This document shows positions 1-64,000 of a DNA stretch of 64,000 bases, piece by piece. The notes beneath the pieces were generated by a model. The model saw nothing but the letters and a program-made list of their open reading frames with translations. It was not told where the DNA came from and ran no database searches. The stretch is taken from positions 32,400 to 96,399 of the forward strand of contig JAUXUD010000004.1 in NCBI GenBank assembly GCA_030680835.1, in the 5' to 3' direction. The stretch comes from Bacteroidota bacterium (GTDB lineage: Bacteria > Bacteroidota > Bacteroidia > UKL13-3). Numbering within the stretch: position 1 is the stretch's first letter; each line of letters opens with the position of its first letter. The position numbers were made by a program, and so were the translations under genes.

Positions 1-525
1 AATGATGGTGTAAATGATGGAATTGACAAATGTCCAAATGTAGCCGGAAGTCCTGCACATTCAGGTTGCCCCGATACCGATAACGATGGTGTATATGATG
101 ATATTGACAGATGTAAAACCATTCCCGGAACTGCAACAAATAACGGTTGCCCTGAATTGAAAAAGGAAACCAAACAATTGTTTCAAAAAGCATTACAAGG
201 GATCCAGTTTGAAACCGGAAAAGCAATTATCAAACCGGTATCCTATCCGATACTCAATTCAATTGTTAAAGTGATGAAAGAAAATCCAAGCTACAAATTG
301 CTGATAGGTGGCCATACTGATAATGTGGGTGAAGATGCCATGAATATGACCCTTTCACAGGATCGTGCATCATCAGTAGCCAATTATCTGATCACAAACG
401 GTGTTGATCCATTAAGAGTGGTTGCAACCGGATACGGTGAATCCTTACCGGTTGACACCAATGAGTCTGTAAAAGGACGCACACGCAACCGCAGGGTTGA
501 GTTTAAAGTTGAATTCCTTCAATAG
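1..525 (+). CDS. OmpA-family outer membrane protein with thrombospondin type 3 (Ca-binding Asp-rich) repeats, 5' end outside window
   Basis: Frame continues from position 1 (NDGVNDGIDKCP...DTDNDGVYDDIDRC repeats) into an OmpA-like C-terminal domain (IGGHTDNVG...NRRVEF). The 157..525 ORF is its C-terminal part. Confidence 0.75.
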   Translation, partial: NDGVNDGIDKCPNVAGSPAHSGCPDTDNDGVYDDIDRCKTIPGTATNNGCPELKKETKQLFQKALQGIQFETGKAIIKPVSYPILNSIVKVMKENPSYKLLIGGHTDNVGEDAMNMTLSQDRASSVANYLITNGVDPLRVVATGYGESLPVDTNESVKGRTRNRRVEFKVEFLQ

Positions 526-553
526 GAGTTTTCATAGGTTAAGTTTTAGTTTT

Positions 554-586
554 AAAAAGGCCTTCCGTTTTGCGGGGGCCTTTTTT
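554..586. terminator. Bidirectional rho-independent terminator between convergent genes
   Basis: aaaaaggcc...ggcctttttt stem-loop with a T-run on the plus strand and an A-run before it, so T-run on the minus strand. It lies between the OmpA stop (525) and the hemerythrin stop (594). Confidence 0.6.
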
Positions 587-593
587 ATGTTCC

Positions 594-1139
594 CTAATCC
601 ATCATCGTCAAATCCCGCCTCAATTCATCGGCAAGTTCTTTCCATTCTTCTTTACGTGCATCCCCCAATTCACGATCCCAATCTAAAAAGCGATGACCTA
701 TTTTTTCCAGTTCTGCCAGGTCGAAAATGCTTTCTGCCATTTGAAATACTTCTTCGTTTTCAACGGCTATATGATTCAGAAGTTCCTCTGTGTATTTTTC
801 AAGCTGATCATGCGCTTTTATATAATCATGTGCATTCAGACTTTGCTCTATGGATTTTATCATTTCGCGAAAATCTTCGTGGTTTTCAAACATTTCTTTG
901 ATGATGCCCTCTTCCAGCATTTCGTTGCGTTTATTCATCTCCGGGAACAGGATTACCTCTTCTTTATAATGATGATATTTATCGGCATAATTTCTGAAAA
1001 ACTGGATGAGTTTGCGGAGCTTGATATCGTATAAATCCGGGTCTCTGTTTATCAGATATTTCAGTTGTTTGGCCACATCTATGGCATTCACGATTACTTC
1101 GTGTTCATCGTATAAAATTTTCATAAATGGATTTGTCAT
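594..1139 (-). CDS. Hemerythrin-like (HHE cation-binding) domain protein
   Basis: 181 aa with spaced His/Glu/Asp pattern (YDEHEVI..., H..YKEEVILFPE..., HEDFREM...) typical of bacterial hemerythrin-like proteins. Last gene of the minus-strand array. Confidence 0.6.
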   Translation of the reverse strand: MTNPFMKILYDEHEVIVNAIDVAKQLKYLINRDPDLYDIKLRKLIQFFRNYADKYHHYKEEVILFPEMNKRNEMLEEGIIKEMFENHEDFREMIKSIEQSLNAHDYIKAHDQLEKYTEELLNHIAVENEEVFQMAESIFDLAELEKIGHRFLDWDRELGDARKEEWKELADELRRDLTMMD

Positions 1140-1146
1140 ATTGTTT

Positions 1147-2079
1147 TTATTTATTATTCAATTCTTCAAGACTTTGCTTTAAATATAAAATCATCATTTC
1201 TTTTCGGTAGGCTCTTGAATAGTAATCATTGTCTACAATTCTTGCTTTTTTAACCGCATCCTGAATGAGTGTTTCTGAGACATCCAGCATGCCTTCAACG
1301 ATTACGGGTTTTGGATCAATACCCCCTATAACTATTTTTATTTTCCCGTTTTGAACCAATGAAACGGCGGTGGTTAACGAGGTAAAATCAACCGCTTCAC
1401 GCGGACGTAATTTTTTGAACACTACTTTAAAGCTGTTGTCAAGAGGTAACATAATGTTTTTGATAATGGCCGTTTTTGAAAGATTTCTGGGGTTGATTCC
1501 ATCTCCGGTATAAATACTTTCCAATGGAATAATTTTTAAACTTTTTTCATCAATGATCTCAAGCTGTGCGTTCATGCTGATCAGTACCGGGGCAGTATCG
1601 GATACAAATTTTGAGAAACAGGCTTTGGTTCCACCGGTTGCGATGCATACTTCCCCATCGCATTTCAGACAGTATCCAACCGACTCACGCCACCAGGCAC
1701 TCTGGTTAAAATAGGTACATCTGTTTTCACATAAAATATTTCCGCCAAGGGTTGCTGTTTTTCTTAGGATGGGTGAAGCAACTTCATTCGCCGCTTTTAA
1801 TAATGCAGGAAATTGTTCTTTAATAATTTCATGTTTTTTAAGATCATCCAGACGAATTAATGATCCTATTTTCAGGAAATGAGTATCAGCATGCACTTCC
1901 TTTAGTATGGCGATACCGGAAAGGTCAATCAAACTTGCTGATTCATCATTTCCCTGAAACCTGTTTACCAGCACATCGGTTCCGCCTGCAATGTATTTAA
2001 AGCTTTGTACATGTTGCTTTGCCAGTGAAAGCGCTGCTTCAATGCTTGTTACCAGATGATATTTATTTTCAGCCATCAT
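1147..2079 (-). CDS. Xanthine dehydrogenase family FAD-binding medium subunit (CoxM/XdhB/HcrB-like) with a Cys-rich inserted loop
   Basis: AGGTDVLV FAD-binding motif. Cysteines at residues 117, 121, 137, 140, 145 and 154 fall within a ~40-residue stretch (LCENRCTYFNQSAWWRESVGYCLKCDGEVCIATGGTKAC) that ordinary CoxM/XdhB subunits lack. Start overlaps the upstream gene by 4 bp. Confidence 0.7.
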   Translation of the reverse strand: MMAENKYHLVTSIEAALSLAKQHVQSFKYIAGGTDVLVNRFQGNDESASLIDLSGIAILKEVHADTHFLKIGSLIRLDDLKKHEIIKEQFPALLKAANEVASPILRKTATLGGNILCENRCTYFNQSAWWRESVGYCLKCDGEVCIATGGTKACFSKFVSDTAPVLISMNAQLEIIDEKSLKIIPLESIYTGDGINPRNLSKTAIIKNIMLPLDNSFKVVFKKLRPREAVDFTSLTTAVSLVQNGKIKIVIGGIDPKPVIVEGMLDVSETLIQDAVKKARIVDNDYYSRAYRKEMMILYLKQSLEELNNK

Positions 2080-4847
2080 TTTTCTTTTAGCAGGTTTAAA
2101 ACATCTTCCGATTTAATGGGGAGTTTGGTAATCCGTATTCCAACCGCATCATAAATTGCATTTGCTATTGCAGGAATCACAGGATGCAAAGCGCCTTCTC
2201 CGCATTCTTTGGCTCCAAACGGACCTTCAGGATCGTTGGTTTCAATAATATTTGTGTGGAAATCCGGAGTGTCGAGAGAAGTTGGGATTTTGTAATCCAG
2301 GAAATTATTATTCATCAATAAGCCATTATAATAACGCATTTCCTCACTCATGGCCTGACCAATTCCCATGTGCCAGGAGCCTTCCAATTGTCCTTCTACT
2401 GCAAGCGGATTTAATGCTTTGCCACAATCATGCGCTCCCCATACATTGAGTATTTTTACATGTCCTGTTTGTTCGTTTACGTTCACTTCGGCTACACAGG
2501 CACCAAACGAATAGGAGGGACTTAAACCCGCGCCGGCACCTTTAAAATCACCACCCAGTTTAGGAGAAATATATTTTCCGCTCACAGAAACAGCACCGCG
2601 GTTTGCAGTTAAAATTTCAATGGCTTCCATCCAGCTCAGGTCTGTACTTTTATCATTGCTGAACACCCTTCCATCCAAAAAGTTGAGTTCATCTGTGGGT
2701 ACATTTTTTGATTTTGAAATGGCAGTGGCTATTTCAGCTCTCAAATTTTCAGCAGCATTTTTTGCAGCATTACCGGCCATAAAAGTTACCCGGCTCGAAT
2801 AGCTCCCCAGGTCAACCGGTGTGAGTAAGGTATCTGCTCCAATTACAAAAATATGATCCATGCCAATACCCAAAACTTCTGCCACAATTATGGCCAGCAT
2901 GGTATCACTGCCCTGTCCGATATCATTGGCACCTGATGTTACCAAAACCCGGCCGTCGAAATCTACTTTTAAATGTACAACTGATTGTGGCAATTCATTC
3001 CAGAAAATAGGCAAGGCACTGCCGCTGATAAAAAATCCACACCCTACGCCAAAACCATGTCCGGATGGCATTTTAGCATGTTTGTTTTTCCAGTTGGATT
3101 GCTCAGCAACTTTTTGAATTGACTCCCTGCTTCCGTTTGAAGTGATGCGGTATTGTCCAACCGTTAAGGTATTCGAATCCAGAAAATTTTTCATCCTGAG
3201 TTCAACCGGATCCATTTTTATCTTATGTGCAATATCATCAATTAAGGATTCAACAGCAAAGCGCGAATTCACCGCTCCATGCCCGCGCATGGCACCACAT
3301 TGAGGTTTGTTGGTATATACCCTATAGGTTCTGAACCCAAAATTATTTAATTTATAAGGAGCTTGCAGCAATACGCCGTTATAGTATGAAGTTACAACTC
3401 CAAAGCTTCCATAAGCACCTCCGTCAATGGCAATATCTGCATCCAGTACTTTTAGTATACCGTCATTATCGGCACCTAACTGAATGGTCATTTGAGAAGG
3501 ATGGCGACCATGATTGGTTAAAAAAACTTCTTCCCTCGACAAGCGTACATGTACCGGTTTGCCTGTTTTGCGTGCGATATACGCTACAATAATCTCATGC
3601 GGGAAGGGATCACCCTTGCCCCCAAAACCACCACCCACATGCGGCTTAATAACCCGTACCCGGTTTAAAGGAACTTCCATTGTTTTGGCAAGGGCTCTGT
3701 GCAAATAATGGGATACCTGCGTTGCGGAAATCATCGTTAAACCATTTTCATCCCAGAATGCCGAGGCGGAATGCGGTTCGGTAAATCCATGGTTCACACC
3801 TTCAAAAGTGAAGTCCATTTTACTCACTACCTCAGCATCTTTTAATCCTTGTTGCTGATCTCCAAAACGCAATTCAGCTTTTTTATGGACATTGTTATTT
3901 TGCTTGCCGTGTTCAGGATGAATTTTTTCATGTTCACCCACATCTTTTAATGAATCTTCAATAGTTAAATATTGCTTTATCGGATTGTATTTTATTTCAA
4001 TCAGCTTACAGGCCTTCAAAGCAATTGCTTCGGTATCGGCTGCCACGGCTGCCACAATTTCACCAATATACCGGGTCTTATGAATCGCTATGGCATTTTC
4101 ATCCTGGGAGATGGGAAGTACTCCGAAAGTAATGGGCAGTTCCTTACCGGTTGCAATATACCTTACCCCCTCTAATTTCATTGCCTTATCCGTATCTATC
4201 CACTCAATTTCTGCATGCGGAAAAATGCTTCTCACAAATTTAACCTGCAAGGCGCCTTTCAGTTTTATATCATCTGTATAATCAGCAATTCCCTGTACCT
4301 TTTTGCTTGCTTCAATATAAGGCCGGCTAACACCCACTGATTTGAGGTTTGCAGATTCCAAACTGTGAACTGTCAACTGTGAACCGTTAACTTCTTTTGC
4401 ATATTCAGCTACTGCCTCAATTATTTTCTTATAACCGGTACATCTGCATAAATTTCCGGATAGTCCTTCCTTAATCTGATCAATAGTAGGGTTGGAGTTA
4501 TGATTCACAAAATCCAGAGCCGTCATTACCATTCCCGGTGTACAAAATCCGCATTGAATGGCCCCTTTTTCTACAAATTTTTCCTGCAATTTATGGAGTG
4601 AACCATCCTGTGAAAGACCTTCAATGGTAGTTATATTGGCTGCATCAAATTTTAATGCAGGCGTAATACAACTGAGCACAGGTTCATTATTTACCAAAAC
4701 AGTACAAGCGCCACAACTGCCTTGTTCACATCCTATTTTTGTTCCGGTTAAACCTGCTTTTTCTCTGATAACGGTTGATAGCATTTCATGTTCTTCAACC
4801 AGGAGATGAAACTGTTTCCCATTTATATTTAGTTCGATTTGTTTCAT
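2076..4847 (-). CDS. Xanthine dehydrogenase family molybdoenzyme, fused [2Fe-2S] small subunit plus molybdopterin-binding large subunit (HcrC-HcrA-like / aldehyde oxidoreductase-like)
   Basis: N-terminus has both 2Fe-2S motifs (CEQGSCGACTV; CGFCTPGM; CRCTGY), followed by ~760 aa of large-subunit sequence (GGGFGGK). 923 aa. Confidence 0.75.
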   Translation of the reverse strand: MKQIELNINGKQFHLLVEEHEMLSTVIREKAGLTGTKIGCEQGSCGACTVLVNNEPVLSCITPALKFDAANITTIEGLSQDGSLHKLQEKFVEKGAIQCGFCTPGMVMTALDFVNHNSNPTIDQIKEGLSGNLCRCTGYKKIIEAVAEYAKEVNGSQLTVHSLESANLKSVGVSRPYIEASKKVQGIADYTDDIKLKGALQVKFVRSIFPHAEIEWIDTDKAMKLEGVRYIATGKELPITFGVLPISQDENAIAIHKTRYIGEIVAAVAADTEAIALKACKLIEIKYNPIKQYLTIEDSLKDVGEHEKIHPEHGKQNNNVHKKAELRFGDQQQGLKDAEVVSKMDFTFEGVNHGFTEPHSASAFWDENGLTMISATQVSHYLHRALAKTMEVPLNRVRVIKPHVGGGFGGKGDPFPHEIIVAYIARKTGKPVHVRLSREEVFLTNHGRHPSQMTIQLGADNDGILKVLDADIAIDGGAYGSFGVVTSYYNGVLLQAPYKLNNFGFRTYRVYTNKPQCGAMRGHGAVNSRFAVESLIDDIAHKIKMDPVELRMKNFLDSNTLTVGQYRITSNGSRESIQKVAEQSNWKNKHAKMPSGHGFGVGCGFFISGSALPIFWNELPQSVVHLKVDFDGRVLVTSGANDIGQGSDTMLAIIVAEVLGIGMDHIFVIGADTLLTPVDLGSYSSRVTFMAGNAAKNAAENLRAEIATAISKSKNVPTDELNFLDGRVFSNDKSTDLSWMEAIEILTANRGAVSVSGKYISPKLGGDFKGAGAGLSPSYSFGACVAEVNVNEQTGHVKILNVWGAHDCGKALNPLAVEGQLEGSWHMGIGQAMSEEMRYYNGLLMNNNFLDYKIPTSLDTPDFHTNIIETNDPEGPFGAKECGEGALHPVIPAIANAIYDAVGIRITKLPIKSEDVLNLLKEK
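2252..2449 (+). other. Six-frame-track ORFs of 60-100 aa that lie antisense within long well-supported CDSs (this span is one of about 80)
   Basis: Examples: plus-strand ORFs within 2076..4847 and 8039..10039, minus-strand ORFs within cusA (26346..30218) and the P-type ATPase (37325..39976), the three short ORFs inside hemB (52361..52555, 52406..52597, 52581..52766), and 497..901 and 693..1034 antisense to the hemerythrin gene. None has motifs or a credible start context, and the sense-strand genes have clear family signatures, so they are called artefacts. Confidence 0.9.
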
Positions 4848-5587
4848 AGATTCATATTTGCTCCAATGTTTTTACCGCCATCCACATACATTACCTGTCC
4901 GGTAATAAATTTTGTTTTTTCATTTGCCAGAAAGGAAACCACATTGGCAACATCTTCAGGTTTACCAATGGTTTTTGTAGGCTGAGCCTGTATGAGTTTT
5001 GTTAGCACGGATGCTTCCAGATTTTGGGTAAGCGGGGTGTCAATCAATCCCGGAGCCACTGCATTTACCCATACATTGTATTTTCCCAATTCCAATGCCA
5101 GCACCCTTGTTAATGCAACCACACCGGCTTTTGATGCCGAATAATTGGATTGCCCCGCATTGCCCAACCAGGCTCTGGAAGCGATATTAATAATGCGTCC
5201 GGAATTTTGTTCTTTCATTACCCTTGCGGCTTCCCGGCACATCATCCAGGTTCCTCTTAAATTAACTGCTATCACCGCATCAAATTCTTCTACACTCATT
5301 TTCCAGATCATTTTGTCTTTGATAATACCTGCATTATTCACAACCACATCAATGGAACCATTTATTTTTTTTGCCGCTGCAAATAATTTCTGAACCGAAA
5401 TCTCATCATTAATATTGGCTTCAATATAATTACTGAAATCACTTCCCATTTCTTTCTCCAGGGCAATGCCGGCTTCTTTATCAACATCAACCAATACTAC
5501 AAAAAAGCCATCGGCCTTTAACTTTGTGGCAATGGATTTGCCAATGCCCTTAGCTGCACCCGTTACTATCGAAACTTGCTTCTTCAT
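4844..5587 (-). CDS. Short-chain dehydrogenase/reductase (FabG/BadH-like, possible hydroxyacyl-CoA dehydrogenase)
   Basis: TGAAKGIGKSIA Rossmann motif, NNAG, and S...Y..ASK catalytic triad region. 247 aa. Confidence 0.7.
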   Translation of the reverse strand: MKKQVSIVTGAAKGIGKSIATKLKADGFFVVLVDVDKEAGIALEKEMGSDFSNYIEANINDEISVQKLFAAAKKINGSIDVVVNNAGIIKDKMIWKMSVEEFDAVIAVNLRGTWMMCREAARVMKEQNSGRIINIASRAWLGNAGQSNYSASKAGVVALTRVLALELGKYNVWVNAVAPGLIDTPLTQNLEASVLTKLIQAQPTKTIGKPEDVANVVSFLANEKTKFITGQVMYVDGGKNIGANMNL

Positions 5588-6374
5588 ATGTTTCAGTTTT
5601 TACCTTTTGTATAATTTCTTTTTGATTTGATACCGCAACAATTTTTGCCACAATACCCAGTGCAATTTCTTCCGGTCCGTTTTGACCAATATCAAACCCC
5701 ATGGGCATATCAACCCGGTCCAATTGTTCTTTACTGCAAATATTGTGTTCAAGGAATCTTTTTTTTGTGATCAATATTTTCCGCATGCTGCCAATCATTC
5801 CCAGGTATGCGGTATTTTGATTGATGCAGTAGGCCAGAATTTCACGGTCGTATTCATGCTGGTGTGTGCAGATAATCACATAGGTATCCGAATCAAACAA
5901 AAGTTTGGAAAAAGCTTCTTTATGGTTCAGGGGAAATTTTTGAATATCGGGGACATCTGTTTTGTCAAGCATTTTGCTGCGCTCATCAATCAGGATGGTT
6001 TTAAATTGTAATTTTTGTGCGTAGAAGGCCACATGGCTTCCAATATGTCCTGAACCAAATACGATTAATTGTTTTTGTGGTTTTTGGGGTTCAATAAAAA
6101 TTTTCATGGTACCTCCACAGCACATATTTTGTTTGAGTAAGGCATAGTCTATTAATTTAGATTCATTTTGCAGAATGAGTTTAATGGCATCGGCGATAAC
6201 CTGCGATTCTACGTTTCCTCCGCCAATGGTACCTGCAGAATCGCCATTTGCCCAGATCAGCATTTTTGCACCTGCTTTCAAAGGTGTTGAACCCGATGTT
6301 TCAACAACCGTACAGAGTGCAAGCTGCTCTCTTTTTTCCAGTGCACATTGCAAAATATTAAACAGGGATTGCAT
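5550..6374 (-). CDS. xdhC: XdhC/CoxI family molybdenum cofactor insertion chaperone
   Basis: N-terminal XdhC_CoxI domain and a C-terminal Rossmann-like domain (LIVFGSGHIGSHVA). Sits next to Mo-enzyme genes. Confidence 0.7.
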   Translation of the reverse strand: MQSLFNILQCALEKREQLALCTVVETSGSTPLKAGAKMLIWANGDSAGTIGGGNVESQVIADAIKLILQNESKLIDYALLKQNMCCGGTMKIFIEPQKPQKQLIVFGSGHIGSHVAFYAQKLQFKTILIDERSKMLDKTDVPDIQKFPLNHKEAFSKLLFDSDTYVIICTHQHEYDREILAYCINQNTAYLGMIGSMRKILITKKRFLEHNICSKEQLDRVDMPMGFDIGQNGPEEIALGIVAKIVAVSNQKEIIQKVKTETYEEASFDSNGCS

Positions 6375-6972
6375 GGTTAAAATATTTTATATAATCTTCT
6401 TCCGTGTTAATATTTGCCAATAGCTTTTCATCGTCAACCGGCACTTCTTCAAAGGAAAACTTTTCAAGAATCACTCTCAGGTCTTCAGAATCCGATTTTA
6501 TTTCTTTGATATGCTGAAGTATTTCTTTTGAAAGTAAAACGGGATGCCCTTTCTTACCCAAATAAACCGGAACCACATATTTACCAGGTTCAATTTTAGC
6601 TTTCATTTGATTGAGTAAACCGGATGTTGTAAATGGATTATCGATATTCTGTATGAAGACTGGAAAAGAATTGTCAATATTGTTTAAGCCCAGTTTGATA
6701 CTGTAAAAGCGGTCGGATACCGGTCTGATATTGCAAACAATTTTTATACTGTTTGCATTAAGATTTTCATGAATTTGTTTTTTCAATTGTTTTATTAATT
6801 GTGAATGGGTAACCAGAACAATATTTTCAATGCCGGCCTGGGTATATTGATAAACGAGATTTTGTATAAAGTTAAATTCGGGATCAAAGGACAACCAGGC
6901 TTTAGGCTGACCCAGTCTTGCGGATTTTCCGGCCATTAAAATGATTGCGCTATATTTATTTTTTACATCCAT
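6358..6972 (-). CDS. mocA: MobA-like NTP transferase, probable molybdenum cofactor cytidylyltransferase (MocA)
   Basis: ILMAGKSARLGQPKAWL nucleotidyltransferase motif. The track ORF 6358..7146 has a hydrophobic N-terminal run that overlaps the upstream gene. The internal Met at 6972 (MDVKNKY) abuts the upstream stop at 6977. Confidence 0.55.
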   Translation of the reverse strand: MDVKNKYSAIILMAGKSARLGQPKAWLSFDPEFNFIQNLVYQYTQAGIENIVLVTHSQLIKQLKKQIHENLNANSIKIVCNIRPVSDRFYSIKLGLNNIDNSFPVFIQNIDNPFTTSGLLNQMKAKIEPGKYVVPVYLGKKGHPVLLSKEILQHIKEIKSDSEDLRVILEKFSFEEVPVDDEKLLANINTEEDYIKYFNHAIPV

Positions 6973-6976
6973 ATGA

Positions 6977-8017
6977 TCAGGTACCCTTATGAGTAAGCGC
7001 GCTGTTGTGCAAGTAGTGGTTGAGAAATAAAACAGAACCAAATAGCAGAAAAGCACCGGTTTGATGCAATATTCCGATAAAGATAGGAACGCCGTACAGG
7101 ATATTGAAAACACCCAGTAAAAATTGAACTCCATAAATGAAGCCAATAAATTTTATCAGATTTTGCAGGGTAGGCGTGAGGTTGTATTTTAAGGATTTAA
7201 AATAAACAAGTACTATAGGGATTAAGACAAGCCATGCCAGGGTTCTATGGATAAACTGAACACCTGCCTGCCCTTCAATAAAATTTTTCCAAACGGGTTT
7301 CAGCAGGGTTACTTCATTTGCTATCCAATTTTCATTCATTTTTGGAAATGCCGGAAACATATAACCGGCTTTTAGCCCTGCAACAAAAGCGCCATAAACT
7401 ATTTGTATGATAACCATTCCCAACAGGATGCGGCTTATATTTTTCATTGAGGAATAATTATCCAATTCTTTTTTAGGATAGAACAAATCCAATGCATACC
7501 AAAATGAAAATCCAAATGCAGCAAAGGCGGTCAACAAATGCAGGGCAAGGCGGTAATGACTTACATGCGGATTTTTTTGCAGACCGCTTTTTACCATAAA
7601 CCATCCGATGAATCCCTGGAGTGAACCGATCAGCAAAAGGATTAACATTTTTTTTATAAAGCCTTCCGGAAATTTTTTTCGAATGAGAAAAAATAAAAAG
7701 GGAATCAGAAAAACCACCCCGATAAACCTGCCGATAAAGCGGTGAATATACTCCCACCAAAAAATATTTTTATAATCCTGGAGGGTGAAATCTTTATTGA
7801 TAATTTTGAATTCCGGTGATTGCCGGTATTTATCAAACTGCAGCATCCATTCCTGTTCATTTGAGGGAGGCGTTGAACCCGTAATGTTCCATTCAACCAT
7901 CGACAATCCCGAATTTGTTAAACGCGTAATGCCCCCAACAACTACCATCACGTAAATTAATATACAACCGCTTAGCAGCCAGTATATAATTAATCTATTT
8001 GATTTTTGTGTCTGCAT
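6977..8017 (-). CDS. ctaA: Heme A synthase homolog (COX15/CtaA family, type 2 without the Cys pair), polytopic membrane protein
   Basis: 346 aa with about 8 TM segments. It carries the EYIHR and HxxLA..H motifs in each half that are typical of CtaA. Confidence 0.55.
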   Translation of the reverse strand: MQTQKSNRLIIYWLLSGCILIYVMVVVGGITRLTNSGLSMVEWNITGSTPPSNEQEWMLQFDKYRQSPEFKIINKDFTLQDYKNIFWWEYIHRFIGRFIGVVFLIPFLFFLIRKKFPEGFIKKMLILLLIGSLQGFIGWFMVKSGLQKNPHVSHYRLALHLLTAFAAFGFSFWYALDLFYPKKELDNYSSMKNISRILLGMVIIQIVYGAFVAGLKAGYMFPAFPKMNENWIANEVTLLKPVWKNFIEGQAGVQFIHRTLAWLVLIPIVLVYFKSLKYNLTPTLQNLIKFIGFIYGVQFLLGVFNILYGVPIFIGILHQTGAFLLFGSVLFLNHYLHNSALTHKGT

Positions 8018-8038
8018 TTAATCGTTTGAATGGTTCAA

Positions 8039-10039
8039 TTATTCGCCTTTATATGCCACTTTTTGTCCTATAGAGGTTAATCCCAGCAAAGCGTCCTGTG
8101 TTTTGAAAATCTCCGGCAGATAAATCAATTCATCTGCGCAACCTTTTGCGTCTTCAATCAGTTTATCGGCAAAATGCAAAGCGATGGGTGCCTTAAACGA
8201 TAAAGTTTTACAAATGCGGTCTGCCTCTTCTTTTGAAATCATGGTGTCATGAACCTGATGGGTTAGCAATTCATTCAGGGTATGATCTTCAAAGAAATTT
8301 TTCACTGCAAGCCACTTATCACTCAGGATGGTTGCCGTTGGTGAAGGTAATGGTAAATTGCCGTACATGAAGCCGTACATTTCTTCCACGCTTATTACCT
8401 GATCAACCAGCCCTATTTCAAAAGCGTCTTTAGCACTCAACATTTTTCCTGTATGAATGAGGTATTTGCTCAAAGCTTTACCAATTCTTCGCGTGCTTCT
8501 TTGGGTTCCACCCAAACCCGGATAAATTCCAATACCGGTTTCAGGAAACGACATACTGGCACCCGGTAATGCAAGAATCAGATCTGCACATAATGCCAGT
8601 TCCAATCCTCCGCCCAGGGCAAGTCCATTCAATACCGCGATTACCTTTTTACTTGAATGGTCGATCAGTTCAAAAACCTCCTGTCCGAAACGGGTAAAAC
8701 GTTCTATATTTTCTATTGACCGGGCTTTCATGTTTTTTACAAAAAATTTTATATCAGCTCCGGCAACGAATGCTTTTCCTGAACCGCATAAAAAGATTTG
8801 TTCAATTTCCATGTCCATATTTGCCTTGCCGAATTTGTCGAGCAACTGATTCATCACATCTTCATTCAGGGCATTCAGGTCTTCGGGGCGTGACATGGTA
8901 ATGATGGCGTTTCTGCCCGATTTTTCATAAGTAACAAATTCCTGTTTCCAGAACGCCTTACCGATGGACAGAGGAATCAATGTATTGTACTTATGGGCTG
9001 TTTTTTCAATCAGTCTTCTGGTTTCCGGCTCTCCGTATTTGTTCATTAACTCAATCGGACCCGCTTTCCATTTCAAACCAATTCTTGCACCCCTGTTTAT
9101 ATCGGTGGCTGAACAAATTTTTTCGTCAAGTAACTGAGAACAAACTAAAAATTCAATCCCCAGCATTTGATCTGCAATTTCGTTTCTGATTTTTTCATCT
9201 GTTAAAATTTCACCTTCCAGATTCCAGGCTTGATTTATTTCTGTTTGGTCAATCAATTTTTCAGATGTTTTATACAGTTCGCCATAAACCTCAAGCGTTT
9301 TTTGAGAATGGCAGGCAATAGGAACACCGGTGGCATTCATCAGGGCGAAGGGACCCATACCGATTCCAAATTTTTCCATACATACCGCATCGATGGTTGG
9401 TATGTTTCCGATGTTTTCTTCCAGCAAACGGCAGGCTTCATTGAGCCAGGGAACAAAAAACCGGTTCACCACAAAGCCGTATGAATCCTTACAGTAAATG
9501 GCATCCTTCCCGGCTAAGAATGCAAATCTTTTTGCGGCATCAAATACCTGCGGCGAGGTTTTTAAATTGGGAATAATCTCAAGCAGGCGATTTTTAGCAG
9601 CATGATAGAAAAAATGCAGGCCAATAAAACGCTCTCGGTTTGTTACATATTCACTTAACTCATTCACCGAAAAAGATGACGTATTGGTAGCGATAATGCA
9701 GGTATCCGATACAACTTTCGACAGGTGTTTAAACAAGTGTATTTTCGCGTCAAAATCTTCAAAGATTGCCTCTATTACAAGATCGCAAATACTTAAATCT
9801 TCTATGTTAGCAGTGCCTGTAATATTTTTCAACGTATGGTTAACCTGGTCTTGTGTAAATACTTTTTTATCAAATCCTTCCTGTAAAGAATTTTTAATAT
9901 TGTTGATTCCTTTTTCTACAAAATCGATGGCACGATCGGCCAGGATTACTGTGAATCCTTCCTGTGCAAACTTTTGAGCCAGGGCTGAACCCATGGTTCC
10001 CGCTCCAATAATTCCAATAATTTTTATTGATCTGTTCAT
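8039..10039 (-). CDS. Bifunctional 3-hydroxyacyl-CoA dehydrogenase (N-terminal) / enoyl-CoA hydratase (C-terminal)
   Basis: N-terminus IGIIGAGTMGSALAQ (3HCDH NAD-binding). The C-terminal ~300 aa is a crotonase fold (GSGKAFVAGADI...GLALGGGLELAL). 666 aa. Confidence 0.75.
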   Translation of the reverse strand: MNRSIKIIGIIGAGTMGSALAQKFAQEGFTVILADRAIDFVEKGINNIKNSLQEGFDKKVFTQDQVNHTLKNITGTANIEDLSICDLVIEAIFEDFDAKIHLFKHLSKVVSDTCIIATNTSSFSVNELSEYVTNRERFIGLHFFYHAAKNRLLEIIPNLKTSPQVFDAAKRFAFLAGKDAIYCKDSYGFVVNRFFVPWLNEACRLLEENIGNIPTIDAVCMEKFGIGMGPFALMNATGVPIACHSQKTLEVYGELYKTSEKLIDQTEINQAWNLEGEILTDEKIRNEIADQMLGIEFLVCSQLLDEKICSATDINRGARIGLKWKAGPIELMNKYGEPETRRLIEKTAHKYNTLIPLSIGKAFWKQEFVTYEKSGRNAIITMSRPEDLNALNEDVMNQLLDKFGKANMDMEIEQIFLCGSGKAFVAGADIKFFVKNMKARSIENIERFTRFGQEVFELIDHSSKKVIAVLNGLALGGGLELALCADLILALPGASMSFPETGIGIYPGLGGTQRSTRRIGKALSKYLIHTGKMLSAKDAFEIGLVDQVISVEEMYGFMYGNLPLPSPTATILSDKWLAVKNFFEDHTLNELLTHQVHDTMISKEEADRICKTLSFKAPIALHFADKLIEDAKGCADELIYLPEIFKTQDALLGLTSIGQKVAYKGE

Positions 10040-10045
10040 TTTTGA

Positions 10046-10819
10046 TTAATTATTAGTCCACTGTGGTTTTCTTTTTTCCAGAAAGGATTGAATCCCTTCA
10101 TTTGCATCATGGGTTCCCATTAAATTGTTTACATAGAGTTGCTCCAGCTGCGGTAAAAAATTACTGAGGATATGATTGAATTTAATTCTAACGGCTTTAG
10201 TAGCGTACCTCAGTGAAGAAGCACTTTTCGGCAAAATGTTTTGTATGATCCATTCATTTACCCCTTGCTCCAATGCAGTTTTATCTTCATACAAATAATT
10301 GAGCAATCCTATGTTTTTAGCTTCTTCCGCACCGATTGTTTTTCCGGTTATAATTAATTCTTCGGCCCGGGCCAAACCAATTTTTTCGGGAAGCAGGATG
10401 GAAGCAGGCGGTGGAAAAACGCCCAGAATAATTTCGGGCTGACCTAATTTTGCTGTTTGATCGGCAAACATAAAGTCGCACATTAATGCGAGCTCCAGTC
10501 CACCACCCAGGCATTGGCCTGAAATTTTAGCCAGGGTGGGAATGGACAAATCGCGAAGGGTATAAAACAACTGATGAAAGGATCGAAGCATGGCAGCGGC
10601 CAGATCTTTCTGGTGCTCCTCTACGCTGGCTCCAAATGAAAAGTGTTTCCCTGCACCCTCAAAAATAATCAGTTTAAGATTGTTTGCTCCGCTAAAGGAA
10701 TACAATACTTTCTGCATTTCTTCCATCATCAAATGGTCGAGCACATTTCCCTTGCCATCATTTAGTAGAATGTGTGCAACCGATTGTTCGAATAAATAAG
10801 ATACTTGTATTTTTTCCAT
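10046..10819 (-). CDS. Enoyl-CoA hydratase/isomerase family protein (candidate dienoyl-CoA hydratase, Dch/BamR-like)
   Basis: 257 aa crotonase with AGKHFSFGASVEEH, GQCLGGGLELALMCD and FxxPE..LG motifs. Confidence 0.6.
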   Translation of the reverse strand: MEKIQVSYLFEQSVAHILLNDGKGNVLDHLMMEEMQKVLYSFSGANNLKLIIFEGAGKHFSFGASVEEHQKDLAAAMLRSFHQLFYTLRDLSIPTLAKISGQCLGGGLELALMCDFMFADQTAKLGQPEIILGVFPPPASILLPEKIGLARAEELIITGKTIGAEEAKNIGLLNYLYEDKTALEQGVNEWIIQNILPKSASSLRYATKAVRIKFNHILSNFLPQLEQLYVNNLMGTHDANEGIQSFLEKRKPQWTNN

Positions 10820-10821
10820 AA

Positions 10822-11922
10822 TTAAACTTTAGCAGTCTGGTATTGCGGTGAAATTTTATGGTGTAATTCTTCATTCCATTCATGACCTTCGGCCAGCAAC
10901 TGACGTAATAAAATAAAATCAACTTCACGGTTTTCTTTCGGACCTTCATTAAAAGCTTTGAACCCGGCTTTGGCTTCACTCATCATATTCAATGCCAGCC
11001 ATTCGCGGCTGCCTTCTTTATTTTTATCCCAGTGTTCCAGTTTAAATTTACGTACCTCACTAATGGTTTTACTCATGCAATTCGGAAAGGTATGCAGGAT
11101 TTTTGCAATCAAGTTATTTACCGATTTATCAAGCATGCTTAAATCGGTTTCAGCATGTGCAATCATTTCTTTTGCTTTTACAAGTGCCTCTCCGGTTTTC
11201 ATCGTTCCAAATGCAAATCTTCCAAATTCATCGGTTATTTTTTCGGTTTGAACCAAAGGATTTGCAATAAATTTTCCATCTACTTTCAGCACGGGAGCGA
11301 TATCTGTAATTACTCCAAAATAATAAGCCTGATGAGCTGTCCAGGGTTCACATAAGGTTAACGACATCATGGCCCGTTCTACACCAACATAGAGTGGAAG
11401 AAAGTCAGTAGCACCACCAATTGCCGCACTGCCATGCTTCGGACCTGCTTGTCCGAACCGTGCCATGTCACTGGCAATGCTAAAATCGCATGCCATTCCG
11501 ATTTCCTGGCCACCGCCGATTCTCATTCCGTTTACCCTGCAGATAACAGGTTTTTCACACATCAGAATGTTAGAAACCATATCGTTAAACAATCTCATGT
11601 ATTGCGAATATTCCTGAGGATTGCCAGAATAATATTCGGCGTATTCCTTGGTATTCCCACCGGTGCAAAAGGCTTTGTCGCCAACGGCTGTGAGCACTAC
11701 AGCCACAATGCTTCTGTCGTTTGATGCTTCCCTGAAAGCCAGGATGATTTCCTTAATGGCTGCTGTGGTATATGAATTAAATTGTTTGGGATTATTCAAG
11801 ATAATCCATGCATTGAATAATTTATCAACGGGCGTTCCATCCTTATCCAGGCATGGGCGTTTTTCGAAAAGAATCTCTTTGAAATCGATGTCAACAAGAT
11901 TGTGATTTTTTAATTCAGTCAT
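10822..11922 (-). CDS. Long crotonase-family protein with ~100 aa C-terminal extension (candidate ring-opening 6-oxocyclohex-1-ene-1-carbonyl-CoA hydrolase, Oah/BamA-like)
   Basis: 366 aa. Crotonase core (AFCTGGN..., VNGMRIGGGQEIGMACDFSIA) plus a C-terminal extension. The length and architecture match BamA/Oah rather than MenB or BadI (~260-285 aa). Confidence 0.45.
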   Translation of the reverse strand: MTELKNHNLVDIDFKEILFEKRPCLDKDGTPVDKLFNAWIILNNPKQFNSYTTAAIKEIILAFREASNDRSIVAVVLTAVGDKAFCTGGNTKEYAEYYSGNPQEYSQYMRLFNDMVSNILMCEKPVICRVNGMRIGGGQEIGMACDFSIASDMARFGQAGPKHGSAAIGGATDFLPLYVGVERAMMSLTLCEPWTAHQAYYFGVITDIAPVLKVDGKFIANPLVQTEKITDEFGRFAFGTMKTGEALVKAKEMIAHAETDLSMLDKSVNNLIAKILHTFPNCMSKTISEVRKFKLEHWDKNKEGSREWLALNMMSEAKAGFKAFNEGPKENREVDFILLRQLLAEGHEWNEELHHKISPQYQTAKV

Positions 11923-11930
11923 ATGTATAA

Positions 11931-12995
11931 TTATTTAAAGTCGGGTGTTAAAACAGAACGTTTGGTATATTTATGTTCGAGTGTATTATTAAAAACTTCA
12001 TTGATTTGAGACATGGGAAAAGTTTCAACAAACTGACCAATTTTCAGTTTATCATCCGCAACGAGTGCAACCACTTCCGGATATAATTCGGGTTTGCATC
12101 CCCAGGTTCCGATGAGCTTGGCATCAAAAGCCATCAGGTTGCTTAAACGCACTTCAACTTTATCCATAGTAAAACCAACGATAGACAGGGTAGAGGCAAA
12201 AGTTACCAGATTAAATGCGAGCTCCTGACCCGGTTTTGATCCGGATATTTCAAATATTTTCCATCCATATTTTGGGGCTTTCAGTTCTTTTGCAATTTCT
12301 TTTACTTTCTCTTTGATGGTTTTTAAATCAAGACCTTTGGTATTTAATGTCGCATCTACGCCATTCAGTTTGGCAATGGCTAATTTCTCATCACTGATAT
12401 CCAGTGCCAAAACTTTTGCACCAAATATTTTGGCAATTTGTGCCCCGTAAATACCCACGCCGCCTACACCAATTACAATTGCAAAATCTCCTGCCACCAG
12501 TTCCGATTTTTTAACAACCTGGTATGGAGTTGAAATCGCATCAGCGATAACAGAGAGTTGTTCCAATGAATATTTTTCTAAAACTTTATCGGGTACCTCA
12601 CATAAATATTTGGAAGGTACTTTTATATGAGAAGCAAATCCTCCGTCAAAATCATTACCAGGCATCAGTTGATTTCTGCATATATTGCTCCGGTCGCTTT
12701 TGCATAAATCACATTCACCACAAGGCAATACCGCGGGTATAATTACATTTTTTCCGATCCATTTTTCATCCCCATCAACCACGGTTCCGCTTATTTCATG
12801 CCCGAGTGTTAAAGGCAATGCATGTTTGGTTTGAACCCCATGATGCCAGAAACTAATGTCGGTATGACAAACTCCGCAGCCGGCAATTTTTACCAGGGTT
12901 TCACCCTCTTTCAATTCCGGCATATCACTTTCTGATAAAACAAATGGCTTATTTAATTCAGTCATTTGCCATTGGTACATTTTATTTTCTTCCAT
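11931..12995 (-). CDS. Zinc-dependent medium-chain alcohol dehydrogenase family (candidate 6-hydroxycyclohex-1-ene-1-carbonyl-CoA dehydrogenase, Had/BamQ-like)
   Basis: GCGVCHTDISFWHHG...GHEISGTV zinc-ADH signature, a structural-Zn Cys cluster (CGECDLC) and GVGGVG Rossmann motif. 354 aa. Confidence 0.6.
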   Translation of the reverse strand: MEENKMYQWQMTELNKPFVLSESDMPELKEGETLVKIAGCGVCHTDISFWHHGVQTKHALPLTLGHEISGTVVDGDEKWIGKNVIIPAVLPCGECDLCKSDRSNICRNQLMPGNDFDGGFASHIKVPSKYLCEVPDKVLEKYSLEQLSVIADAISTPYQVVKKSELVAGDFAIVIGVGGVGIYGAQIAKIFGAKVLALDISDEKLAIAKLNGVDATLNTKGLDLKTIKEKVKEIAKELKAPKYGWKIFEISGSKPGQELAFNLVTFASTLSIVGFTMDKVEVRLSNLMAFDAKLIGTWGCKPELYPEVVALVADDKLKIGQFVETFPMSQINEVFNNTLEHKYTKRSVLTPDFK

Positions 12996-14261
12996 TTATT
13001 TCATATTTATATTTTCAAATAATATTGCAGTTCCTTGTCCGCCCCCAATGCAGGCAGATGCAATTCCGTATTTAACATTTCTCAGATTCATTTCGCGGAT
13101 CATGGTTAATGAAAGTCTTAAACCGGAAGCTGCCAGCGGATGTCCGATTGCAATGGCTCCTCCATTTACATTTAGTTTTTCTCTATCAAGACCCAGTTCA
13201 ATTTCACAACCGATCAGTTGTGCTGAGAAGGCTTCGTTAATTTCAAACAAGCCGATATCTTCAATGTTTAATCCTGTAAATTCAAGCAGTAATTTAATTG
13301 CAGGCACCGGAGCCAGTCCCATTAATTTAGGGTCAATGCCACAGGTAGCTGCTGCAACAATTTTTGCAATGGGTTTTAAACCTTTTGCCTGAACCGTACT
13401 TAAATCGGCCACCACTGCAGCCCCGGAACCATCAACAATACCACTGCAATTGCCCGCAGTTAAAACACCTACTTCCGAAAATACGGTTTGTAATTTAGCC
13501 AGTGATTCAAGGCTGGTATCGCGTATTTGTTCATCAACCCTAAAATCTTTAACAGCTCCCGGCAAGCGAACTTTTCTTGATTTCAATCCTTCTCTTTCGA
13601 AAACTGTAGAATTAATAGGTGTAATTTCATCTTTAAAAATTTCATTTTTTTGCGCATTGAATGCTCTTTGAAATGAAAGATAAGCGAATGCATCACATTG
13701 CTCGCGTGTAATCTGATGTTTTTTGGCAACGTTTTCAGCAGTGAATCCCATGGGATAACCTGCTGCGGTATCATCCAATGCCTCCCATAACATATCTTTA
13801 AACACAGGTCTTCCCAAAGGGTATCCCATGCGGTTTCCAAAACTTACCGTAGGTGCCAGCGACATGTTTTCGGTACCACAACATAAAACCAGTGCGGCTT
13901 TTTTTAAGGTAATTTGTTCTGCTGCCGTAATCAGGGTTTCAAAACCGGAGGCACAAATACGCTGAACCATTAATGAGGGAACTGTAATGGGCAGGCCGGC
14001 ATACAGTGCGATATGTCTCGGTAGAAAATAGGCGTCGCCGGAGGCCTGACCAATATTGGCTATAATGGCCTGATCAATATCATCCGGTTCAACACCCGAT
14101 TTAAGCAATGCAGCTTTTGAAGCGAATATCCCCAGATCAGTCGGTGATACATTAGCAAGGGTTCCGCAAAATTTTCCAAAAGGAGTGCGGATGCCATTCA
14201 CTAAAAAAATATCATCAAATGAGATGGCGATACCTTTTTCTTTATTGTGATAAGATTTCAT
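12996..14261 (-). CDS. Acetyl-CoA C-acyltransferase / beta-ketothiolase
   Basis: 421 aa. Thiolase active-site regions (VQRICASGFETL, NVNGGAIAIGHPLAASG, GIASACIGGGQG). Confidence 0.8.
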   Translation of the reverse strand: MKSYHNKEKGIAISFDDIFLVNGIRTPFGKFCGTLANVSPTDLGIFASKAALLKSGVEPDDIDQAIIANIGQASGDAYFLPRHIALYAGLPITVPSLMVQRICASGFETLITAAEQITLKKAALVLCCGTENMSLAPTVSFGNRMGYPLGRPVFKDMLWEALDDTAAGYPMGFTAENVAKKHQITREQCDAFAYLSFQRAFNAQKNEIFKDEITPINSTVFEREGLKSRKVRLPGAVKDFRVDEQIRDTSLESLAKLQTVFSEVGVLTAGNCSGIVDGSGAAVVADLSTVQAKGLKPIAKIVAAATCGIDPKLMGLAPVPAIKLLLEFTGLNIEDIGLFEINEAFSAQLIGCEIELGLDREKLNVNGGAIAIGHPLAASGLRLSLTMIREMNLRNVKYGIASACIGGGQGTAILFENINMK

Positions 14262-14263
14262 AA

Positions 14264-16111
14264 TTAATTGGATATAGATTCTGAAGTAACTAATTCTTTA
14301 ATGTTGTTTACAAGCCAGTTTTCTTTAGCCAATGTGGCGGCACCATAAGCAACCACAAACTGGGGATTGTCAACGGGATTGATTTCTTTATTAAATTTCT
14401 CACTTAAAATATTACTGATGTATGGATGATGCGCAACCACGCCCCCTATCAGGTAGGTGGGGATATTCGGAAACAGTTTCATTTTAGCAACTTTATTGGC
14501 AATGGAAATATAAATGCCTCTTGCGATATCCTGTTTCAGCATCCCATCAAATACCCATGTCATAATTTCTGTTTTTGCAAACACCGTACAAAAACTATTG
14601 AGCTCTTTATTGTATGAAGAGTGTGCAGCGAGACTGCTCATTTCTTCGATATTGATTTCGGCACGTTCCGAAATTTCCTCAAGGAAAGAGCCCGTTCCGG
14701 CGGCACATTTATCATTCATATAGAAATTGGCAACAAGGTTTTCATTGTTGGTATGAATGATCTTGATGTCCTCACCCCCGATATCAATAATGTTTTTTTC
14801 ACCGGGATAAAACGCTGCCACACCTGAGGCTGCGCAGTTTATTTCTGTTTTAATAATATCGGTTTCGTTAAAATGTTTTCTACCGTAACCGGTTGCACAA
14901 CTGTGTTTAATTAAAAATGCAGCATAGATTGACTTAAGCACATTTTTCATGGCATGCCTGTCTTTATTCATGGTAGGCAGTATATACCTGAACACCGGAG
15001 TGCCGTTCCCGTCAATAACAACAAATTTTGTAAATGCTGATCCCAGATCGATACCGAGGAACCCATTATGCTCTTTATAATAAATGGATGAACGGTTTTT
15101 TTCAAGCAAACCTTTATTGATAATTTTTTTATTCAGTTCATCTTCTACCCCCGGAAACCGGTTCAGTACATTTTTATTGGTCATGGCTTTCACCATATTT
15201 GTAAATGCCAGGTTAAGCGAAGTTTTTACGTAATGTTTTTTCCCGTATTCAACTATTTTCCCATTAAAATAATCTATTTCGGTTGGTCTGTTATTGATCA
15301 GGTCAACAGATAATGAAGGGAAGTGGTCACCTCCTTTTTTCAGGTATTGCATGCATTTTCTTACAAAATCATCCGAAAAGCGAATTTTCTCTTTTTCGGC
15401 AACATCAATGCCTTCGTTAATGATTTGTTCAATCAGTTCTACGGTGTCATCATCAGCCATTGCTTCAGCCATGGTTAGCCTGCCAACTCCGCATAGAGCA
15501 CTCAGTGAGGCATTCAAAATGGTTTTTTCCCAGATCCCTTTAACCAGTTCAAACGAATCCAGTTTATTTGTTTTGAAACCAATGCTGTTTAAGGTATCGG
15601 CCAATAGTTGCGCTTCTTTGGTTCTGTTGTCATCAATTGAACCTACATAATTTGGCGGAGTTACGAAAGATACGCGCACAATATTCGGGGCGCGCATGTT
15701 ACCTGCAAAATTAATAATCATGCGCAATGTTTTTGATTCACCAAACGTTGCGCTGATTAAACTTTCAACATCTATTCCGTTTTGTGCAGAAACCAAAGTA
15801 AGCTTATCTGTATTAATTTGTTCCGCTTCTTTAACAGCTCCAATTGTCTGATAGGATTTTAAAGAGAAGATGAGATAATCAAGATCCTGTGCTCTCATAT
15901 CAACAATCGAATCATATACATTGTCGAAACGGGTGGTTGATACCAAGGCGTTCTCAAGAATAATTCCGTCTTCTCTTACTTTTTTGAGTTTAAAATCATC
16001 TTTGTCGCAGATTGAAACATCGCAACCGGCCTCTTTAAATTTAACAGCGAGAATCATCCCCACAGGACCTAAACCTACAATTCCAACCTTAATTTTTTTT
16101 GTTTTTTCCAT
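14264..16111 (-). CDS. Fusion protein: ketopantoate reductase-like (ApbA/PanE family NAD(P)H oxidoreductase) N-terminal half plus BadF/BadG/BcrA/BcrD-type ATPase (CoA-substrate-specific enzyme activase) C-terminal half
   Basis: N-terminus KIKVGIVGLGPVGMILAVKF Rossmann motif plus an ApbA C-domain. The C-terminal ~270 aa is GIDLGSAFTKFVVID...NDKCAAGTGSFLE (ASKHA ATPase with the cluster-ligand Cys pair). 615 aa. Confidence 0.65.
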   Translation of the reverse strand: MEKTKKIKVGIVGLGPVGMILAVKFKEAGCDVSICDKDDFKLKKVREDGIILENALVSTTRFDNVYDSIVDMRAQDLDYLIFSLKSYQTIGAVKEAEQINTDKLTLVSAQNGIDVESLISATFGESKTLRMIINFAGNMRAPNIVRVSFVTPPNYVGSIDDNRTKEAQLLADTLNSIGFKTNKLDSFELVKGIWEKTILNASLSALCGVGRLTMAEAMADDDTVELIEQIINEGIDVAEKEKIRFSDDFVRKCMQYLKKGGDHFPSLSVDLINNRPTEIDYFNGKIVEYGKKHYVKTSLNLAFTNMVKAMTNKNVLNRFPGVEDELNKKIINKGLLEKNRSSIYYKEHNGFLGIDLGSAFTKFVVIDGNGTPVFRYILPTMNKDRHAMKNVLKSIYAAFLIKHSCATGYGRKHFNETDIIKTEINCAASGVAAFYPGEKNIIDIGGEDIKIIHTNNENLVANFYMNDKCAAGTGSFLEEISERAEINIEEMSSLAAHSSYNKELNSFCTVFAKTEIMTWVFDGMLKQDIARGIYISIANKVAKMKLFPNIPTYLIGGVVAHHPYISNILSEKFNKEINPVDNPQFVVAYGAATLAKENWLVNNIKELVTSESISN

Positions 16112-16160
16112 CAGTTTAATTTTTTGTGTTGAATATCCGATATCCTATTGCTTAAGTATT

Positions 16161-16625
16161 CTACAATGCCTGGATATAATAAATTTCCTCCTCTTTTGAT
16201 TCAAAACCGGTATTGATATTCTGAATGGCCTCCCTGATTATTTTACTCATATTTTCAGAAGAAGGATTTGTATCAATGGAGCTCAGATCGGTATTAATGA
16301 TAATGGAGGCGTTAATTTTTTCTGATGCCGGGTCCAGCTTTGTGTTTACAATTTTTAAGCATCCGGTGAGGCATCTTCCCAGTTCATCCAGGTTACGCGG
16401 ACAAAAACAACCTTCATCCGGAGATAATTTATATTCAGGATTATCCAATAATTTTTTATCCGGAAAAATCAGCGCAATATGATTTTCCCTGCCAGCATCA
16501 CTTAAGGAAACAAACTTTACATAGTGACAGGTATTCTTAATTAATTTTTCAATTTCCAGGGAACTAACTTTTTCTCCGGTTGAAAGTTTAAATACCTGGC
16601 TAAACTGTAAATGATGCATGTTCAT
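16161..16625 (-). CDS. Small protein resembling the C-terminal subdomain of AMP-forming long-chain acyl-CoA ligases; possible gene remnant
   Basis: FKLSTGEKVSSLEIEKLIKN...HIALIFPD resembles the FKLxxGEYxxxExIE...VVPD block at the C-terminus of ACSL/FAA-type ligases. Only 154 aa, with no adenylation domain upstream. Confidence 0.35.
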   Translation of the reverse strand: MNMHHLQFSQVFKLSTGEKVSSLEIEKLIKNTCHYVKFVSLSDAGRENHIALIFPDKKLLDNPEYKLSPDEGCFCPRNLDELGRCLTGCLKIVNTKLDPASEKINASIIINTDLSSIDTNPSSENMSKIIREAIQNINTGFESKEEEIYYIQAL

Positions 16626-16653
16626 AATTACCTGATTTTAGAGGTGAGAAATA

Positions 16654-17874
16654 CTAATGACTATAAACTCCTGAGCTTTCTATTTGCTCGATAAATGTCT
16701 CAATTTTGGTGATACTTTGTCCTTCCGAATAAAAACGCAAATCACATAAATCGCCTTCAATCACCATGGTTGGAATACCCAGGGTTTCCTGGATACGCTG
16801 CGGCATGCCAAACCTCGAATTTGAATTATTTGCACAGGTTTTTGCATCATGAAAAATCATGCCATCGATGCGAAAATCATGCACCAGTTGTGTGAGTATG
16901 GATTGTTTGGCTTCTTCACTTCTGTTAATAAATATTTCGGTATATGCCTGAGCCGATGATTCAAAAGGATTTCTTTCATCGAAAGCATCAAACACCCAGC
17001 TATTACAGTAGGTTGAAGCCACAACAGCTGAGTTGTTATTGATAAATAAATCCGACAATGATCTTAATTTCCCCCAGATGGGCATACCATCCCAGTATAT
17101 TCTTGATTTTTCTTTTTCTAAAAATCCGATTCCTTTTTCTACATTTTCAGTTAATTCTTTTAGTAATGTGATGTAATAGTCTTTGGCAATTTGGGTGCCT
17201 CTTAAAACCACAATCGGACCCATATGTATGGTTGCATCGAAAAAGCTTATTGGAGCCGGACTTTTCGTTGCGGTCCACAAAACCTGTTTCCATAAATCGG
17301 TTGCTTCCTTGCTTAATTTAAGTACTTCCCTGAAACGGTCAATGTCAAATTTTAAGCCGCTCACTTTCTCGCATAATGGAATCAGTGCTTTAAATTGTGC
17401 GGATACATCTTCAATTTCTTCTTTGGTTACTTCGGTAACATGCCGTGGCGGGTTAATTCCAAAAACAGGGCAATTTAATTCTCTTGCAAAATAGCTGAAC
17501 CAATCCTGTACTTCACGGCATTGGTTAGTATTGTAAACAATAATATCGGGTTTAGGCGGACCATTTAATCCATAATGTTCTTTTAAGGGAGTTTGACCGG
17601 TCAGGTATGAGCCGATATCAGCAGTTAAATACGAACAGATATCATTCGAATAACCCAGAATTGCAGATTCAGGAATCAAGTCGTTGGCAGTTCGGGTAGC
17701 TCCCAGTAAAGCTCCATGATTTTCGGGGAAATGTACTTCAAACCCAAATGAACGCAAGAGTTCAGCCGGACCCACACTGGTGCACCAGGCTATTTTTTTT
17801 GAAGGTTCTTTCATACCCAGGAAATAATTTCCCATTATTTCCTTCATTAATTTACTTGTTTGAATTTTATACAT
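16654..17874 (-). CDS. 2-hydroxyacyl-CoA dehydratase / benzoyl-CoA reductase subunit-like protein (HgdB/BcrB/BadD/YjiM family), unpaired
   Basis: 406 aa. N-terminal block IAWCTSVGPAELLRSFGFEVHFPENH... and C-terminal Cys positions are typical of the family. There is no partner A-type subunit adjacent. Confidence 0.6.
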   Translation of the reverse strand: MYKIQTSKLMKEIMGNYFLGMKEPSKKIAWCTSVGPAELLRSFGFEVHFPENHGALLGATRTANDLIPESAILGYSNDICSYLTADIGSYLTGQTPLKEHYGLNGPPKPDIIVYNTNQCREVQDWFSYFARELNCPVFGINPPRHVTEVTKEEIEDVSAQFKALIPLCEKVSGLKFDIDRFREVLKLSKEATDLWKQVLWTATKSPAPISFFDATIHMGPIVVLRGTQIAKDYYITLLKELTENVEKGIGFLEKEKSRIYWDGMPIWGKLRSLSDLFINNNSAVVASTYCNSWVFDAFDERNPFESSAQAYTEIFINRSEEAKQSILTQLVHDFRIDGMIFHDAKTCANNSNSRFGMPQRIQETLGIPTMVIEGDLCDLRFYSEGQSITKIETFIEQIESSGVYSH

Positions 17875-17905
17875 ATTCCGTCATTTATAATTTTTATAAA
17901 ATCAA

Positions 17906-20035
17906 CTATATTTTTATCCTTGCATCCACGGCAAAAGCGCCATCTTCAAATGCCATCACCGGATTTAAATCCATTTCCTTTATTTGAGGAAAATCATTCA
18001 CCAGTTGAGATATGCGAAGTATCATTTCAATAACACTGTGTTTATCTAGCGCCGCTTCCCCTCTTGCGCCATCTAATAATTTTGCAGCTTTTATTGAAGA
18101 TAACATTTCGTTTGCTTCAACCCGCGTTACCGGAGATAATTTGAAAACCACATCTTTTAATACTTCAATATAAATTCCTCCCATACCAAACATTACAAGC
18201 GGTTCCAGATCTTTTTGAGCACTTACTCCAATAACAAGTTCCTTACCACCGGGAAGAAATTTTTGAACCAAAAACCGGAGGTCCTCCTCTATAAAATCTT
18301 CCTTCATTTTTTCAACGGCATACAAAACTTCATTGTCGTTTTTCAGATTTATGGCTACCCCGCCCAAATCGCTTTTATGCACAAGAGATTTCGATTCAAC
18401 TTTTACAACAACGGGATATCCAATTTCTTTCGCAGCTTTTACAACATCTGCCATAGAGTGGGCCAAACGCCAATCGGCAATGGGAATTCCATAAGCTGAA
18501 AGTAAGGTATATACTTGTTCGCTGCTAAGAAATTCTCCGGTAGATTTTACATTATTTAAAATGGAATCGGCTTTTACTTTATCTATATCATTAAAATGTT
18601 TGGGTTCACCAATATGCCGGTTTTGAACCAAATGGTACCTGTATAATGCGCCAAGCGCTTTGGCAGCAGTGGTAGGGAAGCTGTAACAAGGTACACCGCC
18701 ATCTTTCAGGATTTTGGCAGTCTCCTGAAAACGTTCCAGACTCAGGTTGGTCATGAAATTACAAACGATGGGTTTTTTGTGTTGTTGATTTACTTCAACA
18801 ATACTTCTTGCAACCTCATTGGTGTCGGTAAACGGAGCCGTAACAAAATTGATAAAAACCGAGTCAATCTGTTCTTCATTCATCATCACATCCAGCGCAC
18901 TTCTGAAATGAATTCCGCCTCCGGTTGCAACTACATCAACAGGATTTCCAATGCTTGCTTCGGGCAATAATGTTTGTTGTAAGGTTTGTATTGCTTTTTC
19001 AGAAAGAGCCGGAATCTGCATTCCTGCATGAACCAGTTCATCGGTTGCAATTACAGCAGGTCCGCCTGTATTGGTGATGATGCCCACACGGTTTCCCTTA
19101 GGGATGGGTTGTGTTGAAAAAGCTTTGGCAGCCTGACACATTTCTTCTTCATTGGTGAAAGAAAGGATCCCTGTTTTCTCAAAAATTAATTCAGTTGCAA
19201 TATCAACACCAGCAAGAGAACCTGTATGGGAAGCTGCTGCTTTAGCGCCTTCAGCAGTCCTGCCCGATTTCATGGCAAGTATTGGCTTTTTGCGTGCAAC
19301 CACTTTGGCCACTTTCATAAATTCTCCGGGATCATGAAATCCTTCGGTATAAAGTATAATGGCTTTGGTTGCCTCATCGTTACCATAATAATTTAATACC
19401 TCCGAAATAGAAATATCACATGCATTTCCATTTGAAGCATAGTAACGCATTCCAATTTCCAGGTCGAATAAACTTTGCATGATAAAGGCACCTACACCTC
19501 CACTTAAAGCTACAATTGAGATGGCACCAGGCTCCGGAAAAGTAAATGTAAAATCACAGTATGCTTTATAATCCGGATCGGTATTGATGATACCCTGACA
19601 GTTTGGACCAAATACCCGGATTCCATATTCTTTTGCCTTGTTGAGAAAAGCAGTTTGCAATGCAATGCCTTCTTCCCCCATTTCATTAAATCCGGCTGAA
19701 TTAATGATTACTGATTTAATTCCTTTTTTGCCACAATCTTCAATAATCTGAGGAACAAATTTTGAAGGAATAATGATATGTGCCAAATCAATATCATCAG
19801 GCACATCAAAAATAGTTTGATAGGCCTTGATATCCCTTATGCTGGGTTCTTTAGGATTGATGGGATAAATTTTCCCGGTATAACCATAATGTACCAGGTT
19901 TTTAATAATTACATTTCCGATGGATAATTCTTTTGAGGATGCACCAATTATAGCAATCGATTTTGGCTTAAATAAAGTATCCAGTTCGTGAGAAATGTCA
20001 CTTTCAATCAATACTGATTCTTCCTTATAATTCAT
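17906..20035 (-). CDS. Acyl-CoA synthetase (NDP/ADP-forming), fused alpha+beta domains (CoA-binding, CoA-ligase, ATP-grasp)
   Basis: 709 aa. N-terminal CoA-binding Rossmann region (SIAIIGASSKELSIGNVIIKNL), a succinyl-CoA-synthetase-like flavodoxin domain and a C-terminal ATP-grasp domain. Confidence 0.75.
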   Translation of the reverse strand: MNYKEESVLIESDISHELDTLFKPKSIAIIGASSKELSIGNVIIKNLVHYGYTGKIYPINPKEPSIRDIKAYQTIFDVPDDIDLAHIIIPSKFVPQIIEDCGKKGIKSVIINSAGFNEMGEEGIALQTAFLNKAKEYGIRVFGPNCQGIINTDPDYKAYCDFTFTFPEPGAISIVALSGGVGAFIMQSLFDLEIGMRYYASNGNACDISISEVLNYYGNDEATKAIILYTEGFHDPGEFMKVAKVVARKKPILAMKSGRTAEGAKAAASHTGSLAGVDIATELIFEKTGILSFTNEEEMCQAAKAFSTQPIPKGNRVGIITNTGGPAVIATDELVHAGMQIPALSEKAIQTLQQTLLPEASIGNPVDVVATGGGIHFRSALDVMMNEEQIDSVFINFVTAPFTDTNEVARSIVEVNQQHKKPIVCNFMTNLSLERFQETAKILKDGGVPCYSFPTTAAKALGALYRYHLVQNRHIGEPKHFNDIDKVKADSILNNVKSTGEFLSSEQVYTLLSAYGIPIADWRLAHSMADVVKAAKEIGYPVVVKVESKSLVHKSDLGGVAINLKNDNEVLYAVEKMKEDFIEEDLRFLVQKFLPGGKELVIGVSAQKDLEPLVMFGMGGIYIEVLKDVVFKLSPVTRVEANEMLSSIKAAKLLDGARGEAALDKHSVIEMILRISQLVNDFPQIKEMDLNPVMAFEDGAFAVDARIKI

Positions 20036-20064
20036 AACTCATTTTTTTATTCATATTTTTTTTT

Positions 20065-20152
20065 AAACACATAGGCACATAGATTCACATAGGTTTCACA
20101 TAGTAAAATACCCTATGTGAAACCTATGTTTTCCTATTGTGCCTATGTGTTT
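20065..20152. repeat. 88-bp imperfect palindrome built from CACATAG / CTATGTG units, flanked by ~15 bp direct repeats (aatt(t)cataactcat)
   Basis: aaacacataggcacatag..tcacataggtttcacatag|taaaatac|cctatgtgaaacctatgtt..ctattgtgcctatgtgttt. The direct repeats are at 20028..20042 and 20153..20168. Confidence 0.7.
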
Positions 20153-20184
20153 AATTTCATAACTCATACCTCATAACATAATAT

Positions 20185-21021
20185 TTACACCATCACTGCC
20201 TGTTTTTCTTTCAGTCTGATATGCCTGAATCCTCCCCATAAGGCTGCGCCCAATGCACCTGCGTATATGGCATCCGGGTGGGTTTTAATCACATATTTTT
20301 TCCCGGTTTCCAACAATTGTTCTTCTATTGCCTGGATCATTCCGGTATTCAGCGACATGCCTCCTGTTATGATAATCGGTGATTCCGCCTTTAAGGAACT
20401 CAGCAGTTTTATAATCCGGTTTGCAATGGAAAGATGAATGCCTTTGATAATATTGGGAGTTTTGATACCTCTTGAAACCATGTTAATCACATCGGTTTCA
20501 GCCAGTACTGCGCAAATTCCTGATGACAATTCAGGGGCTTCTGCCTGCAACGAAACGGTTCCTACTTCTTCAATCGACAGTCCAAGATAACGCGAAATAT
20601 TTTCAACAAATTGTCCGGATCCCGAAGCACATTGTCCGGTCATTTTATAATCCTGCACGCGTGCATCTGTTGATATTTTGATGGCCCGTACGTACAAAGC
20701 ACCCATATCCACTACTGTTACGGCATCCGGGAAGAAAAAATTGGCCCCTTTTGCATGGGTTGTCATCCCATAAAAATGTCCGCGTTTGCGCTTCACCAGA
20801 TCGCCTTCACCGGTTGATGCCAGATAAGCAATTTCTTCATATTGAAGATTGTTTCTTTTCAGCATGCTTTGAATTAATTCTTCTGCAACCACTGAAGGAT
20901 TCCGCTTTCTGATTTTTTCAGTATGCTTGTCAACGATCTTCGGATTGTTGGAATAATCTACCAAAATAAGTTTGATAAAATTTGATCCCACATCAATCCC
21001 CATTGTATAAAAGTTTTCCAT
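20185..21021 (-). CDS. bcrD: Benzoyl-CoA reductase-like small ATPase subunit (BcrD/BadG family activase-type ASKHA ATPase)
   Basis: 278 aa. MGIDVGSNFIKLILVD... and TGQCASGSGQFVE (Cys pair for the bridging [4Fe-4S] cluster). Fourth gene of the C-B-A-D order. Confidence 0.65.
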   Translation of the reverse strand: MENFYTMGIDVGSNFIKLILVDYSNNPKIVDKHTEKIRKRNPSVVAEELIQSMLKRNNLQYEEIAYLASTGEGDLVKRKRGHFYGMTTHAKGANFFFPDAVTVVDMGALYVRAIKISTDARVQDYKMTGQCASGSGQFVENISRYLGLSIEEVGTVSLQAEAPELSSGICAVLAETDVINMVSRGIKTPNIIKGIHLSIANRIIKLLSSLKAESPIIITGGMSLNTGMIQAIEEQLLETGKKYVIKTHPDAIYAGALGAALWGGFRHIRLKEKQAVMV

Positions 21022-21103
21022 AATTTTTTAATTCTTACTTCTTAATTCTATTTCATATTGTACATTGTTCTCGACTTAGCTCGGACTGACATGCGGTATA
21101 TCT

Positions 21104-21166
21104 TACATTGTACATTGTACATCGTAATTCGTACATCGTACATCGTAAATCGTACATTGTACATCA
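21104..21166. repeat. Tandem array of 9 copies of the 7-bp unit TACATYG (TACATTG/TACATCG/TAAATCG/TAATTCG), with an additional solo copy at 21061
   Basis: Read directly: tacattg tacattg tacatcg taattcg tacatcg tacatcg taaatcg tacattg tacatca. The array runs into the bcrA-like stop codon. Confidence 0.8.
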
Positions 21167-22579
21167 AGCCATTTCTTTTGTTTTCTTCGCATTGGGTAAA
21201 TCGGCATTTATATTTCTTCTGGCAAACATGGCACCTCCCAGAGCTCCCATAAAAATGGAATCTGTGTGAATATTTATTTTGATATGTTCGCCATAATTTT
21301 CTTTTACCAATTGGGTCAGGTATTTAATAACTGCCTGATTTCTGGCAACACCTCCGGTAAAAGTAAATTCGTTAAACACGCCACCCGAGCGGGCTATCAG
21401 CGACATGGCCCGCATGATGATTGCCTTATGCAAACCTCCCAGTATGTCTTCGCGCCGTTCTCCCAGATTGGTTAATTCACGCAATTCGGCACCTGCAAAA
21501 ACGGTACAGGTAGAGCAAATGGTCACTTCTTTTTCAGCCTGCATGGCCATGGGTCCGAGTTCATTTAATGAAATGCTCAGTTCATCTGCAATATATCCAA
21601 GATATCGTCCGCAACCTGCGGCACAACGGTCGTTCATCTGAAAACTGGTTACCAAACCATACTTATCAACCTGAATTGCTTTTGTGTCTTGTCCACCAAT
21701 ATCCAAAACCGTTCTGGTTTCAGGGAAAATGGCATGGGCTCCAAAGGCATGACATAAAATTTCGGAACGGATACATTCCTGAGGGAAGGGCAGGAGCGCA
21801 CGCCCATAACCAGTACCCGTCATATTGGTAATATTGAATTCAAGTTGGGCTATCTTATGAATATGCTCCCGTAACGAATCACTCACATGATAAAATTTCC
21901 CTTTCAGTAAATTAATTTCAGCATCAAAATTTACGCTTTCATCATCCATGTTTTCAGGAAGGTTTTCATATTTTTCCCTTAACACTTCCATGGCTTTTTG
22001 AACCAGTTCAAAAAAATTGAATTCAACTGCCTGGTTTTCGGCCGGACTGATACTCTTGTCCCAAATGGTCATGAGGGGTTCAAATAAGGAGTTGTCGAGT
22101 TTATTTACTTCTTCATTATACAACTCCGAAACGATGTCTCTGAAAAACTGATTTTTTGAACCCAGGTCGCCAAAAATATAGGCATGTTTTATTTTGGGCT
22201 TAATCACTTTTCTGATGTTTCTCAGGTTCTCCAGCATGAGTTCTCTTTTTTCGCCTGTTAAGTAACTGTTGCAGGTTTTTAATAATTCCTCACCCAGTTT
22301 ATCAATCCGGACCTTGAATTGTTCATATTGAAATACACTTTCCAGATCGGAAATATATTTTCTGTACTCAGGATTTAATTCCATATCTTTTTCAAGAATT
22401 TTCTTGAGTATGGAAAAGCGCGCATTGTAAATGGCTTCTTCCCGGGCGATATCAGCTGCAACAGAATAATTGGCACGGGTGTTGGTAATTCCCCTTCCGA
22501 TAATTTCATCCTGATCGTTTATGATTACCGCCTTTGATGTTGTGGAGCCAAGGTCTACTCCTAAATAATATTTATTCAT
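21164..22579 (-). CDS. bcrA: Benzoyl-CoA reductase-like large ATPase subunit (BcrA/BadF family)
   Basis: 471 aa. YYLGVDLGSTTSKAVII... N-terminus and NDRCAAGCGRYLG cluster-ligand motif. It is larger than a simple HgdC activase and sits in third position. Confidence 0.65.
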   Translation of the reverse strand: MNKYYLGVDLGSTTSKAVIINDQDEIIGRGITNTRANYSVAADIAREEAIYNARFSILKKILEKDMELNPEYRKYISDLESVFQYEQFKVRIDKLGEELLKTCNSYLTGEKRELMLENLRNIRKVIKPKIKHAYIFGDLGSKNQFFRDIVSELYNEEVNKLDNSLFEPLMTIWDKSISPAENQAVEFNFFELVQKAMEVLREKYENLPENMDDESVNFDAEINLLKGKFYHVSDSLREHIHKIAQLEFNITNMTGTGYGRALLPFPQECIRSEILCHAFGAHAIFPETRTVLDIGGQDTKAIQVDKYGLVTSFQMNDRCAAGCGRYLGYIADELSISLNELGPMAMQAEKEVTICSTCTVFAGAELRELTNLGERREDILGGLHKAIIMRAMSLIARSGGVFNEFTFTGGVARNQAVIKYLTQLVKENYGEHIKINIHTDSIFMGALGGAMFARRNINADLPNAKKTKEMA

Positions 22580-22646
22580 TTCTTTAAATAATTTCGTTTA
22601 CATGAATTCAATGTTTTCAATTAAATATTGTGTAAATACAATGTGA

Positions 22647-22665
22647 GGGCAGATGCAATCTGCCC
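22647..22665. promoter_or_regulatory. Intercistronic GC-rich stem-loop (gggcagat-gca-atctgccc) between the bcrB-like and bcrA-like genes
   Basis: 8-bp perfect stem with a 3-nt loop, in an AT-rich 119-bp spacer. Confidence 0.5.
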
Positions 22666-22698
22666 CTACCAGTTGTATCATATAAATTAGTTTTCATG

Positions 22699-24003
22699 TT
22701 ATATTTCAGCTTCTACTTGTTTCATAATTATTTTTCTTTGACCCAACATCTGGAAATAGGATTCCAAACGGTTTTTGATATTGGCATATGAGAAATATCT
22801 GGGATCCACCAAATCCGATTCGATAAATCCCACAGGCACTCCCGAGCGTTGTTCAATTTCGCGCATAATCATCAATTGCCCTGCTGAGAAAGAGTTACAG
22901 CTTTTAATGGAATTAATCAAAAATCCATCAGCCTTATATTCCTCCACGTATTTTTCAAGCAAATCAACCCGTTGCGGTAGGTTTAAATTGGTATACACGC
23001 CCATGCAATATTTTGCCAGACTTTCGAGCGGTGCATTCGGATCATGCCGGAAACCCTGATCGTAAACACCCCCTACTTTGGTATAGGAAGAGGCAACGAT
23101 CACAGCACCCATATCATAAAATATTTTCCAGAATTCACGGAAGTTGGTCCAGTTGGGCGGACCTTCAACAACCAGTCTGAATTTCTCTTCCTTTAGCTCT
23201 CCTTCAGGAGTTATTGGGCCTAAACCCAGTCGCATTCTTTCCTGCACTTCTTTCCATAATTCTGTATAGTATTCAACGGCTTCTTCTGTTCCCCTGAAGG
23301 CAGTGAAAATCGGACCGATATAATATACCCCGGCAAAGTATGCATCAATGGGAGATGGAACATGTTTGGCAGACTCCAGAACTTTAACCAATAAATCTTC
23401 TGCTTTTGCAGAATTTACCAGCATTTTAGAAAGCCGTTCCAGATCGAATTTTTTACCGGATACCATTTCCATTTTTGGAATCACTTCCTCATTCATTTGC
23501 TTCACCATATAATCAACCTGGTCCTGCGAAATTTTTCCATCTTCCTGATAAGGTGTATGCAGCATGGCCACAGGCACTCCGGGGTATAAGCGTTCCAGAT
23601 TCTCGAACCACTTTAAAAAGGTAAAACAACCTGTATAACTGAGCAACAATAAATCGGGGGGTGGAAGCTTTTCTCCTGTTGGACCTATATTGCCATTTAA
23701 CATCATACCGATATCGCATTTCACATAGGTACATACATCTTCCGAATAGCCAATTTTTTCGGCGTCTCTGATATAATCCGCAGATTTTTTTCGCATGCCC
23801 GACTGAAGCGCATTGATTTCGGGATATACCGGTAGCATATCAAAGGAAAGAATCAGCTCGGTGAGGTTACCGGGAACAAACGTATAAACCACTTTTTTAC
23901 CCAATTCCGTGGCGGTACTTAATTCCTTAAATTGTTTGGCCAGCATCTCTTTTTGAATGAGCATGCTGTTTTCTTTGATTGCTTCGTGTTGTTCTTTACT
24001 CAT
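22699..24003 (-). CDS. bcrB: Benzoyl-CoA reductase / 2-hydroxyacyl-CoA dehydratase family large catalytic subunit (BcrB/BadE/HgdA-like)
   Basis: 434 aa. The family-typical N-terminal block (VVYTFVPGNLTELILSFDMLPVYPE) and conserved Cys are present. Second gene of the operon. Confidence 0.65.
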   Translation of the reverse strand: MSKEQHEAIKENSMLIQKEMLAKQFKELSTATELGKKVVYTFVPGNLTELILSFDMLPVYPEINALQSGMRKKSADYIRDAEKIGYSEDVCTYVKCDIGMMLNGNIGPTGEKLPPPDLLLLSYTGCFTFLKWFENLERLYPGVPVAMLHTPYQEDGKISQDQVDYMVKQMNEEVIPKMEMVSGKKFDLERLSKMLVNSAKAEDLLVKVLESAKHVPSPIDAYFAGVYYIGPIFTAFRGTEEAVEYYTELWKEVQERMRLGLGPITPEGELKEEKFRLVVEGPPNWTNFREFWKIFYDMGAVIVASSYTKVGGVYDQGFRHDPNAPLESLAKYCMGVYTNLNLPQRVDLLEKYVEEYKADGFLINSIKSCNSFSAGQLMIMREIEQRSGVPVGFIESDLVDPRYFSYANIKNRLESYFQMLGQRKIIMKQVEAEI

Positions 24004-24047
24004 AATAATATTTTTATCATTTTAAACTTTGCTTTCATGTCAACATA

Positions 24048-24067
24048 GGTCAGGTCGCGACCTGACC
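24048..24067. promoter_or_regulatory. 20-bp perfect palindrome ggtcaggtcgcgacctgacc between the bcrC-like and bcrB-like genes
   Basis: Exact self-complement, in a 90-bp AT-rich spacer. Confidence 0.55.
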
Positions 24068-24093
24068 CTACAATATTCCCATTTCCTTCTTTA

Positions 24094-25257
24094 CTACGCC
24101 CAGAGTTTTATTGAATCAGAAAAAGTTCCTGCCTGTTCTTTAATCACTTTAAACTGCCCGGTGTTTTCATGGAACTGGAAATTGATATGGGGAATTCCGG
24201 CCAGGTCGCATTCTTTTTGCATTTCAGGGCGGTCGAGGAGGGCAGGGTCACAAAAACTTGCTGCACAGAAAATAATTCCATCGGCATCTCTTTCCTTAGA
24301 AAGTTTTACCAAACGTTTCCCTTTGGGATTTCCGACATCATAATATGCAGATGAGAAGGTGCTCTGGTTAATGTATGCATCCGCCAATGCTTCCAATGGG
24401 TTGTCTGTTGTTGCATTGATATCACCCTGTATCCAGCGCGATCCCAGCATAAAATCATCTTCTACGATATAGCAGCCTGCCAGTTCAATTGATTTGATCA
24501 AACCTATCGGAGGCTGTTCGCAGAAGGAACCGCTTACTACAATCCGGATATTATCCATGGGTTCACCTCTCTCATTTTGAAGATGTGAGACTACCTGCTC
24601 CAGAATTTCATTGTGTTCCTCAACCGGAATTACTTGCCCGGCTCTGAGAATATAATAGGTTTCCACTGCAGTAAGTTTCCAGGGTGCAGCTTGTCTGATT
24701 TCGTATATTTTCTCGATCAGGAATCTGTTTTTATTATACAATCCGATGGAATGATTGATGGCTTCAGAGGTAATTTTTATGCCATTAATGGCAAACATAT
24801 CATCTATTACTTTTCCAATTTCCTGCTTATAAAAAGTTCCCCCAATATTTGGATCAAAGTTTTGGGGATAATCAAAATAGCGCTGAAATTTTCCTTTTTT
24901 AGAGAGTTTAAACATTCCGGATAAATTGCGCACGCAGTCGCAAATGGCAGGGAACAGGAACCCATCAAACCCATCGAGATTATTATCCAGTGCCATTTCA
25001 ATAATGCCCCGTGGCAGGTGACATATATAAGATTGGTAATAAGCATCTCCTTTAATAATCTGTTTGCGGTCGCCCGAACCCATGATACCCACTGAAATGC
25101 CATTGGCAGCATGTATAATCTCGCGAGGCACATAAATTGGCAGATAACCTACGATAATCCGCTTTGGGTCCTCCGACTTCCATTGTTTGGCTCTTGAAAA
25201 GTTTAAGTCAAATGCCAGTAACTCGCATTCCTGCAGTATTTCTTCTAAGACTTTCAT
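24094..25257 (-). CDS. bcrC: Benzoyl-CoA reductase / 2-hydroxyacyl-CoA dehydratase family subunit (BcrC/BadD/HgdB-like)
   Basis: 387 aa. IIVGYLPIYVPREIIHAANG N-terminal block typical of the B/D-component family. First gene of the operon, with an AT-rich putative promoter region upstream (25258..25454). Confidence 0.65.
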   Translation of the reverse strand: MKVLEEILQECELLAFDLNFSRAKQWKSEDPKRIIVGYLPIYVPREIIHAANGISVGIMGSGDRKQIIKGDAYYQSYICHLPRGIIEMALDNNLDGFDGFLFPAICDCVRNLSGMFKLSKKGKFQRYFDYPQNFDPNIGGTFYKQEIGKVIDDMFAINGIKITSEAINHSIGLYNKNRFLIEKIYEIRQAAPWKLTAVETYYILRAGQVIPVEEHNEILEQVVSHLQNERGEPMDNIRIVVSGSFCEQPPIGLIKSIELAGCYIVEDDFMLGSRWIQGDINATTDNPLEALADAYINQSTFSSAYYDVGNPKGKRLVKLSKERDADGIIFCAASFCDPALLDRPEMQKECDLAGIPHINFQFHENTGQFKVIKEQAGTFSDSIKLWA

Positions 25258-25454
25258 TAAATTTTATATTTATCTGTTGTTGCTAATTGAGTTCTTATTA
25301 AGCTTAATTTCAAGTTGCTTATAACAAAGTGAGTAGATTTTGAGCAGGTTTAGTTTGATGGACGTCAATATTAAAGATGACTTTTATCATGTAGGTTTTT
25401 AAATTTATAGAATAATGATTTTTTTTAAATGAAATTATCTAAATTGCGAACCGA

Positions 25455-25835
25455 TTGAGAAAACCTGTTTCTATATTAGTCTCCTTACTGATTCTGATTT
25501 ATTCAGGTGGATTTTCTTTGTCGTTTGACAATTGCCTGAACCAGCAAACAATTACCATAGGTGCCCATAATGAAAAGTCATGTTGTGGGGATATACCCTG
25601 CAAGGAGGATTGTTGCAATAAAACCGTTATTGTTCTTAAGAAGTTACAGGATAAATATAATCCCCCATCCCAGATAAATAATTCTTCGGTTCAAAATTTA
25701 ATTGTATTTATATATTCTGAACTTAATTTTTCTGCGGAAAATCATTTAAATCAAGGACCTGCATATTTAACCGACAAGGCCCCACCTGACAGGCAACTAT
25801 CTTTAAATATACTTTACAGAACCTTTCTTATATAA
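25455..25835 (+). CDS. Hypothetical small Cys-rich secreted protein (TTG start)
   Basis: 126 aa with an N-terminal signal-like hydrophobic segment and a SCCGDIPCKEDCC cluster. Only ORF in a 700-bp intergenic region. Weak. Confidence 0.25.
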   Translation: MRKPVSILVSLLILIYSGGFSLSFDNCLNQQTITIGAHNEKSCCGDIPCKEDCCNKTVIVLKKLQDKYNPPSQINNSSVQNLIVFIYSELNFSAENHLNQGPAYLTDKAPPDRQLSLNILYRTFLI

Positions 25836-25974
25836 TTTCATCTTTGAATAAGCATGCTTCTATGTTGTAGAAGTGTATGCTTTTATTTTTGCTGCTATTC
25901 ATTGCAATTGCAGCATTCAGGCCTTATTGTCTGAGTATTTATTCGAATAAAATTTATTATTTAAAAACAAAAAA

Positions 25975-26316
25975 ATGAAAAAATTAATGATCGCTATGAT
26001 TTGCATGTTTGCAATCAGTACAACGCTTATGGCACAATCAACTAAAAAAACTGAAGTTTTTAAGGTTTACGGTAATTGCGAAATGTGTCAGGGGAAAATT
26101 GAAGGAGCTTTAAAAAAGAAAGACGGAATCCTCTCAAAAAGCTGGGATACCGAAACAAAAATGCTTACGGTTTCATATGATACTACAAAAATATCACTCC
26201 TAAAAATTAAGCAATTGATAGCAGATGTGGGATATGATACCGACGAAGTAAGAGCCAAAGCTGAAACCTATAATAAGCTTCATAAATGTTGCCAATACGA
26301 GCGACCTAAAAATTAA
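25975..26316 (+). CDS. Heavy-metal-associated (HMA-like) domain periplasmic metal chaperone
   Basis: Signal peptide, then VYGNCEMCQGKIEGAL (CxxC in an HMA-like beta-alpha-beta-beta-alpha-beta context). It immediately precedes the HME-RND pump. Confidence 0.6.
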   Translation: MKKLMIAMICMFAISTTLMAQSTKKTEVFKVYGNCEMCQGKIEGALKKKDGILSKSWDTETKMLTVSYDTTKISLLKIKQLIADVGYDTDEVRAKAETYNKLHKCCQYERPKN

Positions 26317-26345
26317 ATTTATTATTTTGTTAAAACCTTAGTTAC

Positions 26346-29300
26346 ATGTTTAACCGGCTCGTAAAATATTTTCTTGAAAACAGGCTGATTACCTATATAC
26401 TCCTGACTTCATTTGTTGTTTTGGGATTGGTATTTATGCCTTTCGGCCTGAAATCGGATTTCCTCCCGCGTGACCCGATTGCTGTGGATGCCATTCCGGA
26501 TATAGGAGAAAACCAGCAAATCGTGGCTACCGAATGGATGGGACGTTCTCCCAAAGACATACAAGACCAGGTAACCTATCCTTTAACTACTGCACTTTTG
26601 GGGATTCCGGGTGTACAAACAGTGCGAAGTACATCCATGTTTGGCATGTCATTTATCTATATAATTTTCAAAGACAAGATTGATTTTTACTGGAGCCGTT
26701 CACGCATTCTTGAAAAACTCAATTCACTGCCAACCGGTACCTTACCTGCAGGGGTACAGCCTACTCTGGGACCGGATGCGACGGCACTCGGACAAATATA
26801 CTGGTATACCTTAGAAGGTCGTGACCCAAAAACCGGAAAACCCAATGGAGGCTGGAACCCGCAGGAATTGCGAACCATACAGGATTTTTATGTGAAATAC
26901 GGACTCACCACAGCCGAAGGGGTTTCGGAAGTGGCATCGGTAGGAGGATTTGTAAAAGAGTATCAGATTGACTTAAATCCGGAGGCTATGAAAGCATTCG
27001 GTGTATCGGTCATGGATGTGATGAATGCCGTACGCAAAAGCAATCTGGATATAGGGGCCGAAACCATGGAACTGAATAATGTGGAATATATTATACGGGG
27101 TCTGGGTTATGTTAAAAGTCTGGATGACCTTGAAATATCTGTAGTAGCTGTCCGGAATAATACACCGGTTCGCATTAAAGATGTTGCACATGTATCATTT
27201 GGTCCGGCAACACGCCGTGGTGGACTCGATAAAGCAGGTTCAGAAGCGGTAGGTGCTGTGGTAGTAGCGCGTTACGGTTCGAACCCCATGGAAGTAATCA
27301 ATAATGTAAAAGACAAAATAAAAGAAATTGAAGCCGGATTGCCACAAAAAACATTGCCTGATGGTTCTGTTTCTAAAGTTACGATAATCCCATTTTACGA
27401 TCGTACCGGTTTGATAAAAGAAACAATCGGTACGCTCGAATCAGCACTTACACATGAAATCCTCATCAGCATTATTGTCATCATCATATTGGTGGTAAAC
27501 CTGAAGGCATCGCTGATCGTAGCAGGACTGTTACCTATTGGGGTATTGATGACATTCATATTCATGCGCCTGTTTGGTATTGATGCAAATATTGTGGCAC
27601 TCTCGGGTATCGCTATTGCCATTGGGGTTATGGTTGATATTGGGATTGTAGATGTGGAGAACATACTGAGACACCTTGAAATGCCTGAAAACAAAGGCAT
27701 ACGCGGAAAGAAACTGCTTCAGGTAATATATCTTGCAACTACTGAAGTACGGGCTGCTGTGGTAACGGCTATTGCTACAACTATTGTAAGTTTCCTTCCT
27801 GTTTTTGCCATGCAGGCAGCGGAGGGAAAATTGTTTCATCCCCTTGCATTTACCAAAACTTTTGCCCTTTTATCCGCATTTGTACTTGGTATTGTGGTGC
27901 TGCCTACTTTAACACATCTCTTCTTTTCCATTCGTACAAATACCCGAAAGATTCGCAAAATATGGAACTGGGGTCTGATTACAGCAGGAATGTTATTTGT
28001 AATATTCTGGAATGCATGGCCTGCTTTGGCATTAACTTTAATTGGCATCAATAATTTATTGGATCATCGCTGGCCTGAACACAAAAAAGAATATCCAAAC
28101 TTTATCAATATCGCAATTACCGCACTGATTGCGGTATGGTATCTTACCATTGAATGGTTGCCATTGGGAGCCCATAACAGCGCTTTTTCAAGCTTTATTT
28201 TTGTGGGGGTAATCATTGCCCTTATTCTGATCCCACTGATGTTAATGGTGCATTATTATGAACTTATTATTCGCTGGGCGCTGGCAAACAAACGCAAATT
28301 TCTGATTATCCCGGCTGTTACTTTGTTTTTAGGTCTCCTGGCCTGGCAGGGTTTTGAAAACACATTCAGTTTTGCTGCAAACGGAATTGAAAAAGCGGGA
28401 TGGAAAAACTTCAGACAAACTACTTTTTGGCAGAAATCTGTGAAAGGTTTTCCGGGCACAGGTAAAGAATTCATGCCTTCACTAAATGAAGGTTCGTTTC
28501 TGCTTATGCCCACGAGTATGCCGCATTCAAGCATTGAAAAGAATTTGGAGTACATTGAAACACTTGATAAAAGACTCTCTGCAATTCCAGAGGTAGAAAT
28601 TGCAGTCGGTAAATGGGGCCGTGTGAATTCGGCACTCGACCCGGCTCCTGTTCAAATGTTTGAGAATACCATCAATTATCGTTCAGAATATATATTGAAC
28701 GAAAACGGACATCGCATGCAATTCAAAGTGGATGATAAAGGCGCTTATGTATTAAAAAACGGTTCAACATACAATTTTAAAAAAGAAGGATTCAGAGCCA
28801 TTGCATTAGATAGTTTAATACCTGTTGATAATGGAGAATATTTCAGGCAATGGCGACCAGAAATAAAAAGTCCTGATGATATCTGGAATGAAATAGTAAA
28901 AGTAACCAACATTCCGGGCTTAACTTCGGCACCCAAACTACAGCCTATCGAAACCCGCCTGGTGATGCTGTCAACAGGTATGCGTGCCCCAATGGGATTA
29001 AAGGTGTTTGGTCCGGATCTGAACGCCATTGAGTCGGCCGGAATGAAACTTGAACAGGCATTGAAAGATGTACCCTCCATCAAAGCATCAGCTGTATTTT
29101 ATGACCGGGCAGTAGGAGCACCTTATCTTGAAATTAAATTGAACCGGGAAGCCATGGCCAGATATGGAATGAGCGTAAGCGATGTGCAGGAAGTATTGCA
29201 GGTTGCGGTTGGGGGCATGGCCCTCTCTTCATCTGTTGAAGGCCGGGAACGCTTCCCTTTAAGGGTTCGTTATGCACGTGAATTGAGAGATAATCCCGAT

Positions 29301-30218
29301 GATCTCAAACGCATATTGATACCCGGAATGAATGGAGTTCAGGTTCCATTAGGAGAAATTGCAGCTATTGACTATACCCGTGGTGCGCAAATGATACGAA
29401 GTGAAAATACCTTCCTGAACGGATATGTTATTTTCGATAAAAACGAAGGAAAGGCCGAAGTGGATGTAGTAGAAGAAGCAACACAAATATTACAGGAGAA
29501 ATTAAGTTCAGGAACCCTTGTATTGCCTGCCGGGGTATCTTATAAATTTGCCGGCAATTACGAGCATCAACTCAGGGCAACCAAACGGCTGGCAATTGTA
29601 ATTCCCATAAGTTTACTGTTGATATTGCTGTTATTGTATTTTCAATTCAGAACGATTACTGCTTCATTCATTCATTTTTCAGGAGTTTTTGTGGCATTTG
29701 CCGGAGGTTTTATTATGATATGGTTGTATGGCCAGGATGGTTTTTTAAATTTTTCAGTTGCAGGTATCAACATGAGAGAATTATTTCAAATTCATACCAT
29801 TAATTTAAGTGTTGCGGTTTGGGTAGGTTTTATCGCACTGTTTGGCATTGCAACCAATGATGGAGTAATCATGGGTACATACATTCATCAGGTATTTGAA
29901 GAAAAACACCCATCAACCATAAAGGAAGTTAGAGAAGCCGTTGTGATTGCCGGTTTAAAACGGGTAAGACCCGCCATGATGACTTCTGCTGTAGCCGTAA
30001 TTGCTTTGTTGCCCATTTTATCATCTACAGGTAAAGGGGCCGATATTATGATCCCTATGGCCATACCCATGTTTGGAGGAATGGTGATTCAGGTAATGAC
30101 CGTTTTTGTGGTTCCATTATTTCAGGCCATGTGGAGAGAGGGAGCAGTAAACCGAAAAAATAATTCTGCAATTCAAACAATTAATAATGAGGAAAACAAT
30201 GAGATTACCGGTATATAA
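26346..30218 (+). CDS. cusA: Heavy-metal efflux RND permease (CusA/CzcA family) with extended periplasmic insertion
   Basis: 1290 aa with 12 TM RND topology and the GIDANIVALSGIAIAIGVMVD motif. An extra ~150-200 aa lies in the second periplasmic loop. Confidence 0.8.
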   Translation: MFNRLVKYFLENRLITYILLTSFVVLGLVFMPFGLKSDFLPRDPIAVDAIPDIGENQQIVATEWMGRSPKDIQDQVTYPLTTALLGIPGVQTVRSTSMFGMSFIYIIFKDKIDFYWSRSRILEKLNSLPTGTLPAGVQPTLGPDATALGQIYWYTLEGRDPKTGKPNGGWNPQELRTIQDFYVKYGLTTAEGVSEVASVGGFVKEYQIDLNPEAMKAFGVSVMDVMNAVRKSNLDIGAETMELNNVEYIIRGLGYVKSLDDLEISVVAVRNNTPVRIKDVAHVSFGPATRRGGLDKAGSEAVGAVVVARYGSNPMEVINNVKDKIKEIEAGLPQKTLPDGSVSKVTIIPFYDRTGLIKETIGTLESALTHEILISIIVIIILVVNLKASLIVAGLLPIGVLMTFIFMRLFGIDANIVALSGIAIAIGVMVDIGIVDVENILRHLEMPENKGIRGKKLLQVIYLATTEVRAAVVTAIATTIVSFLPVFAMQAAEGKLFHPLAFTKTFALLSAFVLGIVVLPTLTHLFFSIRTNTRKIRKIWNWGLITAGMLFVIFWNAWPALALTLIGINNLLDHRWPEHKKEYPNFINIAITALIAVWYLTIEWLPLGAHNSAFSSFIFVGVIIALILIPLMLMVHYYELIIRWALANKRKFLIIPAVTLFLGLLAWQGFENTFSFAANGIEKAGWKNFRQTTFWQKSVKGFPGTGKEFMPSLNEGSFLLMPTSMPHSSIEKNLEYIETLDKRLSAIPEVEIAVGKWGRVNSALDPAPVQMFENTINYRSEYILNENGHRMQFKVDDKGAYVLKNGSTYNFKKEGFRAIALDSLIPVDNGEYFRQWRPEIKSPDDIWNEIVKVTNIPGLTSAPKLQPIETRLVMLSTGMRAPMGLKVFGPDLNAIESAGMKLEQALKDVPSIKASAVFYDRAVGAPYLEIKLNREAMARYGMSVSDVQEVLQVAVGGMALSSSVEGRERFPLRVRYARELRDNPDDLKRILIPGMNGVQVPLGEIAAIDYTRGAQMIRSENTFLNGYVIFDKNEGKAEVDVVEEATQILQEKLSSGTLVLPAGVSYKFAGNYEHQLRATKRLAIVIPISLLLILLLLYFQFRTITASFIHFSGVFVAFAGGFIMIWLYGQDGFLNFSVAGINMRELFQIHTINLSVAVWVGFIALFGIATNDGVIMGTYIHQVFEEKHPSTIKEVREAVVIAGLKRVRPAMMTSAVAVIALLPILSSTGKGADIMIPMAIPMFGGMVIQVMTVFVVPLFQAMWREGAVNRKNNSAIQTINNEENNEITGI

Positions 30219-31641
30219 AAAAACAGTCCTTGCATTGATTGCAAATTGTTGCTGGTTCATTGCCGGCAGTCAGACGCAATCGGATTCACTTTTCAAATAC
30301 CTTGAAATTGCAGCTAAAAATAATCCAACCGTATTGCAACGATTTGATGAATACCGTGCTGCATTACAAAAAGTACCACAGGTGGGTAGTTTGCCCGACC
30401 CTCAGTTGAGTGTGGGTGTATTTTTACAACCGATGGAACTGATGGCCGGTTACCAGGATGCCAACATCACTTTAATGCAAATGTTTCCCTGGTTTGGGGT
30501 ATTGAAACTGGCAAAAGATGAAATGAGTCTGATGGCAAAAGCAAAATTCGAAACTTTCAGGGATGCAAAATTGCAGGTTTATTATGATGTACAACGTACC
30601 TGGTTTGAGTTGCATAAAGTGAAACAGAACATAAAGGTTTCAGAAAAAAATATTGAGATATTGAGAACCATTGAAAGATTGGCCATTGTTAAATATAAAT
30701 CGGTTCCAACAGGAAATCGTACTAGCGTAAATAACAATACAAGTACAATGGCCACCAACAATAATGCAAATTCCGGATCATCGGGGATGAGCAATATGGG
30801 TGGCAATTCCGGCAACAATTCCGGAACTGTTACCAATCAGGCATCGTCGCCAATGTCTGGAAACAGCATGGGTTCAATCTCAACCGGTTCTGGATTGTCG
30901 GATGTGTACCGGATTCAAATTGAAATCGGAGAACTTCAGAATAATATACAATTGTTAAAAAACCAATGGTCAAGTATTTCAGCCCGGTTTAACAGCTACC
31001 TGAACCGACCCCATCATGCGGTTGTTACGATTGGGGATACATTAATTGCAGATGATTTTAGTCAAGCACTTTTAACATTATCCGATAGTTCCTTAATGAA
31101 CAATCCGATGTTGGGCATGCTTCAATATGAGCAACAATCGCTGGAAGCCCGCAAAAAAATGGTGAATAAAATGGGGTTTCCCATGATTGGATTAGGTGTT
31201 AATTATATGCTGATCAGCAAAAGCGGAATGTCAACTTCACCCATGAACGGAAATGATATGATTATGCCTATGGTAACCGCAACTTTGCCTATTTATCGTA
31301 AAAAATACAGAGCCATGAATGATGAAGCTGAATTATTGAAATCGGCTACCGGGCAGAATTACCAGGCCACGGCCAATGCACTGCAATCAGAGTATTACCA
31401 GGCCACCCAATTATACATGGATGCAAATCGCAGGAGGGTACTTTATGCAGATCAATTTCAACTGGCATCAAAATCACTCAACATTATGTTAAAAAGTTAT
31501 GCTGCATCCGGATCGGACCTCACCGACATTCTCAGGGTTCAGCAACAAACACTTGATTACGAATACAAGCAGACTGAAGCCATTGCCGATACGAACACAG
31601 CTATTGCATGGCTCAACAGATTAATGGCATTAACTCAGTAA
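30187..31641 (+). CDS. TolC-family outer membrane efflux protein with an Asn/Ser/Gly-rich low-complexity insert
   Basis: 484 aa. Signal peptide, two TolC-like repeats, and a ~60 aa N/S/G-rich tract (NNNTSTMATNNNANSGSSGMSNMGGNSGNNSG...). Start overlaps the cusA end. Confidence 0.7.
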   Translation: MRKTMRLPVYKKTVLALIANCCWFIAGSQTQSDSLFKYLEIAAKNNPTVLQRFDEYRAALQKVPQVGSLPDPQLSVGVFLQPMELMAGYQDANITLMQMFPWFGVLKLAKDEMSLMAKAKFETFRDAKLQVYYDVQRTWFELHKVKQNIKVSEKNIEILRTIERLAIVKYKSVPTGNRTSVNNNTSTMATNNNANSGSSGMSNMGGNSGNNSGTVTNQASSPMSGNSMGSISTGSGLSDVYRIQIEIGELQNNIQLLKNQWSSISARFNSYLNRPHHAVVTIGDTLIADDFSQALLTLSDSSLMNNPMLGMLQYEQQSLEARKKMVNKMGFPMIGLGVNYMLISKSGMSTSPMNGNDMIMPMVTATLPIYRKKYRAMNDEAELLKSATGQNYQATANALQSEYYQATQLYMDANRRRVLYADQFQLASKSLNIMLKSYAASGSDLTDILRVQQQTLDYEYKQTEAIADTNTAIAWLNRLMALTQ

Positions 31642-31664
31642 AATAATTTGAAAAACAAACAGTA

Positions 31665-33371
31665 ATGAAAAAGATATTTTCCAACAAAATTTTTCTAACC
31701 AGTCTCATATTAATTATAGGTATTTTTATCGGCTGGTTATTCTTTCATTCACCAAACAAGATTGAAAACAAACCGGGTCAATCCGCAGAAACTGTCAGCG
31801 AAAGCATTTGGACCTGTTCCATGCATCCTCAGATAAGGATGCATGAAGCGGGTAAATGCCCTTTATGCGGAATGGATTTAATTACAGTCAGTCAGAGTGG
31901 TGGAGCTACATTGGATCCCGAATCTATTCATATGACAAAGGAAGCAGCTCAGTTGGCGAATGTGCTTACATCGGTTGTTTCAAAACAAAATCCGGTTAAG
32001 GAAATTCGTCTTTATGGTAAAGTTATGGCAGATGAAAGGCTGTTGCAAAGTCAGGTATCTTATTTACCCGGACGCATTGAAAAACTACTTATAAACTATA
32101 CAGGTGAAACTGTGAGAAGAGGACAAACCCTGGCCGTTATTTATTCACCAGATCTGGTAACGGCGCAACAGGAATTACTTGAAACCGCAAAGTCTAAACT
32201 CGTACAACCTGCATTATACGAAGCCACAAAGGATAAACTTCGTCAGTGGAAAATAAGTGAGAAACAGATTGCATCCATGGAGTATTCGGGCAAAGTAAAT
32301 ACCGATTTTGAAGTGTATGCAAACACAACAGGTATTGTAACCGCAAGACGTGTAAACAACGGAGACTATATTTCGCCGGGTACGGTGCTGTTTGAAGTAG
32401 CAGACCTTTCACGGGTGTGGGTTGTATTTGATGCATACGAAAGTGATCTTCAATTTTTGTCATTAAATCAAACCATATCCTTTACGGTTCAGGCAATACC
32501 CGGTATAAAATATACAGGTACTATTACCTTTATTGATCCGGTAATGAACACCACAACCCGTGTTGCAAGAGTTCGGGTAGAAATTGACAACAAAGACGCC
32601 AAATTAAAACCGGAAATGTTTGTTAATGGTATTGTGCGTGCGAACCTGACTGCATATAAAAACAAGCTGATTATTCCACGCACCGCAGTATTATGGACAG
32701 GAAAAAGATCGGTGGTATATGTAAAACAAAGCGGAAGCGATGAGCCGGTTTTTAAAATCAGAGAAATAGAACTCGGCACGCAGATGGGCAATAGTTATGT
32801 TGTGGAAAGTGGTTTAAATGAGGGTGAAGAAATAGTAACACAGGGTGCATTTAGTGTGGATGCTTCTGCACAGCTCGAAGGAAAGCCGAGCATGATGAAT
32901 CAACAAAGTGAACAGGTTGTTTTACCCGGAATGGAAATGCAACTGAGCACATTATTTAACGAATATATTAAATTAAAAAATGCATTTGTGCAAAGTGATG
33001 TAAAGAAAATAAAGCAAGCGGCAATGGAATTTCAACCCGCACTTGCAAAAATAGATTTGAAACTTCTTAGCGGGGAAACCCATACAAAATGGTTTGAAAT
33101 TTCGGGAAGTATGGACAAACAAGTCAAAAGGATTATATCTTCGGATAATTTAGAAGAACAGCGAAAAGCATTTTCGGATTTCAGTGATTTGTTTTACAAA
33201 TCTGTAAAGGAATTTGGCTTAAAGGAAGGCACTGCTTATTATCAATATTGCCCGATGGCTGATAACGATAAAGGAGCCTATTGGCTCAGTGAAACAAAGA
33301 CAATCCGCAATCCTTACTTTGGTTCAAAAATGATGAATTGCGGGGAGACGAAAGAAACTTTGAAGTATTAA
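31665..33371 (+). CDS. cusB: Efflux RND periplasmic adaptor (CusB-like) with N-terminal metal-binding CxxC pair and a C-terminal DUF3347-like extension
   Basis: 568 aa. WTCSMHPQIRMHEAGKCPLCGMDL, then a membrane-fusion-protein core and C-terminal YYQYCPMADNDKGAYWLS. Confidence 0.75.
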   Translation: MKKIFSNKIFLTSLILIIGIFIGWLFFHSPNKIENKPGQSAETVSESIWTCSMHPQIRMHEAGKCPLCGMDLITVSQSGGATLDPESIHMTKEAAQLANVLTSVVSKQNPVKEIRLYGKVMADERLLQSQVSYLPGRIEKLLINYTGETVRRGQTLAVIYSPDLVTAQQELLETAKSKLVQPALYEATKDKLRQWKISEKQIASMEYSGKVNTDFEVYANTTGIVTARRVNNGDYISPGTVLFEVADLSRVWVVFDAYESDLQFLSLNQTISFTVQAIPGIKYTGTITFIDPVMNTTTRVARVRVEIDNKDAKLKPEMFVNGIVRANLTAYKNKLIIPRTAVLWTGKRSVVYVKQSGSDEPVFKIREIELGTQMGNSYVVESGLNEGEEIVTQGAFSVDASAQLEGKPSMMNQQSEQVVLPGMEMQLSTLFNEYIKLKNAFVQSDVKKIKQAAMEFQPALAKIDLKLLSGETHTKWFEISGSMDKQVKRIISSDNLEEQRKAFSDFSDLFYKSVKEFGLKEGTAYYQYCPMADNDKGAYWLSETKTIRNPYFGSKMMNCGETKETLKY

Positions 33372-33438
33372 TTTTTTTAATGCTTGTGCTTTCATTAAAA
33401 TTTGTCGGTTATTTTTTTAAGTTCACCCGGGCTTTTAT

Positions 33439-34128
33439 TTATGGTGACAATCTTTGTTTGGTCCAACTATGATCTTTTTCAAGATTGTACTGAATCCGGT
33501 CGTGCAGTCTGCTGGCCCTGCCTTGCCAGAATTCTATACAAACCGGAACCAAGCGATATCCTCCCCAATTGTCGGGTCTGGTAACTGCTTTCCCTTCAAA
33601 TCTTTTTTCTATTTCATCCACTTTCTGTTCCAGTTCTGTTCTGTCGCTAATGGGTTTACTTTGAGCCGAAACCCAGGCACCAATTTGACTTCCTCTGGGT
33701 CTGCTGTTAAAATAGTCATCTGATTCTTTAGTAGAAATTATTTCGACAGTCCCTTCAATTCTAACTTGTTTAAAGAGTCCGAGCCACAAAAAGGTCATCA
33801 CCGCAAACTTATTTTCGGCCAGTTCATTTGCTTTTCTGCTGGTATAGTTTGTAAAAAAAGTAAATCCCCTTTCATCAAATCCTTTTAAAAGCATAATCCT
33901 GCCAGATGGCTTTCCGTAGGGCGTTGCAGTTGACAGATGCATAACATTCGGTTCAATGAGTTTATTGTCAACCGCTTCATTAAACCAATCTTCAAACTGG
34001 TCAATGGGATTGCTTTTTAAGGAAGCTTCATCGATGCCATTTGAGATATATTCGTTTCTGAAATTAGAAACCAGTTGCCGTAAGGATTTTTTCTGAAAAA
34101 GATTAATGGTACTTTCTAAAAATTTCAT
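33439..34128 (-). CDS. pdxH: Pyridoxamine 5'-phosphate oxidase
   Basis: 229 aa with PdxH family blocks (MLLKGFDERGFTFFTNYTSRKA; RIEG; WGGYRL). Confidence 0.8.
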   Translation of the reverse strand: MKFLESTINLFQKKSLRQLVSNFRNEYISNGIDEASLKSNPIDQFEDWFNEAVDNKLIEPNVMHLSTATPYGKPSGRIMLLKGFDERGFTFFTNYTSRKANELAENKFAVMTFLWLGLFKQVRIEGTVEIISTKESDDYFNSRPRGSQIGAWVSAQSKPISDRTELEQKVDEIEKRFEGKAVTRPDNWGGYRLVPVCIEFWQGRASRLHDRIQYNLEKDHSWTKQRLSP

Positions 34129-34232
34129 TTGGTCACAAATGTAATAAGTTGCTTAAATAATTTTAAATTTATTGAAAAATAGATTTAAATGCTGGGAATT
34201 TCATTAAACAGTTCACCATTGTGAATTAGAAT

Positions 34233-34862
34233 TTATGTTTGGGGATAAAATGTTACATTGCCGGTAGCGAGTTCATGTAAACCGCCAACAATTCCGATGG
34301 TTCCGTTTTCAATCATTTCTTTTAATATGGGACTGCGTTCTGTAATGGCTTTAATAGTGCGTTTTACATTGATGATGGTTACATTTTCTACAAATTCGTC
34401 ATTGCCTGAATTGCGGTTTTCGGTTGTAAGGGTTTCGTCGTCTACGGCTGGTCTTATTTTGGTAAGCAATGCAGTGAGGTTGCCCATCTCTATATGATCG
34501 CAAGCCCCTTTTACTGCACCACATTTGGTATGTCCCAATACAACAATGATTTTAGCTCCTGCTACTTTGCATCCAAATTCCATGCTGCCTAAAATATCTT
34601 CATTGATGATGTTTCCTGCAATACGGATACTGAGCACATCACCCAGTCCCTGGTCAAAAATCAGTTCGGCAGATGTTCTGCTGTCAATGCAGCTGAGAAT
34701 CACTGCAAAGGGATGTTGCCCGTCGGAGGTTTCGTTTGCCTGTTGCAAAAGGTTGCGGTTTAATTTCAGGTTGTCTATAAACCTTTTATTCCCTACTTTT
34801 AACAGTTCTAATGCCATTGATGGGGTAATAGCAGCCTGCATTTCTTTTGTTAATGTTTTCAT
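34233..34862 (-). CDS. Beta-class carbonic anhydrase
   Basis: SCIDSR and HTKCGAV zinc-ligand motifs. 209 aa. Confidence 0.8.
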   Translation of the reverse strand: MKTLTKEMQAAITPSMALELLKVGNKRFIDNLKLNRNLLQQANETSDGQHPFAVILSCIDSRTSAELIFDQGLGDVLSIRIAGNIINEDILGSMEFGCKVAGAKIIVVLGHTKCGAVKGACDHIEMGNLTALLTKIRPAVDDETLTTENRNSGNDEFVENVTIINVKRTIKAITERSPILKEMIENGTIGIVGGLHELATGNVTFYPQT

Positions 34863-34894
34863 TTTCTATTTGCGTTTTTTTAATTGGTTTTGTA

Positions 34895-36448
34895 TTAAGC
34901 GGGTTCTATAAAATTTATTTTCTCAACGATGATATTTTTGGTTTTAGCATGAACCTCATAATCTTTTATCAGTTCTACCACATCATAAGCAATTGATTTT
35001 GATTTGGCACAATCAATAATCACTTTCGAATGGGCCGGAATACTTTCAAGGGCTTTTATTACACTGGCTTTATTGAAAAATGAAACTTCTTCTGCCAATA
35101 CAAGGTGGTGAACCTCGTGCCCTTCTTCTGTAGTAACCACGTCTTTCATATGATGCGAATTGCGATAGCTGTGACGTAATGTATAGAAGAGTCCCAAAAT
35201 TAATCCGATTCCAATTCCCATTAACAGATCGGTTGCTAAAATAGCTACAACAGTAGCAGTAAAAGGTACAAACTGCTCCCAACCCAATTTATACATCTGT
35301 TTAAAAAGTGAAGGCTTTGCTAATTTGTAGCCTACCATCAATAAAATGGCTGCTAAACTTGCCAAAGGTATTCTATTCAATACACTTGCAATTGTTAAAG
35401 CACTCAGCAGTAGAAAAAATCCATGTAAAATAGCTGACATTTTTGTTTTCCCTCCAAATGAAATGTTAGCAGAACTTCTTACAATAACCTGAGTAACGGG
35501 TAATCCACCTATTAAACCAGAAATCACATTACCCAATCCTTGAGCTTTTAATTCCCTGTTTGTAGGAGTAATTCTTTTGTCAGGATCCATTTTATCGGTG
35601 GCTTCAACACATAACAAAGTTTCTAAACTGGCAACTATGGCCAATACAACTGCTATTTTCCAGACTTCAAAATTTGTTATGGCAGAAAAATCGGGAAAAG
35701 TAAACTGACTGAAAAAACCTTTTATGTCTTCAGGAACAGGAATTCTCACCACCTGATCGGCAGCCAAACTGAAATTGATAATACCGTTTTGATAAAAGAA
35801 ATTCATTACAATGCCAAGGACTACCACAACAAGCGGCCCATTTATCATACCAAAAATTTTATGTTTTTTCATCAATACATTGTCCCATAAAATTAAAAGT
35901 GCCAAAGAGATCATTGCGATAAATAAGGCCCCCGGTGTGAGGAAGTCAATCGCTTTTTTAATTTCAGAAAGTGTATTTTGTCCGTCTACTTGTAAAAATG
36001 CTACCTCTCCGAAAGCACCTTTGTTCCAGCCCAAAGCGTGAGGAATTTGTTTTAAAATGATTAATAGTCCGATGCCGGTTAGCATTCCTTTAATTACCGA
36101 GGAAGGAAAGAAGTACGCAATGAAACCTGCTTTAGAATAGCCTAAAAGGAGCTGAATAATCCCTGCAAGAACAACAGATGTAAGAAACGCTTCCCAGGAA
36201 CCACCGAGTGTGGCAATGGAACTTAAAACAATAACAGCCAAACCTGCTGCAGGTCCGCTTACACCCAGTGGAGAACCACTGGCAACACCTACTACCATGC
36301 CTCCAACAATGCCCGCAATAATTCCGGCAAACAAAGGCGCGCCCGATGCGAGGGCAATTCCCAGACATAAAGGCACTGCCACAAAAAAAACGACGATACT
36401 CGCGGGTAAGTCGTGCTTTAATTCTTTGAATAGTTTGTTCAACTCCAT
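34895..36448 (-). CDS. SulP family anion transporter with C-terminal STAS domain (probable bicarbonate/sulfate transporter)
   Basis: 517 aa. A polytopic SulP core followed by a STAS domain. Co-directional and adjacent to the beta-carbonic anhydrase. Confidence 0.75.
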   Translation of the reverse strand: MELNKLFKELKHDLPASIVVFFVAVPLCLGIALASGAPLFAGIIAGIVGGMVVGVASGSPLGVSGPAAGLAVIVLSSIATLGGSWEAFLTSVVLAGIIQLLLGYSKAGFIAYFFPSSVIKGMLTGIGLLIILKQIPHALGWNKGAFGEVAFLQVDGQNTLSEIKKAIDFLTPGALFIAMISLALLILWDNVLMKKHKIFGMINGPLVVVVLGIVMNFFYQNGIINFSLAADQVVRIPVPEDIKGFFSQFTFPDFSAITNFEVWKIAVVLAIVASLETLLCVEATDKMDPDKRITPTNRELKAQGLGNVISGLIGGLPVTQVIVRSSANISFGGKTKMSAILHGFFLLLSALTIASVLNRIPLASLAAILLMVGYKLAKPSLFKQMYKLGWEQFVPFTATVVAILATDLLMGIGIGLILGLFYTLRHSYRNSHHMKDVVTTEEGHEVHHLVLAEEVSFFNKASVIKALESIPAHSKVIIDCAKSKSIAYDVVELIKDYEVHAKTKNIIVEKINFIEPA

Positions 36449-36473
36449 GTTGTTATTTTTTGGTTAACGGGGG

Positions 36474-36548
36474 CAAAGATAGTAATAGTTTTTTAAATAA
36501 TAGTAATACTATTATAAATAATTGTAAAATTATTTTTCCTATCTTTGT
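36474..36548. promoter_or_regulatory. Operator-like inverted repeat CAAAGATAG...CTATCTTTG with internal near-palindrome aatagtaatactatt, in a divergent promoter region
   Basis: Lies between the SulP start (36448, minus) and the TetR-family gene start (36545, plus). Confidence 0.5.
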
Positions 36549-37264
36549 CGAACGGAATCAGTAAAATAAAAAACAAAACAGAAATGAAGCTACAGTTACA
36601 AATAAAAATGAATGAGGCACTGTACCTCCGCAATCCGGAAGGATCGGAGTTGGGTAAGAACATTATCAAGCATGGTATTCAGTTAATATACAAATATGGT
36701 TTTGAAGTATTTACCTTTAAAAAATTGGCTGAAGATATAGGTACAACAGAAGCGGGCATTTACCGGTATTTTGAAAATAAGCATAAATTTTTGGTGTACC
36801 TTACCTCCTGGTATTGGGGATGGGTTGAATATCAGATTGGTTTTCATACCAACAACCTTAAAGACCCGGCAGTTAAATTAAAAAGAGTGATAAAACTTTT
36901 GGCATCATCTATAGAAGATGATGAACAAACGAGTTATGTAAATGAGAGTTTACTGCACCAAATTGTGATTTCAGAGGGATCAAAAGCATATTTAACCAGA
37001 CAAGTAAACGAAGATAATAAGCAGCATTTTTTTAAACCCTACAAAGATCTTTGTGCCACAATTGGAAATATTATTTTGGAGTGCAGTCCGAAATACAAAT
37101 ATCCAAAATCATTGGCAACTACAATTATAGAAATGGCACATTTTCAAAATTTCTTTATGTATCACTTACCGTCCCTTACTGATTTTGGAAAAAGTAAAGA
37201 AGAGACAGAAGTAATTGCCTTTTTGAATGATCTGGTTTTTTCAAGTTTGAAGAAAATTAAATGA
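36545..37264 (+). CDS. TetR/AcrR-family transcriptional regulator
   Basis: N-terminal HTH (FTFKKLAEDIGTTEAGIYRYFENKHKFL). 239 aa. The true start may be an internal Met (~36581). Confidence 0.65.
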   Translation: MSNGISKIKNKTEMKLQLQIKMNEALYLRNPEGSELGKNIIKHGIQLIYKYGFEVFTFKKLAEDIGTTEAGIYRYFENKHKFLVYLTSWYWGWVEYQIGFHTNNLKDPAVKLKRVIKLLASSIEDDEQTSYVNESLLHQIVISEGSKAYLTRQVNEDNKQHFFKPYKDLCATIGNIILECSPKYKYPKSLATTIIEMAHFQNFFMYHLPSLTDFGKSKEETEVIAFLNDLVFSSLKKIK

Positions 37265-37324
37265 TCCTAAATCTGAGTTTGAGAATAAATAAGTCTAACT
37301 TGTGAATTTATTAAATATATCTGA

Positions 37325-39976
37325 GTGAAATTTTTAAGTGAACTTCCTGCTCATAGCCTGCTGCAAAATGATCTTGCAAAAACTTTCGATGTTAATCCTG
37401 AGCTTGGTTTAAGTGTTGAAGAATCTCAAAGCCGGCTTAAATTATTTGGGAAGAATGTAATCATACAGGAGAAAAAGAAAAATCCGTGGATTATATTCAT
37501 CACCCAATTCAAAAGTTTAATTGTATATATTCTGATTTTTGCGATGGGTTTATCATTCCTTTTTCAGGAATGGCTTGAAGGGATTGCGATTGCCATTGTT
37601 ATTATTATTAATGCTTTTATTGGATTCTACATGGAATTCCAGGCAGATCGTTCCATGGAAAATCTTAAAAAACTGGCTCATATACCTACACGGGTATTGC
37701 GTTCCGGTAAAATAACAGAAGTGAATTCGGAGGAAATAACTCCGGGTGATATCGTTTTTCTTGAAGCGGGGGATGTGGTTCCGGCTGACCTCAGAATTAT
37801 TAAATCATCACAATTGCAGTCAGATGAGTCTTCACTGACCGGGGAATCTATACCTGCAGAAAAACAGGTTGGTCAGGTGAACGAAAATACGCTGCTTGCA
37901 GATCGCAGCAATATGCTATACAAAGGAAGTGCTGTTACCAAAGGCAATGCCTATGCAATGGTTACAGGCACCGGAATGAAAACCGAATTGGGGAAAATTG
38001 CAAGCCTCGTACAATCGGCAGAACAGGCAGTTACCCCATTGGAAAAAAAGCTGGAAGCATTCAGCAAGAAACTGATTAAAGTTACGGTTGTTCTGGTAAT
38101 TATCATTTTTATTGTAGGGTTAATCAATGGGAAGGATTGGCTTGAAATGCTGGAAACATCGATAGCACTTGCAGTAGCTGCTATACCGGAAGGCTTGCCC
38201 ATTGTTGCTACACTTGCGCTTGCACATGGGATGTTAAAAATGGTTAAATACAATGTGATTGTTAAAAAACTATCGGCAGTTGAAACTTTAGGGGGCACCA
38301 ATGTAATTTGCACGGATAAAACAGGAACATTGACACAAAACAAGATTTTGGTAAGTGCCCTTATTACGGCAGTTGAAAAGGCCGATTTACTGCAGGATAA
38401 AAAATTAAATGAAAATAAATCCAATGAAATAATGCTGTATATAGCTGTATTGTGCAATACAGCCAGCATAAGCGAAGATGGTAAGGAATCAGGAGATCCG
38501 CTTGAAACAGGATTATTGAAGTTTGCCATGCAGCAAAACATCCCGATAAAGGAATGGAAAAATAAATATCCTGTAAAGAAAGAAGAACCCTTTTCGTCGG
38601 AAACAAAAATTATGGCTACTTTATGCCAGTCAGAAAATGGATATACCATTTATGCAAAAGGAGCTGTTGAAGAATTGATAAAACATTGTACCCGCTTATT
38701 TACCGGTAATGAGGAAATAAATTTTGAAGAAGCTCAAAAGAAAGAATGGCTAAATGAATCTGAACAAATGGCTGCCTCCGGACTTCGTGTAATAGCCGGA
38801 GCATACAAAAACACGGAAGCAAATGACGGGCTGTTAACAGATGATTTGACATTTGCAGGTTTGTACGGCATGATTGACCCACCCCGGGAAGAAGTATTTG
38901 AAGCGATAAAAGAGTGCAAATCTGCAGGTATACAGGTAATCATGATTACGGGTGACCATCCCGAAACAGCCAAAAACATTGGAGCTAAACTTGGAATTAT
39001 TTCCGACCAGAATCAAGCAGTTATTATTGGCAATGACATGCATGATTATGAGCAATTGAGTGAAAGTGAAAAAGATACCTGGATAAAAACCGCTGTGTTT
39101 GCGCGTGTAAGTCCGAAACAAAAACTGGATTTGGTGACCGTGTTGCAGGACCGGAAATTTGTGGTGGGGATGACGGGTGATGGGGTAAATGATGCACCCG
39201 CATTAAAAAAGGCAGATATTGGCATTGCCATGGGTGAAAGAGGCACGCAGGTAGCACAGGACGTGGCGGATATGATTTTGAAAGATGATTCGTTTTCTTC
39301 AATTGTGCATGCCATAAAACAGGGAAGAATTATATTTGAGAATATCCGTAAGTTTGTTGTTTACCTGCTATCCTGCAATATTAGTGAACTGATAATAATC
39401 GCTTCGGCGGCTATTTTAAACTTGCATTTTCAGCTGTTCCCACTACAAATATTATATATAAATATTATTACGGATGTATTGCAGGCTTTGGCATTGGGCG
39501 TTACGAGAGGGGGTGATTCAATTATGCAACTGCCGCCCAGGAATGCAGATGAACCTATACTCGACAAGCGAAGGTGGTGGGCTGTTATTTATTACAGTAT
39601 AATCATCAGCATTTGTTCATTAGCCGGTGTTTTCATCAGCCATTATACTTCACAACGAATTGAAAGTATTGATGCTGCCATGTGCAATAATGTATTATTT
39701 TATACCTTGATATTCTGCCAGCTGCTTCATGTATTTAATATGGGATCAGGCGATATGTCTTTCTTTAAAACGGAAGTGTTTAAAAACAAATATGTATGGT
39801 ATGCTTCAATGGCTTGCATTGTAATTATTATAGCGAGTTATCTGATTGAACCCATAAGAAAAGTATTAAGTATTTATGCGATGTCACCTGCAGACTGGGC
39901 CATAGCTGCAGGCATGAGTTTCGTTTCATTTTTTATTATTCAATTGTCTCAAAAGTTTAAACTAATAAAGCAATAA
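37325..39976 (+). CDS. Cation-transporting P-type ATPase (P2/P3-type, Ca2+/Mg2+-like), GTG start
   Basis: 883 aa. DKTGTLT phosphorylation site, TGDHPETA, MTGDGVNDAPALKKADIGIAMG and a cation-ATPase N-terminal domain. Confidence 0.8.
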   Translation: MKFLSELPAHSLLQNDLAKTFDVNPELGLSVEESQSRLKLFGKNVIIQEKKKNPWIIFITQFKSLIVYILIFAMGLSFLFQEWLEGIAIAIVIIINAFIGFYMEFQADRSMENLKKLAHIPTRVLRSGKITEVNSEEITPGDIVFLEAGDVVPADLRIIKSSQLQSDESSLTGESIPAEKQVGQVNENTLLADRSNMLYKGSAVTKGNAYAMVTGTGMKTELGKIASLVQSAEQAVTPLEKKLEAFSKKLIKVTVVLVIIIFIVGLINGKDWLEMLETSIALAVAAIPEGLPIVATLALAHGMLKMVKYNVIVKKLSAVETLGGTNVICTDKTGTLTQNKILVSALITAVEKADLLQDKKLNENKSNEIMLYIAVLCNTASISEDGKESGDPLETGLLKFAMQQNIPIKEWKNKYPVKKEEPFSSETKIMATLCQSENGYTIYAKGAVEELIKHCTRLFTGNEEINFEEAQKKEWLNESEQMAASGLRVIAGAYKNTEANDGLLTDDLTFAGLYGMIDPPREEVFEAIKECKSAGIQVIMITGDHPETAKNIGAKLGIISDQNQAVIIGNDMHDYEQLSESEKDTWIKTAVFARVSPKQKLDLVTVLQDRKFVVGMTGDGVNDAPALKKADIGIAMGERGTQVAQDVADMILKDDSFSSIVHAIKQGRIIFENIRKFVVYLLSCNISELIIIASAAILNLHFQLFPLQILYINIITDVLQALALGVTRGGDSIMQLPPRNADEPILDKRRWWAVIYYSIIISICSLAGVFISHYTSQRIESIDAAMCNNVLFYTLIFCQLLHVFNMGSGDMSFFKTEVFKNKYVWYASMACIVIIIASYLIEPIRKVLSIYAMSPADWAIAAGMSFVSFFIIQLSQKFKLIKQ

Positions 39977-40022
39977 AACAGGAATGTTATGCGTGCAATT
40001 TAATGTTTAAAATGTCAGGGCG

Positions 40023-41042
40023 CTACTCTGCTTTTGTTTGCTTCCAGATGGATTTAGCAGGCATAAAACGGTAGGTAAGTCCTGCAGTATAAAAGTATTG
40101 CATGCCTACCTGTGTACCGTTTTGGTATTGATATAATGGGATTTCGCGAAAACCAAATACTGTGAATGATTTGTATGTGTAGCTGACTTGAGGTATGAAT
40201 GAAATTTTATAACCTCCCGTTGAAAAAGGTTCAACACTCAGCAGTGCGGCATTTGCATAGGGTACCAGTTCCATCTTATCAATCCATTCTCCCTTAGTCT
40301 GCAAAGTAATTCCTAATTTTCTAAAAAATGTTTTTCCTGCAAACAATCCAACGCTTGCGTAATCCCCAAATTTTTCACCCAATGAATTCCATCCTTTTTT
40401 TACATACAATGCATTGGCAAAAACTCTGAATTTTGCCTTTTTGTATTCTCTGAACGCAAAGCCATAAAAAATAAAATCGGTTGAACCGGTGGTTGGCTGA
40501 ACGGTAGGGGGTGAGATGGAATAGAATTTACCTATTGAAGGATCATCAATGATAAGGGTTGAGTCGCAATACTTGCCAACAGGAATTTTTATTCCCAAAC
40601 CCAATGTAAATTCGGTATGATGTTTTTCATCTGTTTTATCATACACATCATAGCGTGGAAAGATGATTATATCGGATATTCCTGAAGAAGTTTTTGTATT
40701 GTAAATATTCTCAGGATTCAATCCAACCAGGGTTTTATCCAAAAAATATCCTCCTTCAAGCGAAAGCGTCAGTTTTTCGGTGAGGCCATAAGCCAGTCTT
40801 AAATACAGGTAATTGCTGCTTAAATTTTTAAGGAGTGAAGCGGTGTCTTTATCGCCGGAAAAGAATTTATTGGAACTCGAATATTGGTAGTTTCCACCTA
40901 TTTCAACCTGACCTTTAAGCAAAACGCCCTGAGAAGTTCCACCGGCAATCGGACTGCCGCTGCCACCCGAGCAACACCCCTGAGAAAAAAGGGATTTGTT
41001 GGTAAACAGAAAAACAAGCAGAATTAAGGCGAAATGTTTCAT
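40023..41042 (-). CDS. Predicted outer-membrane beta-barrel protein (hypothetical)
   Basis: Signal peptide (MKHFALILLVFLF), then alternating amphipathic beta-strand-like segments and a CCSGGSGSP motif. No specific family recognised. Confidence 0.4.
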   Translation of the reverse strand: MKHFALILLVFLFTNKSLFSQGCCSGGSGSPIAGGTSQGVLLKGQVEIGGNYQYSSSNKFFSGDKDTASLLKNLSSNYLYLRLAYGLTEKLTLSLEGGYFLDKTLVGLNPENIYNTKTSSGISDIIIFPRYDVYDKTDEKHHTEFTLGLGIKIPVGKYCDSTLIIDDPSIGKFYSISPPTVQPTTGSTDFIFYGFAFREYKKAKFRVFANALYVKKGWNSLGEKFGDYASVGLFAGKTFFRKLGITLQTKGEWIDKMELVPYANAALLSVEPFSTGGYKISFIPQVSYTYKSFTVFGFREIPLYQYQNGTQVGMQYFYTAGLTYRFMPAKSIWKQTKAE

Positions 41043-41058
41043 GCAGGAAACAAAATAA

Positions 41059-41832
41059 TTATCTTGCAATATTGAATCTGATTAATTGTGAATACTCACC
41101 TGCATTCAATTTCAGGAAATAGACGCCATTACTCAGGGTTTCAATATTAATTAGTGTTTCGTGATTTCCTGCACTGAATCTTTCGGGTTCAAGCGACTTG
41201 ATTTTTGCACCGAGTATATTGTAAATTTCGAAGTTGATTTCTGTTTTCTGGTTTAAAACAAACGTCACTGAAAATTTATCAACCGCCGGATTCGGATAAA
41301 CGGATAAGCGGAAGTCGGCATTTTTCTCCTCAATTGCGGAGCTAATCAATGCGGCATTAATTGCATTTGTGAGATTTGTGGCATTCAATCCGTTATTTTG
41401 CCTGAATTTAATTGCATGATTGGCCCCACTGAAAACCATGATGGTTGGCATACCGGGACTATAATACGACTCATTTTTGACTGTAGAACTTGAAAACTGA
41501 ACAACAGATCCCATTCCGTACGGACTGGCCCAGGTATTTAAGGATGAACAACTGTTATTTCCGTCAATCAGATAAAACAATACTTTACCCGGATTTGTAC
41601 TGGCATAGTTTTTTACAACATTGTTTGCGGAAACCGATGGGCTCACGCATGAGCCACATGGATGTACCATCGAAACTACAATTACTTTCCCTGCATTGAG
41701 TTCCGAATACAAATTATGGGATACGCTGGCGCAATCGTTGGCAGTAAAATCAGCAGCAGTGGTTTGTGCAAAAGCTGTTAAACCGCAAAACAGCAGAACA
41801 ATTGAAAAGTATATGTTTTTTTTCATAATCAT
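41059..41832 (-). CDS. T9SS C-terminal-domain secreted protein with CxxC (thioredoxin-like?) motif
   Basis: Signal peptide and a VHPCGSCV motif. C-terminal Por sorting domain (SVYPNPAVDKFSV...YNILGAKI...GVYFLKL). Confidence 0.55.
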   Translation of the reverse strand: MIMKKNIYFSIVLLFCGLTAFAQTTAADFTANDCASVSHNLYSELNAGKVIVVSMVHPCGSCVSPSVSANNVVKNYASTNPGKVLFYLIDGNNSCSSLNTWASPYGMGSVVQFSSSTVKNESYYSPGMPTIMVFSGANHAIKFRQNNGLNATNLTNAINAALISSAIEEKNADFRLSVYPNPAVDKFSVTFVLNQKTEINFEIYNILGAKIKSLEPERFSAGNHETLINIETLSNGVYFLKLNAGEYSQLIRFNIAR

Positions 41833-42039
41833 TAATTAAATGCAACTTATTCAAAAGTAATACAATTGATTTATTCTGCAAGTTATTTTTAGTTTAATAT
41901 CAGTATTTTTACAGAGTTTTTATAAGAAATCAGTACAATTGTAAATTCGAAGTCAAAAATACAAACCGAAATACATCAATAACATGACTTGCATCAATGT
42001 TTCGAATCAATTAGATTTGTTTTTTTACCCGTAAATAGT

Positions 42040-42450
42040 ATGAGAAGAATACTTGCCCTAACACTTGCTTTTCTGATGCTCGCTTTATCATTTAGAGTGG
42101 GCGTGGCTGTTCACTTATGCGGAGGAAAACTGGTTCAAACCAAATGGGTGATTGGTTATGGAAAGGCAGGTTGCGGAATGGATGAACAAAATGACAGATG
42201 TGAAAAACAATCTTCTGCTGTTTTGAATAAACCACCCTGCTGCGTCAATGGACTTCAGCAAATAGCCAGCGACGATTACCAATCTGCAGGCAAGCTTATT
42301 CAGTATTTTTTTGGATATAATGTTGAATTTATACAAGCCAATATCGTTTCCTCCGGGCATGACAATGAAGTTGAACGTTTAATTTTTTATAGACCACCAC
42401 CGGGTCTTTCCGCTGTCTTTCTTCCTTTTATCAGGGTTTTTCTGATTTGA
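42040..42450 (+). CDS. Hypothetical secreted protein
   Basis: Signal peptide MRRILALTLAFLMLALSF and several Cys. No recognisable domain. Start taken at an internal Met of the 41989 ORF. Confidence 0.3.
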   Translation: MRRILALTLAFLMLALSFRVGVAVHLCGGKLVQTKWVIGYGKAGCGMDEQNDRCEKQSSAVLNKPPCCVNGLQQIASDDYQSAGKLIQYFFGYNVEFIQANIVSSGHDNEVERLIFYRPPPGLSAVFLPFIRVFLI

Positions 42451-42598
42451 TATTCATAATAAACTACACAACCAGGCTTTAAAACAGACATGGGATGGGT
42501 ATGTTTATCAGATTGTACAATTTTATGTGCAATCCTTTTATAAGGGTAAATTAAATTACCCGGGATACTATCATAAAATACATTTAAACTTAAAAAAC

Positions 42599-42910
42599 AT
42601 GAAAAAATTAATTAAATCTTTATGCATACTCTTTATCGGAGTTATTGTATTTTCAAGCTGTACCAAAACCCCAATGGCTTGTTGCAGCCTGCCTGAAACA
42701 GGAACTGTTGGACAATCCATCAGTTTTAATTCTACCTGCAGTACCAATGCAAGTAAATACAAATGGGACTTTGGTGACGGAACCAGCACAACGGATGCAA
42801 ACCCAACTCATATTTATACAGTAGCAGGAACTTATACAGTGAAACTGATGGCGATGAGCAGCAACGAATCTAAAATGAGTGAGACCTCTAAAACCATCAA
42901 AATTCAATAA
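42599..42910 (+). CDS. PKD-domain lipoprotein
   Basis: Lipoprotein signal (LFIGVIVFSSC) and a PKD motif (KWDFGDGTSTTDANPTHIYTVAGTYTVKL). Confidence 0.6.
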   Translation: MKKLIKSLCILFIGVIVFSSCTKTPMACCSLPETGTVGQSISFNSTCSTNASKYKWDFGDGTSTTDANPTHIYTVAGTYTVKLMAMSSNESKMSETSKTIKIQ

Positions 42911-42920
42911 TACATTAACC

Positions 42921-43334
42921 ATGAAATATGCATTCATTTTTATAATCATATTACTGGCACCTAATTTTCCTTTTTCAACTGCGGGTAATCAGGGCACAGA
43001 AAAAGGATGGGTAGCACCTCCCGATGCCGACAAAGTTTCGAATCCATTAATGCGGAGTGCTATTTCTGCTACAGAAGGAAAAAAAATCTATATGCAAATA
43101 TGTGTGGTGTGCCACGGAGACAAAGGCAAGGGGGATGGAATAGGCGGGTTGGCACTAAATCCACGACCTGCAAATTTCTCGTCACAGAAAGTGCAGGTAC
43201 AAACAGATGGCGCCATTTTTTGGAAAATTACTGAGGGGCGACCACCCATGGCAAGTTACAAAACCATTCTCACCGAAACACAACGCTGGCAACTGGTTAA
43301 TTTTATTCGAACATTTAATTCATTAAAAAAATAA
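42921..43334 (+). CDS. Class I c-type cytochrome (monoheme)
   Basis: Signal peptide, a CVVCHGDKGKG heme-binding CxxCH and a distal Met region (PPMAS). Confidence 0.65.
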   Translation: MKYAFIFIIILLAPNFPFSTAGNQGTEKGWVAPPDADKVSNPLMRSAISATEGKKIYMQICVVCHGDKGKGDGIGGLALNPRPANFSSQKVQVQTDGAIFWKITEGRPPMASYKTILTETQRWQLVNFIRTFNSLKK

Positions 43335-43337
43335 CAC

Positions 43338-44561
43338 ATGAAAACAAAATTGATTTTAATCGCTTTTTTTATTTCGGGTATCAATCTATTGCAGGCTCAG
43401 GATAGCACGCAAGCACAGATTCAAAGTATTAAAGATGAAATAGCTATCATAAAGAAACCTGTTCAGACTCATTTTATGCTGAGGGGATTTACACAATTTG
43501 GATTTGATGCTTCTGATGAGAATATAAATTTTAACATGACCTCATTTAATCCGGTTTTATTATGGAGACATGGAGATCGTTTTTTGATTGAAGCGGAGCT
43601 TGAAATGGAATACATGTCCAACCAGTTTGAAATCAATCTCGGTTACGCAAATGCATCTTATATAGTAACAAAAGGATTGGTAGTAAGAGCCGGAAAATTT
43701 TTGATACCTTTTGGTACTTTTGGAGAACGTTTTCATCCTTCCTGGGTCAATAAATTTGCTTCCCAGCCACTGGGTTTCGGGCATGACGGGATTGCTCCAT
43801 CCGGAGATTTGGGGATTGAAGTGAGAGGCGGATTCCAGTTGGGAAGTTCAAAATTAAACTATTCATTGTATGCAGTAAACGGACCCAGAATTAAAGATGG
43901 TACCGAAGAACCTGAGGAAGCAGGTATGCTGATGTTTAAAAACGAAACCGAGAATAATAACAACAAAGCAATCGGTACACGGATTGGTATCTTGCCCTTA
44001 TCAAACTCCTCATTGGAAATTGGGTTATCTGCATATTATGCAGCTCCCGGTTCTAGTCATTCACCTTTTGAAGGAGATCCCCTGAATGAAGATTTGAACT
44101 ATGAAAATGTGACTGCAATGTTAACAGCTGTTGATTTGTCCTATGTTAAAATAATCAGTCCCTTAATGGGCATTATTGATATTAAAGGACAATACAGTTT
44201 ATCGAATATAAGTAATGCTGTTTATTATAATCCTGAAGATACCAGTCGTTATACCTTTACCAATGAAAGTTCGGCATATTATGTGCAAATGGCATACCGA
44301 CCGGCATTGGCAGAAAATCAGATTTTAAAAAACTTTGAAATTGCGGGCAGATACTCGGCTTATACAACACCTGTTGGTTCTCTATGGGCTGATAATAAAT
44401 CGCAGATAACAGTGGGTTTAAACTACTGGTTAAGCTGGAGAACAGTTATAAAAGCAAACTATCAGATAAATGAAAGTTCTATGTCGGGAGGGCATGGTAT
44501 GTCGACTATGACCGGGGGAAATGGAAGCATGTTTCAATTGCATATAGCGGCTGGATTTTAA
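43338..44561 (+). CDS. Putative outer-membrane porin (phosphate-selective porin O/P-like)
   Basis: 407 aa. Signal peptide, an N-terminal coiled segment, then a beta-barrel-like sequence ending in a C-terminal Phe. Confidence 0.45.
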   Translation: MKTKLILIAFFISGINLLQAQDSTQAQIQSIKDEIAIIKKPVQTHFMLRGFTQFGFDASDENINFNMTSFNPVLLWRHGDRFLIEAELEMEYMSNQFEINLGYANASYIVTKGLVVRAGKFLIPFGTFGERFHPSWVNKFASQPLGFGHDGIAPSGDLGIEVRGGFQLGSSKLNYSLYAVNGPRIKDGTEEPEEAGMLMFKNETENNNNKAIGTRIGILPLSNSSLEIGLSAYYAAPGSSHSPFEGDPLNEDLNYENVTAMLTAVDLSYVKIISPLMGIIDIKGQYSLSNISNAVYYNPEDTSRYTFTNESSAYYVQMAYRPALAENQILKNFEIAGRYSAYTTPVGSLWADNKSQITVGLNYWLSWRTVIKANYQINESSMSGGHGMSTMTGGNGSMFQLHIAAGF

Positions 44562-44581
44562 AATATTAATAATAATCAGAC

Positions 44582-44854
44582 ATGAAAAAATTAAATTATA
44601 TACTCGGAATTATATTCTCCGTATTTATTTCTGTAATTGCATTGCAAAGCTGTACTACTTCTAAAGCTGTGATCACCGGCAAATCAGGCGCACAACTTTG
44701 GGGCGAAAATTGTGTGCGCTGCCATAACAGTCCTTCACCTGTTGATTTTACGGATGAAGAATGGAAGACCATTGGATTGCATATGCAGGTGCGGGCAAAT
44801 CTGACCAAAGAAGAAACAGAAAAAATAATTGAATTCCTAAGTTCAGCTAATTAA
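44582..44854 (+). CDS. Small c-type cytochrome-like lipoprotein
   Basis: Lipoprotein signal (ALQSC) plus CVRCH heme-binding motif. 90 aa. Confidence 0.5.
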   Translation: MKKLNYILGIIFSVFISVIALQSCTTSKAVITGKSGAQLWGENCVRCHNSPSPVDFTDEEWKTIGLHMQVRANLTKEETEKIIEFLSSAN

Positions 44855-44884
44855 TAATTTGTTTTGTTCCCCTTAGTTCCTTAG

Positions 44885-44925
44885 TTTCTTTGTAGCCCTG
44901 AAGCACTCCAGTTGCTACAAAGAAA
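44885..44925 (+). terminator. Rho-independent terminator-like hairpin after the cytochrome/porin gene group
   Basis: tttctttgtagc / gctacaaagaaa 12-bp stem with a 17-nt loop, further extendable with mismatches, followed by a short T-run. Confidence 0.5.
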
Positions 44926-45036
44926 CAAAGGAACAAAGAATTTTATATGTCGTTTTGGTGTAATTTTAAGTTGGCAAGAGTGCAAGCATGAAAGTTATTT
45001 ATATATTTGAGTTGAACCATAATCTAATAAAATACT

Positions 45037-46515
45037 ATGCGTAAATTAATACTGCTTATATGTTTCATTTTATTTGTATGCAATTTTTCCAATGCACAAT
45101 CAAACATTAGCTGGAATACAAGCATGAATATTGCAACGAGTTCGTCGGGCAATATGCACCCCCGCATGACGCTGGACGGAAAGGGTAATCCGCTTGTAAT
45201 CTGGGGCAGGATGTCGGATGGCGCAGTTTTCATTTCACGCTGGACGGGAACTATGTTTGCTACGCCTGTAAAGTTAAATCCTGCATGGTTAAAGGTTGCC
45301 TCGGCTTCGTGGATGGGACCTGATATTGCTTCTAAAGGGGATACGGTTTATGTAGTTGTAAAACGAACCCCGGAAGCAGCCGATACCAATTATATTTATA
45401 TTATGCGTTCATTTGACGGAGGCATGTCATTTTCTGCGCCGGTGCGTGTAGATAATATTGGTGACAGTATCTCACGTTTCCCAACGGTGAGTGTGGATGC
45501 TTTGGGCAATCCACTTGTGGCTTTTATGAAATTCAATTCTTCATTTCTGGATTCAAGATGGGTGGTTGCAAAATCAAGCGACTATGGCGTAAGTTTTTCA
45601 AAGGATGTTAAGGCAAGTGGTTATAGCGGAGCAGCCGCAGAGGTATGCGATTGTTGCCCGGGTGCCATTGTAACGTCCGGTTCTGTTTCGGCGGTGGTTT
45701 ACCGCGATAACCTGAGTAATATTCGCGATATATGGACAGGAATTTCAAGCAATAACGGCATCTCATTTAACAGAGGTTTTGCGGTAGATAAAACAAACTG
45801 GTTCCTGCAGTCTTGTCCGGCCAGTGGTCCGGATGCGGTGATTGTTGGAGATTCATTGTACACTGTTTTTATGAGCGGTGCAAGCACAAAAAATCGCATC
45901 TATTTAAGCAGGACTTCAATTAGCACAGGTATTGTAAATTCGGTTTCAACAACTAGTAGCAACATTGCTTCATTGAACCAGCAGAATTTTCCGCGTATCG
46001 CCACCGATGGGGTTGCGGCAGCTATTGTATGGCAACAAAGTGTTGGCGGTGTAGCACAGCTTCCAGTTACTTTTACAAACGATATTAGCAAAGGATTTCC
46101 GCTTGTTTATGATACCGTTGATTTGGTTAATATAACCAATATGGATATTGCAATGGCCAACGGTAAAATTTATGTTATATGGGAAGATGACAATTCGGGA
46201 ACTGTAAAATTTCGAAGTGGAACCTATAAGCCATTGAATACAGGAAACGCCAAAATAGTAAAAAGTGAACCGATTGAATTCAGATGTTTCCCGAATCCGG
46301 CGAGTGATGTTTTGAATATCGTTTCTCCTGTTGAAGGCCGGTATGTTTTAAACCTCTTTAATGCCTTGGGTGAAAAAGTATTTACAATGGAATCAGAATC
46401 CAGCCAAAGCATTGAATTGGCAAATTTTCCTAAGGGTATTTATTTTGTTCGGTTGATCCAAACGAATGATATAGAAAGCACCCAGGTGTTCACACAAAAG
46501 ATTATTAAGCAATAG
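45037..46515 (+). CDS. BNR (sialidase-like) repeat protein with T9SS C-terminal sorting domain
   Basis: Repeated S-x-D-x-G-x-S-F motifs (SFDGGMSFS, SSDYGVSFS, SNNGISFN) and a Por tail (FRCFPNPASDVLNI...GIYFVRL). Confidence 0.65.
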   Translation: MRKLILLICFILFVCNFSNAQSNISWNTSMNIATSSSGNMHPRMTLDGKGNPLVIWGRMSDGAVFISRWTGTMFATPVKLNPAWLKVASASWMGPDIASKGDTVYVVVKRTPEAADTNYIYIMRSFDGGMSFSAPVRVDNIGDSISRFPTVSVDALGNPLVAFMKFNSSFLDSRWVVAKSSDYGVSFSKDVKASGYSGAAAEVCDCCPGAIVTSGSVSAVVYRDNLSNIRDIWTGISSNNGISFNRGFAVDKTNWFLQSCPASGPDAVIVGDSLYTVFMSGASTKNRIYLSRTSISTGIVNSVSTTSSNIASLNQQNFPRIATDGVAAAIVWQQSVGGVAQLPVTFTNDISKGFPLVYDTVDLVNITNMDIAMANGKIYVIWEDDNSGTVKFRSGTYKPLNTGNAKIVKSEPIEFRCFPNPASDVLNIVSPVEGRYVLNLFNALGEKVFTMESESSQSIELANFPKGIYFVRLIQTNDIESTQVFTQKIIKQ

Positions 46516-46605
46516 GATCTATTGAAAGTCGGTTATTTATAGTCTGTGTTTTCAAATATAACATTCTAATCGAACTAATAATTTGTTACAATTGATTGTT
46601 TTTTT

Positions 46606-47210
46606 TCTTTTTGCTTGATCAAAAAGAAACAAAAAATCAAGACTTATTTCTGCACCTTGCACTTGTAAAAAAGAAATGTTTTGCCACGCAGCCCAAGCCG
46701 CAAGGCCAACCGTTGCGACTGATAGGCCTTGCTCGAGGGCCGCTTGCACAAACCAGCCGCACACATTTCTTTTTAACAATTGCTGGCGGCACCGAAATAG
46801 GTCGGTCCTTAATTTCCTTTTGTTTAGGTGGTAAAAATTAGGAGGCATTAATAACATTTTTCTTGCATAATAACGCTATCAAGTAATTCAATCTATTAAA
46901 TTCGGTTTGAATAATTTTTTAGGTTCCACCAATAACCCTACAATTCATATAGTGCATTGACTAAAGGGAATTGTTCAAATTTAGAAGTCTTCAGGACCGA
47001 CCTATTACAATAACGCCTGCAAATGTTAAAAGATTGGCCAGTAAATAATCATTCAATTAAAGCAAATGTAGCAGACCTTGAGCAAGGCCTCTTAGTCGCA
47101 TCGATTGGCCTTGCGGCTTGGGATGCGAGCCAAGGCCAAGCTTTTTTACATTTGCCAGTTAATGTAATAAGTCTTGATTTTTTGGGTACCTTTTTGATCA
47201 AGCAAAAAGG
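46606..47210. mobile_element. Non-coding foldback / MITE-like element: ~200-bp imperfect inverted arms (46606..46808 and 46994..47210) around a 185-bp spacer
   Basis: Hand alignment of the left arm with the reverse complement of the right arm gives matching blocks: ctttttgcttgatcaaaaag, aaaaaatcaagacttatt, tgtaaaaaag, cccaagccgcaaggccaa, aggccttgctc, aataggtcggtcc. No transposase ORF. The mirror-image ORFs on both strands are artefacts. Confidence 0.6.
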
Positions 47211-47426
47211 TACAAAATAATCAAATGTCACAAATCATTACTTTATACGAAATGTCACTTCGAAAGCCATAAAACAAATTTACTCAGCATTAGTTCAAAC
47301 TATTGAATAAATGGACATACCCTAAATATGATTTAGAACGTTACTAAATAAGTGGCACTCAACATTTTGGTTAGGAAATCAAATAAAATTATATATACCT
47401 TAGTTCTTTATTAAAAGTATTGAAAC

Positions 47427-48014
47427 GTGAAAAAACTAAAACCTACCTATCTTCTCCTTATACTTTTTGCAACTTTTTCCCTGCACAACTGCAAAAAGGA
47501 TAACAACAATACCAAGTGCGGAGGCGATAAATATTATTATTATTTAAGTGAGCCAGCTAAATCCAAGGTGCCATATTCAGGAACGGATACACTTGTTTTT
47601 GTCAGCAACAATCATGATACCGCAGTTTGTATGGGACAAGGGAAAAAACAATTTTATGTCACATCATCCTTTTATGCAAATCCTGATTGTCCTCCAAATA
47701 CCGATTACTATGAGGCTTTTAATTACAAGTTTATAGACAAAAACGATAAGTTAAATTTAGAAATTAATTTATATAAAAATGATGGATATGTTTCTGAAGT
47801 GATGGATATGAACATCAATTCAACCAGATTGTATCCGATTAATTTAATTTATATGTATGAGTGGTATTATAATGATTCTGTATCAACTAATATGAGACAA
47901 TACAAAACGTTCAAACTAAATTTTGGATTAGGAAATATCGTACATTATAACTTGATGAAAGGAATAATACAAATTCAATCTAAAATAAATGTCTGGACTC
48001 TTTCTGAAAAATAG
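47427..48014 (+). CDS. Hypothetical lipoprotein
   Basis: Lipobox-like N-terminus (LLILFATFSLHNC). No domain recognised. 195 aa. Confidence 0.4.
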   Translation: MKKLKPTYLLLILFATFSLHNCKKDNNNTKCGGDKYYYYLSEPAKSKVPYSGTDTLVFVSNNHDTAVCMGQGKKQFYVTSSFYANPDCPPNTDYYEAFNYKFIDKNDKLNLEINLYKNDGYVSEVMDMNINSTRLYPINLIYMYEWYYNDSVSTNMRQYKTFKLNFGLGNIVHYNLMKGIIQIQSKINVWTLSEK

Positions 48015-48284
48015 AAAGGTAAATAAATAAAGTTGCTCAGCAGGAAATAGTTTAGTGTAGGACTCTATAGCACTCAGGTTTTTGCATGACAATAATCATA
48101 ATAAAATAAGTTTACATTTTGGTGACAATTGAGCAATGAAGCATGATTGAGGGGTTAAAATGCTGATTTAAAATAGCTGAGCGGCTTTTAAAAATGCTGC
48201 ATAAGAGAATGAGATGCGTTTGAATTATCATATTTAGGTAAGAATGTATATTATCATTTTTTCAATTCGTATGCAGCTACATCT

Positions 48285-48304
48285 TTGCGCATGTAAACGC
48301 AAAC
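48285..48304 (+). promoter_or_regulatory. Inverted repeat TTTGCG-N8-CGCAAA ending 2 nt before the hemA start codon
   Basis: ctttgcgcatgtaaacgcaaacc ATG. It overlaps the translation-initiation region. Confidence 0.35.
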
Positions 48305-48305
48305 C

Positions 48306-49571
48306 ATGATCTCAAATTGTTTCGTAATAGGCTTTAATCACCACCATGCAGATGTTTCTGAACGGAGTTATTATGCAATTTCAGAAGAACAAAAGCTAAG
48401 TATCTTTCAGGAAGCAAAGGAAATTAATTTCCCGTCTCTGGTAATTATCAATACCTGCAACCGGACAGAAATATTTGGTTACGGGGATATGGAAACAGCC
48501 ATAAAATTGTATGCCAAACATACGCTGAATGATTTTATCCTGAAGGATAAAATGATGAAATTGACAGGCAGAGAAGCCATTGACCATATGTTTAAAGTGG
48601 GCTCGGGTCTGGATTCCCAGATTATTGGCGACCTTGAAATACTTGGGCAGTTTAAAAATGCTTTTCATACGGCCAAAAAACACCATTTGCTCAACGGATA
48701 TTTTGAAAGGCTTGCCAACCATTGCGTTCAGGCCTCCAAAGAAATACGCAGCAATACGGAATTATCGGGTGGAACCATTTCATTATCTTATGCAATCGTA
48801 AAATTTTTAAAAGACCGGGATTTTATCAGGGATAAAAAAGTGCTGATCATCGGAGCCGGTGAATTTGGTAAGGGCATTGCACAAAATATTAAAAGTCATT
48901 TTCCGCTTGACAAACTTTATTTGAGTAACAGAACAGAAAGTAAAGCCAGGATCCTGGCCGAAAAATTATCGTGTAACTGGTTTGATTTTAAAGAGATTCC
49001 AACAAGAATCAACGATTTTGATATTATCATAACTGCAGTAAGTAATGCAAAAAATTACCTGGTTGAACACAACATGATTGTTAATGGAAACAGGAAATTA
49101 TTCTTTGATATGTCGGTACCCCGGGCCATTGACCCATCCTTGAATAGCGGAGAAAACGAATTGATTACCGTGGACGATGCCTCAAGTTTGATCAATCACA
49201 ATATAGAAAACAGAAAGTCTCAGCTCCCCCTGGCACTTGATATTTTAAATAAACACCTGGCTGAATTTATACAATGGAGTGAAATCTATGAAAAATCGGA
49301 TTCCATTAAAACATGGAAAAGTTTAATCGTTCAGCTCAGTATGGAATGTCCGCATATTAACAATTTGGAATCTCATGAAAAGACGCGGATTATTGGTAAG
49401 CGTATGTCGCATTTTGCAAACTATGTGAAGTCGAAAAACAATTTGCCTAAAGAACCAGAAAAAATAATTGACTCTTATCTTTTTGAAAATCCCGGTACTT
49501 TTAAGTGTAAAACAAGCTTTCATACATGTGAAGTTATTAATAATTGCAGGTCATGCTCAGGAACATATTAA
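48306..49571 (+). CDS. hemA: Glutamyl-tRNA reductase
   Basis: TCNRTE active-site motif and GAGEFGK Rossmann motif. 421 aa. Confidence 0.85.
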   Translation: MISNCFVIGFNHHHADVSERSYYAISEEQKLSIFQEAKEINFPSLVIINTCNRTEIFGYGDMETAIKLYAKHTLNDFILKDKMMKLTGREAIDHMFKVGSGLDSQIIGDLEILGQFKNAFHTAKKHHLLNGYFERLANHCVQASKEIRSNTELSGGTISLSYAIVKFLKDRDFIRDKKVLIIGAGEFGKGIAQNIKSHFPLDKLYLSNRTESKARILAEKLSCNWFDFKEIPTRINDFDIIITAVSNAKNYLVEHNMIVNGNRKLFFDMSVPRAIDPSLNSGENELITVDDASSLINHNIENRKSQLPLALDILNKHLAEFIQWSEIYEKSDSIKTWKSLIVQLSMECPHINNLESHEKTRIIGKRMSHFANYVKSKNNLPKEPEKIIDSYLFENPGTFKCKTSFHTCEVINNCRSCSGTY

Positions 49572-50479
49572 TAGGCACCCGCGAAAGTGAACTTGCAGTA
49601 TGGCAGGCCGTTTTTATAAAGGGATTGATTGAAAAAACAGGCAACAACTGTGAGCTTGTTTACATAAAAAGTGATGGAGAGCAAGACCTGGTTTCTCCGC
49701 TTTATGAAATGGGGGTTCAGGGCATATTTACCAAAACATTGGATGCTGCATTGTTGAATCATAAAATTGACATTGCGGTTCACTCTTTAAAGGATGTCCC
49801 TACGCAATTGCCGGAAGGATTGGTGTTGGCAGCTACCCCAGAACGCGGAAACCACAAGGATGTTTTGGTATATAAAAACGAAGGAGATTTGCCTGAAGCT
49901 CGTGAAAATTATATAATCGCCACAAGCAGTTTAAGAAGAAAAGCACAATGGTTAAACAGGTTTCCATCGCACGAAACCGAAACCTTGAGGGGAAATATAA
50001 ATACCCGCTTGCAAAAACTCATTGAAAACCAAAATTGGAATGGTGCATTATTTGCGCATGCCGGTATTGAACGGATTGATTTAAAAGTTCCTTATAAAAT
50101 AGAATTGGACTGGATGCTCCCTGCACCAGCTCAGGGTGCATTGGGAATTGTTTGCAGAAAGGATGACCCAGAAATCCTGGAAATATGCAAGACCTTAAAT
50201 CATGATGACACGCAGCTTGCAACACGGACTGAAAGGAATTTTCTCAGGGAATTAATGGGAGGATGCACCATGCCGATTGCTGCCTATGCACATGTATTGA
50301 ATGGCAATCTTGTTTTTAAAGGAAATGTATTAAGCATTGATGGAAAGCAAAAAGCGGAGGTTCAATTAGAAGTTAATATAGAAGATGCAAAATTTGCCGG
50401 AGAAAAAGCGGCTCAGCAATTAATTAATAATGGGGGAGCTATTATATTAAAAACATTTCAAAAAAACCGGAATTTCTAA
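49544..50479 (+). CDS. hemC: Hydroxymethylbilane synthase (porphobilinogen deaminase)
   Basis: IGTRESELAVWQA N-terminal motif. The true start is probably a few codons downstream. Confidence 0.85.
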   Translation: MQVMLRNILIGTRESELAVWQAVFIKGLIEKTGNNCELVYIKSDGEQDLVSPLYEMGVQGIFTKTLDAALLNHKIDIAVHSLKDVPTQLPEGLVLAATPERGNHKDVLVYKNEGDLPEARENYIIATSSLRRKAQWLNRFPSHETETLRGNINTRLQKLIENQNWNGALFAHAGIERIDLKVPYKIELDWMLPAPAQGALGIVCRKDDPEILEICKTLNHDDTQLATRTERNFLRELMGGCTMPIAAYAHVLNGNLVFKGNVLSIDGKQKAEVQLEVNIEDAKFAGEKAAQQLINNGGAIILKTFQKNRNF

Positions 50480-50482
50480 AAA

Positions 50483-51181
50483 GTGGGAAATAAACTCATT
50501 CATATTGCATGTACCCGATTTTTAGAAAAATCCCATAAAAGCGAAGCCGAAAATAAAGGCATCCGGATCCATGATGATTCTTTTGTAAACATAACATTTC
50601 CTGATCAACCCTTGTTGGTTCAGACCTTGCGGGATAATACCTTTCCATTGATTTTTACCAGTTCTTATGCGGTAGCGGCTGTTGCCAGACTGGTAAAAAA
50701 ATATGCAATAAAATTAATAAACAACAATGCCTTTTGTATAAGTGGGAAAACAAAAACTGCGGCACTTGAAAATGGATTTATGATTATGGCTGATGCACCC
50801 AATGCTTTGAAACTGGCAAATGAAATTATTTTAAGCAATGTAAAAGAAGTGCTTCATTGCACAGCAAATATCAGAAGGGATGAATTGAGAGAACAGCTTC
50901 AACATGCCGGTATCACATTAAACGAATTGGAAGTATACCATAAGCAAATCATATCAAAAGTTGTGGAGGACTTTAATGGGGTGATGTTTTTTAGTCCATC
51001 GCAGGCAGATGCTTTTTTACAATTAAATAAACTCATGCCGGAGGTTCCTGCTTTTTGTGTGGGATCAACCACAGCCAATCATCTGGCCGAATTAAATCAT
51101 TCAAATATCATCATATCAAAAACTGCGAGTGAGCAGGATTTATTAACAGAAGTTTTTAACTATTATAATCAGCATACATGA
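50483..51181 (+). CDS. hemD: Uroporphyrinogen-III synthase
   Basis: 232 aa, HEM4-like size. Sits between hemC and hemE. Confidence 0.6.
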
Positions 51182-52206
51182 CAACAGCGCACTTATTTAT
51201 AAAAGCACTTAAGGGAGAAGAGGTAGAACGTCCACCCGTTTGGATGATGCGCCAGGCAGGCAGGTATTTACCGCAATATATTGAATTGCGGAAAAAATAT
51301 GATTTTTTTACCCGCGTTCAAACCCCGGAACTTGCTGCAGAAATTACCATACAGCCTGTTGACATTGTGGGAACAGATGCAGCGATTCTGTTTTCCGATA
51401 TCCTTGTGATCCCGCAGGCAATGGGACTTGAGGTTCAAATGATAGAAAGCAAAGGTCCTTATTTACCGAAAACAATTGCATCAAAATCGGATATGGATCA
51501 GTTAATTGTAACTGAAGCTTCTGATCAGTTACAATATGTTTACGATGCCATTCGCTTAACAAAAAAATTATTGAATAACCGGGTTCCATTAATTGGTTTT
51601 GCAGGAGCACCCTTTACCATTTTATGTTATATGGTTGAAGGAAAAGGAAGCAAAACTTTTGATAAAGCAAAACAATTTTGTTTTTCACAACCCGAACTGG
51701 CGCATCAGTTATTGAATAAAATTACCGATGTAACCATTGCGTATTTAAAGAAACAGGTTTTGGCCGGAGCCGATGCCATTCAGGTGTTTGACAGCTGGAG
51801 CGGATTGCTTGCTCCCGGTGATTTTAAATTATTTGCACAACCCTATCTGGAAAGAATTGCCAATGAATTAAGCTCTTTAATACCCGTAATTTTATTCCCC
51901 AAAGGAAGCTGGTATGCTTTACCGGATTTATCAAAATCATCTGCTTCGGCTTTAGGTATTGATTGGTGTATTGAACCCAAACTGGCCAGAGAACTCACCC
52001 ATAATTCCATTACGCTTCAGGGTAATTTTGATCCTGCAAAATTGTTATTGCCGATACCGCAATTACAGGAAGCCGTAAAACAAATGATCGATGAATTTGG
52101 AACTCAAAAATATATTGCAAACCTGGGGCATGGCATATTACCCAATGTTCCGGTTGAACATGCCAAAGCTTTTGTTGATGCAGTTAAGAACTATAAAAAA
52201 CATTAA
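51178..52206 (+). CDS. hemE: Uroporphyrinogen decarboxylase
   Basis: [14 protein letters not shown] signature. Confidence 0.85.
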
Positions 52207-52211
52207 AGACA

Positions 52212-53180
52212 ATGATTTACCGCCCAAGAATTTTACGCCAATCGCCTGCCATCAGAAATATGGTAACTGAAACCAGGCTCACGCCAGCAAATTTTATTGC
52301 ACCTTTATTTATTGTTGAAGGGGAATCTGTGAATGAAGAAATCAGTTCCTTACCGGGTTATTACAGAAAAAGTCTGGACATGACCTTATTGGAAGTTGAA
52401 GCTTTATGGTCGTTGGGAATACAATGTGTGTTGTTGTTTATCAAATGCAAAAATGCCTTGAAAGACAATGCCGGTACGGAAGCTTTAAATGCGCAGGGAC
52501 TCATGCAACGCAGCATCCGTGCCATCCGGAATGTTTGTCCGGAAATGTGCATCATGACGGATATAGCCCTGGATCCTTTTTCAAGTTTTGGTCATGATGG
52601 AATTGTATCGGGCAATGAAATCGTAAATGATGCCACCGTTTCTGTACTTGCAAAAATGGCTGTCAGTCATGCCGAAGCAGGGGCCCATTTTGTGGCACCG
52701 AGCGATATGATGGATGGAAGAATTGGTGCCATCAGGCAGGCGCTTGAAACGGCAGGATTTCATCATACCGGAATTATGAGTTATAGTGCAAAATATGCTT
52801 CGTGTTTTTATGGTCCGTTCAGAGATGCGTTGGATTCGGCACCCGGATTTGGAGATAAGAAAAGTTATCAGATGAATCCCGCCAACCGTTTGGAAGCGAT
52901 TAAAGAGGTGAGATTGGATATTGCAGAAGGAGCAGATATTGTTATGGTAAAACCTGCCTTATCGTACCTCGATATTATACGTGAAGTTAAAAATGAAGTA
53001 GTGGTACCGGTAAGTGCATATCATGTAAGTGGTGAATATGCCATGATTAAAGCAGCTGCACAAAAGGGATGGTTAAACGAACAGCAAGCTATGATGGAAA
53101 CCACATTATCCATTAAAAGGGCCGGTGCAGATTTAATCGCAACGTATTTCGCAAAAGACATCGCAAAATTAATTTCCTAA
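52212..53180 (+). CDS. hemB: Porphobilinogen synthase (delta-aminolevulinate dehydratase)
   Basis: SAYHVSGEYAM and VKPA active-site Lys regions. Confidence 0.85.
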   Translation: MIYRPRILRQSPAIRNMVTETRLTPANFIAPLFIVEGESVNEEISSLPGYYRKSLDMTLLEVEALWSLGIQCVLLFIKCKNALKDNAGTEALNAQGLMQRSIRAIRNVCPEMCIMTDIALDPFSSFGHDGIVSGNEIVNDATVSVLAKMAVSHAEAGAHFVAPSDMMDGRIGAIRQALETAGFHHTGIMSYSAKYASCFYGPFRDALDSAPGFGDKKSYQMNPANRLEAIKEVRLDIAEGADIVMVKPALSYLDIIREVKNEVVVPVSAYHVSGEYAMIKAAAQKGWLNEQQAMMETTLSIKRAGADLIATYFAKDIAKLIS

Positions 53181-53197
53181 AATAAAAGTAAAAAGGT

Positions 53198-54487
53198 ATG
53201 CAGGCAATTACTCAATATCAGAACAGCACAAAACTTTTTGAACAGGCGAAACTTTCCATTCCGGGGGGCGTAAATTCACCGGTACGGGCCTTTAAAAGTG
53301 TTGGAGGAAATCCTATTTTTATGCAATCGGCAAGTGGGGCACATTTGTTTGATGCCGATGGAAATAAATACATCGATTATATAAATTCATGGGGGCCGAT
53401 GATATTGGGTCATTGTCATCCCGATGTGGTGAATGCGCTTGTAAAAAGAGCTTCAGAGGCCATATCGTTTGGAGCACCCACCGAATCAGAAACCTTAATG
53501 GCGGAGTTAATCAAATCGATGGTTCCCAATATCGACAGTGTTCGTTTGGTAAGCAGCGGAACCGAAGCCTGCATGAGTGCACTGCGTTTGGCCAGGGGAT
53601 ATACCGGCAGAAATAAATTTATAAAATTTGATGGTTGTTATCATGGACATGCAGATGCTTTTTTAGTAAAAGCGGGTAGTGGAGTAGCAACTTTAGGCAT
53701 ACAGCATGTACCGGGTGTAACCAAAGGTGCATCTCAAGATACCCTGATCGCAGCGTATAATAATCTGGAAGAAGTAGCCGATTGGTTTCAGAAATATCCT
53801 GCAGAAATAGCGGCTATTATTGTTGAACCCCTTGCAGGCAATATGGGTTGTGTTTTGCCTGAACCGGGATTTTTAGAAGGATTAAGAAAGCTATGTGATG
53901 CCCATGGTGCCTTATTGATATTTGATGAAGTAATGACCGGCTTCCGTTTGGCAGCAGGTGGTGCGCAACAGGTATATGGTGTAAATGCAGATATTGTTAC
54001 CTATGGGAAAGTAATCGGCGGAGGCATGCCGGTGGGTGCATTTGCAGGCAAATATGAAATCATGAATCATATTGCACCTGCAGGAAATGTTTACCAGGCG
54101 GGTACCCTTAGTGGAAATCCCATGGCAGTGGCTTGTGGTTATACTACTTTATCTATTTTAAAAAACAATTCGCAAATCTATTCAAACCTGCAACAAAAGG
54201 GAATGCAATTAAAATCGGGTATACAGGAATTGTTGTTAAAAAAAGGAATCGAACATAGCATCAATCAAATGGGAAGTATGATGAGTGTACATTTTGGTGC
54301 ACATAAAGTGACTGATTTTGAAACCGCCGCAGCATGTGATACAACTACGTTTAACCGCTTTTTTCATCATATGCTGAACCATGGAATTTACCTGCCCCCT
54401 TCGGCATTTGAAAGCTGGTTTTTAAGTGATGCCTTATCGGAAAATGATATTGAAAAAACCCTGGATGCAATACGGAAATTTAGTTAA
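53198..54487 (+). CDS. hemL: Glutamate-1-semialdehyde 2,1-aminomutase
   Basis: Class III aminotransferase; FDEVMTGFR, YGKVIGGGMPVGA. Confidence 0.85.
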   Translation: MQAITQYQNSTKLFEQAKLSIPGGVNSPVRAFKSVGGNPIFMQSASGAHLFDADGNKYIDYINSWGPMILGHCHPDVVNALVKRASEAISFGAPTESETLMAELIKSMVPNIDSVRLVSSGTEACMSALRLARGYTGRNKFIKFDGCYHGHADAFLVKAGSGVATLGIQHVPGVTKGASQDTLIAAYNNLEEVADWFQKYPAEIAAIIVEPLAGNMGCVLPEPGFLEGLRKLCDAHGALLIFDEVMTGFRLAAGGAQQVYGVNADIVTYGKVIGGGMPVGAFAGKYEIMNHIAPAGNVYQAGTLSGNPMAVACGYTTLSILKNNSQIYSNLQQKGMQLKSGIQELLLKKGIEHSINQMGSMMSVHFGAHKVTDFETAAACDTTTFNRFFHHMLNHGIYLPPSAFESWFLSDALSENDIEKTLDAIRKFS

Positions 54488-54498
54488 ACAATATTTTT

Positions 54499-55863
54499 AT
54501 GGATGAACAATTGCCCGGCCTTTTAAATAAATATGATGTCCCCATCCCCCGGTATACCAGCTACCCAACGGTTCCGTATTGGGAATTCGAACATTTTAAT
54601 ACAGATGTTTGGAAGGAGGCTTTGCTTGATACGTATAAAAATGAAAAGGGTGAAATCTGTATTTATATTCACCTTCCTTTTTGTGAAAACCTCTGTACTT
54701 TTTGCGCCTGTACAAAACGCATTACAGTTAACCACAATGTAGAAACACCATATATCGAAAGTGTATTAAAAGAATGGAACCTGTATAAAAACCTTTTTCC
54801 AAACAAACCCATTATCAGAGAAATTCATTTGGGTGGAGGTACCCCTACTTTTTTTAGTCCTGAACACCTGGTTGAATTAATTAATGGAATTGTAAAAGAT
54901 TGTACAATCCCTGATGACCATGAGTTCAGTGTTGAAGTGCATCCCAATTTCACCAAAAAGGAACATTTAGTTGCATTGGCATCGGTTGGTTTTAACCGGA
55001 TCAGCATGGGCGTTCAGGATTTTGATCCTGTGGTTCAATACGTAATAAACAGAAACCAGACCTTTGAGAAAACAAAAGAAGTGGCAGACTGGGCCAGGGC
55101 AGCAGGATTTGAAAGCATTAATATTGATTTGGTTTATGGGCTTCCCAAACAAACAGTAGCCAGTGTTGAAAATACAATCAAGCTCATTAACGAATTGAAA
55201 CCGGACCGGATTGCCTTTTATTCGTATGCCCATGTGCCTTGGAAGAGCAAGGTTCAACGAAGGTATACCGATGATGATTTACCAAAGGCATCGCAAAAAT
55301 GGGATATGTATCATAAAGGAAGGGAGTTGCTCACTGCAAATGGATTTGAAGCCATTGGCATGGATCACTTTGCTTTGCCGGATGATAAACTATTAAAAGC
55401 AGCGGCAGCAGGTAAAATGCACCGTAATTTTATGGGGTATACCACCACACAAAATAAATTGATTATCGGACTTGGGGCTTCGAGTATCAGCGATGCATGG
55501 GGAGCTTTTGCACAAAATGAAAAGGAAATTGAAGCCTACCAGGAACGTGTAAATAAGGGCGAATTTCCCTTAGTTAATGGTCATAAACTGAATGAAGAGG
55601 ATTTGATACTACGGAAAAATATTCTTGAATTGATGTGTACCGGCACCACGCGCCTGGATGAAAACAAATTGGATAAAGATTTTGTTGAGATGGCGTTCAA
55701 TAAACTTAAATTGCTGGAAGCGGATGGACTGGTAAAAATAGCGAGAGATAGAATTTCTGTTACGGATAAGGGTTCCATTTTTATCCGCAATATCAGCGCA
55801 GCGCTGGATGCGAGAATGGCACTTCAACACATGGGTAAAAATGTTTTCAGCAAGGCAATCTGA
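54499..55863 (+). CDS. hemN: Oxygen-independent coproporphyrinogen III oxidase (radical SAM)
   Basis: CENLCTFCAC (CxxxCxxC). 454 aa with a HemN C-terminal domain. Confidence 0.8.
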   Translation: MDEQLPGLLNKYDVPIPRYTSYPTVPYWEFEHFNTDVWKEALLDTYKNEKGEICIYIHLPFCENLCTFCACTKRITVNHNVETPYIESVLKEWNLYKNLFPNKPIIREIHLGGGTPTFFSPEHLVELINGIVKDCTIPDDHEFSVEVHPNFTKKEHLVALASVGFNRISMGVQDFDPVVQYVINRNQTFEKTKEVADWARAAGFESINIDLVYGLPKQTVASVENTIKLINELKPDRIAFYSYAHVPWKSKVQRRYTDDDLPKASQKWDMYHKGRELLTANGFEAIGMDHFALPDDKLLKAAAAGKMHRNFMGYTTTQNKLIIGLGASSISDAWGAFAQNEKEIEAYQERVNKGEFPLVNGHKLNEEDLILRKNILELMCTGTTRLDENKLDKDFVEMAFNKLKLLEADGLVKIARDRISVTDKGSIFIRNISAALDARMALQHMGKNVFSKAI

Positions 55864-55876
55864 CAAATTATATTAA

Positions 55877-56896
55877 ATGGCAACAAAGGCAATATTACTG
55901 GTTAATTTAGGTTCTCCCGATTCCTATGAAGTTCAGGATGTAAAAAAGTATCTGAATGAGTTTTTAATGGATGAAAAAGTAATTGATATTCCATATCTCC
56001 CGAGATTACTTTTGGTTAAAGGCATTATCGTTCCGTTCAGGTCGCCTAAAAGTGCTGCCAAATACAAATCCATCTGGACAAGCAACGGCTCGCCCCTGAT
56101 TCACCATACCCGGCAGCTCACGGCTTTGGTTGCAAAGCAATTGGATATACCTGCTTATATGTGCATGCGTTATGCCAATCCGGATCCCGAGTCGGTGTTA
56201 AAAGAAATCCATATCGAACATCCCGATTTAAAAGAATTGGTTGTTTTACCCTTGTATGCACATTATGCCATGAGCAGTTATGAAACCGCTTTGGTTCATG
56301 TAAAAAATGCTTATAGTAAAGGTAACTATGCCTTTAAATTTCATGCTGTTCCTCCTTTTTATGAGCACCCTGCCTATATTAATTCGTTAAGCGAAAGTAT
56401 CCGTCCGTTTCTGAAAAATGAATACGACCATTTGCTGTTTAGCTACCATGGAATTCCAGAACGGCATATTAAAAAAACGGATATTACACATAGTCATTGT
56501 TTAATGCAGGCCGACTGTTGCAACCAAAATTCGAAAGCGCATTTTTATTGTTACAAACATCAGGTAAAGGAAACAAGCCGGCTGGTGGCAAAACAATTAC
56601 ATTTACCAGCCGATAAGCACAGTTTTTCTTTTCAATCACGCCTGGGACAGGACAAGTGGCTCAAACCCTATACAGCAGGCTTACTAAAGGAGATGCCGGC
56701 TAAAGGAATTAAAAAACTGCTGATTGTTTGTCCTTCTTTTGTGAGCGATTGTTTAGAGACACTGGAAGAAATAAACATAGAAGGAAGAGAATTATTTATG
56801 GAGGCGGGTGGAGAATCTTTTGAACTGATACCTTGTTTGAACACAAATCCCGAATGGATAAAAACAATATCTGTATTATACAATGAAGTAAGTTAA
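55877..56896 (+). CDS. hemH: Ferrochelatase
   Basis: 339 aa with ferrochelatase family blocks (LLVNLGSPDS, LYAHYA, FSYHGIPERH). Confidence 0.8.
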   Translation: MATKAILLVNLGSPDSYEVQDVKKYLNEFLMDEKVIDIPYLPRLLLVKGIIVPFRSPKSAAKYKSIWTSNGSPLIHHTRQLTALVAKQLDIPAYMCMRYANPDPESVLKEIHIEHPDLKELVVLPLYAHYAMSSYETALVHVKNAYSKGNYAFKFHAVPPFYEHPAYINSLSESIRPFLKNEYDHLLFSYHGIPERHIKKTDITHSHCLMQADCCNQNSKAHFYCYKHQVKETSRLVAKQLHLPADKHSFSFQSRLGQDKWLKPYTAGLLKEMPAKGIKKLLIVCPSFVSDCLETLEEINIEGRELFMEAGGESFELIPCLNTNPEWIKTISVLYNEVS

Positions 56897-56901
56897 AGCA
56901 A

Positions 56902-57432
56902 ATGGATTTTTTATATATCAAAGCGATACATATTATTTTTGTAGTAACCTGGTTTAGCGGCATGTTTTACCAGGTGCGTTTATTTATATACAACCGCGAA
57001 GCAAACGATAAAACGGAACCCGAAAAAAGTATCCTTCAAAATCAGTTTAACATCATGATTAAACGTCTTTTGTTTGGTATTACCTGGCCATCGGCGGTAC
57101 TAACCTTAATAATGGGTTCGTGGTTGCTGTATATTTATCCTGCCATTCCACTGTGGTTGTACATAAAATTTGGACTGGTAGGATTGCTCTTTATTTATCA
57201 ATACACACTTCATGTAATTTACAAACAGCAGGCAAATAATATTTTTAAATACACCAGTACCCAATTGCGTTTATGGAATGAGGTGCCAACAGTTTTTTTA
57301 TGCACCATAGTTGTGCTTGCTGTGGTAAAGCAAAGCATGAGTTGGGTATATGGGTTGATTGGGATTGCGGTTTTAATTATACTCTTGTTTACTGCCATTA
57401 AAATTTATAAGAATTTGAGAGGGGGTAAGTGA
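56902..57432 (+). CDS. hemJ: Protoporphyrinogen IX oxidase, HemJ (CopD-like membrane protein) family
   Basis: 176 aa membrane protein. The N-terminus KAIHIIFVVTWFSGMFYQVRLFIY matches the HemJ family start. Confidence 0.6.
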   Translation: MDFLYIKAIHIIFVVTWFSGMFYQVRLFIYNREANDKTEPEKSILQNQFNIMIKRLLFGITWPSAVLTLIMGSWLLYIYPAIPLWLYIKFGLVGLLFIYQYTLHVIYKQQANNIFKYTSTQLRLWNEVPTVFLCTIVVLAVVKQSMSWVYGLIGIAVLIILLFTAIKIYKNLRGGK

Positions 57433-57510
57433 GGGTAGGAGTGGATGAGGGTAGGAGGGTAAGAGGGTAGGAGTTTAGGATGGTATGAGGGGGAGAAAGG
57501 AAGAGGGGAA
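57431..57510 (+). repeat. Purine-rich tandem repeat: 3 copies of a 16-bp unit (GAGGGTAGGAG + 5 nt) followed by a degenerate G/A tract; multiple GGG runs
   Basis: gagggtaggagtggat gagggtaggagggtaa gagggtaggagtttag gatggtatgagggggagaaaggaagaggggaag, directly after the hemJ stop and between convergent genes. Confidence 0.75.
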
Positions 57511-57585
57511 GAAAAATACATGTCAGTTCGAGCGTAGTCGTTAACTAATCAGGGTTGCAATAAAACCCAAATGCTTAACTAATTT

Positions 57586-58944
57586 TCAATCCTGTTTTAA
57601 CAGTTTCTGTGTTTTAATGGTGGCAGCATTTTTATCTTTAATGTGAACCAAATATATGCCAGGATTGAGGTTACTGATATCGGCTGCGGAGCTACCTATG
57701 GTTGTATAATTTATACACTGGCGTCCCTGCAAATCGATGATATTAATAAAATATTCCTCAGCAAAAGGTAAATCTATCCTGAGTTCATCTTTTGCAGGAT
57801 TTGGGAAAATTGATATTTCAGGATATTTGGCGCTGCTATCTATGTTGCCAGATGCATCGGTTTTAAACAGATAAGCTCTATTATGTGAGAATAATGGATT
57901 CGTCCAATTTTGTACGAGTCCTGAACCGTAATATCCGCCATCGGCAGCTTGCGACACACTTAAGATGACAGTCCTATCTCTGAAAACTTTACGCCATTCC
58001 ACTTTAAAATTACTGTCGAGTTTAATCAGGGAAGATCCTGCTAAAATAAATCCATTATCACGTGTAGTTGCAAAAGAAAAAATATTTTCATTATAATCAA
58101 TATCTTTAATTCCAACGTAATCCCCATTCTGATTAAATTGAATTACTCCATTTCTAAATTCATGAAGGTTGGTAAAAAAGAAACTATTAAATATATAAAA
58201 ACTTCCATCTTTCTCAATCACATCCCAAAACATTGTTTGAAATCCACTATCTCCTTCACCAAACTTTTGTTCTTTTATTATTTTTCCGGAATTATCTGTT
58301 TTAACAGTAAAAATAAAAGGCGAAGTTAAAATGGTATAACTATTAAGTCCAAAGATCAGGAACCCGCTTTTATCTTTTAATTCAAATAATTTTACTGTAC
58401 TTCCATAATTTTGTTTGAGGGCAATTTCCGTTTTACCCAGGACATCACCATTTAAGCCCCTGAATTCAATAACTGGATGGAAAACGGAATCTGAAAAGTC
58501 CCGGCTGCCATAAGTTAAAAGTTGATTCTTGTATAACTGCCCATAGAATTTATATGCATTACAATCAGTGCAGAAGGTTTGTTTTTTAACCATTCCATTT
58601 TGGTTTAAATTAAAAAGAATATTACCAGTCTGCCCACCATCTCCCAAAACATAAAAAGAACGACCCTTATCCAGAGTAATAAAATCATACAAACGATTTG
58701 AGGGGCTTAGCGTCCATAATAAAGTGCCAAACCTGTTAAATTTTAATAAACTTTGTGACGTTTGAAAACGATACTCCAAAACAAAAAAATCGCCAGTTGC
58801 GGTTTCCTGTATTTTAAAGTATTCATTGTAAACTTCGGGGTCATCAGGGGAAATCCATTCAAAAGTCTGTGCCTCTGTTTTATTAATTGATAAACAAAAC
58901 AGGATGGAAGTAAATATGATTTTTTTCAAAAACCACTTTTTCAT
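57586..58944 (-). CDS. T9SS C-terminal-domain secreted protein (hypothetical, repeat-rich)
   Basis: Signal peptide and a C-terminal Por sorting domain (ISIFPNPAKDELRIDL...IDLQGRQ...GIYLVHIKD). Confidence 0.6.
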   Translation of the reverse strand: MKKWFLKKIIFTSILFCLSINKTEAQTFEWISPDDPEVYNEYFKIQETATGDFFVLEYRFQTSQSLLKFNRFGTLLWTLSPSNRLYDFITLDKGRSFYVLGDGGQTGNILFNLNQNGMVKKQTFCTDCNAYKFYGQLYKNQLLTYGSRDFSDSVFHPVIEFRGLNGDVLGKTEIALKQNYGSTVKLFELKDKSGFLIFGLNSYTILTSPFIFTVKTDNSGKIIKEQKFGEGDSGFQTMFWDVIEKDGSFYIFNSFFFTNLHEFRNGVIQFNQNGDYVGIKDIDYNENIFSFATTRDNGFILAGSSLIKLDSNFKVEWRKVFRDRTVILSVSQAADGGYYGSGLVQNWTNPLFSHNRAYLFKTDASGNIDSSAKYPEISIFPNPAKDELRIDLPFAEEYFINIIDLQGRQCINYTTIGSSAADISNLNPGIYLVHIKDKNAATIKTQKLLKQD

Positions 58945-58975
58945 GATGCAATTTACCTGTTTTTACAATTAAAAA

Positions 58976-59014
58976 AATAACCCCTGACAACAATCATGTT
59001 ATCCGGGGTTATTC
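58976..59014 (-). terminator. Rho-independent terminator for the 59060..62569 gene
   Basis: aataacccc / ggggttatt stem. On the minus strand it is followed by a T7 run (plus strand caattaaaaaaa). Confidence 0.55.
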
Positions 59015-59033
59015 ACTCGTTTTTTATTTTCTT

Positions 59034-59049
59034 CCCGATAGCTATCGGG
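59034..59049. promoter_or_regulatory. 16-bp perfect palindrome cccgatagctatcggg immediately after the stop of the large T9SS gene
   Basis: Exact self-complement. Confidence 0.5.
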
Positions 59050-59059
59050 ATCCTACTTC

Positions 59060-62000
59060 CTAATTCGCCCTAATCACTTTATAGGAAAGGCTTTCATTGC
59101 CCTGAGAGATAATTACAAAATATACACCTGAGGCGAGTTTATCAAGCTCGTTTATACTGTATTCGTTATTGCCGTTTATGGTTTCAAATGATTTGCTTAG
59201 TAAAATCCGGCCTGCCATATCCATTAACTTAATGCTGGTTGTTGCAGCAGTGGCAGAATGAATTTTTATTGTTAAATCTTTTGTAAACGGATTGGGTTCA
59301 ACGCTTGCATTTAATGTATTTAAATTGTTTTCAATATTTACGTTGATAATATTCGAATAGGTTTTGGTTCCGTTAAAATCGTACTGAGCCAAACGATAAA
59401 ATAAAACCGAGCTGTTATTCAATTTGGCAAATGAATATGCATTTTCATCTGTTTGATTATATTCCGTTAGGGTATTGCTATTGCCCTGGCCTTTTACTTT
59501 ATTGCCAATGGCATCAAAATATTTGCTACCTGCCGAGCGTTCAACGATAAAATAATCATTATTCATTTCACTTGCGGTAATCCAGTTGAGTTTAACTGCA
59601 TGCGTTGATTTTGTGCCTGAAAATGAAAGCAGTTCAACCGGTAAGGTTCCTGCACCCGTTCCGCTTCCCACTGTGAAAGGTGAAAATGCGGTAATACCCG
59701 AGCGGGATTGCACATAAGGATTGGTACCAGCTGGAGCGCCCGCATTTCCCGACGACCATGTGCTACCAGTATAACGTGCAATATAACTTTGACTGCGGTT
59801 AAAACCTGCCATTTCATCGGTACCATTCCACTGGGCTGTTACCGTTGCATTGCTGCCACCTGCAGTGGATTCATTGATGATCCAGCTTCGGTTCACAGCA
59901 TTAAATAACACTTTACTTCCGGTAGGTGTTGAGCCTGTGTACGTATAAGTTACACTATCAATAACCCGCACACTAAAATGATCGGCTGTGCCGGTATTAT
60001 TAATTGTTATAGGATTGTATGAACTATTTCCAACAGGGAATAAAACGGCACCTGTTCTTTGTCCTGAACCAATATTTTGTATGGTTAAGTAGCCTGCAGT
60101 TCCATTACTGCAAACATAACGGGTAAATGTGGCGCCTGTAATTTTTGATGCAGTTCCATTAAGGGTTAGGTTATTTCCATTTAAATTCAGGTTGCCGTTG
60201 GTAAAAATTAATGAATCGGTGATAATGGCATTTCCGTTTAATGATACGCCTGCAGCATTTGCTACTTCAATCCGTGCATAACTGGTTCCTGAAATGGTTT
60301 GCGCTGAAGAGCCTGTAAATGCAATGGTTCCGTTGGTATGGCTCAAGGTACCATTTACGATTAAATTGCCATCCATTGACAAAAATGAAGCTGCATTATT
60401 CAATGTTAAAGTGGCACCTGTACCGATTGTAATATTATTTGCAGTATTAAATGCATTGCTAATTACCGGCATGTTTGAAGGGCCTGAACTGATACTCACA
60501 TCATCGCTGGCAATGGGTACACGTGAGCATCCCCAGTTGGAGGGCAATGTCCAGGATGTGCTGGTACCCAGCCACGCATTGGTATTGTTTACGGTTATTT
60601 GAACAGCTGCTGATGTATCACTGTTAACAGATATTGCCACACGTCTGAACCAGGTTGTAGCTGTTAAGGATGCTGGCTGATAATTCTGCGTTGTATTGGT
60701 TCCTGCCGCTGCTGAAAAACCTGTTGTTGCATTTGTGGTTGAACTTAACCACAAATAGGTAAAAGCTCCCGTACCTCCTGAGGGTATTGAGCCATTGAGT
60801 TGATTGGGAACAGAATTGGAACAGATGGATTGTGCTCCCGAAATGGTATTTGAAGTGACAGGTGGAACCGGGTCAACAGTACATTCGATCATGGATCGTC
60901 CGTTATATTGCTGATTGGGTGCAACAGCTGCTCCTGTTGGAAAATAATAACTTACTTCAGGCCTGGGCGGGTAGCTAGTAGTTCCATCACCTTCGCTCTG
61001 GTATATGTTTAAGTAAGAACCTGGAGTTGCCGTACTTGTAATTACATTAATCCCCGCATAAAAATTGGTATTTGTAATTACCGGCTGCGGAGATAGGATG
61101 GGTAAGGTAACATAAGATCCCATATCGGAACTGCCTAAATTATAAGTTGCTGAAGTACCCACAATGGTATTTGTTGAATCGATAACAACTCCTGTTATGG
61201 GAACTCCCACCGCATTTGAATTGGCAGGAATAAAGAATCGTACATTGGTAATCAGGCGTGAACCGCTCACCTTGTATTTACAGGCATAAATCTGAACAAT
61301 GCTGCCATTGGAACCGGCGAATGACCGGGTAGTATCAGTGTATCCCAGATTTCGGTTGCTTACCGACATGCTGTATGAATATGAATTATTGGTAAGGTTG
61401 TCATCAGACGGAACCGAAATGGTTAAGAGGTTTGAACCGGTATTGGCAGGAGTATATGCAGGGAAACTCACAATGGTACTGGTTCCCGGTGCCAGGTAAC
61501 TAATGGTACTGGTTGTGGTATAGGTATTTGTGCCGCTTACCGTAAGTGTTACTACCAAACTGGTTTGTGCATTCAGTCCCGGATTGGTAATTTTAGCAGT
61601 GATGGAATCACCCACAAAAGCAGGGATTGCTACTTTACCCATGGATCGTACTTCAACCACAGCAGCATCATTATACACAACCGGACCAAAATGATAAACC
61701 CTTCCGATATCCGGTGCAGGACGTGAAGTAACTACATTGTTGCCAAAATTAAGTGCATTCACCGTATAGTTTCCAAGGGGTGTACCGGTGCTTTGCGAGT
61801 TGGGAGTTGCGGAACCCCATGCAACAGCAGAGCCTTTGGTTACCGTGAGACAGCGTGCGCCCGTTGAAGAATTGTTTCCCTTAATTCCACATGCCCCAAA
61901 GCGAGCCTGTGAGGTATTTGCAGAAGACACCCAGCGACCGTAAACGAACTCTATGGCATTGGTGCCTTCAAATAATTTTAACTGAAAATTGATAGTATCA

Positions 62001-62569
62001 TATTGTGTATAAATAGGAGCGGGAGATGCGCCCTGGGTAGTAATAAAAAGATATTTATCACTCAGGTTTTTCCATTGAATGGTGCAAACCTTTGTACCCG
62101 GTGAACCGGTTGTAGAAACTCTGAAATCTGCTGTTCCGGTTCCGAGTGAAGTGCTGCTTAAATTGCAGGGCCATAAATTATTTCCCATTGGAAATATCAG
62201 GCTCGTATCTTCGGGATACGTTGAATTAAACGGACCTCCCAGAGGGGGCTGGTTGTAAGCGCTGAAGTTCATATTGGTATCGGCTGATACCAATCCGCTT
62301 CCCAGTTTAATAAAACCATCCACATACATGGTAAATGAATCGTAAGCGGATGAATTAAAGTTAAACGTGAACCCAATGGGTAAAGCCGCCACAGAGTGAC
62401 CACTGTCGTTGTGGGTCATGGTAATTGCAGTACCTGTTGTTCCCAAATCAACATACGTACTTGAAAATGTACTGAAGCCTGCCTGCAGATAATTAAGCTG
62501 GGCAGTACCCATTTTTACCGTTAACAGAAGCAGACCTAAAATAAAATAGTTAGTAAGTTTTTTTTTCAT
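59060..62569 (-). CDS. Large T9SS cargo protein (adhesin/Ig-like repeat surface protein, hypothetical)
   Basis: 1169 aa. Signal peptide, Thr/Ser/Gly/Asn-rich beta-repeat sequence, and a C-terminal Por domain (SVEPNPFTKDLTIKI...MDMAGRILL...GVYFVIISQ). Confidence 0.65.
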   Translation of the reverse strand: MKKKLTNYFILGLLLLTVKMGTAQLNYLQAGFSTFSSTYVDLGTTGTAITMTHNDSGHSVAALPIGFTFNFNSSAYDSFTMYVDGFIKLGSGLVSADTNMNFSAYNQPPLGGPFNSTYPEDTSLIFPMGNNLWPCNLSSTSLGTGTADFRVSTTGSPGTKVCTIQWKNLSDKYLFITTQGASPAPIYTQYDTINFQLKLFEGTNAIEFVYGRWVSSANTSQARFGACGIKGNNSSTGARCLTVTKGSAVAWGSATPNSQSTGTPLGNYTVNALNFGNNVVTSRPAPDIGRVYHFGPVVYNDAAVVEVRSMGKVAIPAFVGDSITAKITNPGLNAQTSLVVTLTVSGTNTYTTTSTISYLAPGTSTIVSFPAYTPANTGSNLLTISVPSDDNLTNNSYSYSMSVSNRNLGYTDTTRSFAGSNGSIVQIYACKYKVSGSRLITNVRFFIPANSNAVGVPITGVVIDSTNTIVGTSATYNLGSSDMGSYVTLPILSPQPVITNTNFYAGINVITSTATPGSYLNIYQSEGDGTTSYPPRPEVSYYFPTGAAVAPNQQYNGRSMIECTVDPVPPVTSNTISGAQSICSNSVPNQLNGSIPSGGTGAFTYLWLSSTTNATTGFSAAAGTNTTQNYQPASLTATTWFRRVAISVNSDTSAAVQITVNNTNAWLGTSTSWTLPSNWGCSRVPIASDDVSISSGPSNMPVISNAFNTANNITIGTGATLTLNNAASFLSMDGNLIVNGTLSHTNGTIAFTGSSAQTISGTSYARIEVANAAGVSLNGNAIITDSLIFTNGNLNLNGNNLTLNGTASKITGATFTRYVCSNGTAGYLTIQNIGSGQRTGAVLFPVGNSSYNPITINNTGTADHFSVRVIDSVTYTYTGSTPTGSKVLFNAVNRSWIINESTAGGSNATVTAQWNGTDEMAGFNRSQSYIARYTGSTWSSGNAGAPAGTNPYVQSRSGITAFSPFTVGSGTGAGTLPVELLSFSGTKSTHAVKLNWITASEMNNDYFIVERSAGSKYFDAIGNKVKGQGNSNTLTEYNQTDENAYSFAKLNNSSVLFYRLAQYDFNGTKTYSNIINVNIENNLNTLNASVEPNPFTKDLTIKIHSATAATTSIKLMDMAGRILLSKSFETINGNNEYSINELDKLASGVYFVIISQGNESLSYKVIRAN

Positions 62570-62741
62570 AGCGTTTTACATTTATAATACAGAGTTAGTA
62601 AAAAGTATTGAAATGAAATACTATTTTTTTTAAACAGATAATTTAATCTAAAAATCATCAGGTAAAAAAGTATTTTCTATAATATTGTAAAAACCAATTC
62701 ATCATCTCATACTTCATTCCTCATACTTCATACCTAAATAT

Positions 62742-63215
62742 ATGAAAGAACATCATTACAAAGCAAAAATAACCTGGACCGGCAATATAGGAGAAGGCAC
62801 AAGGAGTTATCAAACATATAGCCGCAACCATATCATCAGCATTACGCATAAGCCAGATATATTGGGTTCATCCGATCCGGTTTTTTTGGGCGATATAAGC
62901 AGGTACAATCCTGAGGAAATGCTGGTGGCATCTTTGTCAGCCTGTCATATGCTCTGGTATTTACATCTTTGCAGCGAAAGGCATATTGTTGTTGTTGATT
63001 ATGCAGATCATGCTACCGGTACAATGATCGAATCAACGGATGGGGGAGGCCGGTTTAAGGAAGTTATTCTCAACCCAATTGTAATGATAAATAATCCGAA
63101 ACAAATTGATTTGGCAATTTCAGTTCATAATGATGCGCATCATAAATGTTTTATTGCAAATTCATGCAATTTTCCGGTAATTATTCATCCTGTTTGTCTG
63201 GTTCAGGGAGCATAA
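62742..63215 (+). CDS. OsmC/Ohr family protein (peroxiredoxin-like)
   Basis: NPEEMLVASLSACHMLWYLHLC is the family-typical Cys-containing helix. 157 aa. Confidence 0.65.
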   Translation: MKEHHYKAKITWTGNIGEGTRSYQTYSRNHIISITHKPDILGSSDPVFLGDISRYNPEEMLVASLSACHMLWYLHLCSERHIVVVDYADHATGTMIESTDGGGRFKEVILNPIVMINNPKQIDLAISVHNDAHHKCFIANSCNFPVIIHPVCLVQGA

Positions 63216-63309
63216 AAAATTAACATGAACCAATCCAATAATTGAATTATTAAAGTTTTCATAATAGTTCATAAAGTCTCGAATTTTTACCGGTTTCAGA
63301 CGAAACAAA

Positions 63310-63819
63310 TTGGCCGATTTCCTAAATTTGAATACACAAATAATCAATACGATTATGAATGATTCATTAAGAGTTGGTCAGTTTATGACCAGTAATATTG
63401 TTGTTGGAAGCCTGCAAAGTAAATTAAGCGATATCATATTTTTTTTCACCAAAAACAGAATAAGGCATTTGCCTATTACAAACAATGAAGCATTGGTTGG
63501 AATGGTGAGTACCACTGATATTTTAGAACTAATTCAGCAAAAATTAGAATCAAATGAATGTTTTACATTTGACACTTTGAATAATCAAATAAATATAGAA
63601 CAAATCATGAGCAAAAACCCTGTTTCGGTTCAGCCTGATACGCCAATAAGTGATGCGTTAAAGATAATGCAGGATGAAGAAATTGGTGCATTGCCTGTTA
63701 CCGAAAATGGGAATATTGCAGGTATAATTACCAGGAAAGATCTGGTGGACATTTTTTCTAAAGAGTTAAATCCCCCGCATATTGCATATACCATTGAAAG
63801 TCCGGGTTATGGAATTTAA
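63310..63819 (+). CDS. CBS domain pair protein
   Basis: Two CBS-like segments (HLPITNNEALVGMVSTTDI; ALPVTENGNIAGIITRKDL). Confidence 0.6.
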   Translation: MADFLNLNTQIINTIMNDSLRVGQFMTSNIVVGSLQSKLSDIIFFFTKNRIRHLPITNNEALVGMVSTTDILELIQQKLESNECFTFDTLNNQINIEQIMSKNPVSVQPDTPISDALKIMQDEEIGALPVTENGNIAGIITRKDLVDIFSKELNPPHIAYTIESPGYGI

Positions 63820-63911
63820 AATTTGCAGAGATTCGGGGATATTATCTGAATCCTGATATAAAATATTTTCACTTCGCCTATATTTGGCAAATAAAGAGTG
63901 TGAAAATAAAG

Positions 63912-64000
63912 AATGATTCAGGATATAATAAAAGCCCAATTAGCTAATGCCCTTCAACAGCTTTACAAGGCGGATGCGGGTTCACAGGGAATTGTAATTG
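63912..64000 (+). CDS. 5' end of a CDS running off the window (possibly an aminoacyl-tRNA ligase N-terminal domain)
   Basis: ATG then MIQDIIKAQLANALQQLYKADAGSQGIVI in open frame to the window end. Too short to assign. Confidence 0.2.

Follow-up and report, generated by a model that had tools for sequence, protein, structure and literature searches.

A chromosomal gene cluster from a Bacteroidota bacterium that probably encodes anaerobic aromatic-acid degradation through benzoyl-CoA

Class I benzoyl-CoA reductase (BCR) clusters are known from Thauera aromatica (bcrCBAD-dch-had-oah) and Rhodopseudomonas palustris (badDEFG) and encode four subunits, two of the HGD-D type and two ATPases with an actin fold, of which one is long. 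Further described systems resembling parts of the locus studied here are the molybdenum enzyme HcrCAB/HbaBCD (Thauera aromatica, PDB 1rm6), the HadBC-HadI-LdhA-HadA, FldABC-FldI-FldH, and HgdAB-HgdC systems of Clostridia, and the double-cubane cluster protein with its ATPase (DCCP/DCCP-R, PDB 6eno/7yyl). In this study, we analyzed a window of 64,000 nucleotides from a Bacteroidota bacterium. As stated in a preliminary description of this DNA, it harbors 20 consecutive genes in one direction: minus-strand ORFs run from position 25257 down to 594, separated by gaps of 0 to 149 bp or overlapping slightly, and the ORF listing contains no plus-strand gene interrupting them. Pfam and NCBIfam assigned a clear family to 19 of the 20 genes, the exception being a 154-aa ORF; the E-values ranged from 1e-241 to 1e-14, the weakest being that of hemerythrin, and are far beyond chance. 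The best overall explanation is that the block most probably forms a chromosomal, operon-like cluster for anaerobic aromatic-acid degradation through benzoyl-CoA. Its predicted features are the following.

25258..25454, no strand: AT-rich intergenic region upstream of bcrC (read directly from the sequence)
24094..25257, minus: bcrC, class I BCR subunit C, 387 aa, HGD-D fold (TIGR02263)
22699..24003, minus: bcrB, catalytic subunit B, 434 aa (TIGR02260)
21164..22579, minus: bcrA, long ATPase subunit A, 471 aa (TIGR02259; Pfam BcrAD_BadFG)
20185..21021, minus: bcrD, short ATPase subunit D, 278 aa (TIGR02261)
17906..20035, minus: ADP-forming acyl-CoA synthetase, alpha-beta fused, 709 aa (Pfam CoA_binding_2, Succ_CoA_lig, ATP-grasp_5)
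16654..17874, minus: single HGD-D protein, HadB(alpha)-like, 406 aa (HadB model; PDB HadB)
16161..16625, minus: AMP-forming acyl-CoA ligase, C-terminal domain encoded on its own (remnant ORF), 154 aa (weak Pfam AMP-binding_C_3 match)
14264..16111, minus: PanE/ApbA-type 2-oxoacid reductase (residues 1 to ~315) fused to an activase ATPase (~350 to 600) (Pfam ApbA, ApbA_C, BcrAD_BadFG)
12996..14261, minus: thiolase, 421 aa (TIGR01930, 392 bits; cut-off, 241)
11931..12995, minus: had, 6-hydroxycyclohex-1-ene-1-carbonyl-CoA dehydrogenase, 354 aa (TIGR03201, 466.7 bits; cut-off, 338.65)
10822..11922, minus: oah (bamA), ring-opening 6-oxocyclohex-1-ene-1-carbonyl-CoA hydratase, 366 aa (TIGR03200, 583.6 bits; cut-off, 464.45)
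10046..10819, minus: dch-like cyclohexa-1,5-dienecarbonyl-CoA hydratase, 257 aa (TIGR03189)
8039..10039, minus: 3-hydroxyacyl-CoA dehydrogenase fused to enoyl-CoA hydratase, 666 aa (Pfam 3HCDH_N, 3HCDH, ECH_1)
6977..8017, minus: ctaA, heme A synthase (Pfam COX15-CtaA, E-value 6e-102)
6358..6976 (ORF called 6358..7146), minus: MocA-like molybdenum cofactor cytidylyltransferase (Pfam NTP_transf_3)
5550..6374, minus: XdhC-family Mo-enzyme maturation factor (Pfam XdhC_CoxI, XdhC_C)
4844..5587, minus: SDR oxidoreductase (Pfam adh_short_C2, E-value 1.5e-62)
2076..4847, minus: fused gamma ([2Fe-2S]) and alpha (Mo) subunits, 4-hydroxybenzoyl-CoA-reductase-like, 923 aa (TIGR03194; PDB 1rm6_A)
1147..2079, minus: FAD beta subunit with HcrB-type Cys-rich insertion, 310 aa (PDB HcrB 1rm6_B; TIGR03195)
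594..1139, minus: hemerythrin-domain protein, 181 aa, conserved cluster member (Pfam Hemerythrin, E-value 6e-14)

The block resembles the Thauera and Rhodopseudomonas clusters in having the same four BCR subunits, encoded in the order C-B-A-D. Its BcrB and BcrC are similar at equivalog level, and Dch, Had, and Oah of the Thauera type are encoded alongside. BcrC aligned end to end with TIGR02263 (460.2 bits; cut-off, 421.15) and is 68 to 90% identical to its counterparts in related loci, and BcrB scored 700.1 bits against TIGR02260 (cut-off, 486.55). Among PDB entries, BcrB matched MbdO (9g87, 207 bits) better than HadB (154 bits) and BzdO (83 bits), and its three cluster cysteines align with those of MbdO and HadB. 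TIGR02259 was the top match of BcrA at 439.6 bits (cut-off, 578), covering the full model (residues 4 to 453 on positions 3 to 432 of 432), with an E-value of 1e-68 for BcrAD_BadFG; BcrD aligned over its full length with TIGR02261 at 301.9 bits, slightly under the cut-off of 312.85. Judged by these sequence comparisons, the four genes are Thauera-type class I BCR genes, which bears out the four-gene operon proposed earlier. The Dch/Had/Oah ring-processing set was also recovered, with TIGR03189 as the top match of Dch (223.4 bits; cut-off, 292.5; runner-up family, 150 bits). In sum, BcrB, BcrC, Had, and Oah pass their equivalog cut-offs, and BcrA, BcrD, Dch, and HcrA/B/C lie below them but are best matches by wide margins.

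In all likelihood, the core of the block represents a BCR pathway. BcrCBAD would reduce benzoyl-CoA to cyclohexa-1,5-diene-1-carbonyl-CoA at the expense of ATP, Dch would hydrate the diene, Had would oxidize the product, and Oah would open the ring to yield 3-hydroxypimelyl-CoA; the dehydrogenase-hydratase fusion, found at the identical position in L088 and L091, and the thiolase, whose position is kept in related loci, are predicted to shorten the chain. In contrast to the Thauera and Rhodopseudomonas clusters, the block resides in a Bacteroidota host, its BcrA and BcrD are under the equivalog cut-offs, and it contains no ferredoxin, 2-oxoglutarate:ferredoxin oxidoreductase, or AMP-forming benzoate-CoA ligase of the BadA/BclA type. 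Genes for glutaryl-CoA dehydrogenase, a transporter, or a regulator were likewise not found within the block. Within it lie a gene for hemerythrin and a module of ligase, HGD-D, and PanE-activase genes, and we know of no proteobacterial class I cluster with either.

Pfam places all six proteins concerned in the common HGD-D and BcrAD_BadFG superfamilies, and a true dehydratase-like module adjoins the bcr genes, as might be expected if these encoded a 2-hydroxyacyl-CoA dehydratase with two activators in a cluster for amino-acid or fatty-acid fermentation. The NCBIfam scores contradict this identity and make it highly improbable: the HadB and HadC models, with cut-offs of 700 to 750 (700 for HadC), gave 193 bits for BcrB and 160 bits for BcrC, compared to 700 and 460 bits for the BCR models, and paired ATPases forming a heterodimer, with subunit A being the long one, are characteristic of BCR. 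The two enzymes specific to the dearomatized ring, Had and Oah, also exceed their cut-offs; thus, by these scores, the bcr genes do not group with dehydratases, nor the crotonases with ordinary beta-oxidation enzymes. It is less remote, though still rather improbable, that the BcrCBAD-like enzyme dearomatizes a substituted or different aryl-CoA (e.g., hydroxy-, amino-, methyl-, or halo-benzoyl-CoA), with benzoyl-CoA as a side substrate. The scores of BcrA and BcrD below the equivalog cut-offs would fit this, as would the promiscuity of characterized relatives such as MBR, according to a statement in PMC11704145 (its reference 42). In a marine variant of the cluster, moreover, the flanking hydantoinase-like, B12-mutase, and acyl-CoA dehydrogenase genes resemble the indoleacetate pathway, the endpoint of which is 2-aminobenzoyl-CoA. 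Against it, BcrB, the substrate-binding subunit, reached 700 bits with the benzoyl-CoA reductase equivalog (cut-off, 487) and only 207 bits with MbdO, and the two enzymes that pass their cut-offs downstream, Had and Oah, act on unsubstituted ring products.

The molybdenum enzyme belongs to the xanthine dehydrogenase family and appears most similar to 4-hydroxybenzoyl-CoA reductase; the preliminary description was right about the family but had counted three subunit genes, where there are two, one for a gamma-alpha fusion and one for beta. The fusion had TIGR03194 as top match (803 bits; cut-off, 995), followed by XdhA (544 bits), and its residues 170 to 921 matched PDB 1rm6_A with 581 bits; L092-L094 encode this fusion as well (940 aa). 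For the beta subunit, HcrB (1rm6_B) was the closest PDB match (142 bits), with all cysteines of the inserted segment aligned (C..C..C..C..C); in HcrB, this insertion binds an extra [4Fe-4S] cluster. Like the alpha part, the beta subunit (TIGR03195, 202 bits; cut-off, 405) and the gamma part (166 versus 258) remain below the equivalog cut-offs. The maturation genes reported earlier, xdhC and mocA, were confirmed by their Pfam families and lie alongside as a further likeness to HcrCAB. XdhC scored highest with NF045664 (XdhC-family aldehyde oxidoreductase maturation factor, 193 bits; cut-off, 350) and gave 137 bits with TIGR02964 (cut-off, 162), and MocA gave 84 bits with TIGR03310 (cut-off, 186). 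Since the product called in the sister contig L088 (97% identical) has 204 aa and begins right after ctaA, the true start of MocA is probably further downstream than in the called ORF, just below ctaA. Unlike in HcrCAB, an SDR gene always lies between xdhC and the fusion gene; it matched no specific NCBIfam family above cut-off, and the order MocA-XdhC-SDR-HcrCA is kept in related loci. Matured by XdhC and MocA, the enzyme is predicted to remove the para-hydroxyl group of 4-hydroxybenzoyl-CoA, which would then join the benzoyl-CoA route.

Between bcrD and the thiolase gene lies a conserved module of four parts: a CoA ligase, an HGD-D protein, a PanE-activase fusion, and the C-terminal remnant of a ligase. 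The ADP-forming synthetase is the block's sole complete CoA-activating enzyme; its closest PDB match is the hydroxy-acid-activating ADP-forming 4-hydroxybutyrate-CoA ligase 8wzu (482 bits). The ligase after bcrD is ADP-forming in 13 of 41 informative related loci and an AMP-forming protein of ~580 aa in the remainder, and because the two types interchange at one place, their shared function should be acid activation. The 154-aa ORF aligns to residues ~420 to 570 of the AMP-forming ligase in about 40 related loci; an intact ORF of 134 to 176 aa was found in 17 related loci, 16 of which have the ADP-forming type. The HGD-D protein, kept in 39 of the 41 loci, scored higher with the HadB than with the BcrB model (221 versus 162 bits) and, in PDB, with HadB than with MbdO (171 versus 132 bits), and has three near-invariant cysteines (C79, C118, and C346). 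It may be the catalytic subunit of a 2-hydroxyacyl-CoA dehydratase-type enzyme composed of identical subunits; in contrast, all characterized 2-hydroxyacyl-CoA dehydratases are, to our knowledge, alpha/beta heterodimers. Fusions of this protein with ApbA occur in other phyla (P0122 and P0148). The PanE-activase fusion (38 of the 41 loci) exceeds the cut-offs of TIGR00241 (174 bits; cut-off, 125) and TIGR00745 (157 bits; cut-off, 141), and the motifs GxGxxG, K-x3-N, TEIDY, and CAAGTG are readable, with the catalytic KPR and activase cluster motifs intact. The module is the most distinctive part of the block and was absent from the preliminary description, which had left five genes undescribed (17906..20035, 16654..17874, 16161..16625, 14264..16111, and 4844..5587).

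The clostridial systems combine the same four functions, namely, a 2-oxoacid reductase, CoA activation, an HGD-D-fold dehydratase with a [4Fe-4S] cluster, and an activator that depends on ATP. Over its full length, the HGD-D protein aligns with HadB, including the three cysteine ligands, and the activase part is closest to HadI (PDB 4eht). However, the module has a single HGD-D gene in place of an alpha/beta pair, its reductase is of the PanE/ketopantoate reductase family and fused to the activator instead of being a D-2-hydroxyacid dehydrogenase, activation is by an ADP- or AMP-forming ligase instead of a CoA transferase, and the HGD-D protein is under the HadB equivalog cut-off (221 versus 750). 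DCCP/DCCP-R also pairs a homomeric HGD-D-fold protein with a single activase-type ATPase, but the relationship is weak (54 bits to NF040772 and 22 bits to 7yyl_C), and the [8Fe-9S] cluster needs six or more cysteines, compared to the three conserved here.

The module adjoins bcrCBAD in the marine Bacteroidota loci L092-L094 and, in L090, an HdrA/MvhD/NuoE/NuoF/NuoG-like set resembling bamEFGHI. As it also occurs apart from BCR genes (L081, L083, L084, L086, and L087), the module is not by nature tied to aromatic compounds; L084 has neighboring genes for ApbA, HGD-D, activase, and an AMP-ligase (41% identical to that of Bacteroidota), and L087 has those for HGD-D, activase, and ACD next to each other. 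Conversion of a 2-oxo or 2-hydroxy acid to an enoyl-CoA is a reasonably likely general function. Similar to a 2-hydroxyacyl-CoA dehydratase system, the module would reduce the 2-oxo acid to the (R)-2-hydroxy acid, activate this to the thioester, and dehydrate it to enoyl-CoA by ATP-primed ketyl-radical chemistry. Given that the only complete CoA-activating enzyme sits here, with beta-oxidation genes downstream, we tentatively favor, from cluster logic only, aryl-lactates as substrates: phenylpyruvate/phenyllactate and their 4-hydroxy forms may be converted to cinnamoyl-/coumaroyl-CoA and on to benzoyl-/4-hydroxybenzoyl-CoA.

Close relatives of BcrB are encoded in about 400 stretches of the species-representative genome collection; the best 80 of these are 80 to 94% identical, and almost all are labeled as Bacteroidota or Ignavibacteria metagenome-assembled genomes (MAGs). 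All named close relatives are MAGs, with no cultured host found among them. The cluster order is identical in L088 and kept across many Bacteroidota lineages with lineage-specific rearrangements; L091 repeats the order Hr-bcrCBAD-ligase-HGD-D-PanE/activase-thiolase-had-oah-dch-HADH/ECH-mocA-xdhC-SDR. Four proteins carry Por_Secre_tail domains, in line with the Bacteroidota-type host with type IX secretion recognized earlier.

Processing of a C5 dicarboxylate by the module, rather than of an aromatic side chain, is unlikely. In the forward direction, 2-oxoglutarate would be converted via 2-hydroxyglutarate and 2-hydroxyglutaryl-CoA to glutaconyl-CoA, joining the lower benzoyl-CoA pathway; in reverse, glutaconyl-CoA from glutaryl-CoA would yield 2-oxoglutarate for a ferredoxin-reducing 2-oxoglutarate oxidoreductase supplying BCR. 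Glutaryl-CoA is indeed expected from the encoded ring cleavage and beta-oxidation, with no glutaryl-CoA dehydrogenase in the block, ADP-forming ligases are reversible, and eight related loci have a pyruvate:ferredoxin oxidoreductase-like gene in the vicinity of the cluster. Also in favor, an acyl-CoA dehydrogenase is encoded near the module in L090/L092 and L084, and that of L090 has non-decarboxylating glutaryl-CoA dehydrogenase as its second-best family (277 bits). The AMP-forming ligase of most related clusters, however, cannot run so as to yield ATP, which leaves the reverse version suited only to the less common ADP-forming variant. The window has neither an acyl-CoA dehydrogenase nor a glutaconyl-CoA decarboxylase, and the L090 enzyme matches acryloyl-CoA reductase better (304 bits). 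Recent acquisition of the whole block as an island from Proteobacteria, the source of the biochemically characterized class I BCRs, is very unlikely. The unusually high conservation of BcrB across MAGs of different order labels and Ignavibacteria could reflect lateral spread within the group. Yet GC content (0.398 in the block versus 0.396 in flanking genes), GC3 (0.362 versus 0.355), and the tetranucleotide profile match the flanks, the codon-usage distance is within that of random gene partitions (14.6% reach the block's value), the ORFs examined showed no integrase, transposase, or tRNA boundary, and no close relative was found on plasmids (best, 27% identical). Together with the conserved order in Bacteroidota, these data indicate that the block is not a recent import. 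Of the benzoyl-CoA pathway island described before, the class I BCR, Dch/Had/Oah, and the Hcr-like enzyme thus stand; the unusual host and possible horizontal acquisition are not supported, given the matching composition and the mostly Bacteroidota and Ignavibacteria relatives.

A hemerythrin gene closes the block. Homologues occur in 33 related loci and in many of these open the cluster, immediately preceding bcrC; the protein may serve in oxygen sensing or buffering for the oxygen-labile enzymes. The ctaA gene is also present in L088 but missing at the same position in L091, and, by this comparison, is a lineage-specific passenger outside the conserved cluster. At the other end, the AT-rich region at 25258..25454, common to bcrC and a divergent 126-aa gene, is the presumed promoter region.

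Listing of the open reading frames (ORFs) revealed 20 consecutive minus-strand ORFs running from position 25257 down to 594, in agreement with the preliminary description, separated by gaps of 0 to 149 bp or by short overlaps. Assignment of gene families using Pfam and NCBIfam profile searches bore out the existence of the block but corrected its inventory: the molybdenum enzyme is encoded by two genes instead of three, and five genes had been overlooked.

Genes of the block (families according to Pfam/NCBIfam)
25257..20185, minus: bcrC, bcrB, bcrA, and bcrD
17906..20035, minus: ADP-forming acyl-CoA synthetase
16654..17874, minus: third HGD-D protein (besides BcrB and BcrC)
16161..16625, minus: 154-aa ORF
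14264..16111, minus: PanE/ApbA-activase fusion
14261..8039, minus: thiolase, had, oah, dch, and 3-hydroxyacyl-CoA dehydrogenase/enoyl-CoA hydratase (HADH/ECH) fusion
6977..8017, minus: ctaA
7146..4844, minus: mocA, xdhC, and short-chain dehydrogenase (SDR)
2076..4847, minus: [2Fe-2S]+Mo fusion protein
1147..2079, minus: FAD subunit
594..1139, minus: hemerythrin

To our knowledge, biochemical studies of class I benzoyl-CoA reductases (BCRs) are limited to Proteobacteria, and in metagenome surveys these enzymes are often not separable from 2-hydroxyacyl-CoA dehydratases. The placement of the bcr-like genes with one or the other had been named as the decisive test, and the profile scores favor BCR. 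Two HGD-D and two BcrAD_BadFG proteins (Pfam) are encoded in the order C-B-A-D, the composition of a four-subunit BCR. BcrB (TIGR02260, 700.1 bits versus a cutoff of 486.55) and BcrC (TIGR02263, 460.2 versus 421.15) score above equivalog level, whereas the models for (R)-2-hydroxyisocaproyl-CoA dehydratase yielded 193 and 160 bits against cutoffs of 750 and 700. BcrA and BcrD align over their full length with their best-matching models, TIGR02259 (the long-subunit model) and TIGR02261, at scores below the cutoffs (439.6 versus 578 and 301.9 versus 312.85, respectively). The solved structure nearest to BcrB is MbdO of 3-methylbenzoyl-CoA reductase (207 bits), followed by HadB of the clostridial dehydratase (154 bits) and BzdO (83 bits); judged by this ranking, the reductase is a class I enzyme of the Thauera/BCR type and not of the Bzd type. 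The cysteines in the BcrB motifs DVCTYV, TGCFTF, and KSCNSF occupy the same alignment positions as cysteines of MbdO and HadB, in a three-Cys [4Fe-4S] ligation pattern. Their identity as ligands was transferred from BzdO, where Cys95, Cys128, and Cys380 bind the cluster, and from HadB, where coordination is identical (PMC11971306). Two further BzdO residues (PMC11971306) failed to discriminate reductases from dehydratases: the position of His131 is occupied by Phe in BcrB of the window and in MbdO, and Glu65 belongs to a PEN motif whose Glu is found superfamily-wide, including HadB and the third HGD-D protein. BcrCBAD is predicted to catalyze the ATP-coupled two-electron reduction of benzoyl-CoA to cyclohexa-1,5-diene-1-carbonyl-CoA.

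Within the proposed ring-processing set, Had (466.7 versus 338.65) and Oah (583.6 versus 464.45) score above the NCBIfam equivalog level, while Dch has its own family as best match at a score below the cutoff (223.4 versus 292.5). The Mo fusion protein matches the model for HcrA of 4-hydroxybenzoyl-CoA reductase (Hcr) with 803 bits, compared to 544 bits for the next family, and 1rm6_A with 581 bits. The FAD subunit aligns to 1rm6_B across its Cys-rich insertion, with every Cys position conserved; in HcrB, these residues bind an extra [4Fe-4S] cluster. All three scores are below the HcrABC equivalog cutoffs (803 versus 994.55, 202 versus 404.55, and 166 versus 257.8 for alpha, beta, and gamma, respectively), and gamma and alpha are fused in the window, in contrast to the three separate subunits of HcrABC. 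By sequence, the enzyme is far nearer to Hcr than to other members of the xanthine dehydrogenase family. Of the 45 related loci with sufficient DNA upstream, 26 carry the Hcr module in divergent orientation upstream of bcrC, not downstream. Judged from its genes, the Bacteroidota pathway is complete and internally consistent, comprising the reductase, Dch/Had/Oah, an Hcr-like enzyme, and beta-oxidation. Assignment to the class I benzoyl-CoA pathway is well supported for this cluster, whose core chemistry is ordinary; new are its host group and an embedded, uncharacterized radical-enzyme module.

In Thauera, the cognate ferredoxin and a ferredoxin-reducing enzyme are encoded together with the reductase. 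In contrast, neither of these, nor a transporter or regulator, was found within 594..25257; no ferredoxin-sized ORF fits the gaps of 28 to 149 bp, and no KGOR or PFOR gene is present in the block. A PFOR-like gene (~1,170 aa) lies near the cluster in eight related loci (e.g., L032, 2243..5767) and might supply the reductase with reduced ferredoxin. In 11 related clusters, including the Ignavibacteria-labelled L044, bcrA and bcrD are separated by a saccharopine-dehydrogenase-like gene (~380 aa; e.g., L058, 12763..13905) that is absent from the window. The heme A synthase gene ctaA follows 21 bp past the HADH/ECH gene, inside an otherwise anaerobic cluster. The sister contig L088 (97% identical), whose cluster equals that of the window, has this gene too, but it is missing at the corresponding position of the related locus L091, which repeats the full order hemerythrin-bcrCBAD-ligase-HGD-D-PanE/activase-thiolase-had-oah-dch-HADH/ECH-mocA-xdhC-SDR. 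The gene is a lineage-specific insertion, and its presence implies an aa3-type oxidase and a facultative lifestyle. The mocA ORF as listed (6358..7146, minus) begins at a TTG within ctaA; since its Pfam domain starts at residue 67 and the L088 product has 204 aa, the true start is probably located ~60 codons downstream.

Four proteins flanking the block carry a Por_Secre_tail, the C-terminal sorting domain of type IX secretion (41059..41832, 45037..46515, 57586..58944, and 59060..62569). Within the block, the third HGD-D protein has an identical NCBI entry in a MAG labelled as a Bacteroidota bacterium. The cluster had been suspected to be an acquired island in an unusual host, for which a comparison of GC content and codon usage had been suggested. 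Block and flanks do not differ in this respect (GC, 0.398 versus 0.396; GC3, 0.362 versus 0.355); their codon-usage distance was reached by 14.6% of random gene partitions, and the tetranucleotide profile of the block is no different from that of the flanks. Scanning a single genome per species yielded 400 stretches encoding a close BcrB relative, the best 80 of which are 80 to 94% identical and nearly all labelled as Bacteroidota or Ignavibacteria metagenome-assembled genomes (MAGs). Going by the MAG names, carriers of the cluster come from boreal and stratified lakes, groundwater, peat, anammox reactors, and activated sludge. Synteny analysis found the same cluster in genomes carrying close BcrB relatives. 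Given the compositional match and the widely conserved synteny, the acquired-island reading is unsupported, and the cluster is a common, old trait in a large uncultured part of the phylum. The strong conservation of BcrB across labelled orders may reflect strong constraint or spread within the phylum. A plasmid search with BcrB returned dehydratase-family genes of 23 to 27% identity as best matches and no sign of a plasmid vehicle. More than 120 close MAG sequences were obtained in homologue searches, and the NCBI pipeline names these proteins benzoyl-CoA reductase subunits; no cultured carrier of the cluster was found. Our literature search retrieved no published description of a Bacteroidota class I BCR cluster; bcr genes of other phyla do appear in MAG surveys. 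Conservation of the cluster suggests a large group of uncultured bacteria with the potential to degrade aromatics anaerobically, for which the Bacteroidota BcrB and Oah/BamA sequences offer specific markers.

The embedded module lies between bcrD and the thiolase gene and is conserved nearly as well as the reductase: of 41 informative loci, 39 have the HGD-D gene and 38 the PanE-activase gene. In a PDB search, the third HGD-D protein gave a full-length alignment with HadB, the substrate-binding alpha subunit of the dehydratase (171 bits, versus 132 for MbdO), and its residues C79, C118, and C346, forming an alpha-type three-Cys site, are near-invariant. While 2-hydroxyacyl-CoA dehydratases are heterodimers encoded by two adjacent HGD-D genes, there is a single such gene in the window and in all contexts examined (L081, L083, L084, L086, L087, and L090 to L094). 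The PanE/ketopantoate reductase domain of the fusion protein is intact (GxGxxG, K-x3-N, and TEIDY motifs), and its nearest structures are 2ew2, 8wl1, and 3wfi, the latter of which we take to be D-mandelate dehydrogenase. In the literature, D-mandelate dehydrogenase is grouped with the ketopantoate reductases, a family that includes alpha-keto-acid reductases. The activase domain exceeds the TIGR00241 cutoff (174 versus 125.4), harbors the motifs for ATP binding and cluster bridging (DLGS and CAAGTG), and has the clostridial activator HadI as nearest structure. As in dehydratase systems, a 2-oxoacid reductase and a CoA-activating enzyme are included, but both belong to families other than those of their clostridial counterparts.

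Three independent lines, namely fusions, shared neighborhoods, and ligase similarity, tie the parts of the module together. The PanE domain has a different fusion partner in other phyla, namely the HGD-D protein and not the activase (proteins P0122 and P0148). PanE, HGD-D, activase, and an AMP-forming ligase occur together in locus L084, as do HGD-D, activase, and an ADP-forming ligase in L087, and the L084 ligase shares 41% identity with that of the Bacteroidota clusters. Most related clusters encode an AMP-forming ligase of ~580 aa, outside the benzoate-CoA ligase family, after bcrD, in place of which the lineage of the window has the ADP-forming enzyme. The 154-aa ORF represents the surviving C-terminal ~150 residues of the old AMP-forming ligase. 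It is intact in 17 related loci at 37 to 54% identity, which suggests that it is still under selection; 16 of these 17 have the ADP-forming ligase. In a neighbor-joining tree, the window HGD-D protein groups with those of marine MAGs, apart from the AMP-ligase variant. AMP-forming ligases run only toward the thioester, and since two mechanistically different ligases interchange, their common function should be acid activation.

The marine MAGs L092 to L094 show the order HcrCA-SDR-thiolase-bcrCBAD-ADP-forming ligase-HGD-D-PanE-activase. Downstream (13018..21203 in each; 13015..21203 in L090, which has an equal set) follow HyuAB resembling caprolactamase and acetophenone carboxylase, a TrpB-like pyridoxal phosphate enzyme, RidA, an acyl-CoA dehydrogenase, and a two-subunit B12-dependent acyl-CoA mutase. 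In combination with the Mo enzyme, the extension is reminiscent of anaerobic indoleacetate (iaa) degradation in Aromatoleum, which involves hydantoinase and Mo enzyme steps. Mutase and dehydrogenase steps of the iaa pathway are described (PMC8360864).

In Bacteroidota, the module tracks benzoyl-CoA reductases. Elsewhere it occurs alone (L083 and L086) or beside an unrelated Mo enzyme (L081) and is, for this reason, not intrinsically aromatic. In the Myxococcota MAG L081 (10001..18157), the gene for a PanE-HGD-D fusion of 728 aa precedes an activase gene, three genes for a xanthine-dehydrogenase-family enzyme, xdhC, and mocA; BCR genes are absent from this neighborhood. A link of the module to the Hcr-like enzyme based on this locus was dropped: the Mo subunit is just 39% identical and there is no Cys insertion in the FAD subunit, so that the two Mo enzymes are not clearly orthologous. 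L090 was likewise dropped as a BCR-free context. Directly upstream of its ligase/HGD-D/PanE/activase set (1..5220), it carries HdrA-, MvhD/VhuD-, NuoE-, NuoF-, and NuoG-N-terminal-like genes compatible with bamEFGHI of class II reductases, which we take them to resemble in order and size; BamB would lie outside the DNA examined.

The logic of the module (reductase, CoA activation, [4Fe-4S] dehydratase, and ATP-dependent activator) matches that of clostridial 2-hydroxyacyl-CoA dehydratase pathways. The module would accordingly convert a 2-oxo acid via the (R)-2-hydroxy acid and its CoA ester to an enoyl-CoA, the last step being a putative reversible syn-dehydration of (R)-2-hydroxyacyl-CoA to (E)-2-enoyl-CoA. 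As the module ligase is the sole complete CoA-activating enzyme in the block and the beta-oxidation genes come after the module, we infer as the most economical reading, possible rather than probable, that aryl-pyruvate or aryl-lactate is converted via cinnamoyl- or coumaroyl-CoA to (4-hydroxy)benzoyl-CoA, which would also supply the Hcr-like enzyme with substrate. The main rival places the module at the lower end of the pathway, acting on 2-oxoglutarate, 2-hydroxyglutaryl-CoA, and glutaconyl-CoA; the lack of a glutaryl-CoA dehydrogenase in the block makes these C5 substrates attractive, but they fit poorly with the AMP-forming ligase. Extending the aryl-lactate reading, uncultured Bacteroidota and Ignavibacteria might share a new anaerobic route, although we consider this rather unlikely, in which aromatic 2-oxo and 2-hydroxy acids are reduced, thioesterified, dehydrated, beta-oxidized, and dearomatized by the class I BCR of the same operon. 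Its substrates would be phenylpyruvate, phenyllactate, and their 4-hydroxy forms, derived from Phe and Tyr, and its dehydratase would be a homomeric, ATP-primed ketyl-radical enzyme with an activator fused to a PanE-type reductase. If such a route exists, low-oxygen freshwater, groundwater, peat, and wastewater systems would harbor in this phylum a major consumer of aromatic carbon that has been overlooked. Linked by gene fusions and recurring beside BCR genes, the module represents an uncharacterized member of an ATP-dependent radical-enzyme family and could reveal a new feeder into benzoyl-CoA or a new lower-pathway link to the supply of reducing power.

An Rfam search of the window gave no RNA family matches. 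A small cytochrome c gene (42879..43334) adjoins an ORF with a PKD domain. Two further gene sets were noted on the plus strand, the first of which lies divergently upstream of bcrC and is common to the flank of L088.

Gene sets outside the block
25975..33371, plus: heavy-metal efflux set with HMA-domain protein, 1,290-aa AcrB/CusA-type pump, outer-membrane factor, and CusB/HlyD-type adaptor with heavy-metal-binding domain
48306..57432, plus: nearly complete heme biosynthesis operon with GluTR, porphobilinogen deaminase, HemD, URO-D, ALAD, class-III aminotransferase, oxygen-independent HemN-type radical SAM enzyme, ferrochelatase, and UPF0093 protein

In the heme operon, the class-III aminotransferase is probably HemL, and the UPF0093 protein is taken to be HemJ-like.

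Follow-up and report, generated by a model that had tools for sequence, protein, structure and literature searches.

The locus raises the question of whether two overlapping genes of molybdenum hydroxylase type, found in a 64,000-nucleotide stretch of DNA from a Bacteroidota metagenome-assembled genome (MAG; the whole stretch is hereafter called the window), encode an enzyme that removes a hydroxyl group from an aromatic substrate or an oxidative relative from the same family. [quoted passage not shown] The parts of the gene pair are as follows.

1147..2079, minus strand: hcrB-like FAD subunit, 310 aa (Pfam FAD_binding_5, NCBIfam, 1rm6_B match, Foldseek)
1618..1731, minus strand: Cys-rich insertion of the FAD subunit, predicted [4Fe-4S] loop, residues 117–154 (gap-free HcrB alignment, conservation)
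2076..4847, minus strand: hcrCA-like fused gene, 923 aa (Pfam, NCBIfam, 1rm6_A match, Foldseek, tree)
4383..4847, minus strand: gamma-like domain, residues 1–155 (eight [2Fe-2S] Cys, Pfam, 1rm6_C)
4332..4379, minus strand: linker between the gamma-like and alpha-like parts, residues 157–172 (low-confidence AlphaFold segment between Fer2_2 and Ald_Xan_dh_C)
2079..4340, minus strand: alpha-like Mo-cofactor part, residues 170–923 (alignment to 1rm6_A residues 10–763)

Both open reading frames are intact and translationally coupled, with an overlap of 4 bp. The 923-aa protein had been described in the first-pass annotation as a fusion of the [2Fe-2S] small subunit with the Mo large subunit, close to the roughly 930 aa estimated for HcrC plus HcrA, and this description is borne out by the Pfam domain set (Fer2 and Fer2_2 at residues 7–146; Ald_Xan_dh_C, MoCoBD_1, and MoCoBD_2 at 186–861), by the eight canonical [2Fe-2S] Cys residues (40/45/48/60 and 99/102/134/136), and by the PDB chain lengths (161 + 769 = 930). 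The alpha-like part carries Glu884, corresponding to the conserved catalytic Glu726 of HcrA, together with the clade-specific motif MRGHG. No signal peptide-like or Tat N-terminus is present in the fused protein, in which the ferredoxin fold starts at once.

The proposed likeness to 4-HBCR holds at the levels of sequence, fold, and tree. Among solved structures, the top match of the FAD subunit is 1rm6_B (141.7 bits, E 2.8e-40, 33% identity), followed by PaoB (5g5g_B, 84 bits) and 5y6q_B (58 bits), and that of the Mo part is 1rm6_A (581 bits, 40% identity), compared with 346 bits for the aldehyde oxidoreductase MOP; the gamma-like domain matches 1rm6_C with 141.6 bits over residues 4–148. Structure prediction, suggested earlier as a check, leads to the same chains, as Foldseek searches with the AlphaFold models rank 1rm6_B first for the FAD subunit (E 3.1e-22, TM 0.83) and 1rm6_A first for the fused chain (E 5.9e-66, TMt 0.87). 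The best NCBIfam models are 4hydrxCoA_A for the large subunit (803 bits, cut-off 994.55; next family XdhA, 544 bits) and 4hydrxCoA_B for the FAD subunit (202 bits, cut-off 404.55; XdhB, 112 bits), while the gamma part scores 166 bits with 4hydroxCoAred (cut-off 257.8), two other small-subunit models being higher. Thus, none of the three 4-HBCR equivalog cut-offs (alpha, beta, and gamma) is reached, so that membership of the family in the strict sense, like the precise substrate, is assigned here by inference. An NJ tree was computed from the query, HcrA of Thauera, five homologues from Bacteroidota, and the 141 best-scoring 50%-identity representatives (at least 700 aa). In it, the query and HcrA fall in one 21-member clade, which reappears in 98 of the 100 bootstrap trees computed for a 64-taxon subset. 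At the positions that set the clade apart from the remaining 127 sequences, the query carries the HcrA residue in 18 of 18 cases. The large subunit thereby groups with Thauera HcrA and away from the CO, nicotinate, and xanthine dehydrogenases. Close Bacteroidota homologues number in the hundreds and are named 4-HBCR subunits by JGI and generically by NCBI.

The genes surrounding the pair, all on the same strand, bear on the substrate.

594..1139, minus strand: hemerythrin HHE-domain protein, 181 aa (Pfam Hemerythrin)
4844..5587, minus strand: SDR-family oxidoreductase, 247 aa (Pfam adh_short_C2)
5550..6374, minus strand: XdhC-family Mo-cofactor insertion chaperone, 274 aa (Pfam XdhC_CoxI and XdhC_C; NCBIfam)
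6358..6972, minus strand: MocA-like molybdenum cofactor cytidylyltransferase (Pfam NTP_transf_3)
10046..12995, minus strand: dch, oah, and had, pathway steps after ring reduction (NCBIfam)
20185..25257, minus strand: bcrC, bcrB, bcrA, and bcrD, Thauera-type class I benzoyl-CoA reductase (NCBIfam)

The hcrCA/hcrB pair closes a 24.6-kb cluster containing the MocA, XdhC, BcrCBAD, Dch, Had, and Oah genes. NCBIfam cut-offs are passed by BcrB (700 bits, cut-off 486.6), BcrC (460 bits, 421.2), Oah (584 bits, 464.5), and Had (467 bits, 338.7); BcrA (440 bits) and BcrD (302 bits) lie slightly under theirs, and Dch scores 223 bits, under its cut-off of 292.5. The MocA-like protein also scores under the cut-off (matur_MocA_YgfJ, 84 bits); its true start is likely Met59 of a long TTG open reading frame, giving about 204 aa, and its relatives have 185–211 aa. 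XdhC has a role in Mo-cofactor insertion, and MocA produces MCD, the cofactor form in 4-HBCR (PMC2997495). In six of seven related loci, benzoyl-CoA pathway genes are found no more than 10 kb from the homologue; among the six is the locus of a distant fused homologue (49% identity), which adjoins a 2-oxoacid:ferredoxin oxidoreductase. A CxxCxxCxxxC motif search revealed no ferredoxin gene in the window. Enzymes of anaerobic benzoyl-CoA degradation are reported to be expressed by a Flavobacteriales MAG (PMC8099898). The SDR gene overlaps the hcrCA start by 4 bp and is the immediate upstream neighbor of hcrCA in all Bacteroidota-type loci examined, but is missing in the two distant loci L007 and L008. 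The hemerythrin gene, which begins 7 bp downstream of hcrB, adjoins the module in L001, L002, L003, L006, and the P0211 locus and is absent in L004; it is an accessory gene of the module.

The retention of the SDR gene in the Bacteroidota-type loci and its absence from L007 and L008 suggest an extra chemical step tied to the enzyme, and it is conceivable, though rather unlikely, that the pair encodes an HBCR-type reductive dehydroxylase with the same [4Fe-4S]-FAD-[2Fe-2S]-Mo electron path acting on another phenolic substrate, such as a para-hydroxylated aryl-CoA (protocatechuoyl-, vanilloyl-, or 4-hydroxyphenylacetyl-CoA) or a free phenolic. The sub-cut-off NCBIfam scores and the mere 40% identity to HcrA are in agreement with such a substrate, and, together with the 33% identity of the beta subunit and the lack of a ferredoxin gene in the window, they count against 4-HBCR itself. 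A different substrate is possible in principle also because a related dehydroxylase of the XO family, Ucdh, which is 32.7% identical to 4-HBCR, acts on urolithin C, which carries no CoA ester (PMC12771579). However, the linkage to BcrCBAD/Dch/Had/Oah in six of seven loci indicates that the product points into the benzoyl-CoA pathway, all 18 clade-signature residues are as in HcrA, and the [4Fe-4S] loop is as in HcrB, unlike Ucdh.

The first-pass annotation had also pointed to the Cys-rich loop of the FAD subunit. The 310-aa protein contains six Cys residues in total (117, 121, 137, 140, 145, and 154), all invariant in 120 homologues of 59–89% overall identity. That the insertion is real follows from the 166 profile positions of FAD_binding_5 being stretched over 208 query residues and from the CoxM/CutM, nicotinate dehydrogenase, and XdhB subunits aligning only to about residues 115–117, where the insertion starts; ordinary CoxM/XdhB-type subunits lack the loop, as had been claimed. 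A Pfam search found no CO_deh_flav_C domain in the FAD subunit. Pairwise alignment places the loop on the cluster loop of HcrB without gaps, so that Cys121/137/145/154 correspond to Cys122/138/146/155 of 1rm6_B with a spacing of 16/8/9 in both, enclosed by the common motif NQSxWWR...GYCLK. Of the six Cys residues, these four alone have a Cys counterpart in HcrB: Cys117 and Cys140 stand opposite Gln118 and Tyr141 of HcrB, whose own fifth Cys is at 117, one position before Gln118, and both are invariant extras of the Bacteroidota clade only. The four HcrB residues are presumably the [4Fe-4S] ligands; sequence alone reveals conserved Cys residues, and the putative ligand identity is carried over from HcrB. 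The pLDDT values below 50 at residues 118–157 are expected for a loop that folds around a cofactor absent from the model. The claim that the cluster is what enables the reductive direction was overstated, since the loop is present in the oxidative PaoB and 5y6q_B and missing in the reductive Ucdh/UcdCFO, and is therefore neither unique to reductases nor needed for reduction.

The loops of PaoB and 5y6q_B at the same site, the scores of the XdhA models (544 bits) and MOP (346 bits), and the superposition of the whole fused chain on MOP (TMq 0.79) would also fit an ordinary oxidative Mo hydroxylase resembling xanthine, nicotinate, or CO dehydrogenase, or an aldehyde oxidoreductase like PaoABC, whose loop is incidental and in which electrons leave Mo for an acceptor. 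This is improbable, because HcrA and HcrB outscore every hydroxylase by far, the loop spacing is that of HcrB and not of PaoB, the HcrA clade is stable on resampling, a Tat or signal sequence is lacking, an FAD subunit, which MOP lacks, is present, and the neighbors belong to the anaerobic benzoyl-CoA pathway and not to purine, nicotinate, or CO metabolism. Finally, decay of the genes into non-functional remnants or chance clustering of Cys residues, for which no supporting point was found, can be dismissed as contradicted by the intact coupled reading frames, the 76–94% large-subunit identity among 58 aligned homologues, the invariance of the six Cys residues, and the low probability of six random Cys in 310 positions falling within a 38-residue span (p = 1.35e-4, simulation).

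The analysis shows the domain content, the conservation of the putative Cys ligands, the nearest relatives, the place in the tree, and the conserved gene linkage, whereas the mechanism is predicted from the Thauera enzyme, including which cofactors are bound, what donates the electrons, which way the reaction runs, and what the substrate is. On this model, a low-potential electron donor, for which Thauera uses reduced ferredoxin, would feed the [4Fe-4S] cluster of the loop. [quoted passage not shown] The ATP-dependent BcrCBAD, whose genes lie 15 kb upstream in the same orientation, would then dearomatise benzoyl-CoA, and its product would be processed by Dch, Had, and Oah and then by beta-oxidation enzymes, while MocA and XdhC from the same operon-like block may supply and insert the Mo cofactor.

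The gene pair is worth comparing with the known systems of the family. Thauera aromatica HcrCAB (PDB 1RM6/1SB3) resembles it in domain set, catalytic Glu, clade, benzoyl-CoA pathway neighborhood, and gene order (small, large, and FAD subunit, as noted at first reading), and HcrB has a Cys loop of about 40 residues with four Cys in the same spacing. In contrast, the query has gamma and alpha in a single 923-aa chain, the extra Cys117 and Cys140, no detected CO_deh_flav_C, and coupled SDR and hemerythrin genes, and its host is a Bacteroidota MAG, whereas that of HcrCAB is a proteobacterium. The two extra invariant Cys, the coupled SDR, and the hemerythrin gene are clade-specific traits with no known counterpart in the Thauera system, a point against 4-HBCR itself. 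HbaBCD of Rhodopseudomonas palustris is the other known genetically characterised 4-hydroxybenzoyl-CoA reductase. Desulfovibrio gigas MOP (PDB 1SIJ/1VLB) likewise joins the [2Fe-2S] and Mo domains in one chain, on which the full-length query model superposes with TMq 0.79 and TMt 0.81, but it is an aldehyde oxidiser with neither an FAD subunit nor a [4Fe-4S] cluster, and scores far below HcrA (346 vs 581 bits). Escherichia coli PaoABC (PDB 5G5G), a periplasmic, oxidative enzyme, and the Methylobacillus aldehyde oxidase (5Y6Q) carry the Cys insertion at the query's position in their FAD subunits; however, their loops are longer with other Cys spacing, they reach only 84 and 58 bits where HcrB has 142, and they are built from three separate chains (small, FAD, and large subunit). 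Enterocloster bolteae Ucdh/UcdCFO, set beside the query by description, is an XO-family, MCD-containing, XdhC-dependent enzyme that reductively removes a hydroxyl group located para to an electron-withdrawing carbonyl, using NADH as the donor and without the [4Fe-4S] loop (PMC12771579, PMC11760930). Unlike the query, it consists of three separate subunits, converts a substrate other than a CoA ester, and has no linkage to benzoyl-CoA genes.

[quoted passage not shown] They are ORFs of 923 and 310 aa overlapping by 4 bp, situated where the first-pass annotation had placed them on the minus strand, within a run of genes from 594 to 25257 that all lie on that strand with short gaps or overlaps between them. 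In the order of transcription, these are:

first four genes, minus strand: bcrC, bcrB, bcrA, bcrD
17906..20035, minus strand: ADP-forming acyl-CoA synthetase, 709 aa
16654..17874, minus strand: lone HGD-D protein, 406 aa
16161..16625, minus strand: 154-aa ORF with a weak AMP-binding_C_3 match (E 8e-5)
14264..16111, minus strand: ketopantoate-reductase (KPR)/activase fusion, 615 aa (ApbA, ApbA_C, and BcrAD/BadFG ATPase domains)
next five genes, minus strand: thiolase, had, oah, dch, 3-hydroxyacyl-CoA dehydrogenase/hydratase fusion
6977..8017, minus strand: ctaA, heme A synthase (COX15/CtaA)
next two genes, minus strand: mocA, xdhC
4844..5587, minus strand: short-chain dehydrogenase/reductase-type gene, SDR
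2076..4847, minus strand: hcrCA (protein MDP1725256.1 of the Bacteroidota MAG, named "molybdopterin-dependent oxidoreductase" by NCBI)
1147..2079, minus strand: hcrB (protein MDP1725255.1 of the same MAG, named "FAD binding domain-containing protein" by NCBI)
594..1139, minus strand: hemerythrin (HHE-domain) gene

The Pfam domain order of the 923-aa protein (Fer2/Fer2_2, followed by Ald_Xan_dh_C, MoCoBD_1, and MoCoBD_2) within a single ORF bears out the proposed fusion of the small to the large subunit, and the expected combined length of about 930 aa agrees with the Thauera aromatica HcrC and HcrA chains in the PDB (161 + 769 = 930). All eight canonical [2Fe–2S] Cys residues are present, and together with FAD_binding_5 in the 310-aa protein, the domain set of the xanthine oxidase family is complete, comprising two [2Fe–2S] domains, the Mo-cofactor domains, and the FAD-binding subunit.

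The FAD subunit contains precisely the six Cys residues listed from the sequence (117, 121, 137, 140, 145, and 154); a cluster this tight (38 residues) has p = 1.35e-4 when six Cys residues are placed at random among 310 positions. Since the FAD_binding_5 match extends over 208 residues of the protein for 166 profile positions, the insertion amounts to about 42 residues, and the matches to CutM/CoxM, nicotinate dehydrogenase, and XdhB end at about residues 115–117, where the insertion starts, in accordance with the view that ordinary FAD subunits lack it. In pairwise alignment, the insertion falls without gaps on the Cys loop of HcrB (PDB chain 1rm6_B), C121/C137/C145/C154 being placed on C122/C138/C146/C155, which we take to be the [4Fe–4S] ligands of HcrB, with a spacing of 16/8/9 in both proteins. 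The proposed position-for-position correspondence thus holds for four of the six Cys residues but not for C117 and C140, which lie opposite Q118 and Y141 of HcrB, respectively; HcrB has a fifth Cys at 117, one position earlier than Q118. The four HcrB-equivalent Cys residues are conserved clade-wide in the loop alignment, and all six are invariant in 120 FAD-subunit homologues with overall identities of 59–89%, while C117 and C140 are missing from HcrB and from two distant members of the clade (loci L007 and L008). From these alignments, the Cys loop (1618..1731, minus strand) is predicted to be a [4Fe–4S]-binding insertion as in HcrB. Structure prediction supported the fold of the FAD subunit, for which 1rm6_B is the top match, but not the loop itself: residues 118–157 have a pLDDT below 50, so that the model is uninformative on the geometry of the six Cys residues, as expected for a loop that folds around a cluster when the model contains none.

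The FAD subunit finds 1rm6_B as its best match among all PDB sequences (E 2.8e-40, 141.7 bits), ahead of Escherichia coli PaoB (5g5g_B, 84 bits) and a Methylobacillus aldehyde oxidase subunit (5y6q_B, 58 bits), and the Mo part likewise matches HcrA best (1rm6_A, 581 bits, followed by the Desulfovibrio aldehyde oxidoreductase MOP with 346 and PaoC with 199). Identities to the Thauera enzyme are 33% over 267 positions for the β-subunit and 40% over 746 for the α-subunit. In Foldseek searches of the PDB, the AlphaFold models of the FAD subunit (pLDDT 79.8) and the fused protein (pLDDT 74.6) gave 1rm6_B (E 3.1e-22, TM 0.83) and 1rm6_A (E 5.9e-66, TMt 0.87), respectively, as the top matches; the full-length fused chain can also be laid over single-chain MOP (TMq 0.79), and the usual domain packing can thus accommodate the γ–α fusion. 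Among NCBIfam models, the 4-HBCR families score best for the α-part (TIGR03194, 803 bits, cut-off 994.55; next XdhA, 544) and the β-subunit (TIGR03195, 202.2 bits, cut-off 404.55; next XdhB, 112), and TIGR03193 for the γ-part gives 166.1 bits (cut-off 257.8) without being the best small-subunit model. With all three scores under the cut-offs, the proteins are not equivalogs on NCBI's criteria, which explains their generic NCBI names; in the JGI pipeline, many close homologues are named 4-hydroxybenzoyl-CoA reductase subunits.

The phylogeny points in the same direction. From an exhaustive HMMER search of 1.84 billion representatives of 50%-identity clusters, which returned the best 150 relatives, we assembled 148 sequences (141 relatives of at least 700 aa, the fused protein, five Bacteroidota homologues, and Thauera HcrA, residues 10–763 as delimited by pairwise match) and built a neighbor-joining tree of the Mo part from the 727 columns left after trimming. 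In this distance tree, in which HcrA is the sole characterized reference, 21 of the 148 sequences form a clade holding both the fused protein and HcrA, recovered in 98 of 100 bootstrap replicates of a 64-taxon subset. The large subunit thus groups with HcrA rather than with CO, nicotinate, or xanthine dehydrogenases, as had been anticipated. At all 18 signature positions (those where at least 80% of the clade, but no more than 15% of the 127 remaining sequences, share the residue of HcrA), including Y326, H360 in an MRGHG motif (elsewhere F or Y), and E723, the fused protein carries the HcrA residue, a comparison that is not independent of the tree.

Other identities within the family were weighed and rejected. 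A periplasmic aldehyde oxidoreductase of the PaoABC type would also account for a Cys loop in the FAD subunit; the PaoB loop is, however, longer than those of HcrB and the present protein and differs in Cys spacing, the scores favor HcrB over PaoB (142 against 84 bits) and HcrA over PaoC (581 against 199), the NCBIfam PaoC score is 281 for a cut-off of 1180, and no export signal is found at the N-terminus of the fused protein. A MOP-type enzyme would share the fusion, but the FAD subunit is translationally coupled here, and the NCBIfam pterin_aldehy score is 493 for a cut-off of 1100. Urolithin dehydroxylase (Ucdh/UcdCFO) is itself a reductive dehydroxylase, with NADH as donor and without a [4Fe–4S] loop (PMC11760930, PMC12771579), unlike the FAD subunit described here with its [4Fe–4S]-type Cys loop. 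CO, xanthine, and nicotinate dehydrogenases are dismissed by the grouping of the large subunit and by scores favoring HcrA/HcrB. These comparisons also do not uphold the first-pass suggestion that the [4Fe–4S] cluster is what enables the reductive direction: the oxidative PaoB and 5y6q_B have the loop and the reductive Ucdh does not, so that its presence alone is not diagnostic of reductive chemistry. A loop that agrees with HcrB in sequence and spacing, like that of the present 4-HBCR-type protein, is a good marker.

The genomic setting links the enzyme to the benzoyl-CoA pathway, the hcr genes lying on the same strand as those for BcrCBAD, Dch, Had, and Oah. BcrB (700 bits), BcrC (460), Oah (584), and Had (467) exceed the NCBIfam equivalog cut-offs, and BcrA, BcrD, and Dch fall just under them. 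The genes for a MocA-like cytidylyltransferase and an XdhC chaperone in the hcr block serve as a genomic proxy for the molybdenum cofactor with cytosine dinucleotide (MCD), MocA producing the form that 4-HBCR binds and XdhC acting in cofactor insertion (PMC2997495). We infer the operon structure of the cluster from overlaps and short gaps alone; sigma-70 promoters and terminators predicted over positions 1..8200 are no more numerous than in shuffled controls. The contig is marked as genuinely Bacteroidota by a Por_Secre_tail sorting domain in one of its encoded proteins and by a G+C content of about 39%.

Several further features of the region deserve mention. Called from a TTG start, the long mocA ORF overlaps ctaA, and the true start is probably Met59, at 6972. 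ctaA itself, a gene of aerobic respiration between the β-oxidation genes and mocA, is found in the window and in one related locus (L001) but not in two others (L003 and L004), a placement that suggests a facultatively aerobic host. The lone HGD-D protein has HadB (221 bits) and BcrB (162 bits) as its best NCBIfam models, both far under cut-off; its pairing with the KPR/activase fusion within the benzoyl-CoA cluster is kept in related Bacteroidota loci, and the pair, which is not a standard benzoyl-CoA reductase (BCR) subunit, may constitute an ATP-driven reductase or dehydratase in its own right. The slot separating bcrD from the HGD-D gene is occupied by the 709-aa ADP-forming synthetase in the window and L002 and by a 582-aa AMP-forming ligase in locus P0211, indicating two alternative CoA-activating enzymes at this position. 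The 154-aa ORF has no homologue in the related loci compared. Divergent from the aromatic cluster, genes for a CusA-like RND pump (1290 aa), an outer-membrane factor, and a CusB-like adaptor carrying a heavy-metal-binding domain (26346..33371, plus strand), preceded by a 113-aa ORF (25975..26316), look like a metal efflux system.

As to the reaction, we infer cofactor occupancy, donor, and substrate by analogy. [quoted passage not shown] A search of the 64-kb window for ORFs with a ferredoxin-type CxxCxxCxxxC motif yielded none of relevance. In L007 (GCA_018335975.1), a two-subunit 2-oxoacid:ferredoxin oxidoreductase (6964..9342, plus strand) precedes hcrCA with only one small Pfam-negative ORF in between, and class I BCR-like genes lie further upstream, an arrangement consistent with local regeneration of the ferredoxin donor, which the window lacks.

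Homologues of the fused protein form at least 120 distinct 90%-identity clusters, 76–93% identical to it, whose named sources are nearly all Bacteroidota, including Saprospiraceae and Bacteroidia. Peptide patterns searched against GTDB species genomes proved too specific, giving three loci; gene context was read from contigs encoding homologues, and homologues of the window genes were tabulated in seven related loci. In six of the seven, L007 with its distant fused homologue (49% identity) among them, the hcr-like genes have benzoyl-CoA reductase genes or dch/had/oah at a distance of no more than 10 kb; the exception is L008, which has the unfused form. The order SDR-hcrCA-hcrB recurs in every Bacteroidota-type locus, and the SDR gene is absent from both distant loci. 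Its product is FabG-like (best NCBIfam score 250 bits, below cut-off) and its gene is translationally coupled to hcrCA; one idea is that it represents a putative 3-hydroxyacyl-CoA dehydrogenase step producing or following the aryl-CoA. The hemerythrin gene, which in the window begins 7 bp after hcrB, occurs next to the hcr module in five of the six Bacteroidota-type loci, sometimes upstream of the SDR gene instead, and may have an O2/NO-sensing or Fe–S repair role. A bolder reading, which we consider unlikely, takes this module (coupled SDR, fused HcrCA, an HcrB loop with six rather than four Cys residues, and usually hemerythrin) as a functionally adapted 4-HBCR and as the marker of a large uncultured guild (Chitinophagales, Saprospiraceae, and Flavobacteriales) with a complete, ATP-dependent anaerobic phenolic pathway. 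The adaptation could then consist in altered or redox-switchable cluster ligation, or in protection or repair of the Fe–S centers by hemerythrin, and either, if true, would let facultatively aerobic Bacteroidota use 4-HBCR.

The present 4-HBCR-type enzyme is finally worth comparing with known systems. Most of what is known of the ATP-dependent anaerobic phenolic/benzoate route comes from Proteobacteria and Firmicutes, and the locus adds to the evidence for sludge and sediment Bacteroidota with a complete route of this type. A Flavobacteriales MAG from a benzene-degrading, nitrate-reducing culture has been reported to express enzymes of anaerobic benzoyl-CoA degradation (PMC8099898), and only two reductive dehydroxylases, 4-HBCR and Ucdh, have been characterized in the xanthine oxidase family (PMC12771579); our literature search found neither a fused HcrCA nor a 4-HBCR from Bacteroidota described. 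Neither the family and its fold nor the cofactors and pathway role are new, and automated pipelines already give the name; the enzyme is a divergent member with a subunit fusion and a few clade-specific accessories. A well-supported divergent clade of two-polypeptide 4-HBCRs would improve annotation, and heterologous expression may be easier with fewer polypeptides. The enzyme chemistry itself would not be new. HcrCAB and HbaBCD consist of three separate subunits (α, β, and γ), whereas γ and α are joined here in one 923-aa ORF. Fused (about 890–950 aa) and unfused (about 740–830 aa) proteins both occur inside the HcrA clade, on several branches, and the γ–α fusion is thus a recurrent variation rather than a peculiarity of the window; subunit count looks like a variable trait of 4-HBCR, not a defining one.

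Follow-up and report, generated by a model that had tools for sequence, protein, structure and literature searches.

A had-oah-dch gene trio of a Thauera-type anaerobic benzoyl-CoA pathway predicted in an uncultured Bacteroidota bacterium

Three adjacent genes in a public Bacteroidota MAG very probably code for the enzymes of "modified beta-oxidation" in the anaerobic benzoyl-CoA pathway of the Thauera/Geobacter type, as judged from their sequences and their gene neighborhood. The genes were found in a stretch of DNA of 64,000 nucleotides (hereafter the window) with a G+C content of about 39%. The initial annotation of this DNA had described three neighboring genes of 257, 354, and 366 aa, and all of them were recovered as ORFs on the minus strand:

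11931..12995, minus strand: had, 354 aa, 6-hydroxycyclohex-1-ene-1-carbonyl-CoA dehydrogenase, a Zn-dependent MDR alcohol dehydrogenase (NCBI MDP1725264.1)
10822..11922, minus strand: oah, 366-aa crotonase, Oah/BamA (NCBI MDP1725263.1)
10046..10819, minus strand: dch-like gene, 257-aa crotonase, probable cyclohexa-1,5-diene-1-carbonyl-CoA hydratase of the FCB clade

The clustering of the three genes was thus as described before, and the order dch/had/oah given at that time was corrected to had-oah-dch in the direction of transcription. This order is kept in about 60 FCB loci and 17 other loci. The genes are tightly packed, with gaps of 2 bp between the dch-like gene and oah and 8 bp between oah and had in the ORF coordinates. 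The outer gaps are equally short, with 0 bp between the thiolase gene and had and 6 bp between the dch-like gene and a FadB-like gene. Since the genes have the same orientation and are separated by 0-8 bp, they would belong to one operon of 20 genes, which holds the trio, bcrCBAD, the thiolase gene, and the FadB-like gene, and may be transcribed together. A sigma-70 promoter scan of positions 7000-26400 gave 47 promoter-like sites compared to 61 expected, the promoters of Bacteroidota being outside the model, and a terminator scan of the same region gave 19 terminator-like sites compared to 17 expected. The family matches of the trio are not due to chance (HMM E-values of 2.8e-66, 1.4e-175, and 4.5e-140).

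The 366-aa crotonase is a member of the Oah/BamA family. Its score against TIGR03200 was 583.6 bits, above the cut-off of 464.45, and residues 4-355 covered positions 1-357 of the 360 in the profile. Another reading is that the protein is a MenB-type naphthoate synthase, or that the genes belong to the BadK/BadH/BadI route of Rhodopseudomonas. After Oah, the highest-scoring families are indeed BadI and MenB, and among solved structures these two also come closest to the crotonase core, the nearest being MenB 4ELS (106.7 bits, residues 38-215), and the GPK-GS loop is common to MenB and Oah. However, the scores were far below the cut-offs for the BadI model TIGR03210 (122.9 bits, cut-off 467.6) and the MenB models TIGR01929 (110.8 bits, cut-off 342.7) and NF005637 (119.2 bits, cut-off 380), and the BadI and MenB matches were confined to residues 38-217. 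In addition, the position of the essential Asp163 of MenB is occupied by Ala here and by Ala or Pro across Oah, and a hydratase-type glutamate, E140, which is absent from MenB, is kept in Oah. There were also no menaquinone-pathway genes nearby. MenB or BadI identity of the 366-aa protein was rejected on these grounds, and together with the type of dehydrogenase described below they leave this reading extremely improbable. The initial annotation had assigned the protein to BamA/Oah rather than to MenB or BadI, and named alignment with MenB-type or generic enoyl-CoA hydratases as the result that would speak against it; the curated HMM scores agreed with the assignment.

The C-terminal extension of Oah is real, since the Pfam domain ECH_1 spans only residues 40-219 of 366. 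The protein therefore has the architecture of its family, a crotonase core followed by about 150 aa that MenB lacks, within a family total of about 360-380 aa. The extension was kept in 70 orthologues, with a mean column identity of 0.64 over residues 220-366. Among 71 orthologues, which include proteobacterial genes from had-oah-dch-bcrCBAD clusters, E140, H163, and S165 were invariant, as were the motifs Q-[YF]-NSYTT, GGGQEIGM, and FGQAGPKHGS, the sole variation noted being Y/F at position 48. The protein was about 65% identical to its betaproteobacterial orthologues, and its gene is genomically linked to had, the dch-like gene, and the genes of benzoyl-CoA reductase. An AlphaFold2 model built from an alignment of 30 sequences of 80-92% identity had a mean pLDDT of 57.5, with values below 50 in the catalytic region (residues 130-194). 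At this quality neither a fold search nor a reading of the active site made sense, and the model was set aside.

The 354-aa protein, which had been proposed to be Had/BamQ, contains the Pfam domains ADH_N and ADH_zinc_N and scored 466.7 bits against TIGR03201, above the cut-off of 338.65. It matched Had of T. aromatica (ThaADH, PDB 7QUY) with 369 bits and 49% identity, and 17 of the 19 zinc and first-shell/active-site residues were identical. The catalytic zinc ligands C42/H65/E66/D156 of ThaADH correspond to C43, H66, E67, and D152, the structural-zinc cysteines C94/C97/C100/C108 to C92, C95, C98, and C106, and the proton-relay residue T44 to T45. The substrate first shell was the same at 8 of 10 positions, with T159 replaced by S155 and N301 by T297. 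The acidic residue of the ALD/AID motif after the GVGGVG loop is common to both proteins, and a preference for NAD+ is predicted. The dehydrogenase is thus an orthologue of Had from the Zn-dependent MDR enzymes, whereas BadH of R. palustris is an SDR.

The 257-aa crotonase was harder to assign by score. It contains ECH_1, and its best family was TIGR03189 with 223.4 bits, which is under the cut-off of 292.5; the next family reached 150.4 bits. Three other Dch-like members of the FCB clade also stayed under this cut-off (219.3-234.1 bits). Proteobacterial orthologues from had-oah-dch-bcrCBAD loci served as the reference for both Oah and Dch, and two of these Dch passed the model with 366.2 and 380.1 bits. 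The Dch-like protein was about 40% identical to proteobacterial Dch. It could therefore be asked whether Oah and Had are genuine while this protein is an ordinary enoyl-CoA hydratase of the lower pathway, acting for example on crotonyl- or glutaconyl-CoA, with the dienoyl-CoA hydrated by another protein. The low score would fit this, as would the many matches to generic hydratase families at 100-150 bits, the NCBI label "enoyl-CoA hydratase-related protein", and the two canonical catalytic glutamates (in GGGLELA and in GQPEI), which align with those of EchA8. On the other side, the Dch model was the best by more than 70 bits, and the slot right after oah, clustered with benzoyl-CoA reductase, is the same in the proteobacterial had-oah-dch-bcrCBAD loci. 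Moreover, four Dch that pass TIGR03189 matched the window at 10049-10810 only (E-values from 1e-33 to 1e-47), and a lower-pathway hydratase domain is already supplied by the FadB-like gene. The block HFSFGASVEEH was identical in the proteobacterial Dch controls, unlike the GADIKE-type block of EchA8. We consider the ordinary hydratase unlikely. From the conserved gene order, the reciprocal matches in the window, and the shared block, the protein is probably a Dch, in a diverged form that is typical of Bacteroidota/FCB, in line with the earlier proposal of Dch/BamR. The GASVEEH block had also been noticed before, and it is present (as FSFGASVEEH); its description as non-canonical was abandoned, because the Dch orthologues examined have it too, among them proteobacterial Dch that pass the curated model, and it appears to be a signature of the Dch family instead.

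The following genes surround the trio:

20185..25257, minus strand: bcrC-bcrB-bcrA-bcrD, probable class I ATP-dependent benzoyl-CoA reductase of the Thauera type, which would make the dienoyl-CoA for Dch
17906..20035, minus strand: ADP-forming (NDP-forming) acyl-CoA synthetase, 709 aa, candidate enzyme for activation of the aromatic acid
14264..17874, minus strand: accessory module, assigned by family and structure matches, with the next three parts
16654-17874, minus strand: HgdB/HadB-like single subunit
16161-16625, minus strand: C-terminal relic of a ligase, 154 aa
14264-16111, minus strand: ketopantoate-reductase-like domain fused to a BcrAD/HgdC-type activase
12996..14261, minus strand: thiolase, probable 3-oxopimelyl-CoA thiolase (TIGR01930, 391.8 bits, cut-off 240.55)
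8039..10039, minus strand: FadB-like 3-hydroxyacyl-CoA dehydrogenase and enoyl-CoA hydratase (Pfam 3HCDH_N, 3HCDH, ECH_1)
1147..7146, minus strand: 4-hydroxybenzoyl-CoA-reductase-like molybdenum enzyme block with SDR, XdhC, and MocA-like maturation genes
2076-4847, minus strand: fused gamma-alpha subunit of the molybdenum enzyme
1147-2079, minus strand: beta subunit of the molybdenum enzyme

The reductase subunits were compared with TIGR02263, TIGR02260, TIGR02259, and TIGR02261. BcrC (460.2 bits, cut-off 421.15) and BcrB (700.1 bits, cut-off 486.55) were above the cut-offs, while BcrA (439.6 bits, cut-off 578) and BcrD (301.9 bits, cut-off 312.85) found these as their best families, yet remained below. 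The 709-aa synthetase scored 500-578 bits against the NCBIfam models of ADP-forming ligases, below their cut-offs, and an AMP-forming ligase takes its slot in the related loci L001, L081, and L083. The FadB-like gene, probably encoding 3-hydroxypimelyl-CoA dehydrogenase, comes after dch in most FCB loci. The accessory module, which resembles a 2-hydroxyacyl-CoA dehydratase, is kept beside the trio in FCB loci and is a conserved neighbor without an established role.

The best families of the molybdenum enzyme were TIGR03194 (803 bits, cut-off 994.55) and TIGR03195 (202 bits, cut-off 404.55), and a Cys-rich insertion was seen in its beta subunit. The related loci L002, L004, and L005 carry the block in synteny. 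The SDR of this block at 4844-5587 had been suggested to be BadH-like, but this suggestion found no support: a BadH model was absent from its 25 best NCBIfam families, which were FabG-type or other SDRs, and in related loci it travels with the molybdenum-enzyme genes.

The molybdenum enzyme and the unexplained dehydratase-like module in the same operon raise the question of whether the trio is a paralogous set for a substituted ring, that is, for a dienoyl-CoA derived from hydroxy-, methyl-, or halo-benzoyl-CoA. Paralogous dch/had/oah sets for 4-methylbenzoate are reportedly found in Magnetospirillum pMbN1, which would favor such a role. The promiscuity of the T. aromatica enzymes (PMC5742626) also counts in its favor. 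Nevertheless, there is only one dch/had/oah set in the window, the B and C subunits of the neighboring BcrCBAD pass the benzoyl-CoA reductase equivalogs, and the substrate pocket of Had is nearly the same as in the T. aromatica enzyme. Furthermore, a 4-hydroxybenzoyl-CoA reductase would yield plain benzoyl-CoA. A role in the degradation of a substituted ring is thus very unlikely.

For the benzoyl-CoA pathway itself, the chemistry was taken from previous work (PMC5742626; PMC3794298). BcrCBAD would produce cyclohexa-1,5-diene-1-carbonyl-CoA, to which Dch would add water to give 6-hydroxycyclohex-1-ene-1-carbonyl-CoA. In the next step Had, with NAD+ as acceptor, would turn the 6-hydroxyl group into a 6-oxo group. 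Oah is expected to act twice on this 6-oxo compound, first by hydration of the remaining double bond, probably via the crotonase glutamate E140, and then by hydrolytic cleavage between C1 and C6 in an active site like that of BadI/MenB, in which H163 and S165 may take part, to release the open-chain 3-hydroxypimelyl-CoA. The FadB-like dehydrogenase and the thiolase would convert the latter to glutaryl-CoA and acetyl-CoA. With Oah and Had above their cut-offs and Dch as the best family of the third protein, the sequences agreed with the dienoyl-CoA route of Thauera/Geobacter proposed in the initial annotation, and not with the BadK/H/I route of Rhodopseudomonas.

The trio shares its three enzyme families, the linkage to a probable class I bcrCBAD, and the order had-oah-dch with Dch/Had/Oah of Thauera aromatica and the Thauera-type proteobacterial loci. 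It differs in its Bacteroidota host and in its Dch, diverged below the curated cut-off. In addition, bcrCBAD lies upstream of the trio here, with the ligase, the dehydratase-like module, and the thiolase in between, while it lies downstream in the proteobacterial loci. Unlike that of T. aromatica, the operon in the window has no ferredoxin or 2-oxoglutarate:ferredoxin oxidoreductase (KGOR) gene, whereas related loci have one. Reactions, families, and the peptide motifs of the bamA primers are shared with BamR/BamQ/BamA of Geobacter metallireducens and Syntrophus aciditrophicus. In these obligate anaerobes the ring is reduced by BamB-I, the class II enzyme that needs no ATP, in contrast to the probable class I BcrCBAD seen here. 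Class I reductases are usually linked to facultative anaerobes, and the aerobic-respiration genes that are also carried by the host fit this link. BadI of Rhodopseudomonas palustris is a crotonase that opens the ring of 2-oxo-cyclohexane-carboxyl-CoA hydrolytically, similar to the second half-reaction of Oah, but it has about 260 aa and neither the hydratase step nor the C-terminal extension.

The trio could also form the last part of a Bacteroidota/FCB route not described so far, which would start from the aromatic 2-oxo acids of phenylalanine or tyrosine and pass through aryl-lactates, an idea we put forward only tentatively. The ketopantoate-reductase-like domain would reduce the 2-oxo acids to aryl-lactates, the adjacent CoA ligase would activate them, and the single-subunit HadB-like radical dehydratase would dehydrate them; the ATPase activator of the latter is joined to the reductase domain in one protein. 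Shortening of the product to benzoyl-CoA or 4-hydroxybenzoyl-CoA might then fall to the FadB-like enzyme and the thiolase, and the molybdenum enzyme would dehydroxylate any 4-hydroxybenzoyl-CoA before ring reduction and opening. The literature searched contained no relevant paper on a route from aryl-lactates to benzoyl-CoA.

The trio itself is an ordinary addition to the well-known Thauera-type pathway in uncultured Bacteroidota, since the NCBI records for the contig already name Oah and Had, and it teaches little by itself because its enzymology is textbook knowledge. The distribution is of more interest. The full class I benzoyl-CoA pathway is common among uncultured Bacteroidota and relatives, with at least about 60 species-level genomes of this kind among the best 80 matches. 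In the literature searched, we found no discussion of Bacteroidota and relatives as anaerobic aromatic degraders, nothing specific on its occurrence in Bacteroidota, Chitinophagaceae, Saprospiraceae, or Ignavibacteria as an anaerobic benzoyl-CoA pathway, no enzyme of this clade, and no Bacteroidota isolate. The nearest published case is that of Krumholzibacteriota (PMC10936416).

The bamA primer sites, whose conservation had been suggested as an in silico check, were located with the published primer sequences (PMC3794298):

11763..11784, minus strand: SP9F site (peptide QFNSYTT), 6/22 mismatches
11493..11510, minus strand: ASP1R site (peptide GQEIGM), 1/18 mismatches

The predicted SP9F/ASP1R amplicon is 292 bp. 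The peptide motifs were conserved, but the DNA sites were poorly matched, above all at SP9F, where the window differs from Geobacter/Syntrophus bamA. The median numbers of mismatches were 4 and 2 in this clade compared to 1 and 0 in other lineages, and bamA marker surveys probably under-count this clade. As the Dch of the clade escapes the curated model and is named generically, automated reconstructions would call the pathway incomplete. Facultatively aerobic Bacteroidota may be a large group of anaerobic ring degraders that is systematically under-detected by bamA primers, which we consider more likely than the aryl-lactate route.

The initial annotation had placed a Dch/Had/Oah-like trio at 10046-12995, and the three ORFs of 257, 354 and 366 aa were found exactly there:

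10046-10819, minus strand: dch-like ORF, 257 aa, crotonase domain (Pfam)
10822-11922, minus strand: oah ORF, 366 aa, crotonase domain (Pfam) at residues 40-219 only
11931-12995, minus strand: had ORF, 354 aa, both zinc alcohol dehydrogenase domains (Pfam)

Transcription runs from the dehydrogenase (had) through the long crotonase (oah) to the short crotonase (dch-like), with intergenic gaps of 2 and 8 bp. The trio is flanked by a thiolase gene immediately upstream (0-bp gap) and by a FadB-like dehydrogenase/hydratase gene 6 bp downstream.

The proteins were compared with the NCBI curated models. The 366-aa protein matched the Oah equivalog TIGR03200 over its full length, with 583.6 bits (cut-off 464.45). 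Since the Pfam crotonase domain spans only residues 40-219 of 366, the C-terminal extension is real. BadI (122.9 bits) and MenB (110.8-119.2 bits) were considered as other identities and rejected; both matched the crotonase core only. To our knowledge, there is no solved structure of Oah, and the nearest one is E. coli MenB, aligned over residues 38-215. Across an alignment of 71 Oah orthologues, the motifs GGGQEIGM (containing E140) and FGQAGPKHGS (containing H163 and S165) were invariant, and the position of the essential MenB Asp163 was occupied by Ala or Pro. E140 is the counterpart of the first catalytic Glu in enoyl-CoA hydratases, which MenB is without. The Oah of T. aromatica is bifunctional, hydrating a double bond and then cleaving the ring hydrolytically to 3-hydroxypimelyl-CoA (PMC5742626). 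The residue pattern is consistent with such combined hydration and ring hydrolysis, and we infer the individual residue roles from the alignment. The AlphaFold model of Oah (pLDDT 57.5) was too poor for checking these roles.

On the Had equivalog TIGR03201, the 354-aa protein reached 466.7 bits against a cut-off of 338.65. Its top solved relative was 7QUY/7QUL (369 bits), which is the Thauera aromatica K172 enzyme according to the depositors' paper (PMC9400901). The residue lists of that paper were projected onto the alignment of the two Had proteins, which are 49% identical. All four catalytic-zinc ligands, the proton-relay threonine and all four structural-zinc cysteines were kept, as well as 8 of the 10 substrate-pocket residues, the changes being T159 to Ser and N301 to Thr.

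For the 257-aa protein, the top family was Dch (TIGR03189) with 223.4 bits, followed by the next family with 150.4 bits. This score was below the cut-off of 292.5 bits, so that it does not formally place the protein in the family. With Oah and Had above their equivalog cut-offs and Dch as the best family of the third protein, the proposed reading of the trio was nevertheless supported. Every gene of the window operon was then mapped onto 80 genomic loci coding for Oah relatives. The gene directly behind oah was a short-crotonase homologue (52-75% identical) in about 60 loci of Bacteroidota, Ignavibacteria, Marinimicrobia/Fidelibacterota and Zixibacteria (the Bacteroidota-type clade). The same slot, followed by bcrCBAD, contained a homologue with 39-44% identity in about 17 further loci, proteobacterial and other. 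Two of these proteobacterial homologues are bona fide Dch, since they scored 366 and 380 bits on TIGR03189, and three more members of the Bacteroidota-type clade scored 219-234 bits, close to the window protein. The GASVEEH block noted earlier was recovered as FSFGASVEEH, and in the alignment the window protein was identical to TIGR03189-passing Dch controls over HFSFGASVEEH, where the ordinary hydratase EchA8 shows FAAGADIKEM. Both crotonase catalytic glutamates were retained. Moreover, four TIGR03189-passing Dch used in a reverse search matched only 10049-10810 within the whole window. In view of the conserved slot, the shared motif, the catalytic glutamates and the reverse matches, the 257-aa protein is best read, at the sequence level, as a Dch orthologue from a diverged clade beyond the reach of the curated model. 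A generic hydratase, the reading for which the low score would leave room, is unlikely.

The trio lies inside a co-directional run of 20 genes, from 25257 down to 594. The first half consists, in this order, of bcrC, bcrB, bcrA, bcrD, an ADP-forming acyl-CoA synthetase, a HadB-like subunit, a 154-aa ORF, a 615-aa fusion and the thiolase, and the second half of had, oah, dch, the FadB-like gene, heme A synthase, maturation genes of the MocA-like and XdhC types, an SDR, a molybdenum enzyme with its beta subunit and a hemerythrin. BcrC and BcrB exceeded the Thauera-type equivalog cut-offs, while BcrA and BcrD were top matches yet below theirs. These family matches indicated that the reductase is of the ATP-dependent class I type (BCR), as in Thauera, whereas Geobacter has a class II reductase. 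The FadB-like enzyme and the thiolase would convert 3-hydroxypimelyl-CoA to glutaryl-CoA. The distal part of the operon contains:

594-1139, minus strand: hemerythrin-domain gene, last of the operon
1147-7146, minus strand: 4-hydroxybenzoyl-CoA-reductase-like molybdenum enzyme block, including MocA-like, XdhC and SDR genes
6977-8017, minus strand: heme A synthase (CtaA/COX15), between the FadB-like and MocA-like genes

The gamma and alpha subunits of the molybdenum enzyme are fused (923 aa) and scored 803 bits on TIGR03194, below the cut-off of 994.55. A cysteine-rich insertion in the beta subunit (CENRC...CLKCDGEVC...C) resembles the extra Fe-S loop of HcrB. The block was syntenic across several related loci, where the SDR co-occurs with the molybdenum-enzyme genes. 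Because of this co-occurrence, and because no BadH model was among the 25 best families of the SDR, the earlier caveat that it could be BadH-like was dropped. Heme A synthase, an oxygen-respiration gene within an operon for an oxygen-sensitive reductase, was missing at that position in L002, L004 and L005 (the loci with relatives of the window operon are numbered L001-L083), and a homologue was found in L019 only. The hemerythrin gene recurred in or near the homologous clusters of L015, L018, L025 and L083 (14025-14438), and its product may assist the oxygen-sensitive pathway by binding or sensing oxygen. In addition, a POR/KGOR-like 2-oxoacid:ferredoxin oxidoreductase pair followed dch in nine Bacteroidota-type loci, including L055, L056, L023, L038, L015 and L083 (18877-21732), and weaker homologues (27-35% identical) preceded had in proteobacterial loci. 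The pair is consistent with a role in supplying electrons to class I BCR. The window operon contains neither a 2-oxoacid:ferredoxin oxidoreductase gene nor a ferredoxin gene.

The genes of the first half that accompany the reductase are as follows:

14264-16111, minus strand: 615-aa fusion of a ketopantoate-reductase-like (ApbA/PanE) domain and a BcrAD/HgdC-type activating ATPase
16161-16625, minus strand: 154-aa ORF ("hypothetical protein")
16654-17874, minus strand: single HadB-like 2-hydroxyacyl-CoA-dehydratase-family subunit, 406 aa
17906-20035, minus strand: ADP-forming (NDP-forming) acyl-CoA synthetase, 709 aa

The HadB-like subunit scored 171 bits to 3O3M chain A and 132 bits to the 3-methylbenzoyl-CoA reductase subunit MbdO, and no second dehydratase subunit was found beside it. 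In most Bacteroidota-type loci, the stretch from bcrD to the thiolase has kept both this subunit and the fusion. The fusion itself is widespread, matching 1150 proteins at E <= 1e-10, and both domains were present in all of the best 120 of these matches; public records mostly label it plain "2-dehydropantoate 2-reductase", as NCBI does for the window protein. In L001 (2906-4651), a 581-aa AMP-forming acyl-CoA ligase has a C-terminal domain to which the 154-aa ORF is homologous (40%). Such a ligase (581-585 aa) fills the slot of the ORF in L001, L004, L005, L081 and L083, while L002 also has an intact 154-aa ORF, 44% identical to that of the window. From this homology and the intact copy, the ORF may be either a ligase relic or a stand-alone domain. 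The window has the ADP-forming synthetase where related loci have the AMP-forming ligase. Benzoate-CoA ligases are usually AMP-forming, so the synthetase may represent an unusual mode of aromatic-acid activation. In a Maribacter-labelled MAG (L081, 10382-11398; L082, 7139-8155), the fusion and the thiolase are separated by a class I/II aminotransferase, which has homologues in 7 of the 83 loci, a hint that the cluster is supplied from amino acids. Read as a 2-oxoacid reductase joined to a dehydratase activator, the fusion, in the company of a CoA ligase, enzymes of beta-oxidation, a 4-hydroxybenzoyl-CoA-reductase-like enzyme and BCR, suggested a route from phenylpyruvate or 4-hydroxyphenylpyruvate via aryl-lactyl-CoA and cinnamoyl-CoA to benzoyl-CoA. 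This route, drawn from domain content and synteny, is speculative and rather unlikely.

Features elsewhere in the window (G+C about 39%) bear on the host:

42879-43334: cytochrome c gene
48306-56896, plus strand: heme biosynthesis operon
41059-41832, 45037-46515, 57586-58944 and 59060-62569: four proteins with a type IX secretion C-terminal sorting domain

By the sorting domains, the host belongs to Bacteroidota or a closely related group. The heme operon encodes glutamyl-tRNA reductase, porphobilinogen deaminase, uroporphyrinogen decarboxylase, ALA dehydratase, ferrochelatase, a class III aminotransferase (probably HemL) and a radical-SAM HemN-like oxygen-independent enzyme. Together with heme A synthase and cytochrome c, it is consistent with a facultative anaerobe. 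Divergent from bcrC, a Cus-like heavy-metal efflux set (25975-33371, plus strand) comprises an HMA-domain protein, a 1290-aa RND pump, an outer-membrane factor and a membrane-fusion protein with a heavy-metal-binding domain, and is followed by a P-type ATPase at 37325-39976. Close Oah homologues (81-92% identical) were abundant in Bacteroidota, Chitinophagaceae and Saprospirales MAGs. The top species-level matches (85-86%) were a bog Bacteroidetes MAG and a Chitinophagales MAG, and the best 80 Oah loci were all from MAGs or uncultured-organism assemblies. In the literature that could be searched, the pathway was not described for Bacteroidota proper; a 2024 paper reported it in Krumholzibacteriota MAGs of the same superphylum and called the potential rare (PMC10936416).

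The sites of the bamA primers SP9F and ASP1R (PMC3794298), proposed earlier for an in silico check, were conserved as peptides (QFNSYTT and GQEIGM) and mismatched as DNA. SP9F, at oah gene positions 139-160, had 6 mismatches in 22 nt, one of them adjoining the 3' end, and ASP1R, at 413-430, had 1 in 18; the predicted amplicon was 292 bp. At the protein level, the bamA membership of the window oah is clear. Among the 80 loci, the median mismatches (forward, reverse) were 4 and 2 in Bacteroidota-type genes compared to 1 and 0 in other lineages, so the Bacteroidota-type clade is probably under-represented in PCR surveys that use these primers.

With this trio, a well-known pathway gains a further member, and public records already annotate two of the three genes accordingly: at NCBI (window contig, locus tags Q8M15_), MDP1725263.1 carries the name Oah and MDP1725264.1 the name Had, and the Dch-like protein is labelled only "enoyl-CoA hydratase-related protein". 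The value of the trio is modest, and lies in the lineage of the host, the mismatched primer sites, a Dch clade missed by curated annotation and the neighbouring uncharacterised accessory module.
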